A stretch of 64,000 nt of DNA from Dimorphilus gyrociliatus (taxonomy: Eukaryota > Animalia > Annelida): assembly GCA_904063045.1 (NCBI GenBank), contig CAJFCJ010000011.1, positions 1,178,001 through 1,242,000 on the forward strand, in the 5' to 3' direction. How positions within the stretch are numbered: position 1 is the stretch's first letter; every line of letters starts with the position of its first letter. The notes beneath the pieces are model-generated. The model saw nothing but the letters and a program-made list of their open reading frames with translations. It was not told the DNA's origin and did not search any database. Below are positions 1 through 64,000 of this stretch, one piece after another. The position numbers were made by a program, and so were the translations under genes.

Positions 1-151
1 TATTACTTTTAGAATGATTTCTAATCATATAGTATTAACCCTAATCGAAAAAAAAGCTTTGTCTGCAAAGTAGTGTAGGGAGAGCGAGAGAAAGAGAGAT
101 AGAGAGAGTGAGTGAGAGATAATTCTAGTTCACTACTTCTGCTGTATCGTC

Positions 152-178
152 TATATATATATATATATATATATATAT
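152..178. repeat. (TA)n microsatellite
   Basis: Perfect TA run; similar runs at ~3048-3076 and ~56380-56405. Confidence 0.9.
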
Positions 179-799
179 TAGTATATATATATTCTAATAT
201 ATTAGCTACAACATTAACTTCATTTTGCAGTTTTATTCAATTTAATCATACACAATAGGTGTTTTGTTCTTTTCTTCATCCATCATAGAACTGTTTCAAT
301 CATTGAGATACAAAATAAATTATTGTTACACTATCAAGCATACGTGAAAGCAATATGGCGGTTAACTTATACTTCTTTTATCCTTAATACCTTTCGTTTA
401 ATCTTCCTCTTTCAATTTTAACTTTCTTGCTTCATTTCCTTTCATATTTTGTCCAGCTAGTGTCTCTACTAATATATACAGTATATACAATCTTTATATA
501 TATATATATATAAATTTCTCCTTGTCCTTTATGTTCAACTTTATTAATAAGAAAATTGATCTAGTAAAATATTCTATTGGAAAAGAGATGTTTATACTAC
601 GAAAGGTTTACATAGCTAAATTAATTTTTGGTCTTAATATTTAATAGTGTCTAATTTATCTATAACCTTGATTTTAATAATAGAGTATATGTTTAAAAGA
701 AGTTATTTCGATACTCTGAACGTCATAGGCAATTTTATATAGTTAATGTAAATATCACTCATAAAATAGGGTGAAAAATTGTGTTAAGTATTCCAGAAG

Positions 800-1040
800 G
801 GAAGGGGGGAGCGGAAAGAGAGAGAGAGAGAGAGAGAGAGTAAGAGAGAGGGAAAAGAGATAAAGAAAGATAGAAACAGAATGAGCTGGTGAGGGAAAGT
901 GGGAGAAGGAGAAGAAGTTTTATATGTGTATTTCTACGATTGCTAGTATGTATATACGGATAAACGTGAGTGTAATCTCTCAAAAAGAAAGAGTAAAAGA
1001 GAGAGAGTGAGAGAGAGAGAGAGAACAACTAGATAGAAGA
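800..1040. repeat. Purine-rich (GA)n block
   Basis: GAGA runs at ~815-850 and ~995-1025; these generate the low-complexity SLSLSL ORF 759..1028. Confidence 0.85.
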
Positions 1041-2491
1041 AGAGATAAATAAAAAATGGGCAAAATCATCGTTATACAAGCATTTTACACTGAAACTATT
1101 AATATATAAATAATTTATGTAATTAGTAAAATCTACTTTAATTAGAGGAGAAGGTAAATATGTCGTTGACCTTTTTAACATGAATGTTTAAAAATATATT
1201 TTAGTAAATTCGTAGGTTAACTTTGCTAAAGCTGCAATGTAAAAAAACTCTGTCCTATTTATAGCCAAAATATAAAGAATTTCAAACGCCAAGCGATTTG
1301 TAGATTCTCAATATGAACCAACGAAAAAAATTCTAAGCCTACTTTTCCTTTAAAATCCAGGATAGCGTAAAAGTCAAAGATGAGTTGTAAACTTCGGCAT
1401 TTTAGTTGCATTAATTTCAATAAATGCTTAACATATATATATATATACAGTATTAAATAGCTAAAAGGTAAATATCTGTATATTATTTTGTATATTCTTT
1501 TATTTATATTGATATTTATGTTATTTATTAGCGCTTGCCTTTTAGTTTTACCAAGAAATCTTTAGATCTAAATTCGCCGAAAATTTAACATTATGGAATT
1601 GTTTATTATACCCATTGTTCAATTGTCCTATGTTTCGATTGGGGTTTTTATCGCTAAGCTCTTTATGAGCCACAGTTCTCGAAAGACTAAAAATCCGACT
1701 GACTGCTTCATCTGGTCTCTGTTAACCTTTATACGTTCGTTTATACGCTGTATTTTTTTTTTTATATACTGAGCATTTTGTTTTATAACTTGGTTTTTAT
1801 AATCAAAAAGAATAAAGTATTCATAAAACGTAGACGAAATATAGGATAGTAATTTCATCATTTGGTTTATTCTATTTCATTCCTCCTACTCTTTTTTTTC
1901 TCGATTATTTTCTCCTCCTATTTCTCTTCCATCTTTCCTTCTTTCTCTTCTTCTCTTCACTCCCTTACCTATCCTTCTATCCCTACCCATAATCTTTTCT
2001 TTCTCTCTTTCCATGGCTCTTCGTTCTTCTTCCCCCCTCCTCCTCCTCCCCTCTCCCTTTATTCCATTATTCCTTTTTTGTGAGCTATTTCAGTCTATTA
2101 GGGGCTTTAACTTCTCGTCCCCTAGCCAATCAATATTATGTAGCACAACTAAAGAAGATTGAAAATAATAAATGTATTGTTTTAATATAATATTTTAAAT
2201 GACGAAGAGAAGAAAATTGATAATTCGTCTATTTTCCGCAAAAAATATCATGGGTAATCTCAGCTAAATCAGCTTTTTCGCCATTTAACATTTTGATAAG
2301 CTTAAAAAATATACAAACTGCTTATCTTCATTCTATGTAGTTTTAATTTCTTCTTTCTTATCGTTGAAATAAAAAGAAAGTTCATTCTATGCATAATTTA
2401 TCATTCTTACGATGTTTTGTTTTGTATATATAGACATATTATCGATTATATTATTATTAGATTTTTTCTCGTTATAATACCATTAAACACT

Positions 2492-2493
<2 letters not shown>

Positions 2494-2526
<33 letters not shown>

Positions 2527-2540
2527 CTCTCTCTCTCTCT
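2494..2540. repeat. (CT)n microsatellite
   Basis: Near-perfect CT run; others at ~7250-7306, ~8480-8600 (GA), ~17934-17954, ~23131-23166 (GA), ~44577-44599 (GA). Confidence 0.9.
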
Positions 2541-3046
2541 TATTACGCTATAAAACATAGTTATTTATAAACTACATTTGTTCAACTATCGTATATACTG
2601 TATCTACCTAGAAATAAGTTAAACAAAGGTTTTTTTCATTTTTCGCTATGGTAACAATTTGATAGATGAGTAAAAATTTATCTTGATGAAGCTTTATAAT
2701 TAGTTAAAGGCCTTTTTTTTGGCGAAAAAAACTGAATTAGACAAAGTAAAACCAAAACTGTCTGTTTCAATTACTCGACAATAAAAATGAAAAAGCCATG
2801 AAATATATGGGAAATAATTGAAATAAAGAATTACTATGGTTGTAAACAATATTGTTTTAAAGGACTAGATAAAGGTCTATAAATAAAAATCAAAATTATA
2901 TTAATATGAATTGCAATAGTAAAAAAAGTATTGTATGTATTGCTACCTATATATATTTCTTAACCTCTAGCAATATACACTTATATGGCTTGTTTGATTA
3001 TAAAAAAGATTTTTAGCAGTTTTATTGATTTGTTTCGTTAGAATTA

Positions 3047-3082
<36 letters not shown>

Positions 3083-3397
3083 GCATTTCAAAATGAATTC
3101 TACCCCAGTTAATAACTAATAGCAAAGTTATTTTGCACTTGGCTGGTCCTATAAAATTAAGACAGAGGAAAAATCTATGATATGAGATAAATAGCTGTGT
3201 TTTCACCAGTTAAAAGTAAAGAAAAAGTATAGTATAGAGATTTATTTTTTATTATATCGTTTCTATTTAAATTTCAAATTGTTCTCCTCTTCTTTAACAA
3301 AAGTAGCTACTTAACACGATATTTTTTATTAGCTTTTATCTAGTTTTATAGAAGAAGAGTAGATTGAGGAAAAGATTGAAAAAAACCCGTCTCTTCT

Positions 3398-3818
3398 ATG
3401 ATGAAAAAAGAGACAGGAAGAGTTACCCAGAGGACAAATGTAGCTGCATTTTTCATGATAGTAATTCTGATATCTATTGTTATATTCTCTTTGACTGTTT
3501 ACAGATATTTAGATCTTTGTAAGTGTGTTATTTTTTTTCCTATTATAGTAGTAAATTAATACTTTCTTTTTCTATTAAATTACGTCACTATACAATTGCT
3601 ATATTACTATTTTTTTGAATAGAACAAAAAGTGGAAATCACTATATTAGTGTTTACAATCATAATTTAAATGGAATTGCAGACAGCACCTCCGTACGGAT
3701 AAATACGGTATCAATTCATATAATTTACTTTTCTATATTAAATCTACTATAAAAAAACATACATAAAAAGAGATTATTTCGCCTCTTTGAAAGACTATAT
3801 TATATATTTAATCCTTAG
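3398..3818 (+). CDS. Candidate 3-exon single-pass membrane micropeptide (~64 aa)
   Basis: Exons 3398-3518 (MMKKETGRVTQRTNVAAFFMIVILISIVIFSLTVYRYLDL, donor GTAAGT), 3682-3707 and 3771-3818 join in frame; the second intron is 63 nt, typical here. The last acceptor (AAG) is weak. Confidence 0.35.
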
Positions 3819-4099
3819 AGATAAATATATGTAAGAAATATGAACTAAACGAGTAACAAAAGAGGAAAATAAAACAAACGGTATTAGCTGCGTTCCCTAA
3901 CAAGATTCACATTGTATATTTATACTAACAACTTTTCATTCGAATTTTTCATAGTTAGAATATTATAAATGGCCATTAAGAAAACACTAAACAGACTGTA
4001 ACCTTTTTGAGTAAAATAGGAGAAATAGCTATTGTAATTTGATATGGTGACTTTTAGACTTATAAGAGAATGTTTATTTTAAGAGAATTCAATTTCCAA

Positions 4100-5545
4100 T
4101 TAATCAAAACTACATTTGATATTGAAAGATATGCTGGGAAGGAAGCTGATTAATTTAGTATATTTCCCTTTAATGATAGCAGCTGACTCATTTGAATGAT
4201 TAGGTGATGGAGAAACATTACATTTCCAGAAAAATATTTCGACTTTTTTCCTCAACTGATAAGAGAAGACCTTGAAACATAAGGATTTCAACGAAATAGT
4301 TAAAAATGATATGAAGTTAATTAACTATTTTTTTTGTTTTTCCTTGTAATGCTGGTATAAAGCGGGAACTTTTTGTTGAAAATATAAGCCTTTTTCAAAA
4401 AAGAATCTTTAAAGAAAACATCTAAAATTACTAATCAAGGTCATTGTACCAATAGAAGGGAATATTGACCCCTTTTAGGCAAAGGTAACAGCTCTCAAGT
4501 AACAATTCGATAATAGTTGATAGATTGAATTAAACGTATATGTACAAATATATTTATATTTGACTATTAAGCCTGTACGGTTTCTCTAGTAGTACATGGG
4601 AAAACGGCTATCTTTAATCAATTAATTAATTGACTAAATGCTATTATATTACAGTTTTGTTTTTCATTTTTCCTGCTTCTGTTCGAGTAGAACTTTTTGA
4701 TATTTTTCCCTTATCATTTCATTATGTTATCCCTTTTTAAGAAGATGAATAATTAAGCGAGTACTTTTTTTGATTATAGAATGGAGAATACTTAAGAATT
4801 TTTTTTTAATTTAAACTGAACAACTCTATCAGAACTGTTACTCTGGCTAAGTAATGCGGAAAAGGTGTGAGACGTGCAGGCATCTTCCATTAGTCTATTT
4901 CTTAGTTTTCCTGCTCAATCAAAACTTTTTCGGTTGGTGAAAAACGATAATGGATAATGTTACAGATAACAATGGTCTTTAATGGGAACACTTCTTTCAT
5001 CAATATCTAAATAAATGCAATCATATTGAAATATGTTATTATTTAATTTTATAATATATGTTTTCATGCTGTATGTCTTTTGTAAACATTGCTGGTTTAG
5101 GTAATATTGAATGATCATTCTGTATCAATTCTATAAGAAGAGATAAACTCACTTTTGGACACTTGAAGCTATTTAATTAGGGTTTTTTTTGCTTTTAATT
5201 AAATCATTCAAATGAGAAAAATCTAATGGCTAAATGCTTGCAGTATATACAATTAATTTCTTGTAGAAATAGTTGTCCAATGAGGTTGTTTTTTTATTTC
5301 TGTATCTAAAAATGGAGAATAATATAAACACATTTGTATTCTAGAAATATAGTACTACCCTAAATATGAAGTTGATAAATCTAATCTGATAAAATAAGCT
5401 CTTTTTTTGCTAAAATAAAGCAGTTTGTTGCCCGGATTTGAGGAAATCCGATAGAGTTTACCCAAAAGGGTAGCGTCTAGATTAAACAGGGCTGTTTACA
5501 ATATAGAAAAAGTCCAGTATTGACACTGTCAACCTTGAATCTAAT
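4100..5545 (-). mobile_element. Highly decayed Ty3/gypsy-like pol fragment (protease-RT)
   Basis: Motif ghosts in the expected order on the minus strand: IRFKVDS (protease DSG-like, ~5522-5545), PIK..YRFSPTEKVLIEQE (~4910-4990), PLPK..FFKDSFLKKAY (~4383-4490), KVEIFF..AAII..KLISFL (ORF 4100..4291). Many stops and frameshifts. Confidence 0.4.
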
Positions 5546-7261
5546 TATATAACTAAAAGAGAGTGATATAATGAATATGCATTTATAATTATCATTTATA
5601 GGATATCTGTTGCTGATTCTCATTCTTGAGGGAAAAAAGAGTCAGGTCATGATATTCTCCTCAAGGAATCACTAAAGAGTAACATTCAGCATCAATTTAG
5701 TTGATTCGGTGGCAATTGATGACAAAAATTTGTATTCTTGTACTCAAGTGTATTTTTCTTAGTTAATAGCCTTTTCTATATAAATGAATTCTCTCATTAG
5801 TTATTATATTTGTATATATATCTTTATACTTAATTCATTAAGCATTAATTTATTTCGTTCAATGTTTAAATGAACGTTAAAGGTGTTTAATTCTTATCTA
5901 AACCAATTGAAAATAACTTTGAAACTTATGAAGTAACTGAGGAAGTTTAACGAGTTAAATCAATTTTACTCACGTCATACAAGTATTAATTTCAAATAAT
6001 AAATCATTGTCTTTTCTAAGAATACTAATATTATTTATAATAAACAAAGTTGAAATTAATAATCTACCAGTTTGCGCAAACATTCTTTTTGTCTAATTGT
6101 CATCGACATTAAAAAGAAAGTTGCACTTTCATCTCGTAAATTGGTGTCAATTAATCAATATCATTGATTTTATAAAATCCTCTTGAGAATACTTTATATG
6201 CTGTATGATATTACTATATCCCATATATATGTATATGCTGTATATATACAGTATATATTGCATATATACAGTATAGTGAGAGAGATAGATGAAGATCGAC
6301 AGAGAGACAAATTCGTACTGAACGAAATGGTGAGAAATGAAAAAAGAAAAGAAGAATAATCCTTCTAAGAGATCTCTACATGTTTCCTTATTTTAGTCTT
6401 TTTTAAAGGCAGTTATTAATAAACCAAAGATATTCTTTTTGTCTTTTATTTATCTATATCAAAACGGAATATTAAAAAGAAATAGAGTATCCCTTTTAAA
6501 CTATATACATGTTATACTTCAATCGTTATTGATAGATATATAATTGATTAGTTAATTCTATAAAAGTGTAAGGTTAAGAGTAGTTTCTATTAGATGTATA
6601 ATACACTTATCCATACTTTATAAATAGCATATGCATTAATTATACCAAGAATTGCATACTTGTAGAGAAAAGTGTCTAACGAACGATTGTGTCTTTTAAA
6701 ACCTTATTGTTAGACTCTTCTAAAATACAAATGATTTTAAATGGGAAAAGAGGAAGTAGAGAAATTCTATAAGGTTCTAAAAGATTTTCTTTTTACTTAT
6801 CAATCTTATTGAGCCATATCAAAGGATTTAGAGAAATTCGAGAACGGATAAATTGGCCATTTGAAATGAAGAATAGATGAATTATAATCAACAGAGAAAT
6901 TGAATAATTCATCAAAAGACAAATCATAGTACTACTCTCTATAATTCTATTACACCTTTTTAGGTAATATAGTTTCTTCTATATAATCTTTAAATATTTA
7001 ACGAAAGGAGTAAAATATAATCAGTTTACTCTGTAGAATTTATTTAACGATTTATCTAACTTATCTTTTCTCTCTCTCTAAGAATAGTATGAAACATAGA
7101 TATTCTCATAAGTTTCTTTTTCTCTACATCATTAAAACTTTCTAGCTAGTTTTAAAAGGATTTGGGAAATATCTAACTCTTTTATTGACGTATGTAAATA
7201 TAGATTATAAAAGAAAAGACGCCTGCAATATTCTCACTGTCTCCCTTTCTCTCTGTCTCTT

Positions 7262-7307
<46 letters not shown>

Positions 7308-10279
7308 ACTCTCTTTTGAAAACTAGTAAAGCTTTCCCTTATTAACTACAAATGAGTTTTTTGTCTTTTTTAATACAGAACTCTCTTCAGTTAATCATTT
7401 TCCCAGAAATCGTAAATGTAGTATCAGTAATTTTCTGTATACGTTACTTTAAACGAATACACGAAGTAACAAAAAAGATCTTGTAGCACTTTACGTACAT
7501 TTTCGTAAAGTAGCAGATATAAAGATGGCTCTCCGAAAACATTACAAAGCCGATATTGTAATTTCTTTCTTTGTTTATTTATAAAGACTACAAATAATTT
7601 AAGTGAATGAAACGTTGATATAAACTTATGAAGGAATATATATTCTAAATACAATATGGCGAGGTGATATAAATAACAAGCTAATGATATAATAGCTTTG
7701 ATAAAATATGTTGTTCTAAATGTTTTTTTGAAAGAATAGTTGGTAATAAAACTTTTAATCTATCAACAGAACCTTATAATAAGCAAACTGCTTTATATCT
7801 CTAACAACATCTGTTTAGGTGATGGATTAAGACCAAGAAATATAACATCTTTATAAAGATGAAAATGAAACACATCGTTCATTTTTTTTTCTTTCGAAAT
7901 TTCATCTTTCTACAAAGTCCTTTTCTAGTATTTGAGCGTTGAATAATTCGCTATTTCTTTGGTATATTGGCTTTTTTTTTATCCTATCATAATTAATGAA
8001 TTTCTATAGAGCAGCTCTAAAAATAAGCTAAATTAATTCAGTACCTTTCATTTTTATATCTTAGATATAAAAGTAGTGAAACGCCACCTTTTGGTTATAT
8101 TAGAAAGGAAAAATTCTCTTTTCTTGACTCTCCCTCTCTGAAATGATGCTAATTATCATAGTTTCTTTTATGTATTAAAGCTCATTTTTTTCTTAGTAAT
8201 ATTAAAACAGTGAAAGATAGATAATATTACTTTGAGCTTTTACGCTATACGACTTTAGCGTAGAGGCTTAACAGAAAAGTCAATAAAAATTGATGAAAAA
8301 CGATGTTCCAAATACCAAAAAGAAAAAAAAATCTCTTAAATAAAAGTGATCTCATTCGTAAAATAGAAGTAATTTTTTTTGATGAGTCAACAATCCAAAG
8401 ATACCAGAAAATAATGCATTAAGGAAAATGATTGATCTGCGTAAGTGTCCTATGTTAAAAGTATCTGTGGGGGGCCAAGAGAGCGAGAAAGAAAGAGAGA
8501 CAGACAGACGCAGTAAAGTAAACTAGAGAGAAAAGAAATAGAGAGAGATTGAGAGAGAGAGAGAGCAATAGTGAAAGAGAGGCGAGAAAGAGAAAATAGA
8601 ATATACAGAAATTTTATATATAAAACAAGAAAGAAAACCATTGAAATACACATAGACACAAATATATATATATATACATAGCTACTCATATTTGAATTGT
8701 TCTTTTTATGAAAAGGCTATGATGAGAGTGATTTCTTTTTATCCAAGAGCGAATATTTTCTGCTTTATCATTAGAAATCGTTACTTTAGCCTATAATATT
8801 TGTAAGTATGCTGATTTCTTTTGTATTCTAAAAGTAATTTAAGCTTTTTACCAGAAAAAAAATTATACATTTTTACTTCTAATATTAGTACCAATCTCAC
8901 CGTTAGATACTGATGGACGATTTCTTAGAAAAATAATTTGCCAGACATTATTCAATGCTGAACTGAGGTGACATTTTTGACCTTGGAACTTGTTCTTAAT
9001 CAAGGAATATGTGATGTATTTAATAAACAAGGGTAGCTTTCATGCATGTGACTTTTATGCTTTTTGAGATGAAGTGTTTATGGCTGAGTGACCTCAAACT
9101 AGCATAAATTGTCAGATAGCATCAATTCAAATAAACTTCTATGCAAAACTTTAAAAGAAAACGTAAATTTCATAGAATTTACCAATAATGTTTTTTGAAT
9201 AAACTTTTCGCTATTATAGATTTTATAATAGAAAGCCCAGTATAATTCAATTTGCTTATATAATTGTTCGAAACGACGTTAGAGAAATTTTTAAGTGTTG
9301 CTCCTACTAGAAGTTCAAAGAAGTTTCCTGAAAAAGGAATAGATTATCAAATTTTAGACTCCTACAACATTAGAATATCAAATTATGAGTGAAATTTGGT
9401 TTTATGTTATAGATATTAATACTAAATTATTTAAAACTTATAAATCTTATATAAGAAATTTAATAGTTTTTCCTCTTTTGAGAAGATTTCAAAAAAGGAA
9501 AGACACGAAAACAAACAAATCTTGTCCGTTACGCAATCTGGTCATTCATTTGATAAATAAACTGAAAGATAAGCTAAATATTCTTCGGTGACTAATAAAA
9601 CTGTCAATGTATATCAGAAATAAATAGCTCAAAAACCCCTAATCTCAAGAAAGGATATTCTTTTATATAAAACCATCATTTTTTTACTAAATTCGGTAAG
9701 AAATCAGCAAGAGTATTGCCTAAATTTAATTAAACTATCGCTGCATAATAAGGACGTTAAAAATATATCCATTAGTCCACAGTAAATCTGAATAATCTCC
9801 TTTCAATTTTCTTTATGTTAATACTGAAACTTCTATTCTGTTGATGTTTTTCTTTGGTCAACCTACTAAGGAGTGAGAGAAAACTTAATAGACCTCTATG
9901 TAAACAAAATTTCAATTCCATTGAAATCTAAACTTTCTAATCTTCCCTTTTGTATTAAAGATATATTCATATTGAAAACAACAATACTTAAACGTTTGTT
10001 GTTAATTTGGATTTGTTTTTTAAATCGTTTTACAGTAGATAATAATCTTTAATAAAATTTAATAAAATAGATATTATACTAGAATCTATCAATATCAGAG
10101 TTAAAATTTACACTAGAAAATGCTCTATCAATGCAACTCAAGTCCTACTAGCAAATACTTTCATGATAATAACTTATTATTTACTCTTCTGCATTAGTGG
10201 AAAGTATTACAATGATGCTTTGTAAGCTAAAAATTTTTATTAAACTTTAACTGAAATGCTCTTAACAAAAGTATCATTT

Positions 10280-12585
10280 CTAGATTCCTCGACAAGATAA
10301 ACAACAAACATTTCGTACTGCATTACAGAAATTAGCCCCATAATATTTTGCGCCTCCAGCACAATTCACCAAAGCAAATACTTGACCATTTTTGTTTCTT
10401 AAATAGAAATATCGATTTGTATCTGTACATGAAGATGATCCTCCGCTTGTAGTTGTTGTTGCAGCAGTTGTTGTAGCTCTTGTTGTTGTTGTTGGAGCTG
10501 CAGTAGTGGTAGTAGTTGTGGTAGTTCTAGTTGTTGTTGTTGGAGCTACAGTTGTAGTAGTAGTTGTTGTCGTTGCTGTAGTGGTTGCAGCTGTTGTTGA
10601 TGCTGGCCCTTCGTCGCCATTGCAATTTCTCCCTTCAAATCCTACAACACATTCGCAAGCATATTCTGAATTTCCGTACTGGCGACAGACACCTCCGTTC
10701 TTGCATGGATTTGGCTCACATGGAGAAGAAGATTCGGCGATGTTATTGTTTGAAGCTTTCAAACCTTTCATACTACAAGATCGGCAACAAGTTGAAAAGA
10801 AATTTCCAAAACAAACATGAGGCATTTCTCCAGCAAGTTCTCCGCATGATGTAAAAGTTCTAACATAACTTCCATAGTTGACTGGAACATTCACCGGGCT
10901 ATCGTTACAGTTCGATCCAACTGATCTATCCAGAACAGAACCGGATGTACATTCAGTATTGTGAGACTCTCTTTTGTAATGAGCCAATTGACTTTCCGCA
11001 ACGCATCGAGCTTTTAAGCAAACTTTTCCACTACCACATGAACTTCCGTCTTCTGCGCCGGGCTCTTCGTATTTACAAAAGTTTCCCACACGACAAACTA
11101 AACGGTGACAAACGTCGTCCTTTTCAGAAGCCGAACATCCGCGATCATTGGCAACGGCGTCATTTCCAAATCTCAATTTGCATTGCTCAGTCAAAGAGTA
11201 CTTTTCGCCAGCATAAGCTGAATCTTTCAGAATGTCATCGCTGTTAAATGCGCCGTGTCCGCAAACCTTGTTCATCAGACACACTCTCGGGAAGCCATTT
11301 TGCGAATTTCCGGTGATTGTGTTATAGATTGAGTTGATGGAACATTGACTAAGAACAAAGGCATTCTTTAGTTGACTGACTGTGTAATAAGTAAGTGTTG
11401 GAGTCATGACATTCTGAACACTGGCTGCGCAGGCTGTGTTTGGGCCAGAGCCATCGTGGGGAGAGCCAAGATTATGTCCCAATTCATGAGCGGCAGTCTT
11501 CCACGAGTCTAAACCAAGATCTTCGTTGATGGAGATACCTCTTCTTGAGCATACACCTCCAACTGGAGCGAATCCAATTGTGCTGTATCCGGCACCGTAG
11601 ATATCCTTCTTTGTCCATACAAAAGTATGATCCCAAGACATCCAATCTTCGCCACCAGTGTTTTCGGTATTGTCCATCCATTTAGAGATTTCGGAAAGTG
11701 ACGTTGTTGCATTAATAACTTGTCTTCCTTCGTGATCAGGCATATTCAGTGGAGCTGGTCCATCAGTAAAGGGACATTCGCCTCTGTTTCTGAAGATGAT
11801 GAACTTTTTCACAAACAACGACATCATGAATCTTGGATCGTTGATTCTTCTGTAGACCATGTCAATTCCGTTCATGATTTGACTGTAGTAGTATCTAATG
11901 TTTTTAACAGTATCATCTTGTCCATTTGTTACGGAAGACTGGAGGAAATAGTTCCAGACTGTATAGTCAACGAAAACGGCAGATTCTATATGATAATGAG
12001 GTTTGGAGATTGATCTTTTAACTCTACTTTCCAAATCATCAATGGTGACCATTTCGGTTTGGGCGTCGAACGCTTGAGCTTGTGGACCGGGAACACCAAC
12101 AACGTGCTCATCCTCTCCGCCATTTTGTTTTGGAGCAATAGAGACTTCCAAACCTTCATTTTCAAATTTTCCTTCGATAAATCTTCTAACTCTTCCGTTT
12201 TCTACTTTTTCAGTTACCATAACAGCAGCACCAGTGTTTAAATCTTGATAGGCTTGAACACCTTCCAAATATCCCTGAGCATCTTCGCCGCCGGCAAAGG
12301 AGATTTTCATGTTGGGATTAATGTTGGTATTTCTCTTTAGTCTAAGTTGGAGTGTATTCTTTTCAAGAGGAACATTTACATGAATCTCATGTTCTTCGCC
12401 AACAGATCGACGAACCCTTCTGAAATTTTCCAATTTAACAGTTCTTTCCTCTGAAATACAAAAGTAAACTCAATTTCAATATGAGTGTTCAAGTTTTAAG
12501 TGCGAAACTTAATGATAGAGTGATACAAACGAATTGGAACTGCAGCAATAAAGCCAATCAGGCATAAAGCAACAAAATATTTCAT
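10280..12585 (-). CDS. ADAMTS-like secreted zinc metalloprotease (M12B), copy 1, 741 aa
   Basis: Exon 1 12585-12531 (signal peptide MKYFVALCLIGFIAAVPI), 80-nt phase-1 intron 12530-12451, exon 2 12450-10280. Furin sites RVRR and RVKR, HELGHNLGSPHD zinc motif, Met-turn NVMTP, ADAMTS-type Cys-rich domain, PLAC-like (C-D..CC-SC), EGF, Thr-rich linker, second PLAC-like. No TSP1 repeat. Confidence 0.93.
10284..12558. repeat. Left arm of a ~2.28-kb near-perfect inverted repeat (partner 52270-54544)
   Basis: Matching positions always sum to 64828 at every anchor checked (no indels); ORF-track proteins are identical; three synonymous substitutions found by spot comparison. Confidence 0.95.
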
Positions 12586-12632
12586 GTTTCAGTCTAGAAG
12601 TTAGATGCTTCTGTGTTTTTTGAGTTTTCAGA

Positions 12633-12640
12633 CTTTTATA
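12633..12640 (-). promoter_or_regulatory. Putative TATA box of ADAMTS-like copy 1
   Basis: TATAAAAG ~50 nt upstream of the ATG, at an equivalent position to TATAAAAG in copy 2. Confidence 0.55.
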
Positions 12641-13022
12641 TATGAGTTAGTTTTTAATTAAAATCTGTACTAAACAGCTGATCATACTGTAGTGTTGTAT
12701 ATTAAAAATATGAGCGAATAAATTAGGTAAAATCTATATATTTGCGTTGCTAAATTTGAATAAAACCTAATTATAATCAAGACCTTTAACTGTTTTTATA
12801 AGTCATCATATTGATATCTGTAGAAATGTTTGCGTTAGAAAGTTAGTTGTCTAAAAATGTCTTTAATTTGTTGAGCCTATAACAATAAGTGAACATGCTT
12901 GATATGTATCTGAGTAAAAAAGAAGGAATACAATTGATAGTCAAAATTGGTTTATTAAAAAATATATAAGTGAGTTTTATTAAACAATTAATTCCCTTAT
13001 CTTTGATTAGATATCTTTTCTA

Positions 13023-14913
13023 TCAATTGAAAATCCTTCTGAAAAATTTTCGTAGCCTATGTTTTAACTTTCTCGATTCAGTTGTAGTTTGCCAATGTTC
13101 ACGAATGATATTGTTTAAATTATTAAATTCGTCAGCAAAGTTTTCTTTTTGTACAGTCCCTCCAGCCGACTGAAAAATTGTATAATTATCTAATTAATTA
13201 ACGTTATGAAATAATATATTTAATGATTTATCGAATGGAAAATTATGTTAATACTTCTTCAAGTTCAATTCCAAAGAGTACCCTTCTTAAGAATTCGGCA
13301 CAGTGAGAATCTTGAGCACTTCCATTTTTTTGAAAAATCATTCTACAAACTTCCAACTTTTCCAAATTCTTTGTTTGTTTTAATGAAATAAATGAAATTA
13401 TTCATTTTATTAAAAGAATTTTTAATAAAATTTACCGTTCGAAAGAACAGAAAGTATTTTAAAAATACTTTCATTATACAACAATCATATAAATCTGGAT
13501 GAAAGAATGAATCGTAACATATTTTGAAGATAGTACGCTTAATCTTCATATCTCGACAAAAGTGTTCAACTCTTAAGAAATGATTGATAATATCAACAAA
13601 CGTCTCATTGTAATTAGAATAATCGTAGTATATTCTTCCTTTGTTTTCTTTAAGAATATCAACAATTATCTGTATAATATATACATTATATATAATTATT
13701 ATCAAACATAGATTAAACTATATATAAACCTCAAAATATTTAATACATTCCCATTCGTCTAATAGTGAAATTTCTCTTTCGGAAAAGAATCTAAAGTACG
13801 AATAAAGGAATTTCTTAACATCCTCCACTTCAAGATATTCAATCATTAGCTTATATTTATCAACGTAAAGTGTTGAATATTTCTTAAATTAATAAAGAAA
13901 AACAAGTTGACTTAATTATGGAGTATTAATTTTAAGCTTACATTCTCAACTAATAAACTAGTTGAATGACTCGATGCAATATCCTCCAAATCTTGCATAT
14001 ATTGTCTATCGCATTCAACATCCAAATAATTTAGTTTTGGATGTCTCGAGATAAAATTCCTATTAATAGAAATATATAGATTATTAATAATTTTGAATTA
14101 TTAACATATAATTAAAAGAGTATACTCAATCAAGTCCAATTTGGCAAATGTATTTCGGAAATGAGCGTAATACATTAAATTAGGCCAAGTAGCTACTTTA
14201 AAAATCCTTTCAGTATCATAATCGGGAAAGGAAAGAGCAAGAGAAAATCTCAATTCTAAATGTTCAAGAAGTTTTAGTTTTTCAAGACAGATAATCGTAT
14301 GAGGTAAAACTAAATTTTTAGTATTTTTAATACGAAGACGTTTGAGTTTAAGTAAATTTTTCAATGGGAAAAAATTCGTTTCCGGACAAATTAAATCTAA
14401 TTCTTCCAGATTTATCAATTCAATACATAAATTTCCAAGAATTTCAATTTCCGAAAATTTATATTCCAGTTTAAGTGAGATTAAATTTTTGAATTTTGTC
14501 CATTTAATTGGATTAATACGGGGATTAACAGGTAAATTTCGTTTAAGGAATGAAGCTTCTGTTAATCTTAATTTCTTCAGATTTTGTTTATTTATTACAG
14601 AGAATATCTTATTGAATTGATGAAATTCTAAATTCCTTATCTCGCATGATTCTAGATAGGGATTGGTTAAAAACATTAGATCTACATCGTTCCTAATCCG
14701 AAATCCATTGATCTTAACATTCTTAATGTTTAACTTATATCTTAAACAGAAATTAAGATAATAAGGACTTATTCCAGTCTCTTCATTATCCAAATAACAA
14801 AGTAATTGTTCAACAATAGAGGGTGGTAATTTAACAACGCCAGTCCTTCGTTGGAAAAGGCGATCGCGGCTTTCCGCTATCTTTTGAAAGCATAATTCTT
14901 TTAAAGTAAACAT
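13023..14913 (-). CDS. ZYG-11/ZER1-like BC-box LRR protein (paralog a, subtype I)
   Basis: N-terminal TLKELCFQKI (BC box) plus LPPSIVEQLL (Cul2 box), LRRs, WPNL..FISRHPKL; six coding exons traced in frame to KLKHRLRKFFRRIFN*; 5'UTR intron 14919-15012. Confidence 0.82.
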
Positions 14914-15317
14914 TTAGTCTGTAAGAAAACATTTGTCCTATTAATCTACGTTGTTAACAACAATAGATAAAAAGGTAAAATTTAACTAAATTATAATGTA
15001 AATCAAACTTACATCTTTCAAATAATTTTCAAAGTGGATCGCTCCGTATTAGATTCAAACAAATTGAAAAATAAACCTTGATTTATGCCAAGTAAGAACT
15101 GGTAAAAGGGAACAGAGTCTCCACTTAAAGGAAGGTGTTAAGTAATATTAAGAAAAAATAGAACCTACTCAACAGTCTAGTATTAAATCTTGAATTTATG
15201 ACGTAGAACATTGACGTAATATTTAAGCCAAAACTGCTTGTTGATTTTGCTTGTTATTACCGTTAAAAAAGGTTGGATAGGTTTAGAATTAGGTTGTAGA
15301 ATGAGATAGATACTAAT

Positions 15318-17470
15318 ATGTTTGGGAAACTGTGTTTATTCATATTTATTACATTCCTATTCGGTTTGTTTATATTAATAATAGAATTGTCCTATTTTTG
15401 GTTTATCTATCTAAACTAGTTATTAAATTTATATAGATCTGACAGTATCTGATGATCTAAGATTATATATAGATGGACCAAGTGAATTGTCGGAAAGCGA
15501 TAATAGTGTAAAATATTTTGTGTATAGGCTTACCGGAACGGGAAGTTGCACGTAAGCTAATTAATGCATTAAACTTTCTTAATAATATCATTTTATTAAA
15601 TTAGTTATTTCTTATTAGACGAAACGTTTCTTTATCAAATTCTGTAAGCGTCAAAGGGAATTTATTACAAGTGTTTAATTCTTCTCAAGTTGATGTTTCA
15701 TTTACTTTGATTATCACCGATAACGATATTAAGGAGCCCGATGACGAAATAACGTTCTTTCTAGATTGCATTGACGATTCCAATGGTCTACCAATTAAAT
15801 TCGAAAAACGTATTAAGATAAAAGATGACGATAGTAAGTAAACTATTCCTTCTATTGATATTTTCTCTTTATCTTTAAAATGACCTAATTTTAGCTCATC
15901 CATATAAATCTTCATTTCTTATGCAAAATTTCCTGTTAAATGTCTTATACGAAGGAAGATTGGAAGCCTTATATCTATATACTTTGAGAGGAATGGCTAA
16001 TTGCAAGTAAACTTTGAATAAAAATATAAAAGAGACTAAGTTGAAAAAAACACTATTAATATTTATCTCTTCTTGTCTTTTTCGTTTATTCTCTTTCAGT
16101 ATAAAATCATCAAATACATCTCGGTTAGAGGTAATTGGTAACTCGGAAAAGTTTCTTATGGCTAATTTAATATCTTATGTTATGCTTTACGCTGTTGAGA
16201 ATAGTAATATTGAAAATGATCAAACTGAGAGAATTTTCATTGACTGCCTCGATAAAAATACAAATAGACGAAGCTTTTATCAACATGAAATAACAATTAT
16301 TGATAACGATGGTAATGTTTATCATTAATTAATTACAGTAATTAATTAATTAATCAAATTTTAATTTATATCTTTTTTTAGGTGAAAATATTACAAAACC
16401 TATTAAATTTGGTTTACTCAGTTTGGAAGAAGTTAATGAGGATGAAGATATTGCTATTTTTGTCACTCCCCATTCAGGTTCAGGAGATTGTTTGTAAGTT
16501 ATTACGAATTGAATAGTTTGTTGACCTTATGTATTTAATAAATTTCAGAATAAGTTTAAGCGAAAACGAAATAGGAGAACTTACTGGTCCAAAGAATTTC
16601 TTCCTGGATGCTAATAAACGATGTACATTTATTTTTAAGCCGAAGAAGAATTTTAGGATTAAAGGTGATAGAAGAGTTGATATTTGTTTGACATGTACAA
16701 ATAGAATTTCGAAACGTGTTGATTATTCAAAGAAAAATATTTTAATTAGAGAAACTAGCCAAGATGATCCTTTTGACGTTATAAAAGCGACTGGAGATCC
16801 TCATTTTACACAAATTGTATCAGATGAATTAGCCGAATCAAAGAAATACGTTTGCTACGATATAGCCGGTAAAGCTGGCGATATTATAAATATCTTTCAA
16901 AAAACATTTAACGGTGATATATCGGTTTTGGGTGTATTAAAAGATGATTATTATATGCACAAGATATCTATATCATTTCTTAGTAAGAATTTATCAACAA
17001 CTACCGATGAGATCTATTTAAGCGATGGTAGAATTTTGAATTGGGAACAATTGGAATCTTATAAATCGTTTCCTTTCGGTAAACATTTTATAACATTCGC
17101 AAAGAATTATATTAAAATATTAGTTGAAAGTGACGAAGTAAACGATCCTTTCCTGAGTATCATTCTAAAAAGGTCTCATCATCCGATAACTGGCTATTAT
17201 TTAGACGTTATTATTCACGGTATAAATGGAAATTATCATGGAATGGATGGACTTATTGGTAGAATTGGAAATAATAAATTCAAATTTTACGAACCAGTAC
17301 AAAAAACGAATAATATTTGGAATAACGAGTCTAATCCTTCAAAAGTAGCCGTTGAAATTAATGGTTTACTAAAACCTGGAAGAATTGAAAAGAGAGAGGG
17401 ATTCGATTGTTGGCTCTTGAACACAAAAGATTTATTATATCCATATTCATTGAGTAGTTTTATATTCTAA
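15318..17470 (+). CDS. Secreted 3x Calx-beta-like + ITIH heavy-chain C-terminal domain protein (gene A)
   Basis: Signal exon MFGKLCLFIFITFLF; repeats with DNDIKEPDDEITF and IKDDD motifs; GDPHF at 16793-16807 followed by CYDIAG..G.LKDDYYMH..GLIGRIG..CWLL, matching the ITI_HC_C pattern. Confidence 0.82.
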
Positions 17471-17869
17471 ATAATTTTCATAATTCATTTCTTTTCGTAC
17501 TAATGTTAGAAAAAGAAATAAAACAACAACAACTCTAATAATAATAATAATAAATCAATAACTGATTAGTCTTTGCCTCAAGTTCAAATAGTAAATGATT
17601 TAATCGTTCCTAGTGCATTTATTTAAAAAAAAAAACAATTGAAAGTGACACGTGACTAGAAAGAAATATGGCTAGGAGTTAATGTTTTTGTTGAGTACTT
17701 ATCTACCATAAATAATATTTTATCCCTCTACATTTTAGAAAGAGGTTATTGAAGGTGAAAGTACAGTGTCTTATTTTGTAACCAATAGTGATTAGAAGAT
17801 AGGATAAGTCCTTTGAAAAGAAATTTAAATATTTTATATTGATATTTAAAGTCTTTAGGACTCTTTAAC

Positions 17870-20309
17870 ATGCTACTTGGAAAGAATTTACTCTTCGATA
17901 TTATCGTTATTGTTTATTCGTCTATTCGTAAATATCTCTCTCTCTCTCTCTCTCATATAGTTTCTAGGTCAAATAATTAAGTTAAACTACTTTAAACAAT
18001 AGACGTATCTCATGCCTCTTTCCTTCTACGTTTGGAGTCATTTAATCAAATGTACGAAAATGTTAGGGAGGTTATGGTAGCCTCATCAGTACAAGGAAGC
18101 GCTACGTGCAAGTAAGAAACTACCAACAGTTGATTATTATAAATTTAGATTCTGAACTATATATTGCGTTTTAGTATTCACTCGTCTAATCCTCAACGTC
18201 TACAAATTTACATGGGAGCAACAATAGAATTTGTACCTAATAAATCAGTAAATGTCATTTTGGAAGGAGTAGACAATAGCATCCTAGACGGAGAAGAACT
18301 CGTAACAATATTTTTTGTTTGCGTTGATAAAGAAACTGCTGAAAGTAGTACTTATTCTATATCAATGACGATTTTAGATAACGAAAGTAAGCATAAATAA
18401 TCTATGTTTCCTTTACAATATGTCTACTTTTTAAAGTCAATAAACTTCTACCTGGAAAAATCGAAATGGTTGCAACAACTACTGTTGAAGAGGGAAGTCC
18501 ATTCGAAATATCAGTATTTCGTGTACAAGGGGATTCTCAATGCCGGTTAATTAACTTCTTCAATATCAAACTAATGTACCAAATATATTCATTTATTTAT
18601 TTAAAAAAAAGGGCTTTTGTTTCCTCCACTTCCGATTTAACATTGAAAGATAATACGTATTTTTCTATGACGGATCAAGCTTTTAAGAAAACATTAAACT
18701 TTAACGTTATAAGCGATGGAAAAGCGGAAGGAAATGAACTTGTTACAATCACAGTTAGATGCCGTAACGTTCTTGGTGGGACGTATATTGATCACGTTGT
18801 TGGCATTGTCATAAAAGACTCGACAATTATTCCATTTGCCTTGCACATTATAGCTTTTAATTATATAAAGGAAGGTAAGATAGGGCATGTTGAGACTTAT
18901 GCTCAAGGAAGTGGATACTGCTCCGTTACATCTTCATATCCTCAACGATTGGAGATTATACAAGGGAAATCTTTAATATTCGACAATAATCTGATAGAAA
19001 TAGGCGTTTTATTCGAAGCAAAGAAAAATAATCAAGTAGATGAAAATCAAATGGTTTTTCTAAATTTTCACTGTACAGATAGCAATACAAATGAAAAAAC
19101 AAACTCTTACGTATCTTTAACAATTATAGACGCTGACGGTTTGGATTATTTTTATTATCCTTCTTTTTTAGATAAAATCAGTAGAGCTAACAATTAATTG
19201 ACTATAGTAACAGAAGAACTAGAGCCAGGTAGGTTAGAAATTCATACGACTACCGATGTAAGAGAAGGAGAGAGTTTCACGGTTCGAATACGTTGGCAAG
19301 ATTGGGAAAACGTTGGGAAAAAAGTCTTTTGCCAGTAAATCATAAAATACTCTTAATAACTAGATTTTCTTTTTACGATACTTACTTTATTCCTAATAGA
19401 GCTATCATATCCCGTCCATTCCAGCTTGTTTTACGTAATCCGTCTCATTTTGCCATAGGTTACGATGATCCTGAAATATATTTGGATTTCGAGGCATTAA
19501 ATGATAAAATTGTGGAAATAGATGAAACTCTAGACATAAATATACGATGCAGAGAAAGTTCAACTGTTCCATATATCAACCACATATTTTCCCTTATTAT
19601 TAGAGATTCAGATATGCAATCATACGGAGATCCGCACTTTATACAAACTGTTCTAGATGAGACTGAACACGATAAAAAAGCAATTTGTTATGATATGTTT
19701 GGAAAGCCAAATGATATAATCTACCTTTATGGTCAAGTTACAAATTATCAAAAAATATTTATCTACGGCCAGCTTAAAGATGATTATTATATGCACGTTG
19801 TAAAAGTTGTAACAAAGTTTGGTAATATAACGTCAAATGTTCACAATACTATATTACCAAGTGGTAAAACTCTTGGTTGGATTGATAGTGACAAGAAGAT
19901 TGTATCGTTCGTTGACAAATTGATTATAATTCAAAGGAAAAACATTATTGAAATTAGAATACCAAATAATATATTCCGCATAGGATTCTTAACGATTACG
20001 ATTCAAAGATCAAATCATTTAGAATACGCTTTAAATGTATATATTGATAGACAAATGAACGAAAATTATAATAAAATCGACGGAATCCTCGGTAGAGTTG
20101 GTAAGAGTAATTTCAAGTTCAATAAACCTATTCAAAATTCCAAAAATTTAAAATCTAATCAACGAGGATCAATAGAAATAAATGGAAAGTTAACTACTGG
20201 AATAATAATAAAAAGAGAAAAAGTTAATTGTTGGTTATTAAATATAAAAGATGCTATTTATCCTTCACATTTAAAGGAGTTTCTATTCAAGGAGAACAAT
20301 TTTATTTAG
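17870..20309 (+). CDS. Secreted 4x Calx-beta-like + ITIH C-terminal domain protein (gene B)
   Basis: Signal exon MLLGKNLLFDIIVIVYSSI (donor GTAAAT); ORFs 18164, 18466 and 19293 link through short introns; GDPHF at 19626-19640. Confidence 0.78.
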
Positions 20310-23300
20310 AGATTTATTATCCTTTATAGAGTATTTTAATAGATTATTGAAATTATTTAATTAATTTAATTAACAAATTAATTAATTCATTAATAACAAC
20401 TAATGTATTGTTTTTTTTCATTTTCATCAGTTTATAGGCAAATATAATTTCAATTTATTTATTACTTAAGTTCTATTATTTCCATATGAATATCTATGCA
20501 GTATATAAATTAATAGGATGGCCTTCTGTAAGATCTTTTGTAAAATCGTTATAAATTTGCTCATCAACTTCGTGATTTATAAAGCAACTCTTTGTCTTTG
20601 GCCAACTGTACAGGAGAAAACTACTTTGGTGATTCTTAAGATAATTGATTTGGTTTTAACAGTATCAAATAATACATTTACGGCGAAGATGGCAACTAAC
20701 AAATATCGATTTATCTTCATAATTTATTTTAATATACCAATTACAGAAATACTGATTATAATGTTAAGATGGAATCGTGAATCACTTAAGTGTTATTAAT
20801 GTCTTTAAAGTCTTCTTTCTTATTAAACGCAAAAAAGTGACCGTCTTAACTAGTTTTTACTGAGCTCTTAATACGTTTTTTGGTGAGTAGAGAGTTGTTT
20901 GTTCGTTCATTGAACCTAGTAGGATTTCATTTCGGCACGATTATTATAGAATGTTTTTCATGTAGTTCTTACAAGTAAATTGAAAAGAATAAGAATCGAG
21001 CATTTACAATGTAAAACTCTATTGAATGTTATATGAACAGTACACGAATAAAGGATTGCCTGTCCCAATGAAACAGAATAGAATATTGGTCGCATTCTAT
21101 ACTCAAAACATGACAAAATATTTTAAATATAATCTTTTAAGATAGAGTTTGTATTTGATTAAAGAAAATTGATATAAAACAGCCTAAATAAGACGGATTC
21201 CATTAAAAAAGCAAAATAAAAAGTTAATTGTAACTTCTATCTATCTAAAGGTAGAATATTTGGACCAAATTATAAAAGATTGTTAGCTTTCTTCAACCTT
21301 TTAAAGCTGATTTTTTTTCTTTTTTTTTTCGCAACCTTTTTCATTAAATCCTTATTTGCTAATGACATACTTTTTCCATAAGTCAAAAGGATTGTATCTA
21401 CCTGCCATGAAGAGATAGTCCTTATTATTCTTCGAAAAAAATAGCTTGCAGTTATCTATTACCGGAATTTTCTATAATCTTAGGGAATAATCATGGAAAT
21501 CTTTTGTTTTCTTCTTACGCATTTTATATAGAGAGAATAGCTATAGACTTTGATTATATATTTTCCAGTTTTCGATGGCAATTATACACTGTGGCATTTG
21601 TAGATGAATGTAATTCTATCTGCATTAGAAATCTGCAATATTAGTTGTGTATACTAAAAAAAATACTTTTTGTCTTCTTATAATCATTAAATTAAAGAAG
21701 ATTTATTTGGAGAATAGTAATATATTCCCCCTACGTATGACAGAACAATGGAAAAAATATTAATATAACTAGAATATCAAGTAAAAAATTTCTTTTTATA
21801 AGATGTCAAATAATCCTTGTAAGCGTGACTTCTTTAGAGCTCACATGTACGGATGCTTTCCCTCTTCTGACTAAACGCTCATCCTTTCTTTTTTTCCTTT
21901 TTACCAAGAAATAATCAATTATTTCTTTCTTACACGGATTGTCTCAAAAACAAAATATAACATATCAGAAATGACAGCAAATACAGTCAATGAAAAGATA
22001 ACTCCAAGTAAATAATATAAACGAAGATAACTAATAGTAGAGAATATACAATTTTCCTCAATTAAGAAATTAATATATGAAGACATCAAACAACATTAAA
22101 AAGCTCTAAATAACATTGCAGGTGCAATCGCATATTTGGTTAACTTCTTTTATACGATAAAAAGAAATCTTCGGCAAATTTATACGAAAAATTGAAATAG
22201 GATCTTCTCCACTGGATATACTTTTGTAAAAATTTATAAAGTAATGGATTGGCTTTTAACTGGTTTTAAATGGAAAATATTAAAAATATTAGTATTACCT
22301 TGTTTTTTATGTTAAACGTATCAGAACATAAAAAATCAGTTAATGCGATTACTCTTTTATATTTTATTTAAAACTCTAAATTAGACAGATAACGAAAGAT
22401 TTAGATTTGTTTTGTACTCTTTTGAGAAAGTACAATTTTTATATATGCAATACTATGAAATCTGTATTAACTATAGATATTAAATTAAAAGTATTAATGA
22501 TTTATACGTGTTCAGCTGTTTGGAGTAAAGCTTAAAATGAGGAAGGAAAAAAAGAAAGAAAGAAAGAAAGAAAGGAAGAGATAAGTAATTACTTATATAA
22601 TGTTTTATTTTATAGTATTATTTTAAGTCTGTAAGACGCTAATTCTAGAATATCAGTTGTAAAACTCCGAATATGTTCCAGAAAAGGGATACGAAGAGTT
22701 CAACTGTATATTCTAGCAATAGAGTACACAATAAATATTGTACTTATAAAACATCTTTAAAAAAAAAACAGCTTGGCGAGAATTAATTGGATGAAAAGAA
22801 GTCTAAATTATACAACTAAATACGAACTTCCTCTATTTTATAGGATTTCTTGGACATTTTTAATTTTCTTCAGGTCTTGTTTTGGGAAAAGGACCAACAA
22901 GTTAATGCAAATTTTGTTGTGATTGTTTAAATTGAATTGCTTCTATATTTATTGTGCACTTTGGTGACCTTACTTTTAATGAAGCCACAGTTATGGTACA
23001 TTACTTACAAAATTTGTATGGGTTATTTATTATTATGTGTTGGTTGATACAGTAAAATTTCAATAGATGGCGTTGTTTTTTTTATTAATTTTCTATGTAT
23101 TTGTAGTTTAAAAAGTGAGATAGACATATAGAGTGAGAGAGAGAGAGAGAGAGAGACAGAGAGAGAGGAAGAGAAAAAGAAAACTAAATCGAGAGACTGC
23201 GCATGGATGTACGCATGCATTTAAATGAAAGAGAGAGAAGCAGATATAGAAGTAGAGGCAGAGACAAAACAAACGGAGACAACGAAAGAGCGGCTAATAT

Positions 23301-23427
23301 AAAAAATACGATTTAATATAGAGCACAGTCAAAAGTAAGTATTTAATGCAATACATCAGTACGAGACAAAAAGCTCTTCCTTAAATCCTTCAGAGAATAT
23401 TAAGTTATTTCTATTGAAAAAATAATA

Positions 23428-25415
23428 ATGCTTAGTCTAAAAGAGTTGACGATTCAAGCGATCGTGACAGATAAGACCCTTTTTGCACAAACAAGCTGGA
23501 AGGAAGCTAAAAATGTTAGCTTACCTTTTGGGATAGCTGACAAATTAATGAAATGTTTGGACGAAGAAGAATGCGGAATTTCAGAAAGCCATTTGGACTT
23601 TTTCAATAAGAAAGCATCGTTGAAAAATATTTCTATTCATGGTAATCGAATAAAGCATTTATCGAGTCTATATTTTTTAAAAAATCCACATTTGGAGACG
23701 ATTTCTATTGAACAAATGAGATCAATAAAAGTAAATACCTGGATTCGAGAAATTAATGGAGATAAATTGGAAAAGATATCCTTTAAACGTTGTCTATTTA
23801 AGACGAGAGAAAGAAAGTTTTCACTGTCTAATTTAAAAAGTCATATAGTATTGAAACCTTTAAGAAATATTAAAGTATTGGATGTTAGTTCAACCAATTT
23901 TGACAACTATTATTTAAAATTAACTTCAAGAGAACTTCATCTACTTGAAGAATTAAACATTTCAAAGACAAATGTTGATAGTCTGGAATCTATAAAGAAT
24001 CTTACTCAAATAACTTCATTAGATATTTCATATGTAACAAAATCACGTATAATACTTACCTACTCCTTCTTATACGCATTAAAGTCATTAATTTACTTGA
24101 ATGTGTCGCAAAACGATGTAAATAACAATCAATCTGATGTTTGGAGAGAGTTCTTTGACAAAGCCAACTGGCCTCAACTTCTCCATTTTAATACGTCTGG
24201 CCGTTGGAAAATAGATGGCAAACTATTAAAGTTCATTTAGTTTTTTATTCTTGTCTAGCATAATAAACTACTTTGTTATTTTTCTCTATTTTAGAAAGTT
24301 TCTAGGGAGACACTTAAACCTTGAATTTCTTGGTTTGGTTAATACAGAAAATACGGGAATTAATTGGCAAGAGGTTACAACAAATCATCCAAAAGCGACC
24401 TCTATTATAATCGTAAGACGATTACAATCAATTCCGAGATTATATTTTACTATTTCAATATCTTCAGATTCCATTTTTTTCTCACGAAAATCTTAAAAAG
24501 CTCCTTGAGTATGATAAAAGAGTGAAAATTAACATCTTATTTGAATTTATACCATGTTGGCTATCGAAATTGCACGAAATGTCTCATAATGCTAATTCAA
24601 TGGATGATTTTGAAAAGAATCAACTTATAGACGTAAACATTCTTTGCTTAAAAAAACACTATATAAAATGTCATTTTTTTTGGTGTTATTCCTCCTTTTT
24701 AGATCCTTATTTTAATATTAGATGAGGAAAAATACTTATTTCTAAACCTACAAGAAAATATTACCCAAGATTCTATAAAAATATATAATCGTACTTGTGC
24801 TCTAATTCAAAGTCTGGACACAGGAAATTTAAGTCTAAAGATAAGGAGAAAATTGTTTAATATTTGTTTCACAGTCTTTACGCAATCTTTGGATAATGAA
24901 GTACTAAATAGAACTAATAGGCTCATGCTTCGGATGAATTATGAGACAATGAACGAGGTTGATAGAATTTCTTGATAAGCGTTTATTAAATATTTTTAAT
25001 ATTCTAGAATTATAAAAGGTATGAACTCTTAATAAAGACATTTGAGAGATGTAGAAGTATCGAAGATATATCAGATAGTCATTTTCTTCTTAATCAACTC
25101 TTATCAAATATACAAATTGAAAAGGTATTATATTGATTATAAAACATGTTTATAACTAAACTTTTTCAAATTAAATAAAACAAGATATCCGATAAGGAGG
25201 TTATTACGATGGAAGAATACTTTTTAAAGTTCTTGAGTAATATCGACCAATTATGGAAAGAAGTTGGTGATCATGATATTCTTGATGTGAAAAATGATAT
25301 TGAAAAATTATTTAACGGTAATTTTATTGAGGAAATTGACGAAAGAAAATCAAGAAATATAACAAAAGCCTTACTTGAGCTTAAAGATTCTTTCTTTATA
25401 CAATTAAATAAATGA
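23428..25415 (+). CDS. ZYG-11/ZER1-like BC-box LRR protein (paralog b, subtype II)
   Basis: SLKELTIQAI + LPFGIADKL; LRRs LDVSST, LNISKT, LDISYV; six coding exons traced in frame. Confidence 0.83.
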
Positions 25416-25897
25416 TAACTGTATTTGTCAATGTTGTCCATATTATCTTATTCGTTTGCCTCTAATTGAATAAATAATGCTTTAACTAATACTTTAAATG
25501 GGCTTGTTCTCTCTTACATAGTTATTTCAACTACGTTCGTCCGTGGTATCTTCAATAAAAAATCGTTTATTATTCATTTAATGGATTCACGCAAAAAGTT
25601 CTTTTGTTCTACAATTACTTTCACTATATAAATTATTGTTGGTTATGCAGTTAATAATTATCTATGATTACTCTCTCATTTAATAGGATAATTCTTAAAT
25701 AAAGAATAAGTAGGGGGCGCTTTTTCGATTATTACCAGTTTATTTTCGTAAATAAAGTAAATTTTGCGCTCTCGATGAGAAGACTTCTTGTAATGTTTGT
25801 ATAGTTTGTATTGGAAACGTCTAATAAATATTATCAAATATCTCGCTTTACAAGTTGATATCATATAATAGTAAAACAAACATTTGAAACTAATTGG

Positions 25898-27827
25898 ATG
25901 TATACGCTAAAAGAATTATCCTTTCAAGTTATCGTTGAAAATCGTGATGACTTCTTTCATGAAGATAGCATGTTATTAAAAGTACCTCCCGCTATTGTGG
26001 ATGATCTTATATTCTATCTAAATAGGGAAGAAATTGGAATAAATCCATTTTATATAAATTTCTTTATTAAAAATAAGGTAATCTTTAGAAAAGTCAAGAT
26101 AAATGGATATCGTATTAGATACGAATCAGATTTATTATTTTTGAACAATCCTGATTTAGAAACTCTAGATATGGAATGTTTAAGATTTCATCGATTTCAC
26201 AATATCTTATCATTAATTAAGAGTTCAAACTTGAAAGAATTGGTTCTAGTAAATTTTGGAATATTCAATGAAGAATTCCCAATAGACTTGAATGAGATTA
26301 ACATTAATTGGAAAGCATTTAAGAATTTGTTAATACTAAAAATAGATTCTCTTTCCGGATATTCTAATTTGTTATTAATTCTATCTAACGAATTAAAGAA
26401 TTTAGAAGAATTAAGTCTCGGTAATTTCAATGGTAATTTTAATCTTTTGGAAAAGTTTGTCAAACTTAAATCTATTCAAATTAAAGATAGCAATTTCGAT
26501 CAGAATTTTCAAACAATATTCTGTATTCGTAATTTAAAGCTTTTAGAACGTATTATGATTCCGTTTTCTATTGGTAATACATGTCAACAGGATAGCTTTT
26601 TAAATACTGTCACATGGCCAAACTTGAAATACTTTCAGTCTGTCTGTATTCAAACAGATTGCGTTATAGAATTTATATCGTAAGTGTTTGTCTCTGTGTA
26701 AAGACTATGTGATAAGTGATTAGGTGTTCTCTTTTCAAGTCAATTTTCATCAAGACATCCTAAATTAAGATTTTTTGCCTTCAACTGCTTTAGACCAGTT
26801 CCATTAAACCTAGACAACATTATTTCAGCCCTAGCTCCTCAATTAGTAATAAAACAGGTAAATAACTAAATAGTTAATAATTCAATCAACAGAATTATCA
26901 TTAATCTATTGTTTTTTTCCAGGATAATGAGGAATTAAGTACAGAGAAACTTAAAAAGATGCTAAAGAACTTTGATGGAAACGATATAAAATACGCTCTT
27001 CCACCATTGAGAGAAAGAGATCTTTTTTCACTAAATCAATGGGAAAGGTATAAATACGCTGAGGTAAATATATTTCATTAAGGAATAATAGAAAAGTATA
27101 CATTTCAATAAAATTTTCTGAAAGATTATTGTTGACGTTATACATGAAAGAAGTTCAAAACTAAACTTTGCCGATGAAGAATTTCGAAGATATTTTTACA
27201 TAGCTTTGAAACATTTTATAGAACTTTCTAGTATTTATTACAATTTTAGACTTACTGATATGGTCTTTAGAGTTTGTCTAAGCGGTTTTCTACTTGATTC
27301 TAATATTGCTTCTACGAATGAAATTTTACTTGAAACACTTATAAATCATTTTAAATTCTTTAAAACTGTAAGTTAAGTTTATTAAATAGAAATTAAAGCT
27401 AATTTTTCTAGTTTAAAAATATAGCATAGGAAAAAATGGAATGTTTGCCTATCTATATTTCGTAAATACAATCAGATAGATATGATGTATGGTATCCGAT
27501 ATTTAAAACTAGCTATTCAAAGTCTATCATTGGAGGAAGTATGTTTATTTATGGTTTCTTTATTCTATTTCTACTAAAATCGTTTTTAAATAGTTTTCAA
27601 TAGATGAATTAATATTATTCAAAAAGTCCTCCTTCGAATATATTACTTACTTGAACTTTGTTGATCGAGACAACATTCTTAATGCATATAAGCTACCATT
27701 CGAAAGCTTTATTCGTACGGAAATTGAAAAAGAACTTACTCAGAGACAACGTAACGTTAAATCGGAAAGAGAGAAGAAAACTTTAGTTGAAAGGTTAAGA
27801 GCCACATTTAAACAAGTTTTTTCTTAG
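25898..27827 (+). CDS. ZYG-11/ZER1-like BC-box LRR protein (paralog c, subtype I)
   Basis: TLKELSFQVI + VPPAIVDDL; six coding exons traced to LVERLRATFKQVFS*. Confidence 0.82.
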
Positions 27828-28283
27828 TAAACTAATAGTTTGTTAATGATTTCTTCATTAATTACATTTAATACTTGCTTTATATACAAAAAGAAGATGT
27901 TACCCTTTACCAGTTTTCTCTATTGCAAAAAAAAATAATACAATTCCTAGTTTATCTTTTATTTTTAATAAATATACAATTGGAAAAATTCTCAAACTCT
28001 GTTAAATTTAATAAAATCTCAAGAAGCAATATAATAACAATATAAAAATAAACTCGAATGTACTACGAAAAGAATGACATGTACAATATGTTTTCATCTA
28101 TTCGAGAAAAATTCTTTGCAACATTCGAATATATTATTTAATGAGTTTACATCTATAAATTAGATTCTACCAAGAAATATTCTCGAGAGTCATTAAATAA
28201 TAAATTATTGGCAGCATTTTTGTAAATGTAAGATATTGAGGCTCAGCTAACCAGCTAACTCCATTGAAACAAACAAATCGTTC

Positions 28284-30386
28284 ATGGATTCATCGCTTTC
28301 TAGGGCTTCGTCAACAGATTGTATAGAAACGCTAAAGGAATTATGCTATCAGAAGGTTGTTTTCAACCGACATACAATTTTCAAAGAAGGAAATCGGGTT
28401 ATAGATTTGCCATCACCAATTATTGATGAACTTATTATTCTTATAAACGATAAAGAAGTTGGAATTAGACCATTTTATCTAAATTCTCATCTGAGAAATG
28501 CAAAGAATATACAAATAAATGGACATCGTATTAAAAATGATTCAAATTTATCATTTTTAAGCAATCCTAATCTAGAAACATGTATAATAAACGATTTAAA
28601 ATATCATAATTTAAGCTATATACTCTCTTTAATCAAAAGTGAACATTTGAAAAAACTCTCTCTATCAGAATTGGAAGGCTCTAAAGTAAATTTGAAAACT
28701 GGTGATATATTTCCAAAAATTGAATGGAAAATATTTCAAAATCTTCAAGTATTGAAAGTGTGTTATCACGATTCAAATCATTACTTTCTAGAGAATTTAT
28801 GTATTGAATTGAAAAATCTAGAAGAATTGGATTTTGAATGTTTTAATGAAAATATTTATCCTATTAAAAGACTTACTAAACTTAAACGCTTTAGACTTAG
28901 TAACATAAGTCATTCTCATATAAATAATTCAATCTGTTCATTTGGAAATCTTGAATTGTTAGAATATTTTGAAATAAATGTAAATGAACGAGCAAAGAGA
29001 CTCGATTCCAAAGTGGAGAATTTCTTGAAATCTATTTCATGGCCAAATTTGCAATACTTCAATTACTTGCCTTTAAATAAAGTCAATTACATAAATGAAA
29101 TCTGGTAAGGAAATACATAAATTGATAATAATTATTATTATAACTTTTATTAATTTCTACCTTTTACAGTGATTTTGTACATAGACATCCTAAATTACAA
29201 TTTCTAGTTGTTAATATTGAACGTTCGTCTCCATACTATCCTTATCGAGACGAAACAAACCTTGAAGAGAAATTATCAATGTTATCAAAGAATTTAATTA
29301 TAGTTAATGTAAGAATTTTTCAATATGTTACTATGAATGTATATATAACTAATCTATATTTTCATCATTTTAAAGAATTACTACGGATTAACAATGCATA
29401 ATTTTAAAAAGATGTTTGCAATTATGAAAGAGGAAGAGGTTAAAAATTATATCCTTTTGAATGAGAATCTATTATACGGAAGCTGCTTTCTACATTATAG
29501 TAACGATGAAAGATTTTTAACATTAAATTGTTGGGAAAGAGAGAAATATTTCGAAGTTTGTCAAATAATTCTTAAATTTTAATGTATTTTAAGTATTCTT
29601 TTGTTTTTTATTCATAAAAAGATTCTCGTTGAAATGATGAACAGAGACAAACATTCCACTCGTCAAAGGATCGGATATTTACATTTTTACAGGCTCTTAT
29701 TTACCTTTAATCAATATAAAAGCTACTGTCATAGCGTTAAGCTTAAAAATAGGCTTATAAGAATGACATGCGATGTAATTCTACTTGAGCTTAGTTGTTC
29801 TGCAAAAGATGATCAAACATTCGATATATTTGATAAATATATTTCACCTTTTCGAATGGTAATTTACATTTTCTTATACCAGTTTCGTTGTTCTAATAAT
29901 TATCCTATACTTTTTCAGATGACTGCAATAGAAGCTGAAGATTGTCTAGTCGCTCTTAAAACCCATAGCTATACAGCCCATTTACAAATAATCAAGTTTT
30001 TAAGTGTTCTACTATTTAACTGTATCGATATAAGCAAGGTAAAATTAATCTGTCTCTTCTCTTTCTCCCAACTGAATTGAAGAGTATCATGTATTTAATC
30101 GAAAATCTTATTTCAGTTCTCTTTAGAAGTGTTAATGAAATTGAAAACACAATTTGCCGAAAGCTTTGAAATAAGAAATCGTAGACTCAACAGAATTCAT
30201 AGATCAAATGATAACACTGAAGACAGTTGCCTTATTTATCTATTTCTAAAATATTTTAAATCGGAAATTGAATTAAAAAGACAGAAAAAACTTACTGTGA
30301 TGCCTTGTGAAGATGTAAAACTACCAAAGAGAAAATTTCAAACTTTAAAGAAACTTTTTACAGATTTTCGTAAATTTTTCTCATAG
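28284..30386 (+). CDS. ZYG-11/ZER1-like BC-box LRR protein (paralog d, subtype I)
   Basis: TLKELCYQKV + LPSPIIDEL; six coding exons ending LKKLFTDFRKFFS*. Confidence 0.82.
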
Positions 30387-30449
30387 TGGAAAATGGCAAA
30401 TTCATAATTTTTAGGTGCTAATTATTTATTATATTTATAGAAATTACTT

Positions 30450-32361
30450 TTAAGAAAATGAATTTAAATGTATTTTACAAAATGTAGCAGTTTCATTAAT
30501 AATTCGTTTATCAGTATGATTCGACAGATCTTCTTCTTTCAAATTCTTAGTAAGGCAATCATTTAGTACTTTGATTTCTGTGAATGATAACTGTCGGATA
30601 AAGAAAAGTATTTTGTAAGTGAGATATTCATACTGTATATACTATATATTTAAAAACCTTTGATACTTCTATCTTTTCAAAAACAAGCTTTAAAAGCTGA
30701 CAGAATGATTCAATACATTCTGCATAATGAAAGTAATGAATAATCAAATTTCGCGCAAAGATATGTTTGTTGTGAATCTGCATCATTAATAAATATTTTT
30801 AATTTATACATTTATAATATTTAAATTAGTAACAAACGTGTGAAAGATATTCTGAACAGTAGAGTAAACATTTAGTTAAAGAACTTCCCCATATTTCAAA
30901 AGAATCATGTGAAATTATCTCGGATTTGCAGTCATTCTCAATTAATTTCGCAAAAAATTTATAAAATGTAAAGAATAACCTTAATTTCACGCCATTCGAT
31001 AAAAATTCACCAGTTTTCGTACTATTCTTTAATAAACAACTTATCTTTTTCAGGCATAGCCATCCCATAGAACTCAAATGATAAATCTCATCTTCACAGT
31101 TAATGTCGAACCATTTATAATAATCAAATAAGTTTAATAGAATCTAAAGAAATGGAAATAATAAGTTGAAAATCATATTATAGATACGAAATAATCATAC
31201 AGATATTTGATCCGATAATGTATTGTCTTTTGATAGACTATCTCGCTGTAAGCACTTTCTTATTGATTGATGGATAAAATTGGATGCTTCTCTTACTTGA
31301 CTACTATGATTTTGTAGCCAAGTAACAATTTCTGATTCCGATAGAAAACCATAGTTCTATGTTGAATATATAGATTAGAAATGATACAAATATATCATAA
31401 ATCTAACAATAATCAAATTTTCACTATTTAAGTGTTTCTTGAAATTCTCTTCCTTCGATGGAGACAACATTACTCTTAAAAATTCCAAAGTTTGGTGATT
31501 TTTAATAAAAGTCCTGCTTATGAAAACAGCTAAGTTAATGTTGTATCGAAAAAGGAGAAATAAGATACGTTACACTAAGTTCCCTTCATCTTTAATAAAA
31601 TAACCATGTATATCTAAAGACTTTATTTGGGAGTATTTAGCATGATTCAAGAAATCATCCAATTCTAAATCATGCGATCCGGATACTTCAGTGGAAACAA
31701 TCATCTTTTTAATGTTCTCTAAGGTTAAGAGAGACGAGAAAGTATCACATGACCAGAAGCTAATCTTCATTGAACAGTCCAAGGTATGTAGTTTTTTCAA
31801 TTTGGATAGAGGCGCAAAATTGTTTACATTATTAAACGATAAGTTCAACGTTTCAAGATTGATTAAATTCAATGCAAAATCATTAAGACTTTCATTTGTT
31901 ATATAACACCAAGATACATTCAAATCAACGATATTTTTTAAGTGTACAATGTGTCTACTAAGAAAAGTATCGTTATACATTGTTGCTAAGGCAACTTTTC
32001 CTCGACTTATCTTCAGAGCTTTTAAATGATTCGATTCGATATATTCAAGCCACTTGAAATTACTACAAGCTAAATTATCTATTTCTAAACTTTCAATATG
32101 TTTTCCTTGAAATAATTCAAAGCAATTGTAATCAATTAATTTGTTTCCTTGTAAGATTATCCTTGTGAATTGGCAATCAATTATTTTGAATATTCTCAAA
32201 TGATTTTCCGTTATACCTAGATCACGTTCATTAATATAATGTAATAATTCTTCTGATATTTTAATTGGTAGTTTAATTGATGTTTTATAACTTTTAAGTA
32301 AAAGCGCCAATGGATCTTTGGCTATTTCCTCATAAGCTAACGTCTTTAAAATCGTTGCCAT
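30450..32361 (-). CDS. ZYG-11/ZER1-like LRR protein (paralog e, subtype II)
   Basis: ILKTLAYEEI + LPIKISEEL; LRRs; FIKNHQTLEFL; six coding exons traced to KIHLNSFS*. Confidence 0.8.
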
Positions 32362-33031
32362 ATTTTTTCTGTAAAAACATTTAATACATAAATCATATAG
32401 ATAATTTCAATATTTTCCTATAGGTATAGGTGCTAGTTTAATGAACAACCTTTAAAATGTAGCTTATACAGATGAGGGCAATGATAGACAAAGAAGTAAC
32501 ATTTCTGAAATTGAATTTTTTTTAACACGAGTATAAACAATATGGCTACCGAAATTGGCGCCAAAAATTTTAAAACAACTGACTTATTGTCTAAAAAACA
32601 ATTAACGGTCAATTAAAATTTTTCTTTGCGGTTTTTAGCTACTTAACTATATTTTAAAGGACTAAATTAGGTTTTTTTATTAGTCGAAAGAATCGTTTAA
32701 GTTTAATTATTTAATAAAGTATGTAAAACTTATTTTTTATTGGACATTGTAGAACAAAAGAGCGAGTACTTTCCACCAATAGATGGCATTAAAAAAGATA
32801 AAAAGTTTTGATACCAGTTTCTAGACGAAACGTCAGTCTGGGCAAATCTCCGCTAAGGAGGAGCATGGGAATAGCTTTGAATTAGTGACAATTCTTTTCG
32901 CCAGTTTTGCATAAGTTTCAATTGTATAGACATTGAAAATGTGATTTGCTTAAAATCTATTCTGTTCATAGAGATAAATAAATTGAATTTTGCATTCTTT
33001 TCAGATTGTAAAGAACGAAAATTTAATCGTT
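32362..33031. promoter_or_regulatory. Divergent (bidirectional) promoter region between paralogs e and g
   Basis: Head-to-head starts 670 nt apart, both preceded by 5'UTR splice acceptors; contains ATTGGCGCCAAA (E2F-like on both strands, 32554-32565). Confidence 0.45.
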
Positions 33032-34884
33032 ATGAACATGTTTAGTTTGAAAGAGTTAGCCCTTCAAAAGATTGTAAAGGAAAGGGAGTCATTTTTTCAG
33101 AATTCACCAAAGAATGGTTACATAATCCCGTATAGAATTGCTGAAGAATTATTGAGTCGACTTGACGAAGAGGAATTTGGAATTCCCGAAAATTATATAA
33201 AGTGTTTTCTTGGAAAGAAAGCTATTTTGAAAAATGTCAAGATGGATGGACATCGTTTGTCTGACAAGTCTTATCTGTCTTTTCTGAAATGTAGTTATAT
33301 AGAAACAATTTCCATAGAGAATATTAGACACATGGGAATTAAAGATTGGTTCCATCTAGTTAATGGAAGTAATCTAAGAGAATTATCTTTAAAGCAGTGC
33401 GTATTTCGTCTAGGAAATGGAAATAATTCCAGCGTTAATCTCTATGATGAATTCGATTTGAGGTCAATGAAATGTCTAACGGTACTTAACGTTAGTTTTA
33501 CAAATTTTGATTATCAATATCTCAATTATATCTGCAAAGAATTGCCAGATTTGGAAGAATTGAATATTTCCAGTACATTAGTTGATGATTTAACGCCCCT
33601 TGAAAAGCTAAAAAATTTGAAGGCACTCAATTGTTCATATTGTCAAGATAGAGCTCTATATTTGACCTATTCGTCCTTACACCAGTTAAAAAAATTAGAA
33701 TGGTTAGATTTGTCCCAAATGATGGAAAGACGAAATGAAGAAGAGAAAATTTCTGAATTTATCGTATCTGCTCAATGGCCAAATTTACAACATTTGCATA
33801 TGTTTGGCTGTTGGCGATTAAGCCCCGAACTAATTCCAATTTTCTTAAAGAATCATTCCAAACTAAAATATCTTGGTTTGAACTATTCAGAACAAGGCTC
33901 TATAGACTTAAATGAGATTCGACAGAATTATCCGTACGGATCATTTCCTTTAGTTATCACCGAGTTGACTATGGAAACATTTCGAAACTTTCTGAAATAT
34001 TCTCTAACTGCCAAAAAGGAATTTACGGAAGATCTAATGTCAATTTACTTTAAGAATTGTCTTGCAATAAGCAATCACGACTACGAAATGACAATACTAT
34101 CGGATTTTGAAAAGAACCAAATACTAGATATTCTTATAGATTATATTGTTACGGCAAAAAATAGCTTAAATTCATCTTTAGGAAGTTTTGAGCTGTTAAA
34201 TTTTGTTGTTGGCTTTCATATCTATTGTTCCCTTTTTCTAAGATTTAAGGATTTATGCTCTGATTGGAGAAAAAAGAAAAAGATATTTGATAGCTGTTTA
34301 ACAGCTTTCAATCATTGTGTCAATGAAGAAAACATAAATGTTTTACATTTAAAGTTACTTCATGTTTATTCAAATTTCTTTCAGACGGTAATTCAATTAA
34401 TTCAATTAATATTATTCTGATTAATTGAAATTGTTTTATTTGTTTCTTTCTATAAAGACTCAAGAAAAATATGGAATAGCAATGAAAATATTCTCGAAGT
34501 GTCAAAAAAGTAGTGATATACTTGAGAGTATTCCTCTATTAACTGAATTATTTAGTACACTCGATTGGGAAGAGGTAGAGTATCTTCTTTCTTCTTTTTT
34601 TTTCGTGTTATTAATCTCTTTTAATCTTCATGTTTTAGTTATCGGACAAAAATATTCAAGAGTTACACTTGAGCTTTATCGGCTTTATTGATCAATCCAA
34701 AAGAGTTTTGAACTATACAGAATCGATTGTTCTATTGAAGGAACTCTATCAGAAAAAGCTTAGATTAAGAGTAAAGACGAGCTTACAATCGATTATTAAG
34801 ACAGTCAAAATTAATAGATGGACAAAATTCAAATTATCTCTAAGGAAGACTTTCAATCGTCTAAAATTGATAAAAAGGAAATGA
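33032..34884 (+). CDS. ZYG-11/ZER1-like BC-box LRR protein (paralog g, subtype II; three coding exons)
   Basis: MNMFSLKELALQKI + IPYRIAEEL; uninterrupted exon 33032-34387, then two short introns; ends KLSLRKTFNRLKLIKRK*. Confidence 0.85.
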
Positions 34885-35128
34885 TAAGAAAAAGAAATCA
34901 AGGCTATCTTTCTTTGTTTTTTTTTCCCCTTTTTTTTGAAATTCTTCTTTTTGCTATGATTGAATGATATTTAAAAAAGGAATAAAAAGAGCAGCATTTA
35001 CATTTAACTCTATAATTAATTTATTGTTTATTGTTTATTTGAACGAAATTAATCTAAAGAAAGGAAAACTTATTTAGAATATTGAAGTTTGTAAACAATA
35101 AACAAATAAACAAACTCTTTTCCTTTAT

Positions 35129-37298
35129 TCAGAATAAATGGGAATGGGAATAGGAAAAAACGTAATCATTTAAAGATGATGGATAAAGAGCATCTTTAAC
35201 GTTTAACAACCAACAATCAGTTCCTCCTCGGTTATCTATTCTGGCTGTACCAATACGACCATTTACTTCAATTGATACTCTTAAATTCCCATGTAAATCT
35301 CTTTCCTCTTGAACAGATTCGTAAAATTTGAAATTATTCTTACCAATTCTTCCTAATAATCCATCAATTCCAATATATTGTTCGTTAATACCCTTAATTG
35401 CTACGTCCAAGAAATACCCTGTAGTTGGTCTATGCGATCTTTTAATAATAATCTTAAACGATTGATGGAAGAAGTTGTCTTGAATTTTTGAAATATTCAT
35501 CAAATCCTTTTTCAAGATAACGCAATAGTTTCCTTTATATAAGGTTTGCTCTTGTAGAAAGTCGTCCCATTTAAGTATATGATGATCAGGAAATATAATT
35601 TGATCAGTTGTTAGAGTAATATTCCCAGAGGTTGATGTTAATTTAACTATATGCATATAGCAATCGTCCATTAATTTACCATAAACTGACAAATTCTCTT
35701 CAGTTAATTCTCTTATTAGAAGTATAACGTCACCAGCTTGACCGTAAACATCATAACAAATCATTTTCAATGCCTTTTCCCTCTGATCGAAAACTCTTTG
35801 CTTAATATGAGGATCTCCCGTAGCTTGAATGTCTGAATTTCTAATTAAGACATTTAACGATAGGCTAGTTGTATCCGTAGAATGTAAATCTTGACATTGA
35901 ATTTCAATTGTACATTTTCTATCGTTTTTATCTGCATTGTTGTACAAAGCTTCAAATTGAAAATATTGAAAATTCGTCTCCTGCATATCGAATTTAGTAG
36001 GTCCAACAATTTCTACATCCGGAATGGAAGGACTGTTCATTCTTTTTTAAGAAAAATTTCAAAAGATATATGATAAATTCTATTAGAAATATCTTACTCG
36101 CAACGACCGTAACCTTTAATTCTATGAAAAATCATGTCAACAACTTGACCTTCATTAACATCAACATAACCAATAAAACCAGCGGTGAAAGGTTCATTAA
36201 CAATTAAGACTATATATGAAAAATAGAGAGGAAAATGTCTTAAAAGAGAGAAGATATACTAACTTTGATATTTTAATATAGTTGTTGATAATTCGTAGAC
36301 AGTTTGCTTCTTATTATTAAGATCTAAACAATCTAAACGAATAAATACAACTATATTCTCAAAATTCGAATCTCTTTCGGCGTATAATCCAATATATTTT
36401 AATGAATTCTTTGTATATAATTGTTCTTTACCATAAATTACCCTTAAACGTCGTCGATTTAATGAAAAAACCCTAAAATTAAAGAAAATGTACTGTATAT
36501 ATATATACATTATATAGATATTTAAGTGAATTTCTATATTTTACCTACAAAACCCTGAACCTTTAACAGTAAAAATATTTATTATTTCTGAATGTCCTTC
36601 CAATATATTATTAACAAAGTTAACTTGCATAAGAAACGGAGATTTGTAAGGAAGTACTAAAATATTTGGCGTTTTTTTTAAATATGTTCTATTAATAAGA
36701 AACGTCTATTTAAGATATTTTAACGTACTATCATCATCTTTAACGATTATTAATTTTTCAAAAGTAACATTTTGACCATTTGATTCATCAATACAATCTA
36801 GACGAAATATAATATTTAGGTCTGATTCGGGTATGCTGTTATCTTTAATGTGTATTATATAATATTCCTCGATGTTATTTTCGTAAAATTCCGTTGGAGA
36901 AACACCAGAAATTTGAACTTTTGTTTTCGATGATAAACTCGATCTATTATATTAAGACATTAAAATGAACGTTAAATTGAACGCTTGTAAAAGCATAAAG
37001 AAGAGAAAATAATTCGACTAACGTGCACTTTCCCCTTCCACTCAATAGTTTAACATTATAAACTATTGAATCATCACTTTCTGCTACTTCACTTGGTCCA
37101 ATATTGACCAATTTTAGTAGATCAGAACTGACGAAATCTGAAATATAACATCACAAAATTTAGAGCGAGAGAGAGAGAGGAAGGGAGGGATGAGGAAAGG
37201 AGAGGAAAGAAAAAAGAAATAAAACTTTATCCTTTACCTAACAGCGTCAAAAGGAAGACGAATATGAGAAAATAATTATATTTCTTATATTCAAACAT
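35129..37298 (-). CDS. Secreted 3x Calx-beta-like + ITIH C-terminal domain protein (gene C)
   Basis: Signal exon MFEYKKYNYFLIFVFLLTLL; exons traced in frame through three repeats; GDPHI at 35804-35818; DDCYMH variant. Confidence 0.8.
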
Positions 37299-38191
37299 TT
37301 TCCTTATAGAATAAAAACAAAGAAAAAACGACAATAGTTCCTATTTCTGTACATTTTTGTTTTCTAAAAGATGTTTACTAACCCCTGTCCGATGACGACT
37401 GTGCCTAGTTTATCAGAACTTCATATTTTTTTTCTCTTTGAGGACTTTTAACGACAGTTAATTTGTTCAATTTCTTTTTTTGTTTTTTTACATATATATA
37501 CTTTATATAGATTTAACAAATATACAATATAACTGCAATTTTTAATGTCAAATATTAATATAGGACATCTATATGATCAATACGAAATGACCTTTATAGA
37601 GATTGTCCTTGAGATCGTATTTACAAATAAAGGTTTAGAAAGATATGTTTTTTTAGCTGTATAATTTTAAGAAAATATAATTCGATTGTATTAACCTAAA
37701 TTATATTTAGGTTAGAACTATAAGGTCCGTTTAGAATATTGTATAAGAAATATTAAATATAGAATTGTTGTAATGCACATTCCGAATGCGATCTTCTCGA
37801 GGATTATCATAAAAATAAACTAGACTTTTTTCAATGTATTGCAAATTTTTAAATTGCGGATCAGGAGTACTAGATATTATACTGTGTATTTAGCTTCTTT
37901 ATTTTCCTTTATGCTAGCTACAATAATCTATCTATAGGTAATAAAAAAAACATCTCTTTTGAGTTTAACATCAACGGCTAAAAGTTTTTCTTATTGTAGA
38001 ACATATGTAGGAAAAACAAAAAAGAGACCTAGATTGAAGAAGAGTACAGTACGAAATGTAATTGACATGGTAAAAAAAAGAGAAAGAAAGCAGACAGTTC
38101 TTTTAAATAGATTTCAAGTAAACATAGTTTACTTATGATTTGACTGTATTCATTTATGAATATACCAAACAAATGAAATGATAATATGATA

Positions 38192-40312
38192 TTAAACGTG
38201 TATATCTATATCAAATGCATACGGATCGGATGTAATGAAATCGCTCACGGTATTAGATATCAACAAATCTTTAATAGAAAGTAGCCAACATTCAACGCTA
38301 TTTCTCTCAACTATTCGTCCAGTTATTAAATGCCCGTTAATTGTTACAGCAACGTTCTGATCTATATAATTGCCTTTACCCCTTTGAACGGAATTATAAA
38401 ATCTAAAGTTATTTTTCCCTATTCTTCCCAAAAGTCCATCAGTATTATAATAGTTATTAGAGATACCATTGAATGATATATCTAGAAAGTATCCGCTAAT
38501 CTGGTGATTTGATCTAACAATAATAACTTCTATTGAATTCCTTCTTGCATTACCGTACAGGTAAGAAATCTGTAATCTATTCTTTTTAAATATAACTGAA
38601 TAGTTTCCAACAAAGTACAACATTTCGACAACAAAATTATCCCATTTCAAAGAAGCTCCATTACTAAAATGTATTGTTTCAGTATCAAATGTCACATTTC
38701 CCAGTCGAGATATAATCTTTATAGAATGCATATAATAGTCATCTTTTAACTGACCGTAAACAGACATACCATTTTTACTATTCTGTTTTAAGATAAGTAT
38801 AGTATCGCCTGAATTTCCAGAAATATCGTAACATATCGATTTTAAAGATTTTTTTCTGTCATCGTAAACCGATTGTATAAAGTGAGGATCTCCAACTATA
38901 GAACTACCAATACCAGGTATTTTAGTAATGTAAAACTGCCGTCTTTCCTTATATGTACTATTGTCCGATATATCTGTACATTCTATGTCCAAATGTTCTT
39001 TTCGAGTTAGCATGTGTTTAATACTAACATGAGTTTTAATAACTTGTACAGCTTGTGAAATATTCCCATTTAGTATAAATTGCCCTGAAGTGAGTAATTT
39101 ACCAACTGAAGAATCTAGTACTATTCTGATTAGAGTAGAGATTATAATATATTATCTTATAAGGGTTTGTTTGTTTGTTTTGTTTTACCTGCAAGAAGCA
39201 GACCCTGAACGCCGTAAAATAATAATACTTAATTTTTCAGACTCCATAACACTTTGCGACATCAACGTACTAAACGTAAAAGACGTTTCCACCATTGACG
39301 TATCTGATACCATATAAAATTCATTTAATATAGTAAAAACTATTAAAAGTAATCTACCTGTAACGTGTATAACTGTTGTAGGATAAAATAGCGTCGTTTC
39401 ACTACCGTCCTTATCATCTATACAGGTGAGCTTTAAAGTTGCTTCATCGTTTCCTTCTACAGTTGGATGACTTATTGCAAACAATTGGAATGAGACCATT
39501 TGTGAAAATTCAAGATGTTTTGCTGCTTGCGATAACTTGGATATCATTATAACATTCTTATTACTAGTAGCTAATCTGTTTATAGAAAAGAAGAAAAATG
39601 GAAGAAAAAAGATTTCTATATGCTTTTGTTTGTTTATTGACTTACGAGCAAGTTCCCGTTCCAGACACAGCTTCAACTATTAAATTAAATATTGAGCCGT
39701 TAAAAACACTACCATGAGCCATAACCCTTGTACTAAATTGGGATACAAATGGGACACCTGAAAAGAATTATCAAAAGCTTTTTATCGATTAAATTCCCCT
39801 CTTGTCTAATACTCACTATCGTCGTCTCTTATGGTAAAGCTTTCAAAAAATCTGACTGGCGTATTTGTTCCATTATCAGTACAATATAAAAAGAATACAA
39901 TCTTTTCATCGGGTTCCTCTATTTTATCATCAATTATTTTTAAAATATACGTTTCGAATGAATGATTCTCATTGAAGTTTACTGGTCGTTTAGGCATTAT
40001 TTCAACTGACTTGTTATTCGAGACGCTATGTCTTAATTAAGTAAAAAAACGAAAATATCAAGGTAATTAATTTTTAAAAATTCAATATTTACATGCAATA
40101 TCCTTCTCCCTTTTGCCTTGCAACATTATATACAACTGTCTTATCCCCTTCACCTACTTGGCATGGACCATCAATAGTAAGTTCTAGATGTTCACTAATC
40201 GCACACTCTGTTAAAATTTAATATGACTAAGTAAAATGTCAAAATTGATTAATATAATTATAAAACACTTACCGATAATAGTCAAAAACAAAACAAAACT
40301 AATAATTTTCAT
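38192..40312 (-). CDS. Secreted 3x Calx-beta-like + ITIH C-terminal domain protein (gene D)
   Basis: Signal exon MKIISFVLFLTII (donor GTAAGT); IDDKIEEPDEKIVF..TIRDDD Calx-beta motif; GDPHF at 38879-38893; ITI_HC_C-like tail in ORF 38192..39013. Confidence 0.82.
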
Positions 40313-41615
40313 ATTTTTTTTTTAATTTTCGTTTATTGTAGATTAAATAAACTTGTTTCTTGAACGCTTTTCTTGTAGTTGTTGTTGCTTCTATTACTTA
40401 CTCACATATATATATATATCTATATATGTATATATATAGCTATAGACGAAAGAAAATATGTCTATTTATAGTTTGAAATGCAGGATTGAGTTTTACTCTG
40501 GATAAAATTGAGTAAGATGTTCTTATACCTGGTTTTTTTTTTTTAAAAAAACAAATGTATTGATAAATATCTATATTGGAATAAAGGCAATATTTAAGCA
40601 TTAAAGGTTCTAAATGCTATGGTCTATTTCAATTGTAAAAATAGTATAAGTATGTTAAACTAATCAGCATTCATGCAAATTCTATTGTTTTTTAACATTG
40701 AATTGTATAGTAAGAGACAAAGACGCATTGAATCTTCTAAAGGATAACTTTATTCTTCCATCCACAGCAACAGTAGCCTAAGTTAGGCTCCTTGATTGAC
40801 TATTATGTGATAAAACAGAGATTTAATGGACTTGAAATGAATCACGTATTTAGTAAATGTTCGAAATAAAAACCAAAAAAAAATTTGCAAAAAGCGTCAC
40901 ATTTAGTTAAAATTACTGTATAGCCATAAAATTAAAGACACCTTTTTCCCTTTTTGATACGTGTTTGAACTAAACGAAATAGTTTTAGTCATTCTTATAC
41001 TGCATAAAGAACTTGTGGATAATAATCATTTTGAAAAACAAGATCATTCAACTATGTAAGCCTTCAATTTCTTCCCGAGCTTTCTACTTTAGATAGAATA
41101 TAACTTTAATCCAATCAGGATTAAAATCCGTATATAGTTGTTATAAAAAATGGGAACTCAATAATTTTATTTTATCTTTTATTGAAGTTGAATATTCAAA
41201 GAATATAAATGTTCATTTCTTTCTTTTTTTCTGTTTTTACATGAAATATATACAGTATAATGTTATAAAAAGGCTAATAGATCACCTTGAGATAAATATA
41301 TTCTCTCTTTATAGCACAAGAGAAATATACTTGTCACGACTCGTTTAATCTCCCGCTAGAAAACATATTCATTCACTGTCAAAAATATTTGTAAGGCCAA
41401 CTGGTCTTATGTTAAAAAGACTATGAAAAGATTGGCTCAAATTCTGGACAAATTTTTGCTACGAAACAATAAATGTTATATTATATTATAACACATTGTA
41501 ACAGATATTTCCGAATATAAGTTTTATAGAATTGTAATAAATAAAAACAAGTTATATTGTTGACTTTTACTTAAAAAGTACCCACTTTTTCTTTTAAAAC
41601 AATACAGTTTAAGAT

Positions 41616-43467
41616 TTAATCATAAGACAAGTATATAGGATTTAATTCTTTAGAAATTCTTTGATATCTTTGATTTTCTAAACCTTTATAAGTTTTAAAT
41701 TCTGATAGAAACTTATCAATATTCTGACTTAGCTCGACAATATGATTTTTGGCGATCTAAAAAATATTTAAATGCTTATATTCTAATTATTTAGATAATA
41801 AAATTTCTTACATATCTAAAGTCTATTAGTTTCTGAAGACAGTAGATTAGTTTGATCGTTAATTCGAATAGTTCAACATCGTATACAGGCTTGGAAAGAT
41901 ATTTTAAAAATCCAAATTTATCTTCAATCTGTCAAAAATGTTTAAGATTTAATTGTAATATAAAATATACTATTACAATTATATTATGTTGCTACTTTAC
42001 CACTGCTAATTCATCTTTACAATATAATATAGTTTCAAGACATTCTTTCAACAGATCGTTGCTGTTTGGATTATTTATAAATATTGTATAGCAGGTAAAG
42101 ATCAAATCTTCTTTCATTTTCGATGAGAAATACACGTCCACTATTTCCATATCCCTTAAAGCTAACAGTAAATTACACATAATAGGATATTCTTCTCTTT
42201 CCACATAAGAATGAATAATAGAAAATTTTCTTGTATTTACTACATCAAGTAGAATCTAAAAGTAAGAGACATATACAAACTATAGGTAATTTTTTTTTTT
42301 ACAAAAATCATACGCCTAATTATTGTTTACCTCTAAAATCGTATCTATGTGAATTCTCTTGAACATTTTAACATTTGAATCAGTGAATATATTTAGTATT
42401 CTTTTATGCCATAATGGTAGCCAATCTTTTAAAAACGCCTTACCCTCCTTACATTCAATATAATAATTTAAAATTGAGTAAATTGTTCTTTGGGGCGTTT
42501 CGTAGACCTTGAAATAAAGTGTTGTGTTATAATATAGATTATAATAAATTAATAGAAACAGACACACCAGTATTAGATCAGAATTATATTGGTGTAATAA
42601 TTCCCAATCTATATTTGTTGCATTGGTAAACAGCAACCCAAGAAATCGTAACTTGTTATGTCTTGATAGGAAAATTCTGTAGTTATGATTTAAAGTTAAG
42701 AATGGTCCACTATTATTTATAATTATAAGTTAATACTCTATTGATTTTGAATCTGGACACCAATGACCAGAGATATTTAAGTGGAGGAGATCAGACCAGA
42801 AAACTGTACTAATTAATTCTATAATTTGATCTGCTTGACTAGAAGTAAAGCTTTGCTGTGATATATCAGCAAAACATAAATTTTTAATATCCTTTAGAAC
42901 GTTTAAGGTTGTACAATTGGCAAAGTTTAGGCAGAAAGATATATCCAAATTTCGCAAATTACAAAGAGTTTTTAAAGGTTTTAGATCATTAATATCTGTT
43001 CTAGAGATATTTAAATCCTCCAAATGACTTAGTTGTTTGCAAATTGTATCGAGGCTAAAATTATCTATATCAGTTGAATTCAAATCCAATGATAAAAGTG
43101 ATTTGAAAGCTCCTAAACATGACAGTTTGTCGTTTTCCGTAGTCCGATTTGTAGCGTTGCTATTTACTATGAGACATTCTCTAAGATGTAATTTTGTTAA
43201 AGTCTTCGAGTTAGTAAATGGCAACCAAGAGTCCAGACTACACGATCTCAGACGTTTAATGCTAAGAAAAGTTATGTCATGATATTGAAGAAATGATAAA
43301 CTTGAAGAAGTTGAAATTCTATGTCCGTGAATCCTTAAACATTTTAATTTACATTTGTCTTTCGAGAATATATCGAGGGCATTTTCATTGATACCAACAT
43401 TTCTGCTGTCGATAAATGATATTAATTCATCGGAAATACTCGCCTCAATCATCAGAGTATAATTCAT
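41616..43467 (-). CDS. ZYG-11/ZER1-like LRR protein lacking an intact BC box (paralog f; possibly pseudogene)
   Basis: Six exons traced in frame from MNYTLMIEASISDEL to NPIYLSYD*; in-frame TAG TGA just upstream of the first ATG; no xLKELxxxxI motif in frame. Confidence 0.65.
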
Positions 43468-43497
43468 AAGTCACTAGTTCACAAATATATTCTTTTT

Positions 43498-43677
43498 TCT
43501 ATATAATAGCATATAAAAGATTTCGTCCGTCCGCCAGTCCGTAGAGCGAAGTAGTCCAATTGTTCAAAAATAAGCAAATGAATAGTGGCTCTACATCGAT
43601 TCTACACTAGAATACGTCCACCGGTTAATCTGGTTATATAAATATTCAAGTTAGATATGGTAAAAACTGATATCTAG
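43498..43677 (+). mobile_element. Possible short non-autonomous Helitron-like remnant
   Basis: Begins TCTATATAATAGCATATAAAAGATTTCGTCCGTCCG, resembling the TC + TATA-rich + GTCC-microsatellite 5' ends of invertebrate Helitrons; CTAG at 43607-43610 and 43674-43677; 3' hairpin weak. Confidence 0.3.
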
Positions 43678-44684
43678 TATAAATTTAATAAAATGTATGA
43701 CAAATTTTTGCATATTGTTATATTAACTCTTTTATAAAAGAACAAAAGATTTTATGTGGGCGATTTCCTGGGAATTCATTGGCGTATAAAAGCATACAAT
43801 ATTTAACTGTCCCATACACTTTTAAGTACCAAATCTGTCTATATCAAATACAACAAGAATAAAATCTATTAGTTAAGATATTAACATAATATACGCAATA
43901 TGTATAATTTAATGGATATAATCTTTAATTTTTGGCTTTTATCAATTTGGGACTATCTCAATACATTTAGTTCAATTGTAATCCCACTCAATGTTATACC
44001 AAAGTAGAACTATAGACTATTTTAGTTGTTTGAGAAAAAGTTAGTATAATACTATAATAGCTATCCTTAACTATTTCTCTTCATATTCAAGTTACCAGAT
44101 AAAAAGAAAGATTGTAATAAAAAAGTTCAAAACTGGCGACTTCAATTTTCGAATTGTTGTCCGAAATCTTTTAAGAATTTCTTATTAAAGAAGAAGAAGA
44201 GTTGCGTAAATTACAAGTACTTAAACTGATAATATTACTAATACTTATATTATCATATAATAGGAATTGTACACTAGTCTTCCTACAATAGATGGCTTTT
44301 TTTTGTAAATATAACAAAATTCTATTACACTCTTCTTATTCTCTTAATCTTTTTATTGAAATAGAATGTAATGGATGAAATTATTAAGTTATTATTTTAT
44401 TTTCCTATATTTAGAATAGAATGAATAATATTTAATTTTATTCAGTGCATAGTTAATTATGTAGATTAAGTTTTTTTTATTTTTTGCATCTAAATACGGA
44501 TCAAAAAAAAAACAAAGAAAAACTATAGTAATTTATTGTCTTTCAGTGTAAAATTAAAAGGTAAAGAGGCGACAGAAGAGAGAGAGAGAGAGAGAGAGAT
44601 GGAAAAGTAATAAAGGAGTTTTGTTTTCTTCTCTTCTTTTCAGTTTTTTTTTAATAAAAAAAGAAAAAAGTAAAAACTCTTTTT

Positions 44685-45787
44685 TCAACTTCTACTACTT
44701 GTTACGGCTTCATTTTTAGTAGGCGTATCTGTTGTTGTTTCTATACCAACGCGATTTATGCGCCGTCTTAACGTAGCCCACAGTTTTTGAACTTGTCGCC
44801 GAAAATGATTATTGTATAGAACGAATATAAAAAAATTCGCCGACGCATTAATTGATATAGCAGCAACGGCGAATCCATAAATATATGAGTAAGGTCGTTC
44901 ACATTCCGTTATAGCATCTTTTGACAAAACTGCTACCAGTATTCTTCTTATTCCGTTAATCAATTGAGTTATAATATAGATAAGATTAACAATGATCATG
45001 GATTTTGTTAATCCCGATTTTTTACTTCTTGTTGTTGTTTTTAATCTCTATAAAGAAGGTTTATTGAAAAATTAGTAAATTTTTAAATCAATATCTATAT
45101 TTATAGGATTTTTAGGTAAACAACCTTAATTATTAACCCTGTCATAGACGTTACTGTTATTATTGGTGTAGCAAGTTGAATGACCCAATATTGAACGGTA
45201 ACATAAGTAGCATAATATGATTTTTTCTTCATATCTGATGGAGAGACAATCCAATGACCTTTTTCTTTTACGTATTCTGGTTCGTATTCCCAACTTCTAG
45301 TTATATTTATAGAATAGGCAAAGACAAATATAAATGCTTGAGCAATTAAAGTTGTTCTTCTTGTGATTTTCGAAGAATGATGAGGTAAACATACTGCAAT
45401 ATATCTTTCAAAAGTTATAATTATCATATGCCAACTGCTAGCCATTAAAGATCCCGTTAGTATTGGAGAAAAAACCTTTTGACTTACGCTAATATAACCA
45501 TACGTGTCAAGAGGAGACATTCTCTGATTAGCCAACTTAGATGAGTATCTAAACAAGTCAATATAGGATAGAACAACTGAATGTGATAGTAAAAAAAGAG
45601 TATCCGCTATCTCCAGACCAATTAACATACAAGTTGTGCTATTTTTCACTTTATCAAGAAATAATGCCACAATAGCAATAATATTCACGCTAATACCAAT
45701 AAGATTGACTAAACTTAACGATATACCAACAACTATAAAACCAAATATTTCGCAGCTATGCCATTCATCCGTCAAGTTTGCTGCCAT
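44685..45787 (-). CDS. Class A peptide GPCR, FMRFamide-receptor-like, 341 aa
   Basis: Two exons (45787-45125, 45047-44685; 77-nt phase-0 intron); seven hydrophobic segments, ITFERYIAVC (DRY-like), INASANFFIF in TM7. Confidence 0.85.
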
Positions 45788-48700
45788 ATCTCCTTCTCCT
45801 TTTCTCCTTCCTTCACAAGTCTTTTTTTATACCCCACTCCTTTTTCTATTTTTCTCCCTTGCGCGTGCGCTCTCTATCTATCTCTATCTTTTTCTCTATA
45901 TTAGCCTCTTTGCGTTTCTTCACCTTTCTCAATAGAGATGCTCCCTTTTTTTTCACATGCAACTGTATAATTTAACCCTGTGACGTCATAGGAACAAACT
46001 AAATAGCTTATAATCATAGTCTTTTTATTAGAAAACTTATTAAAACAACGAACATGTATGTTTTAGAAGAGTTATCATTGTAATATCTTTGTTCTTGATG
46101 TATTTGAAGTATAAATACATTAGAGATAATTAGACACATTAGTCAATTAATTTAGTCAAGTTTTTAGTTAGATAAAGAGGACCTTTTATTTTATTTTTCA
46201 ATTGTATTATGTTCTGTAGACTTCAATATCTCATTTATTTATTACATATTTCATAAATACAAATAGGTGAAGGATGATATTTTATCGATCATTTATGATA
46301 GTCTATTCTTCTTTATTCTATGCTACTAACCTTTTCTTATTTTCCATATTAATAATAGGCTTAAGTTAATTATTTTTCTATAGTTCAATTCATCAAGAGA
46401 TAAGATTTGAGGGAAATTATATTTAAGAACTAATAAAGTACGTGATATGTTTCATCTCCAATAGAATAGCGATGCGAAGAGTAGCAAGTAGCTTAATTAA
46501 CGAGTGTAGTAAGAGTTTGTTTCTAATGCAAACGTCATCAAAGTTAATAAATAAAGCTATATACTGTATATCTAATTAGTATTCATTAGTATATAAATTT
46601 ATAGTTATGCTTTCAGTAGTCGTTCATTCATAAAGCGATATAAACAATTGATACAAAGGAAGCATTGAAGTAAATTAGAGGGTAAAGCTATTTTAATGAA
46701 AATTTAATGGCATTTCACTTCAAGTATGATTTATTTAAGTAATATTATATATATAAATAATACAAACTAAACCTCAATAATTGTATTATTCTTTATTCTA
46801 GGAAGGTTTCTCATATTACTTAAGAACAGAGAAGAAGCTCTTTGTTTAATTAATAATAATAAAAATGTGAATAAAGATGAGAGGTAACATTTGAAATCAT
46901 GCATAAAAATCTCTATAATCCCTCTATTTCCCTTACTCTTGATATCTTACTTTAATTAGTTCCAATTAATTAATTGCCTAATTTAATATGCTTTCTTTTA
47001 TTTTATCTATTACAATAAAAAATTCTCATGATGTAAGGGAAAATAATTCTATTGGTCGTATCTATTCGCTTCGCATTGCCAATTTTTTCTGCTGACTTTT
47101 CAATACTGTAGTCCCAGTTTCTATGCTAATATTTCTTTTTTAACATATTACACCTATTGCACCAATTATCGTATTCTATTATTTATGGATGATTACGTGA
47201 GTACTAACGAAGTACTGAATTACTGTATATAATGCTTTATCCGTTTCATAGATGACTTGAATTAGAAGCTCTCTCTTTCTCTCTCTGTCTCTTTAGTGTT
47301 TTTATCTTTACTTCAAATAGTATTTATTATAGAATATCTTCAAAATAGTAAAGATAATATTATTAAAATAAAATTACCTAATATGACCCTTTTTTCTTTA
47401 TTTACCTTAATAACAAAGTCATTTTTTCACATACCTTAACGCGTCTTTTTTTGCAGGGTGTTTCCTGTAAAAAATTATCTGATGAATCTATAAATATTAT
47501 CCAAAAAACGACAAACACGTAGCCAGAAGTTTGTAAACAGTATTTATTGCTGCTATATCAAAATGTAGGAGTGAGTATGAGTGAAAATAAACAGGGAAAT
47601 GGTAATGTTCCATTAAAAGGAATGATTAATTATATACATACATTAAATCATCAGTAGTATAAAAGGGAAATTTTAGAATATAATAAAAAGAATCGAGAGT
47701 AGCGTCTAAAATCTCTCTCCCTTTTCAGATATGAGATAGCACCTTAGCCTAAGCAGATAACATAAATAAATAGAAGAAAATTATAAAAGAGATTTCTCTA
47801 GTTGTTTAATTTTGTTATTTTATCATGTATTTCTATGTCGTTTTATCCAAAGTTGGGTAGTTGGGTAGGTTGTACTTGGTAAATAAGTTAATATATAAAG
47901 GAATCAACTTTGTCACTTGAATAATTATTCATACATATTTAATATTTTTAATGTATTCCTCTTTATTTTAATTATTTTCTATATGTTTCTAGTTAAAAGG
48001 TGTCAATATTTCCATTGTTAAATATAATTAACCTAACTTGGGCAAATAGGCATTCATTAGCATAGGGTGTACTGTACTCAGAGTTTCTCTATTATTTTAA
48101 AGCATCTTAGTTTCTATCACTATAGTATTCTGTGATATACTAGACGATTTATCGATTTAGGTGATCAATTTATTGATAGTTTGTTCCGAGTGGACAAAGC
48201 CGAGTATTTATAAATTAACTATGAAAGACTTGAATTACTTCATCTTAAAGGCAATTATTACAGTTTCTAGTTAATTTTTTAATTTATATCAAAAAATGCT
48301 GACTAGTGATTTTTCTTCTTAAATAATAAAATTATTCTTTTATCGTCTATAAAAACTTGTGGTAAAAGGTCAAATATCTTTACAAATTGTCAATTTCTTT
48401 TCATATCTTCACGGTTATAGTGCAAAAAAATAAAAGATGATCTTAACCGAAAAAGGAACGTAGCGCAAAATAAACTTATCATTGGAAAGTCCTTTTAGAC
48501 GCCCTCTATGCAAGGTTATCATCACTTTTAAAGTCAATGATCAACAGAACTCTTCACTTAAATAATGAAGCTTTGAAAGTAAACTTTCCATTGGAGACCT
48601 CAAATAGATAAACAGAAAAGTATCGATTGACATATTATAAAGGGATAGGATATAGAAGAGAAGATAGAATACCAGAATATCTTAAAATAACTAACCTTTC

Positions 48701-51700
48701 AAGTGAAGTCAAAAAAATTCCCGGACATTTGCTCTTTGTCATTTCATTTGTGTATATCTACTAAATGATACATTTATTAAATATCCAACTGCATATTTTT
48801 CCAATATACATAAATGTGTTAGAAAATTATTTAACAAAAAAGGTTCTCCTTGCTGATTGGTTGAATTCTATCTATTTTCAATTAGACGCGTTATAATTCA
48901 ATTTTCCTACCTAGAATATGTAACTAGTTATAAATAGCTCTATATTAGAACTAACTATATCAAATATACCACAGTAAGATTTTCTTTTTCTATTGAAAAC
49001 GATACACATCATCTACTAAACAATTGTTAGATAATGAAATTTAACGCCATCTATGTTTACCCTAATCCAGAGCTGCAATATTTACTAGACGTTCGAAGAA
49101 AATGCCCTCGATTCGATTTACTAAATAATCATACTATTTAATTAAATTTAAATACCATAATAGTTCTTATAATGATAAAGAAACATGAAGTAAAAAGCTC
49201 TTTAGTAGTTATACACTGTACGTATATACAGTAAAAATGGAATATTGTATACTGTATGATACTGTATACAATATACAATTGCACAGTATCCGTTTTAACT
49301 GTATATACTGTCTATACATTATAATATATTTTGATAGGAAATGGTAATATTTTAGTAGTAACTATATAAAGGAATAGAAAACACTTTGCCTCTATTTTCT
49401 TCCTTTTTCTTTAAATTAGATACAGTTTAATAATTAATTAGATAACAAATTTTTTCCCTCTAGCTATATTCATAAGTTTGACTGATAACGATTAATCTTT
49501 ATTTATTAATGATCATCTTGTAGAATATTGACGAAATTAATCTATTTAAAGATGAAAAAGAAATGTTTCTATATACATTTAAGCTTAAGAAATTGGTATG
49601 AAAGCGATTGTTGAAATGAAATTGCTCGTTAAGAGCTTTTATTAAATAGTAACATTATTCTATTTTAGTTTAATACATTAGCTATACTGTATAAAATAAT
49701 TTAAGTGTACAATACGTACAATACTCCTTGGTTGGTGAAAATACGTCAAAAATAACATTTAGTGGCATCTTAAAGAAGATACAAATATATATACGAAATC
49801 TATATAGAAGAAGGTTATTAAACTTTTACCTAAATACAGTAAACTAGCCTGATTCATAGAAATATAATAAATACTTTCTTAGGTTAATTTCTTAGGAAAA
49901 CGCTCTTTACTACTTTGAATAGAGGTTTTATAAGGCAAAAATACAATATACAACTTTGTAAATAGATATATTAATTCCTAGAATGAGAATTCTTAATTAT
50001 TGAATAAGATATTACGATGGTTTTGTTTATTAAGTCAAACTATTGAAAACTGTTTGTAACTGTGTAGTTAGCTAATTGATTATTGTATCTGGAATAGATA
50101 GTAAAATTTTAGAATAAGACTTTAGGATAGCGATAGAGTAGGGAGTTGAGAATGTCAGATTGTCTTTATCAAAAATGAGTAGTTAGTATCTCATATTTCA
50201 AAAATTATTTTGTAAAAGGAAACCTATCCTTTTTAGAAAAAGAATCTATTAATTCCTGTTCTAAAAGGAAATGTCTCCTTTTCAATGATAAGAGTGAAGC
50301 GCTCCAAGTTGTCACACGTCTAAAATAACTCTAAGGATTGCTTATAAAACTATTTAGAAAGGTGTTCTGCAATCGTTTCAAATTTAATTATAATAGGAAA
50401 TAACACCATTTTTAAAACTAGTTCAAGATAATAAATACAATAAATAAAACTTTATTTGCATTAAAATTGCCAAATACTCTTTAACCACCTACCTACCCAT
50501 TTTAATTCAACAAGAATAACACCAAAACGTGGGCGCTACCTACGCATAAGGTGATCCTTAAAGAAAAGAATACTACTTCAATGTAACTTTTCGTTAGAAG
50601 TAGCTGAAAAAGAAAAAAAATAATAAAGTGTTAACTTCTATAATATTATATAATTTAAGAGTAATTTTGTTTTTCTTTCTTTTACACGAAATAGAAGAAA
50701 GAGAAGAACAATTGAAAAAAATCAATTTTCAGTACATTTTAAATAGTCTTTATAATATATAATTATGGTTATTCATATTTTCTTCTATATGGGTATATTC
50801 CTCCATTAAAATTGAAATGTAATTTGAGGGTAAGAAACCTAAAATAACAAGTACCCTTTCTACCCTTAGCTTCTTTATATTTTTAGACTAGACAGCGGCA
50901 TCTTCTTTAATTAATAGAAAGATATTTTTTTACTTGGGTTCTTTATAAGCATCATTCAGCCTACATAAACATTTAATGTCTCTGTAGATGGGATAGTTAC
51001 GGATAGATTATTTGGGATATTGAAAATGGAAGAATTGTACAAAGATGTTATTGTTTCATTTTTGTTCAATAAAATAAGAGAGAAATTTGTGTTTGCTATA
51101 TGACATTTATCATATAATTCTATTTATAGTTTAATTAAATAAAGGATTACTTTTATTCTATATAATAAAAAACTTACCTTAAATATTTGAGTTTAATACG
51201 ATTTCGTGGAAATAGTCTTAAGAATGAAAATCGATTTATCAATAATACTATTATGCCATATACAAAATAAATATCTTTACAATAATACTTCATTCTTATT
51301 GGTTAACCAATAAACAGGAAGATTTAAAAAATATAGTAAACTTTTAGGGCTAGTATCCTCCAATATAAATTAGATTTCTTAATGATAATTAGATAAATTC
51401 TCTATATCAATATTTCATAAATGTTTGATTTATAAACTTTCCAGGGGATGACTATTTAAACAGCTAATTTCAGCGATATTTGTTCAATTGAACAGCTTTG
51501 AGGCAATATTTTCAAATCTATTCAAGTATCTTCAGTTAATCATGTATTGTTCAATCTTTCCAAATTGTTAATTAGTACTCGAGTGGGACAGCTCCTCTAG
51601 ACATTCATTTTTCCATGAATGCAGCTTATATACATTAATTAATTATTTATTAGCTCTTGTTTCTTTATTATTCTTTAAGTTATCATACTCTGTTGACCTT

Positions 51701-52185
51701 GCGAGTTTTAGATAATAATCCTGTTGATTAACAAATCTTCTAATAATCTTTCACACAAAGTACTATAAGTCACTTTAATCAACAGCAACTTCTTTACAAT
51801 AATCTTTATTTAAAATAAAAGAAGGACTATTCTTTAAAACATCAAATTTCCTCGCTATTGTTAATCAATAATACCACCTTCACTTAATAAATAAACTTTA
51901 AAAATAAAATCTGATTGAACATGTGTTTCATTCAGCTTACTGTCAGAAAATCAACTACAAATAAACATGCAGTGTATCATCAATTTACAAATCGATATAA
52001 TAGTATTAAATCTATTAGGGAGAACGTTAAAAAACGTATATTTAATTAAACAAATGTCTAATATTAAAAACCAACTTATCCAAAACAATAAAAGTTAAAT
52101 TCTAAAATCAGCTAACTGCTTCAACTGCAATTTTTTAAATTATTTGATCAGGTGCTTGTTTAAAAATTTCAATTAAAAACTTTCG

Positions 52186-52193
52186 TATAAAAG
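52186..52193 (+). promoter_or_regulatory. Putative TATA box of ADAMTS-like copy 2
   Basis: TATAAAAG ~50 nt upstream of the ATG at 52243. Confidence 0.55.
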
Positions 52194-52242
52194 GCCAAAA
52201 ATATTTTAGAGAGACAGAAGCAATCTTCTTCTCCAATTTAAA

Positions 52243-54548
52243 ATGAAGTGTTTTATTTCATTGTTGTTTATTGGCTTTATTGCTGCAGTTCCAATTCGTT
52301 TGTATCACTCTATCATTAAGTTTCGCACTTAAAACTTGAACACTCATATTGAAATTGAGTTTACTTTTGTATTTCAGAGGAAAGAACTGTTAAATTGGAA
52401 AATTTCAGAAGGGTTCGTCGATCTGTTGGCGAAGAACATGAGATTCATGTAAATGTTCCTCTTGAAAAGAATACACTCCAACTTAGACTAAAGAGAAATA
52501 CCAACATTAATCCCAACATGAAAATCTCCTTTGCCGGCGGCGAAGATGCTCAGGGATATTTGGAAGGTGTTCAAGCCTATCAAGATTTAAACACTGGTGC
52601 TGCTGTTATGGTAACTGAAAAAGTAGAAAACGGAAGAGTTAGAAGATTTATCGAAGGAAAATTTGAAAATGAAGGTTTGGAAGTCTCTATTGCTCCAAAA
52701 CAAAATGGCGGAGAGGATGAGCACGTTGTTGGTGTTCCCGGTCCACAAGCTCAAGCGTTCGACGCCCAAACCGAAATGGTCACCATTGATGATTTGGAAA
52801 GTAGAGTTAAAAGATCAATCTCCAAACCTCATTATCATATAGAATCTGCCGTTTTCGTTGACTATACAGTCTGGAACTATTTCCTCCAGTCTTCCGTAAC
52901 AAATGGACAAGATGATACTGTTAAAAACATTAGATACTACTACAGTCAAATCATGAACGGAATTGACATGGTCTACAGAAGAATCAACGATCCAAGATTC
53001 ATGATGTCGTTGTTTGTGAAAAAGTTCATCATCTTCAGAAACAGAGGCGAATGTCCCTTTACTGATGGACCAGCTCCACTGAATATGCCTGATCACGAAG
53101 GAAGACAAGTTATTAATGCAACAACGTCACTTTCCGAAATCTCTAAATGGATGGACAATACCGAAAACACTGGTGGCGAAGATTGGATGTCTTGGGATCA
53201 TACTTTTGTATGGACAAAGAAGGATATCTACGGTGCCGGATACAGCACAATTGGATTCGCTCCAGTTGGAGGTGTATGCTCAAGAAGAGGTATCTCCATC
53301 AACGAAGATCTTGGTTTAGACTCGTGGAAGACTGCCGCTCATGAATTGGGACATAATCTTGGCTCTCCCCACGATGGCTCTGGCCCAAACACAGCCTGCG
53401 CAGCCAGTGTTCAGAATGTCATGACTCCAACACTTACTTATTACACAGTCAGTCAACTAAAGAATGCCTTTGTTCTTAGTCAATGTTCCATCAACTCAAT
53501 CTATAACACAATCACCGGAAATTCGCAAAATGGCTTCCCGAGAGTGTGTCTGATGAACAAGGTTTGCGGACACGGCGCATTTAACAGCGATGACATTCTG
53601 AAAGATTCAGCTTATGCTGGCGAAAAGTACTCTTTGACTGAGCAATGCAAATTGAGATTTGGAAATGACGCCGTTGCCAATGATCGCGGATGTTCGGCTT
53701 CTGAAAAGGACGACGTTTGTCACCGTTTAGTTTGTCGTGTGGGAAACTTTTGTAAATACGAAGAGCCCGGCGCAGAAGACGGAAGTTCATGTGGTAGTGG
53801 AAAAGTTTGCTTAAAAGCTCGATGCGTTGCGGAAAGTCAATTGGCTCATTACAAAAGAGAGTCTCACAATACTGAATGCACATCCGGTTCTGTTCTGGAT
53901 AGATCAGTTGGATCGAACTGTAACGATAGCCCGGTGAATGTTCCAGTCAACTATGGAAGTTATGTTAGAACTTTTACATCATGCGGAGAACTTGCTGGAG
54001 AAATGCCTCATGTTTGTTTTGGAAATTTCTTTTCAACTTGTTGCCGATCTTGTAGTATGAAAGGTTTGAAAGCTTCAAACAATAACATCGCCGAATCTTC
54101 TTCTCCATGTGAGCCAAATCCATGCAAGAACGGAGGTGTATGTCGCCAGTACGGAAATTCAGAATATGCTTGCGAATGTGTTGTAGGATTTGAAGGGAGA
54201 AATTGCAATGGCGACGAAGGACCAGCATCAACAACAGCTGCAACCACTACAGCAACGACAACAACTACTACTACAACTGTAGCTCCAACAACAACAACTA
54301 GAACTACCACAACTACTACCACTACTGCAGCTCCAACAACAACAACAAGAGCTACAACAACTGCTGCAACAACAACTACAAGCGGAGGATCATCTTCATG
54401 TACAGATACAAATCGATATTTCTATTTAAGAAACAAAAATGGTCAAGTATTTGCTTTGGTGAATTGTGCTGGAGGCGCAAAATATTATGGGGCTAATTTC
54501 TGTAATGCAGTACGAAATGTTTGTTGTTTATCTTGTCGAGGAATTTAA
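52243..54548 (+). CDS. ADAMTS-like secreted zinc metalloprotease (M12B), copy 2, 741 aa
   Basis: Exon 1 52243-52297 (MKCFISLLFIGFIAAVPI), intron 52298-52377, exon 2 52378-54548; same domains as copy 1. Confidence 0.93.
52270..54544. repeat. Right arm of the ~2.28-kb inverted repeat (partner 10284-12558)
   Basis: Reverse complement of the left arm, including the 80-nt intron. Confidence 0.95.
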
Positions 54549-55075
54549 ATTGAAATTGATTTCACCTTTTAATATTACCTTGATGATGCTTTAAAAATAA
54601 ATTGGTGATGTTTGATGTGCTTTCACAGCATTAAACTGTAGTTTATTTATATTTTAATTATATAATTTATTATTTCTGTAGTTATTTCAAAATTCATCAA
54701 TGAATTGACATTGTAATGGTGATTATCTTCTTTGAAGAAGTTGAATAAACAAAGATGATTCATACAAGTAGAATAGGAATTTATTTCGGTAAATTGGTAT
54801 AAAATTAACATTCATAAACAACAATTTTTCTACTAATATTTTCAGAAAGGGATTTTTTATGTAGCCTATATAAGTTTAGGATAAAAGCTATTTCATATAT
54901 TTAAGCAAGTTTCAAGGAATGCTATTGAATGGCTGTTGCAATTGAATAAATATTTTAATCATTATTAGTTTTTAGTAGCATTTATATACTGTATGTATTG
55001 CAAATATTATTATTGATTATATTTGCTATATCTACACTTGTTAGTTATTTTATGCTTAATTGAGAAGAAATTAAC

Positions 55076-55875
55076 TTATTGTATATATTTAAATATAATT
55101 ATTGAAAATACGAAAAGTGATGTATTAATAACATTGGTTTCGGAGTCACTACCGGGCATTCCTTTGGCTTGTACCTTAATTTTTGAAATACAAGAGCTCT
55201 TGGTTTGCCCTCCATTGCCTGGGCCTGTGATTTCATTATAATTGTTATAATTTTTTTATTATGACTAAAACAGTATTAAATATATAATACTCACATCTAC
55301 TAATAGTAGACCAAGAGTTGGAGACTTTAATATAGTTCTCTATTGAATTACAATGCTTGAGAGAGTTTTGTTTGCAGTACCATAGAGGACATTCTGATGA
55401 ATACGGCATACCGTTACAATTTCTTAAGTGACATTGGCAATCTGTTATACATATATAGATATATCTATAAACTGTATTTATACGATACTAGCTAAGAAAT
55501 TGACAACCTTCTTTGCAAAAGTTGATGAAAAATGTCTTTAAATCTTCAAAATCTTCTAATTCGCAGCTATGCTTAATTATCGTTAAACATTTCAATTGCT
55601 TTGTATAGGCTTGACATAATTTGTCTGCGTTAAAACCGTTGATCTTTATCGGGCGTACATCTCTAGATAAATTATCATTGCAGAGTGCTTTCTGATAATT
55701 GCAATCCCTTTTAGATCTGCTTAATAGGTTTAATCGTTTAGAGGAAACCATCGTAAACAAACAGTTAAACGTGTAAATAAACACAACTGGAAATAGTAAA
55801 ATATAAATTATAATTATTGTTACTACTGCAAAAGATAAACTTACTTAAAAACAGCAAATGAGAAAATTTGATCAT
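55076..55875 (-). CDS. Small secreted Cys-rich, probably GPI-anchored protein (~200 aa)
   Basis: Four exons join in frame: signal MIKFSHLLFLIVFIYTF.., furin site RSKR, C..C..LCQAYTKQLKCLTIIKHSC helical Cys pattern, second Cys cluster, C-terminal GSDS..TSLFVFSIIIFKYIQ*. Confidence 0.6.
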
Positions 55876-56379
55876 ATTTTTAAAATTGTTGTGGAAGGTT
55901 TAGCTTTGTAGAAGTGAATAAGGATTAGATATTTTTATTTTTATTAATATACTTTTAGTGATTGGCCTATAATCTTTCTATAGGTTAACTAGATTCGATT
56001 GTTTTCCATTCATATATATGGACAGAGAGAAAATAGGTTGTTCATTCAATACAGAGATTTAAATAAATGGGCTAACAATCAATTTCGAAATATAGCCAGA
56101 AGGATTAATTTCATTGTTTGAGAACGAAAGTAGAAAAAAAATTTCCATTCAGAGTTGCTTCACTTTCTAAGAGAGTAAAACAAAAGATAGACAACATAGC
56201 TTATTGTTCTTTTACTAGATTAATATTGTATTTAGTAGGAATTTAATTATGATAATCTTAACACTAACATAAACTGAAATCAAATTCTTGAACAAGTGCA
56301 TAATAAGCAAATAACGGAGTGCAATACATAGATTTAATCTCTTTTTGTCAATCACTTATATCAACTTGCATACACTACA

Positions 56380-56410
<31 letters not shown>

Positions 56411-56599
56411 CGAAGAATGGACTATCTACATAGATTATGATATTCAGTTAAAGGTATGGTATTATTGTAAATTTATCTTAAAATTCAAACTTGTTTATGT
56501 AATTTTATACTAATAGAGAAATCTCTTACAAGTGTAATTCACTCTTTGCATGTCCTTTTGTAATTTTCTTCATTTATGAATAATTTCCATACTATTTAA

Positions 56600-59500
56600 A
56601 TGATTTTGATATATTTACAAATTTCTACTTACTTTCTCTTATTAAATATTATCAATTGTCAACATTACAAGCCATTTTGTCCAAGATTCAATAAGGCTAT
56701 ATCACTTAATGAAACTATTGTTAACTTTTCAAAGATATTAAGAGAAGATGAATATTCTGAATTTGGAATTGCTCAAATATCATATCAGTCTAATAATTTT
56801 CTTGTCTCAAAACATTTAAAGCAGATGCGTTTAAACTTTTCATTATATTTCTGTAATTCTTTAGGATATGATAATATGCATGCGGAATATTTTACATGTC
56901 CACGTATTCGCTGTAAGTAGAATACATTTCTTTATAAAAAAAAATCAATTTTGAACACTGAATAAAACAAATAAAAACAGATAAATTTCGATATTCAATA
57001 CATTGCGATAAAAATCACAAGGATATATCAAAATGTACTATGTTTGTATACTTTAAATAATCTAATAGAAACAAACAATTTCTATTTATAGTTAATTAAT
57101 ATACAGAAAATCGGAAATATGTAGAAATTCTTATATCTTTTTTGATACTCTATGCATTAAATGTTTTAAAAAATCAAGGCATTGTAAAGAAAGTTAAGAA
57201 TCTCTTAAATTTTGAATATATTAATAATTTATTCAGATTTTTTTACATCCAAATTAATGAATTACACTGTTTATTCAAGATATCAGAATAGAAATTATCT
57301 TTATTGTAAAGCTAATAATGAATTAAAAACCGATATTTGTTCAAAAATTCTTCATTTGAATAGCTTAAATATTAGAGGAATAACTAATAAAATGTGGTTT
57401 ACCAAATCTAATAATTCTTTTATATTCAATTATAATGATAATCAATTATGCTTATTAATCATATGCGATAATATACTTGATTTAACAAGGGAAATTTTTG
57501 ATAGTGAAATTTATCTTTATGGGAGTAAATCGATGAGTGGTTTTAGTTTTCAGAGACTTATCCTCATTCTAGGACATTATGGACCGTTACCTATAAAATT
57601 CGACAATGATATGGATTTTAGAAGAGCTGGAAATTTATTATGTTTAAAAAAAAATGTAAATTCCGCTGCTCTTGATTATCAAATATTTTGTGGAAGTCCA
57701 CCGTTTAGAAGTCTACAATATAAAGATGATTTAAATATTAAATTTCATTGTTCAATTATGGCGGAAACTACAAAAGACTGTGAATTAAGATATATAAAAT
57801 CAAATGAAAGAGTTAGAATAGTTTGTTCGAATCGTTGCGAAAATTTACGAACAAATGTTAAAGGTATTTTTTGATTTATTCGTAATTTTTACTAAGATTC
57901 AATTGTTTTTTAAAGATTTCCAATTGAGAATTTATCGGGATACTAGAGATTTTCTTTTCAATAATTCAAAAAATAAGCCTACACTATTTTTTGGTGACCT
58001 TCATGTTTCAATTAAAAATCGATGGTTTAAAGTTGTTTATGATATGTTTGATAACAGATTGAATAAAGTATTTATTAAAATTCTTGATAGATAACTTTTT
58101 AAAACCTAACCAACCTCTTTTTTCTTTTACATTTTCAATGAAGATAATATGTAATCATTTCAAATACACTCATAGTTCTATATTAATTTACAAAATAAAA
58201 TTAACAAGCTATATATACGATTCACAATTTGTTTTTTATTTGTATTGTGAAAAGAATGTGACTTCAATTGAGAGTTGTTCTTTGAAAGTGAAAAAAATGA
58301 TATATTCTAAGAATAGTATTGCTATTTTTTGCGAAAATTTACCTGCAGAAGGTACGAATTATTAATGTTTTTAATATTCTACATCCGGTTCTCTCTTTCG
58401 AGCTTATAGAACCATCTATCAACTGTCCTGACGAAAAGATGACGAACGCTTTTGGCAGTTGTTATTTAGTATTAAAGCATTCTGTAAAGAAATCATACGA
58501 ATATCTAAAAGAGGATTGCGCTATAAGAAACATGACCTTAGTGGGAATTTCTTCAATATTCGAAGCTCAAATATTATTTGGAGCTATTTTACATAATTTG
58601 AAAACTTTTCAAATGATTACTAATAATAAAGGTTATATTTTAATAACAAACAATTCAATAATAATTGAATTTTTATTAATTAACTTAGAATTGAATAGAG
58701 AAATTTTTCGTATTCCTGTTGGTGAGATATTGAAACATTTTATAGATTAATACTATATTTCGTGTTATTTACTATCTAAATTAATTACAAATTGATTAGG
58801 TGTTGAAGGTAGACAATCAAAATTTAATAAAGAAATTATGACAACAACAGATGGTGTTCCTTTAACAATAACTGGAACTTTCTATTTTAATTCATTGTTA
58901 GATTTGTCTTGTATTTTAATGATAAAATGATTATTTTCCATTATTACCATTTTATTAGATTTGACGAAAAAAAACCTTGTTTAGAGCACGATTATATTAA
59001 ACAAATATCAAATTGGCAACCAAATAGTAAATGTGTAGGATTCTCTCCAAATGGTTTAGTTCGTGTATCGTGTAATTATAATCTATATAGAATTTCAATA
59101 TGTGAAAAACGAATAGGTAATTTTAATTGTTTTATATATAAACCATTTAACATTTCTATTGAATAATTTAGGCATGAAAATTGATTTTATTCAAGTAAAA
59201 AATTCATTAGGAAATCTTCAAAGACAATTTCAATGTTCATCAAATCTATTTAAATGTGAAATAGAGAATTTCTGTATTAATATCTTTTACGTTTGCGATG
59301 GCATTGATGATTGTCTTAATGGGAATGACGAATTGAATTGTACTAATAAAGCATATAGATTCTTATGTAATAGTGGAGAATTTATAAATGTAAAATTAGT
59401 TTGCGATTTTCTATTCGATTGTCAAGACGGAAGTGACGAAATAGATTGTGGTTCGTTTTAAATATTTGTGTTTATCTATTCTTTATATTTAATTAATGTT

Positions 59501-61532
59501 AATATATTCTCAATAAGGTCGACATTGTACAGATGAAAGAGAGTATAGATTATTGTTTTAATGAAAGATTATAACGGCTAAATACTCAAATACTCTTTCC
59601 AGACATAAATGTACAAATGGACAATGTATTAATGAAAGCCAAGTATGCGATAACGAAAGAAATTGTATTGATTTTTCCGATGAGGAATGTTATCCACGTA
59701 ATTTTTAATACTTCTTTACTAAAATCTCTATTAAACAACTATTAAATTCTATACTTGTTAGCTTGTAAAGAGAAACAATATTTATGCGATGCTAAATGCG
59801 AATCTCTAATAAATTTATGCGATTTAAACGTCAATTGTAGAACTTCCCAAACGATGGACGAATCATTTGGTGTTTGTACATCATTACATCATAAAAATTA
59901 CTATTTAAAGAAATCAAAGTGTTTAAATAATCTATTAATCGCTAATCTAAACTATAGGAGAGCTTTCTTAAATATGTTAATCTCTAATAATAAATGTACT
60001 ATTAATTATGACACAACTGGAAATCTATTAAATAAAGCAAATTTTCCTTTTAATGATCTGAAAAATTGTATTAAAATTGTATGCAAGAAATATGAATATA
60101 AATGTTTTAACGTTGGTTATTGTATTACCATTGATTTAATATGCGATGGAATATCTCATTGCATATTTGGAGATGATGAAGAAAATTGCGGTATGATCTA
60201 TATGTCCTTGTTTCCTTAATTAAAAAAAAAATGACTAATTTAATATATATTAAATTAAACATAGCAAATTTTCAACCTATTGGTGTTTTTAAATGTAGAA
60301 GAACCTGGAATTTTTTGCAGTTTGATAAATTATGCGATAGTAATATTGATTGTTTATACGGAGATGATGAATTATACTGCAATATTAGTAATGAGTGTTT
60401 TACTAATTGCAAATGTAGAAATTATTTTGAGATGATATGCATTCTTTCACCAAATATGAGTAGTATAGTATTACCTGATACAGTAAAGATATTTACTATG
60501 CATAATGCTGTTAATTCATTACGTCTATTCCTACAAATTCTACCAAATATCGTATATTTAGACTGTTCTAAAGGATTTTTAACGTATTTTCCATATTTAA
60601 ATCATTACAATTTAGTTTATTTAAGTCTCGAAGATAACAATATTCAAACATTGTCAGTAGAGAAGAGAAATTGTCTAATGAAGAAAATACAACATCTAAA
60701 TCTTAAAGATAATCCATTAGATAATATTGAAAGGGAATTTTTTAAATGCTTTAAAACTCTATTAAATCTTGATCTATCTAACGCAAAACTAAATGCAATT
60801 GCTAAAGATACTTTTATTGGATTAGAGAATTTAAAGAGAATAGTAATATTGAATAGTAGAATATCAAGTATTGATGATAATGCATTTCTTCCATTTCAAA
60901 ATCTTAATACTCTACATTTAAATGGAACTATATTTTTAAGTAAATTGCCAATTTCAATGGCTAATTACTTGCCAAAATTGAAATATTTCTATAGTAATTT
61001 CTTTCTATTGTGTTGTATGACAAAGAAAATTTCCAAAACATTAATTCAATGTTCACCGTCGACTTCTCTTATTAAATCATGTTCCCATTTGTTAGGATTT
61101 TTAATCTTAAAGATAGTTATATGGTTTATAGCTTTATCTTGTCTATTTGGTAATTTGATTGCATTATATTTAAAAGTTGCTTATTTCAAAAAATCCATTC
61201 ATATTTGTTTTATTGGATTAACAATTTCCGATTCAATTACTGGACTTTATCTACTCGTATTAGGTTCAGTTGATAGATATTTCGGTTCGGAATATACTAA
61301 AAACGATATGTTATGGAGAAATAGTACTTTATGTAAAATATCTGGTGTTTTCTTAAATACAGCTCTATTAGCTTCAAATTTATTTATGGTAGTTATAACT
61401 ATGGATAGGTTAATTATTATAAAATATCCATTTAAAAGATATTACTTAAGCACTATAAATTCCATTTTAATTACATTCTTCGTTTTTGCTCTTTCAATAA
61501 TATTATCAATAATTCCATTAATAATAACATCT
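56600..61532 (+). CDS. GRL101-like LDLa-LRR receptor with SRCR-like and C-type-lectin-like N-terminus; only TM1-TM4 visible
   Basis: Signal peptide at 56600; CTL-like [14 protein letters not shown]; several LDLa repeats (CDG..DC..G.DE..C); LRRs; [27 protein letters not shown]. The exon ends at donor GTAAGT at 61533. Confidence 0.75.
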
Positions 61533-61583
61533 GTAAGTTTTGATATTTTTCAATCTTTCAATACTTTTATCTTTTATTATTAA

Positions 61584-64000
61584 TTTTTTTTAAAATTTAT
61601 AATAATCCTTATTAAATTAACTAAAATTTGCTTTGTTTATTGTTCTTTAAATGAGAATTCTGTCTTTAGTAGTCGCCAATTAAATATTAATCTAACTAGT
61701 CTATTAAGGGAAGATCAAGAAGGAACAACAGCATTGTTATCCGGATGGATAGATGGAGAAGAATATTTTATTGATGAGGAAACAACAAAGTATACTATAG
61801 GATATAAGGCATACGCTATGTTTAACTACGAATTTCGAAGTTTAATATGTAAATCGAATGGATACGATAGTTATTTTCATTATTTAACTACATTACCAAA
61901 CATGAAAGGTATACAATATTTAAATTCTAACGGATGTTACACCTTGAACTTTGAATTTTAAAAAAGTTAATAGAATTTTAATACCGTTTTGTGAAAGGAA
62001 ATTTTGGAAAACCTGCGGATTGTTGGTTAAAAATATTTAATTATAAGAATATTTAATATTCAAATTAGTCAACTTTTAGTAAAATTCAATACAATGATAG
62101 AATATCTGAAAAAAGTCTTGTAGCATTAAAATGCTTTAAAATATCTAACGGATGTAAATATATGATAAAACAAGATATTCTTTCTTCTCTTAATAATAAC
62201 AACTTCAACAGATCTTTTCCATATGATGGGCTACAATAAATTTATTCCTAGATATAAAACTTGCTATAGAATTAACAATGAAATATATTTAATATGTCCG
62301 ACATCGTCAAAATTTACTTCGATTTGCGATAATGTTCATCAATTAGACTATTTTTACGGTAAACAACCGTTAAATAAAACATTTTGCTTTGATTTATACA
62401 ATTATAAATTGAATAAATCAAATCCTGGAACGATTATCCGCAATAGTTTTTCCTGTTTTCGACGAAATTATATTGTTCATCCAAGTAAGTTGATAACATT
62501 TTACTTATATTTATTAATATAATATCAATATATTGTATATCTATCTACATAAAGAATTTAAACTTGAAAGACTTGAAGCTTATTTCTTTAAATATAAATT
62601 TAAAGAAAGATCACCTTTTCAATTGACTCCGCTTGTTACAACTACTTTTGGTCCTCAAGTAATCAACTTTCAAAGGAATGAATCCATTTTACGAATAGCA
62701 TCTTTAACCTGTTCATATTTTTCAATGAAACTTGAACAAACACTTCCTAATCTTTGTAAATCAAACAAAATAATAAACTATTTTGTTTCTATTGCTGTTA
62801 AGGAACTTATTTTCGTTTGCGATTCTAAAGCAAAAGCTTTAGACGATTGCTCTATGAGACCTACGAATATTGGCGAAAAACTTTTAGCAATTTGCTCTTT
62901 AACTTGCTTACCAATTAACAATCGATCAGAAGCCTGTTGTTAATTAATTCGAATTATAAAAACCTATTAAAAAACAGTATATTATTCTTTTACCGTTTAT
63001 TTTAGATAATGAATTATCTCTACTAACATTAAATAAGACTATTATTGATAAAATTTCAATGCAATTTTATCCTACTATCAATTCCCAATTGGTTATTTTA
63101 TCAAATAATTTATGGTATTTTGTTGATATTCCTTATTTGGACTATTTCCATGGAAAAGTTTGTCTATATTTATAGAATTTCTATTATTAATTAATTTACT
63201 TAATTAACAAAATTATTATATAAAATATTAGATTATCTGCAAATACTTTGGATACGATTTTGCTGGCTATTCTTATCAAAATAGTAGTATAAATATCTTT
63301 AGCGAAATTCGTTATAGATTATATTGTCTGGAAAATTCAACTGATCTACTGCAATGTAAATTCATAAGATTAAAGGACGGAAACAATCAACTCTACTTTA
63401 AATATTTTCTTAGCTGTTCATCTCTTCCTATTTTTAATCGTAAATATGATCATATTCCATCATATATGAGAAATGTTCAAGTTTCTTATTGTATCTTAGA
63501 TTGTCTATATAAGAATAGTTATACTTTTAATAGTAAATGTTATACAAAACATCACGTCCCGGAGAGAATTACACAAATTCAAGCGGAAAAAGTATGTAAG
63601 AAAATGAATGGTACCCTCGTTACAATTGATACAGAGGATGAAAAAACAGTTTTATCATTAATAACTAGATCAGAAAAGAATACAAAATTTGGTATATATG
63701 TATATATATTGTATATATCTTGCATTTACACGTAATTCTTATTACTTTAGGTGGAGATCAGAACTTTTATGATCCAGTACCAATAGGTTAATCTTTATAT
63801 ATATATATAATATGGGTATTAATACTCTTAATTGGTTTCAAGGAATTACAATACAGAAGAATTCCAATAATATTTCATTTTTAGCTAGTACATTCAAATA
63901 TCCACTCTATCTTATTTTTTCACATTCCACTAGCATATTCAGGTTTATCTTTGTCTTATTTTCTCTTAACACACTCTATTAATCTTCCATTAAAATGTAA
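61584..64000 (+). CDS. Partial tandem paralog of the preceding receptor ectodomain (SRCR-like repeats + CTL), continues beyond window
   Basis: NLTSLLRED/ICKSNGYD match [17 protein letters not shown]; TTFGPQVINF..LTC matches [13 protein letters not shown]; IICKYFGYD matches IICNHFKYT; CTL-like CYTK..AEKVCKKMNGTLVTID. No in-frame ATG found. Confidence 0.6.

Follow-up and report, generated by a model that had tools for sequence, protein, structure and literature searches.

Some same-chromosome inverted repeats are kept nearly identical by intrachromosomal gene conversion. The inverted Hsp70Aa/Ab pair of Drosophila and the human Y palindromes are examples, and both provide multi-copy dosage of one protein. 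In the human Y palindromes, homogenisation covers tens to hundreds of kb and takes in the non-coding arms. In C. elegans, col-12/col-13 and the inverted hsp16 genes have a reading frame and intron that are 99.5-100% identical and flanks that have diverged, and this pattern is accepted as interlocus gene conversion (PMC3966223). The C. elegans cases include direct and head-to-head pairs and were inferred from discordant divergence along the locus (PMC3966223).

A zinc-protease gene of the tiny annelid Dimorphilus gyrociliatus has a similar arrangement. The gene is composed of two exons and is present as copies A and B, which are positioned head-to-head about 40 kb apart in a window of 64,000 nucleotides (the whole stretch of DNA that was analysed). 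The copies are very probably old paralogs whose gene bodies were made identical by one or more interlocus gene-conversion events. The features of the two copies are as follows.

10236-10241, reverse strand: AATAAA signal of copy A, 38 nt past the stop
10280-12450, reverse strand: copy A exon 2 and stop (TAG at 10280-10282)
10284-12558, reverse strand: near-identical tract in copy A, 2275 bp with 3 synonymous differences from copy B
12451-12530, reverse strand: copy A intron, 80 nt, GT..AG, the same as the copy B intron
12531-12585, reverse strand: coding part of copy A exon 1 (ATG at 12585-12583), first 27 nt outside the tract
12586-12680, reverse strand: copy A core promoter and 5'UTR, with CAGCTG (-95), AATTAAAAACT (-74), TATAAAAG (-55), and ACAGAAGCA (-29)
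12615-52213, no strand: spacer between the arms, 39.6 kb, with both promoters facing it
52149-52242, forward strand: copy B core promoter and 5'UTR, with CAGGTG (-94), AATTAAAAACT (-72), TATAAAAG (-57), and ACAGAAGCA (-29)
52243-52297, forward strand: coding part of copy B exon 1
52270-54544, forward strand: near-identical tract in copy B, compared ungapped and base by base with copy A
52298-52377, forward strand: copy B intron, 80 nt, GT..AG
52378-54548, forward strand: copy B exon 2 and stop (TAA at 54546-54548)
54596-54601, forward strand: AATAAA signal of copy B, 47 nt past the stop

A repeat finder places the inverted arms at 10281-12614 and 52214-54547, with a separation of 39,599 nt. 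Ungapped comparison of 10284-12558 with 54544-52270 gives 2275 colinear bp without indels and with exactly three mismatches (10607/54221, 10688/54140, and 10949/53879), located at gene positions 1636-1978 of 2306. A sequence-only reading of this DNA had described a colinear tract of ~2275 bp that includes the intron and has three synonymous changes, all in the 3' third, and the full arm comparison yields the same picture with no further substitutions. The 717-aa exon-2 translations are the same in both copies, the 80-nt intron has no differences, and 478 of about 481 synonymous sites match (dS = 0.008, dN = 0). All three differences fall within the last 667 bp (clustering p about 0.025), which only hints at more than one conversion event. 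Under neutrality, the probability that all differences would be synonymous is 0.011, and on this basis both copies appear to be under constraint.

Both edges of the tract are sharp. The 5' edge coincides with the start of a conserved block (ATTGGC...), directly after the first nine codons (copy A 12559-12585), where 10 of 27 nt differ and 17 are the same. The 3' edge is just short of the last codon; including the stop, copy A ends with ATC TAG and copy B with ATT TAA, and the 3'UTRs beyond are unalignable. Recounting of these nine codons and inspection of the terminal codons returned what the sequence-only reading had listed. Outside the arms, ungapped A/B identity is ~25-35%, the chance level for such AT-rich DNA. 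Identity is significantly higher in the tract than over the first nine codons (Fisher p = 2e-18), and significantly higher at neutral sites in the tract (3/561 differ) than in the alignable promoter (18/84 differ; Fisher p = 2e-14).

The diverged codons encode the beginning of the signal peptide, which is MKYFVALCL-IGFIAAVPI in copy A and MKCFISLLF-IGFIAAVPI in copy B. The 741-aa precursors differ at only five residues, all in the signal peptide (residues 3-9), and the secreted proenzyme from A and B is therefore the same. The exons were searched separately and were joined solely to check frame and length.

Compared with the described systems, the A/B pair differs in scale and in the evidence available. 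The C. elegans pairs are adjacent (0.4-1.8 kb apart), whereas 39.6 kb containing a dozen or more genes separates the A/B arms. Unlike the human Y palindromes, the A/B tract does not extend beyond a single 2.3-kb gene body. Concerted evolution of col-12/13 is confirmed by orthologs in other species, whereas the A/B analysis covers two copies in one species. The spacer contains weak LRR-family genes together with four copies of an unnamed family, and paralogs there share only 30-50% amino acid identity. These LRR-like and four-copy families are partly in mirror order. One large old palindrome was considered and rejected; the orientations and best matches of the spacer families are not cleanly mirrored, and these families therefore provide no clock for A/B.

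Six further members of the family are located on another contig, C34. Homology between these copies is limited to the gene (2.26-2.37 kb, 90-99% nucleotide identity). The mosaic-site test was applied to the C34 cluster alone, where 326 of 595 informative-site pairs fail the four-gamete test and the incompatible sites cluster (PHI-like p = 0.01). Gene-limited homology together with this mosaic indicates that conversion is active in the protease family. One C34 pair is inside a 6.4-kb inverted segmental duplication in which flank identity (98.8%) equals gene identity. This is the look of a genuine recent duplication in the D. gyrociliatus genome, and A/B is unlike it. Against their closest remaining paralogs, A and B have a saturated dS of about 2.

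Several candidate sources for the A/B identity were rejected. A third donor copy was not found, as the 78-Mb genome has no third copy with >69% amino acid identity to A/B. At the exon 1/intron junction, the C11 and C34 clusters share a nearly identical 31-nt block, and the A/B tract begins with its first base. Exchange between these clusters was rejected because the block is no distinct outlier: 30-nt windows elsewhere show as much conservation, and the longest exact C11-C34 run (38 nt) is within a conserved peptide motif. GC-biased conversion was rejected for want of a usable GC signal. GC3 is 0.32 in A/B, 0.33 in the C34 copies, 0.15-0.29 in neighbouring genes, and 0.41 in the single-copy C26 paralog, and intron GC is 29%.

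The assembly itself could have contributed to the likeness of the two copies. Both loci would then be real, and their likeness would have been inflated by PBcR self-correction, Quiver, or Pilon. The PacBio RS II reads were self-corrected, and the 101-bp reads used by Pilon cannot be uniquely placed inside a 2.3-kb near-identical repeat; a few true A/B differences may have been removed in this way. However, these steps blur only copies that were no more than a few per cent apart to begin with and cannot generate a step from ~60% to 100% at one base. The six C34 copies of this assembly retain 1-6% differences and the 6.4-kb duplication retains 1.2%, and the pipeline therefore does not erase paralog differences wholesale. 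The three A/B differences survive, the window is gap-free with no N anywhere in its sequence, and the flanks attached to each arm are unique. Even a true divergence of 1-3% would still need conversion, given the contrast with the flanks. An artefact of assembly or polishing is thus improbable.

The 5' flanks provide information on what was present at the two loci before their bodies became identical. Flank homology was judged by shuffled-sequence z-scores of local alignments, because global alignment identities are uninformative where unrelated AT-rich DNA already gives ~0.7. A and B resemble each other significantly in their proximal promoters (z = 6.8-7.1), whose best local alignment has 66 of 84 bases the same, plus gaps. 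Alignment of the A or B promoter with that of a C34 copy gives z up to 4.3, below the A-B score, and the distal upstream and 3' flanks of A and B give z of about 0. The traces of flank homology claimed by the sequence-only reading are thus real, though weak, on the 5' side, and TATAAAAG and ACAGAAGCA are found upstream of both copies. All eight close family members (A, B, and the six C34 copies) carry an E-box at -89 to -95, (T)AATTA(A) at -65 to -75, TATAAAA at -53 to -57, and AGAAGC near -23 to -29. Each of the A and B 5' flanks occurs once in the 78-Mb genome. With the family-wide layout upstream of both, A and B were therefore complete family genes before their bodies became identical. The A/B promoter similarity could be kept in part by selection on binding sites and would then be poorly suited to dating the duplication.

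These flanks also bear on a very recent duplication of the gene body alone (codon 10 to stop), in which no older paralog was present at the target and a new promoter, start, and signal-peptide start were acquired. The tract edges closely match the limits of the coding sequence, as such an event would have it, and flank dissimilarity alone does not exclude it, a caution given by Katju and Bergthorsson for C. elegans (PMC3966223). The family-wide layout at both loci argues against a recent duplication of only the reading frame, or a fragment landing on foreign DNA: both 5' ends have the family motifs at the family spacing, an A-B promoter alignment with z of about 7, and a homologous in-frame signal-peptide start with 17 of 27 bases the same. 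That a 5' end of this kind would have been recruited by chance, in frame and precisely at codon 10, is very unlikely, and a copy that landed on a resident paralog would be gene conversion under another name. Gene-body duplication is accordingly given very little credence, slightly less than an assembly artefact. Purifying selection alone, keeping two old copies identical with no exchange, would agree with dN = 0 and a clearly constrained protein (dN/dS about 0.02-0.1 among the C34 copies) and is refuted by the identical intron and the matching synonymous sites, set against a saturated paralog dS, which leaves it a negligible chance.

Interlocus gene conversion between old paralogs is therefore the preferred explanation. 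Conversion is recognised by near identity across neutral sites, by adjoining homologous sequence that is significantly more diverged beyond a sharp edge, and by a target locus that was already paralogous. A and B have the first in their intron and synonymous sites, the second at the border of the tract, and the third in their promoter layout and unique flanks. The sequence-only reading had proposed an old duplication homogenised by intrachromosomal conversion over ~40 kb, a proposal that the shared layout, the unique flanks, and the C34 mosaic support.

A mechanism for the observed tract, edges, leftover promoter homology, unique flanks, and conversion-type mosaicism in the C34 cluster would begin with a break in one copy, repaired using the inverted copy 40 kb away as a template. 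The tract would extend as far as useful homology allows and end at the change from conserved to diverged sequence. One or more events may have occurred, in either direction. The outcome is a pair of genes whose core promoters are independent yet built alike, and one secreted proenzyme. Because these promoters have the same motifs at the same spacing despite their differing sequence, A and B are more likely to be co-regulated and to serve dosage than to be regulated distinctly. Doubled dosage would be the most likely benefit, with purifying selection on both copies, and the arrangement suggests dosage selection on a secreted protease. The earlier idea of one mature enzyme under two promoters and two signal peptides holds for the enzyme and the signal-peptide starts, but the description of the promoters as different was overstated.

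The gene is predicted to encode a secreted metalloprotease of the M12B type, in which an ADAMTS-type core, both catalytic and disintegrin-like, is accompanied by an EGF domain and a Thr-rich stalk. Exon 2 encodes, in order, a putative propeptide with an RVKR site, the M12B domain with HELGHNLGSPHD, ADAMTS_CR_2, EGF, the Thr-rich stalk, and a C-terminal six-cysteine module. Reprolysin_5, Reprolysin_2, and Reprolysin match above their cut-offs, and the zinc motif HExxHxxGxxHD is present in the translation as HELGHNLGSPHD. ADAMTS_CR_2 (PF17771) matches at residues 409-478 (E = 3.5e-13), and the best solved-structure matches are the catalytic and disintegrin-like domains of ADAMTS-5, -1, and -4. 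Pep_M12B_propep is under its cut-off (E = 0.016); the RVKR site, a candidate furin-type site read from the translation, is just before the catalytic domain. TSP_1 was not detected at E <= 0.1 anywhere in the exon-2 protein or at E <= 10 in a 92-aa Cys-rich piece. PLAC has no Pfam match at E <= 10 in the last 44 aa, where a six-cysteine pattern is visible below Pfam level.

Like ADAMTS proteases, protease A/B has a putative propeptide with a dibasic RVKR site, an M12B domain with HExxHxxGxxHD, and then an ADAMTS_CR_2 or disintegrin-like module. Unlike them, it lacks the thrombospondin type-1 repeat, the spacer, and any PLAC domain that Pfam can detect, and instead carries EGF, a Thr-rich mucin-like stalk, and a small six-cysteine C-terminal module. 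The earlier label "ADAMTS-like" is apt for the M12B and ADAMTS_CR_2 core and loose for the whole protein, in which no thrombospondin type-1 repeat was detected. MIG-17-like metalloproteases similarly combine a propeptide, M12B, and a disintegrin-like module without a TSP1 repeat. They differ in that PLAC is undetected in protease A/B and identity is low: a "mig-17-like" Haliotis protein among the distant matches is only about 26% identical. An EGF domain with a mucin stalk is not known as a MIG-17 feature.

In a tree, the D. gyrociliatus family is on a very long branch, apart from mollusc and brachiopod ADAMTS/MIG-17-like proteins. The sole near relative found elsewhere is a 477-aa metagenome fragment (P0001), and when independent assemblies or transcripts were sought among shorter proteins, using the initial 250 aa of exon 2 as query, none matched. 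The family appears to be largely absent from the public protein set. It is lineage-specific to D. gyrociliatus, with at least eight genes at two loci. This inbreeding species has a compact genome known for gene-family reduction. Concerted evolution of the whole family, with tracts pinned to the CDS and pointing to an unusually high rate of ectopic conversion, is conceivable but rather doubtful.

The A/B pair is a clean but ordinary conversion of one duplicate gene onto the other, a well-known process that will not surprise specialists. It is a clean example of homology-limited conversion, with edges exactly at conserved/diverged borders, and the 6.4-kb segmental duplication is an internal control in the same genome. 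Dating by divergence would wrongly make A/B a very young duplicate. Short reads separate A from B only via the first 27 coding bases and the UTRs. On the doubtful reading of family-wide concerted evolution, the identical 2.3-kb inverted arms would also leave the 39.6-kb spacer liable to inversion through crossover, leading to inversion polymorphism.

The window carries two head-to-head genes for secreted M12B zinc proteases in inverted arms. Their gene bodies are near-identical, while their promoters and 5' ends are heavily diverged. The open frame of each arm translates to one and the same 717-aa sequence. This frame is preceded by a 55-nt first coding exon and an 80-nt GT..AG intron. Both models have 741 codons, and the five residues that differ all lie within signal-peptide positions 3-9. 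The exons were searched separately and joined in a script solely for frame and length.

Gene models of the inverted pair
Copy A, - strand: ATG 12585; intron 12530-12451; exon 2 12450-10283; stop 10282-10280
Copy B, + strand: ATG 52243; intron 52298-52377; exon 2 52378-54545; stop 54546-54548

The splice model is supported by P0002, an annotated paralog protein from contig C26 of the same genome (G000:C26:519619-524718, L013), which matches that contig at 100% over 700 aa and is continuous across the equivalent junction. Its gene lacks the 70-80-nt intron present at this point in the C34 genes and in those of the window (C11:1178001-1242000), and its signal-peptide sequence is unrelated.

The product is a predicted ADAMTS-related secreted zinc protease. 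Pfam matches above cut-offs are the M12B reprolysin catalytic domain, ADAMTS_CR_2, and EGF, with a sub-threshold Mucin match over a Thr-rich stretch. Neither the C-terminal 44 aa nor the Cys-rich piece preceding EGF gives a Pfam match. The nearest solved structures are the catalytic and disintegrin-like domains of ADAMTS-5, -1, and -4. The "ADAMTS-like" label of the sequence-only reading suits the catalytic domain and ADAMTS_CR_2, but Pfam finds no thrombospondin repeat, and the protein thus lacks the defining feature of an ADAMTS.

A repeat finder returns one long inverted pair in the window (10281-12614 and 52214-54547, 39,599 nt apart). In an ungapped base-by-base comparison, 10284-12558 pairs with 54544-52270, position p in copy A corresponding to 64828 - p in copy B. 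The shared tract runs from codon 10 to just before the last codon and spans 2275 bp, intron included, with 0 indels and 3 mismatches (10607, 10688, and 10949), an identity of 99.87%. All three are synonymous (P = 0.011 under neutrality) and are confined to the last 667 bp (p about 0.025). These are the same three sites in the 3' third that the sequence-only reading had listed, and the full comparison of the arms adds no others. The A/B comparison gives dS = 0.008 and dN = 0; of about 561 neutral sites (481 synonymous ones and the 80 nt of intron), 3 differ. Since the only changes are synonymous, both copies look functional.

Identity is lost abruptly at either end of the tract. On the 5' side, 10/27 bases differ in the first nine codons (12559-12585), as in the sequence-only reading, and 21/47 differ up to 12605. 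The tract edge is the first base of an ATTGGC... block conserved across both the C11 group and the C34 group. On the 3' side, the last codon and stop read ATC TAG in copy A and ATT TAA in copy B, again as noticed earlier. Beyond the stops identity is 25-35%, the chance expectation in DNA of 27% GC. Divergence at neutral sites within the tract is incompatible with that of the adjoining sequence (Fisher p = 2e-14 and 2e-18).

The assembly was built from PacBio RS II reads (PBcR, Quiver), polished by Pilon with 101-bp reads, and passed through HaploMerger2. These steps might remove a handful of differences between near-identical repeats, but a serious artefact inflating the A/B identity is very improbable. 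Such steps cannot produce a one-base jump from about 60% to 100% identity, the C34 copies retain 1-6% differences under the same pipeline, and each arm joins unique sequence with no gaps (0 N in the window). Even given an artefact, the conversion tract would persist.

What separates conversion of a resident paralog from a recent duplication of the reading frame alone, about which a review of Caenorhabditis cases explicitly cautions (PMC3966223), is homology in the flanks. When the 100-nt sequences preceding each ATG are compared, a local alignment spans positions 1-90 of both, with 66/84 aligned bases identical plus gaps. It scores 39, versus 17 +/- 3 for shuffles (z about 7). The earlier suggestion that the flanks keep traces of homology therefore stands for the 5' side, with motifs that are family-wide. 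From -330 to -111 upstream and downstream of the stops, no A/B homology signal is found (z about 0). The promoter regions of A and B are closer to one another (z = 6.8) than either is to that of a C34 copy (z up to 4.3). Each 5' flank occurs once in the genome. Together, the family motifs and the alignable, unique 5' flanks indicate that each locus had its own 5' end: a complete promoter of the family type, a start codon, and the beginning of a signal peptide.

Core-promoter motifs aligned in 8/8 close copies (upstream positions)
-89 to -95: E-box (CAGCTG, CAGGTG, or variant)
-65 to -75: AATTA-type motif
-53 to -57: TATAAAA
near -23 to -29: AGAAGC

This layout, whose spacing relative to the ATG is fixed, lies at 12606-12680 (A) and 52149-52222 (B) and in the corresponding region of the C34 copies; it is a candidate cis-regulatory module of the secreted-protease family.

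Exactly two copies in the genome share 100% aa identity. Six further copies on contig C34 are 68-69% identical in aa and about 72% in nt, with saturated dS (about 2) and dN of 0.25 against A/B. More distant copies lie on contigs C26, C99, C60, and C67, and several family fragments contain stop codons. The fragments with in-frame stops at C26:554849-556030 (2 TGA), C136:42440-43742 (3 TAA), and C38:107802-108556 (mixed) are probably pseudogenes. Searching with the N-terminal 250 aa for shorter or fragmentary relatives gave no match. The protein tree groups the D. gyrociliatus genes in a single clade, with A and B as identical tips, and a very long stem separates this clade from the ADAMTS/MIG-17-like proteins of molluscs and brachiopods.

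P0001, a 477-aa JGI metagenome protein, is an environmental fragment that shares 62% identity with A and 71-74% with the C34 copies; the tree places it with A/B. Its source is presumably a dinophilid relative, and it may be of use in dating as an outgroup. The protein collection returned P0002, but the proteins of the window itself and of the C34 copies were absent from the results; such multi-copy genes may be missing from public annotation, perhaps masked as repeats. A 38-nt run at +731 to +768 from the ATG (about 11818-11855 in copy A), covering the peptide VYRRINDPRFMMS, is identical in A, B, and 6/6 C34 copies against a background of about 72%. It could reflect a strongly constrained motif or a short C11/C34 exchange.

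Protease copies of the C34 cluster (L014-L020, G000:C34:1-70000, which contains 643 N)
about 8.5-10.8 kb
24.0-26.3 kb
27.4-29.7 kb
31.8-34.1 kb
42.0-44.3 kb
50.6-52.9 kb

Pairs of copies in this cluster are homologous over one gene length (2.26-2.37 kb), with 90-99% nt identity. The homology begins in or just before exon 1 and stops at the stop codon or a few bases from it; exact ends vary by pair, and the 27 kb and 42 kb copies also have their 3'UTR in common. Variable sites fall in blocks supporting conflicting groupings. The four-gamete test is failed by 326/595 informative-site pairs, and neighbouring sites show fewer incompatibilities than when the order is permuted (p = 0.01). Such a mosaic pattern is a signature of sequence exchange between copies. 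One pair lies within a 6.4-kb inverted segmental duplication of 98.8% identity (4531-10863 versus 38136-31777). This is an example of true recent duplication, flanks included, and A/B is unlike it.

Within the spacer, 14101-45787 holds two further families in partly mirrored order, at only 30-50% aa identity. These may be what is left of an old palindromic duplication, though the mirror is not clean.

Repeated families of the spacer
14.1, 23.4, 25.9, 28.3, 31.6, 33.0, and 42.7 kb: roughly 270-aa family with weak LRR matches (7-8 copies)
15.4-17.5 and 18.1-20.3 kb, + strand; 35.1-37.1 and 38.2-40.2 kb, - strand: multi-exon family, four copies, no Pfam match

An old duplication with intrachromosomal conversion across ~40 kb, as originally proposed, is upheld by diverged family-type 5' ends beside near-identical bodies and by the C34 mosaicism. 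Most likely, a break in one copy would have been repaired by homology with the inverted copy as template, and the tract would be limited to the stretch of good homology. The confinement of all three differences to the last 667 bp hints weakly that the 5' 1.6 kb was converted later than the 3' part.

The same pattern occurs in the inverted hsp70 genes of Drosophila and in palindromes of the Y chromosome. In C. elegans, the reading frame and intron of col-12/col-13 are 99.5% identical with diverged flanks, and these genes and the inverted hsp16 modules share the pattern of A/B (PMC3966223). The D. gyrociliatus genome paper mentions neither gene conversion nor this protease family (PMC7854359). 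The A/B pair is a real, clean, new example of a known process.

Given the head-to-head arrangement, in which both promoters face the spacer, a crossover between the arms is predicted to invert the 39.6-kb spacer and would leave the products unchanged. The earlier proposal of one enzyme under two different promoters and signal peptides holds in that the promoter sequences and signal-peptide starts differ, but the motif layout is the same. Judged from this shared layout, the pair would more likely serve dosage than distinct regulation.

Follow-up and report, generated by a model that had tools for sequence, protein, structure and literature searches.

Four paralogous genes (g1 to g4) in a 64-kb stretch of Dimorphilus gyrociliatus DNA, hereafter the window, encode proteins in which an array of Ig-like repeats precedes a roughly 225-aa C-terminal domain. 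Both this architecture and the remote homology of the domain to ITI_HC_C (PF06668), a vWD-like β-sandwich, can be held with considerable confidence. All four genes are best explained as belonging to a large family that underwent expansion within the Dimorphilus lineage. For GDPH self-cleavage that leads to a covalent protein-glycosaminoglycan ester, the textbook case is the ITIH propeptide, so far tied to VIT-vWA heavy chains known mainly from chordates. A first-pass annotation had placed four paralogs between positions 15318 and 40312, and the outermost start codons fall exactly there, on the forward and the reverse strand respectively. The genes, the exons of g3 and g4 and the codons of the predicted cleavage site are as follows.

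g1, 15318-17470, forward strand: signal-peptide-like N-terminus, 3 Ig-like repeats, GDPHF and, C-terminally, an ITI_HC_C-like domain, with the stop codon at 17468-17470.
g2, 17870-20309, forward strand: 4 Ig-like repeats, GDPHF and an ITI_HC_C-like domain; located by tblastn, with a predicted start.
g3 CDS, 35129-37298, reverse strand: 578 aa in 7 exons; signal-peptide-like N-terminus, 3 repeats, GDPHI and an ITI_HC_C-like domain.
g3 exons, reverse strand: 37298-37238, 37137-37023, 36943-36729, 36656-36544, 36471-36264, 36209-36098 and 36041-35129; from RNA contig joints, giving a clean ORF with one stop.
g4 CDS, 38192-40312, reverse strand: 582 aa in 7 exons; signal-peptide-like N-terminus, 3 repeats, GDPHF and an ITI_HC_C-like domain.
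g4 exons, reverse strand: 40312-40273, 40207-40093, 40031-39817, 39757-39646, 39575-39358, 39303-39189 and 39125-38192; from RNA contig joints and GT-AG placement, giving a clean ORF.
GDPH codons of g1, 16793-16804, forward strand: predicted Asp|Pro cleavage site.
GDPH codons of g2, 19626-19637, forward strand: from six-frame translation.
GDPH codons of g3, 35807-35818, reverse strand: from six-frame translation.
GDPH codons of g4, 38882-38893, reverse strand: from six-frame translation.

The g1 coordinates are based on tblastn with DgyrCDS8596/8597 at about 100% identity, on placement of the start peptide and on the last-exon ORF at 16529-17470. For g2, the start is probably its own ATG with a hydrophobic N-terminus at 17870, connected to the next exon by a phase-1 GT..AG intron. 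By inspection of the sequences, the N-termini of all four proteins are hydrophobic and resemble signal peptides. Six-frame translation of the whole window yields exactly four GDPH motifs, one per gene, which read GDPHF in g1, g2 and g4 and GDPHI in g3, in agreement with the earlier claim that GDPH(F/I) is present in all four copies.

RNA contigs of run X1 show g3 and g4 to be separate GT-AG spliced mRNAs: the g3 contig spans 37442-35115, whereas the g4 contig ends at 38143, past its stop codon; the last intron of g4 was placed from a contig-piece boundary together with the ORF. The public annotation joins the genes pairwise, with a g1 model that splices out at 17455, just 5′ of the stop codon, and thereby fuses g1 to g2. 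These fusions, of 1127 and 1236 aa and each containing two GDPH domains, were rejected as real proteins. The g4+g3 fusion was rejected since the RNA contigs of the two genes terminate and begin separately, with zero depth between them, while the g1+g2 fusion was rejected by analogy with g4+g3, together with the in-frame stop and the plausible start codon of g2.

The last exons of g1 to g4 share 34-40% identity and 52 invariant columns, including GDPH, CYD, DDxYMH, DGxxGRxG and CWLL. When the four C-terminal exons were searched as a profile against 1.8 billion sequences, 155 representative proteins matched at E ≤ 1e-3, 50 of them at E ≤ 1e-30, numbers that indicate a real family rather than chance. 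One relative, P0129 from run SRR24058836, reaches 1880 aa. Short relatives with GDPH 5-50 residues from the first Met were rejected as cargo-less forms, their ORFs starting at internal Met codons of last exons in unspliced contigs.

Three independent lines of evidence relate the C-terminal domain to ITI_HC_C. For the last exon of g1, the AF2 model has a pLDDT of 67.6, with the blocks of the C domain mostly at 70-87. With predicted models on both sides of the comparison, the top 25 Foldseek matches among Swiss-Prot models were all C-termini of ITIH1-6 (E 6e-11 to 9e-7; rmsd 4.8 to ITIH6 residues 1076-1313), vWD domains of mucin and VWF matched more weakly (E about 4e-3 to 6e-3), and the ESM Atlas fold search returned a 212-aa ITI_HC_C cluster with 184 residues aligned at an rmsd of 2.5 and a TM of 0.74 by hit. 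In language-model features, the three nearest clusters all carry PF06668 (0.92, 0.91 and 0.89), followed by Root_cap, VWD, DUF1521 and RGM_C. Together with sub-threshold Pfam matches, fold and features back the earlier proposal of an ITIH-propeptide-like domain. PF06668 is the only Pfam family matching more than two of 96 family members; its best E is 2.9e-4, and examples are P0119 (17.1 bits, profile positions 40-130) and P0103 (16.1 bits, positions 26-134). None of the 96 reached its gathering score of 27 bits, the best lying at about 17 bits, and a Pfam search of the single ORFs of the four window proteins gave no match at E ≤ 1. The HMMER search for ITI_HC_C that had been suggested as a check gave sub-threshold matches in six of the 96 relatives and none in the four window proteins. 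PF00094 (vWD) matched neither the window proteins nor the 96 family members, and C-domain alignments A1 and A3, run as profiles against PDB sequences, gave chance-level matches only. Such chance-level matches, across the C-domain and repeat profiles, included 14-3-3, protocadherin-15 EC1 and V-ATPase H. VIT and VWA found no Pfam match at E ≤ 0.1 in annotated proteins covering all four genes, which upholds the earlier statement that these proteins lack both domains.

Selection on the DPH site, previously argued from invariance in four copies, finds stronger evidence in its conservation across the 96 related C domains, where D is kept in 78/90, P in 84/91 and H in 78/92 (about 85-92%), leaving about 10-15% of relatives without D, P or H. 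Two cysteines of the C domain, both located after DPH, are retained in 95/96 and 96/96 sequences, and no conserved cysteine pair spans the cleavage site. The domain ends at most 15 residues from the protein C-terminus in 127 of 130 cases (median 2), the three exceptions being the fused models of the window. This consistently C-terminal position, combined with the lack of a conserved bridging disulfide, makes an ITIH-like release after cleavage plausible. The number of cysteines N-terminal to GDPH is odd in g3 and g4, so occasional intermolecular or bridging disulfides are possible. In the AF2 model of g1, the residues just before GDPH have a pLDDT below 50, and the turn that GDPH would form between strands 1 and 2 is not visible.

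Among known systems, the ITIH C-terminal propeptide is by far the best structural match and lies in the nearest feature clusters. The window domain likewise carries DPH(F/I) at its N-terminal edge, occupies the extreme C-terminus of a secreted protein, and contains two cysteines with none bridging the site. Unlike the ITIH proteins, those of the window come from an annelid and carry 3-4 Ig-like repeats as cargo, with no VIT or vWA; sequence similarity to ITI_HC_C stays below the Pfam threshold, and cleavage is putative and ester formation hypothetical. In the C-terminal domains of ITIH proteins themselves, whose topology is VWD-like, GDPH lies between the first two strands (PMC10880436). The GDPH-bearing vWD domains of FCGBP, MUC2, MUC5AC, BMPER and SUSD2, together with RGM, share the β-sandwich fold class, a GDPH near the domain start and the autocatalytic Asp-Pro chemistry that is predicted, by analogy, for the window proteins. 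However, they match far more weakly (Foldseek E about 4e-3 versus 6e-11 for ITIH), and the window proteins have no C8/TIL modules, place the domain terminally rather than internally, and have no cysteine just upstream of GDPH through which a disulfide could tether strand 1. Next by features and fold come the plant Root_cap (PF06830) and bacterial DUF1521/NopE1 self-cleaving domains, with lower similarity, in other kingdoms and in other protein contexts; DUF1521 proteins are also cleaved at GD|PH (PMC6506597).

The explanation we moderately favor is that of a secreted repeat array with a self-cleaving ITIH-like tail. The products of g1 to g4 would be secreted modular proteins in which a signal peptide is followed by an acidic repeat array (3-4 units) and the ITI_HC_C-like domain, with the Ig-like repeats (E-set, Calx-beta-like) probably disulfide-bonded. 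Within the secretory pathway, the side chain of the Asp would attack the peptide bond to the following Pro, as happens in ITIH and in GDPH-bearing vWD domains. The protein would thereby be split into a repeat array that carries a reactive Asp anhydride at its new C-terminus and a separate C-terminal domain whose first residues are PH(F/I). Because no disulfide bridges the site, this domain could depart like the ITIH propeptide. The anhydride would then either be hydrolyzed or react with a hydroxyl or amine on a glycan or protein outside the cell. To our knowledge, the vertebrate acceptor (the chondroitin sulfate of bikunin, then hyaluronan) is not to be expected in an annelid. Self-cleavage at Asp-Pro is, by analogy, probable, while covalent transfer to a matrix acceptor seems rather unlikely. 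In ITIH3 the new C-terminal Asp is esterified to chondroitin sulfate (PMC8267560), and in FCGBP the mutations D→A/N or H→N block cleavage (PMC10880436).

The cargo consists of repeats of about 106 aa, three each in g1, g3 and g4 and four in g2, each encoded by two exons and carrying two invariant cysteines, and the repeat model (pLDDT 95.1) adopts a generic Ig-like sandwich. These repeats had initially been named Calx-beta, an identity that is not confirmed, since Pfam gives no match and PapD/FimC chaperones, MSP domains, CARDB and Calx CBD1 resemble the model about equally well. PF03160 matched none of 22 repeats even at E ≤ 10 and none of the whole annotated proteins, the NCBIfam search of the repeats returned no match, and repeat alignments A2 and A5, used as profiles against PDB sequences, gave chance-level matches only, with no Calx-beta chain. 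That the repeats are true Ca2+-binding Calx-beta domains, which would make the cargo a calcium-stiffened adhesion rod, is doubtful, although several observations point that way. Calx CBD1 and NCX CBD1 are among the structural matches (Z 10.2-10.5 over 96-98 residues) and show the highest identity, 18-19%; language-model features hint at Calx-beta/LapA clusters (score 0.83, to be read as a lead only); and the ESM Atlas fold search, whose rows mix Calx-beta, CARDB, LapA and LTD, is headed by a cluster that includes some Calx-beta members. Calx-beta domains (NCX1/CALX CBD1-2, integrin β4, ADGRV1) are similarly Ig-like sandwiches of about 100 residues and seven to nine strands, arranged in extracellular tandem arrays. 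Furthermore, the first repeats of g1, g3 and g4 display, by eye, an acidic D-x-D..E..D-E motif and a terminal DDD resembling those of Calx-beta, at positions that would correspond to those where CBD1 binds Ca2+. Against this reading, the motifs are degenerate in most other repeats, the cysteine pair in each repeat is not a Calx-beta feature known to us, and in structure the repeats lie no closer to Calx-beta than to other Ig-like domains of the E-set type, the PapD/FimC chaperones (Z 11-11.9) and MSP domains (Z 10.3-10.8), along with CARDB, being equal or better.

The Asp-Pro bond might instead be cleaved solely as a folding or stabilizing step, with the fragments staying non-covalently joined, the anhydride hydrolyzed and the protein serving as a soluble or adhesive component of matrix or mucus. 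This reading, which we judge fairly unlikely, draws on the finding that every GDPH of FCGBP is cleaved with no covalent adducts found, the anhydride being simply hydrolyzed (PMC8267560), and on the increase in vWD stability upon cleavage (PMC10880436). It also fits the conservation of the C domain along its full length, not at DPH alone, as expected if the domain had an enduring role and were not shed like a propeptide. Nevertheless, the domain is nearer to ITI_HC_C, where cleavage leads to an ester, than to vWD, the fragments have no conserved disulfide to hold them, and the invariably terminal position is propeptide-like. It is improbable that no cleavage occurs and GDPH is only a conserved β-turn in a binding or oligomerization module, for although some relatives keep the domain after losing D, P or H and uncleaved vWD domains are common, these three residues are about as conserved as the core Cys, Trp and Gly in 96 divergent sequences. 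Moreover, all tested well-studied GDPH sites of the vWD/ITIH fold class are cleaved (PMC10880436, PMC8267560).

The self-cleaving ITIH-like tail on a secreted repeat array remains the preferred reading. Four public gene models are corrected by the analysis, which also delineates two domain families not covered by Pfam. An ITIH-kind domain behind unrelated Ig-like cargo in a protostome suggests that the ITI_HC_C-like domain works as an autonomous module, and the family is large enough for comparative work. At about 580 aa, its members are small, tractable proteins in which to ask what decides between hydrolysis and transfer of the Asp anhydride. More speculatively, the domain may be a portable C-terminal cassette that arms upstream cargo with an Asp anhydride, by which many dozens of Dimorphilus secreted proteins would become ester-linked to glycans or proteins in the mucus, cuticle or egg cocoon. 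If so, ITI-type protein-to-glycan ester cross-linking would be older than, and independent of, the vertebrate bikunin/hyaluronan system.

The four paralogous genes g1–g4, each encoding a repeat array, a GDPH sequence and a C-terminal domain, are arranged as two tandem pairs in mirror orientation, with a cluster of LRR genes between them:

15318-17470, + strand, g1
17870-20309, + strand, g2
23428-34420, four genes on the + strand and one on the - strand, LRR gene cluster of five paralogs between the g1/g2 and g3/g4 pairs
37298-35129, - strand, g3
40312-38192, - strand, g4

The whole locus looks like an old inverted duplication centred on the LRR cluster, whose Pfam matches (LRR_4 and LRR_8) are sub-threshold to borderline, one gene pointing to Zer-1-like LRRs. 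The window is AT-rich (~27% GC), and the introns of its genes are short and of the GT-AG type; D. gyrociliatus is a miniature annelid with a genome of 73.8 Mb (PMC7854359). Two 2 kb stretches (10001-12000 and 52001-54000) stand out at ~39% GC where the background is 25-30%, probably because coding exons of other genes are densely packed there.

The predicted proteins are ~100% identical to D. gyrociliatus CAD5120018 (DgyrCDS8601) and CAD5120013/14 (DgyrCDS8596/8597). These public models merge g4 and g3 in the first case and g1 and g2 in the second, where a splice-out is placed just 5′ of a stop codon. Transcript evidence was taken from contigs of the one public run containing the sequence; these contigs are spliced, and the run is therefore RNA-derived. 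The g3 contig (depth 45) starts at 37442 and has six GT-AG introns of 54-100 nt, while g4 lies on a separate contig (depth 431) ending at 38143, ~50 nt beyond its stop codon, and depth is zero over 37584-37945 between the two. Word depth in this single run is thus ~10-fold higher for the g4 contig, contig depth being a poor measure of expression. Translated across the RNA contig joints, g3 is a clean open reading frame of 578 aa and g4 one of 582 aa. Since g3 and g4 are separate transcripts, the public g4-g3 fusion is wrong; by analogy, the g1-g2 fusion is likely to be wrong as well, g2 presumably starting from a separate ATG at 17870 with a hydrophobic N-terminus, in frame via a phase-1 intron. 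Each of the four N-termini has a signal-peptide-like hydrophobic core (best 12-residue Kyte-Doolittle mean 2.2-2.8), and no C-terminal anchor is apparent in the four proteins.

The first-pass annotation described paralogs with three or four repeats followed by GDPH, and this was confirmed: g1–g4 contain 3, 4, 3 and 3 repeats, and the only four GDPH occurrences in the six-frame translation of the window fall one in each gene. Their last exons share 34-40% identity and 52 invariant columns, including GDPH, CYD, DDxYMH, DGxxGRxG and CWLL. A profile of the C-terminal exons searched against 1.8 billion proteins retrieved 155 representative clusters (E<=1e-3). Twenty matches were looked up, of which 13 were named, all from D. 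gyrociliatus and on several scaffolds, and the others came from read assemblies. The family has expanded greatly, and specifically in this lineage. Its members have between one and four repeats, and some place a long, unrelated and unannotated N-terminal region ahead of the same C-terminal domain, such as DgyrCDS3694 (1145 aa) or a 1880-aa open reading frame (P0129; read-assembly contig L002, 1-5864). In the latter, the unrelated N-terminal region is largely unannotated, and the family domain, matched by the family profile at E 1.5e-43, carries NDPH. These varied N-terminal regions fit the earlier idea of a portable cassette. A contig from another read assembly (L001, 1-6618; SRR23372229, 29% GC) holds a back-to-back pair of family genes. 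One of them has three repeats and the C-terminal domain, with ADPH replacing GDPH; being a single uninterrupted open reading frame, it lacks the introns of the window genes. A predicted 833-aa protein outside the window (P0059) contains FLYWCH and MULE transposase domains together with part of a family C-terminal domain, and may reflect either insertion of a transposon beside a family gene or gene-model fusion.

Pfam does not directly recognise the C-terminal domain in the g1–g4 proteins. To relate it to known folds, the last exon of g1 was modelled using AF2 (pLDDT 67.6; most C-domain blocks 70-87). In Foldseek searches against Swiss-Prot models, the top 25 matches were all ITIH1-6 (E 6e-11 to 9e-7), aligned over their C-terminal 200-300 residues, with mucin and VWF vWD domains ranking after them (E ~4e-3 at best). 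A fold search of the ESM Atlas returned a 212-aa ITI_HC_C cluster (184 residues aligned, rmsd 2.5, TM 0.74 by hit). The PDB fold search gave weak vWD matches only, consistent with the lack of any ITIH-propeptide match in the PDB by sequence or fold. By language-model features, the nearest three clusters all carry PF06668 (0.92, 0.91, 0.89), followed by Root_cap, VWD, DUF1521 and RGM_C; the last three are families that self-cleave at GDPH. When 96 members were scanned singly, PF06668 was the sole Pfam family matched by more than two (six members, best E 2.9e-4). Fold, language-model features and sub-threshold Pfam matches, as three independent lines, support the proposed link to the ITIH propeptide as remote homology, in agreement with the published vWD-like topology of ITIH C-terminal domains, which are not annotated as vWD and place GDPH between the first two strands (PMC10880436). 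As had been noted, VIT and vWA domains are missing: neither was matched in the annotated proteins covering g1–g4. The combination of a repeat array with an ITI_HC_C-like domain was absent from the named or Pfam-annotated matches, and our literature search found no paper describing it. What is new is the combination of domains; the self-cleaving module it builds on is a known one.

Each repeat spans ~106 aa and contains two invariant cysteines; it is encoded by two exons, of which the first ends in G-x-G-x-C. An AF2 model built with an alignment of 22 repeats (pLDDT 95.1) is a nine-strand Ig-like sandwich. Structurally it resembles PapD/FimC chaperone N-domains (Z 11-11.9), MSP domains (Z 10.3-10.8), Calx/NCX CBD1-2 (Z 10.2-10.5) and CARDB/LapA-type domains. 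The first-pass reading of the repeats as Calx-beta was not confirmed: Calx CBD1 has the highest identity among these structural neighbours (18-19%), but none of the 22 repeats matches PF03160 even at E<=10, and repeat profile searches of the PDB found no Calx-beta chain. Language-model features lean towards Calx-beta (0.83), as a lead only. The DxD..E..DE and terminal DDD motifs, kept by the opening repeat of g1, g3 and g4 and lost in the other repeats, presumably resemble the calcium-binding site of CBD1. Reading the repeats as Calx-beta is plausible, though not proven; they are E-set Ig-like domains with their own conserved cysteine pair, possibly derived from Calx-beta.

In the alignment of 96 family C-terminal domains, the predicted cleavage site is kept at D 78/90, P 84/91 and H 78/92, values similar to those of core residues (Cys 95/96 and 96/96, Trp 92/96, Gly 95/96). 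This gives stronger evidence for selection on the site than the invariance in four copies on which it was first proposed. DPH precedes both conserved cysteines and has no cysteine immediately upstream of it, whereas FCGBP-type vWD domains retain their first strand after cleavage through a disulfide (PMC8267560, PMC10880436). In 127/130 cases the end of the domain is no more than 15 residues from the protein C-terminus, the three exceptions being fused window models. Acidic repeat arrays (pI 4.7-5.4) are joined to neutral to basic C-terminal domains. Together, site conservation, cysteine placement, terminal position and charge split favour ITIH-like behaviour. A glutamine five residues after the Asp (GDPHFxQ) is also kept in 86/96 relatives; cleavage of FCGBP is influenced by a glutamine that forms a hydrogen bond with the cleaving Asp (PMC10880436), although at a different sequence distance from it.

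In the proposed mechanism, autocatalytic cleavage at the Asp-Pro bond of GDPH would release the C-terminal domain, leaving the repeat array with a reactive C-terminal Asp. This residue could then meet one of two fates: hydrolysis, the outcome in FCGBP, or transfer to a glycan, the outcome in ITIH3, where the acceptor is chondroitin sulfate (PMC8267560). It is reasonable to infer that the g1–g4 proteins may be covalently stapled.
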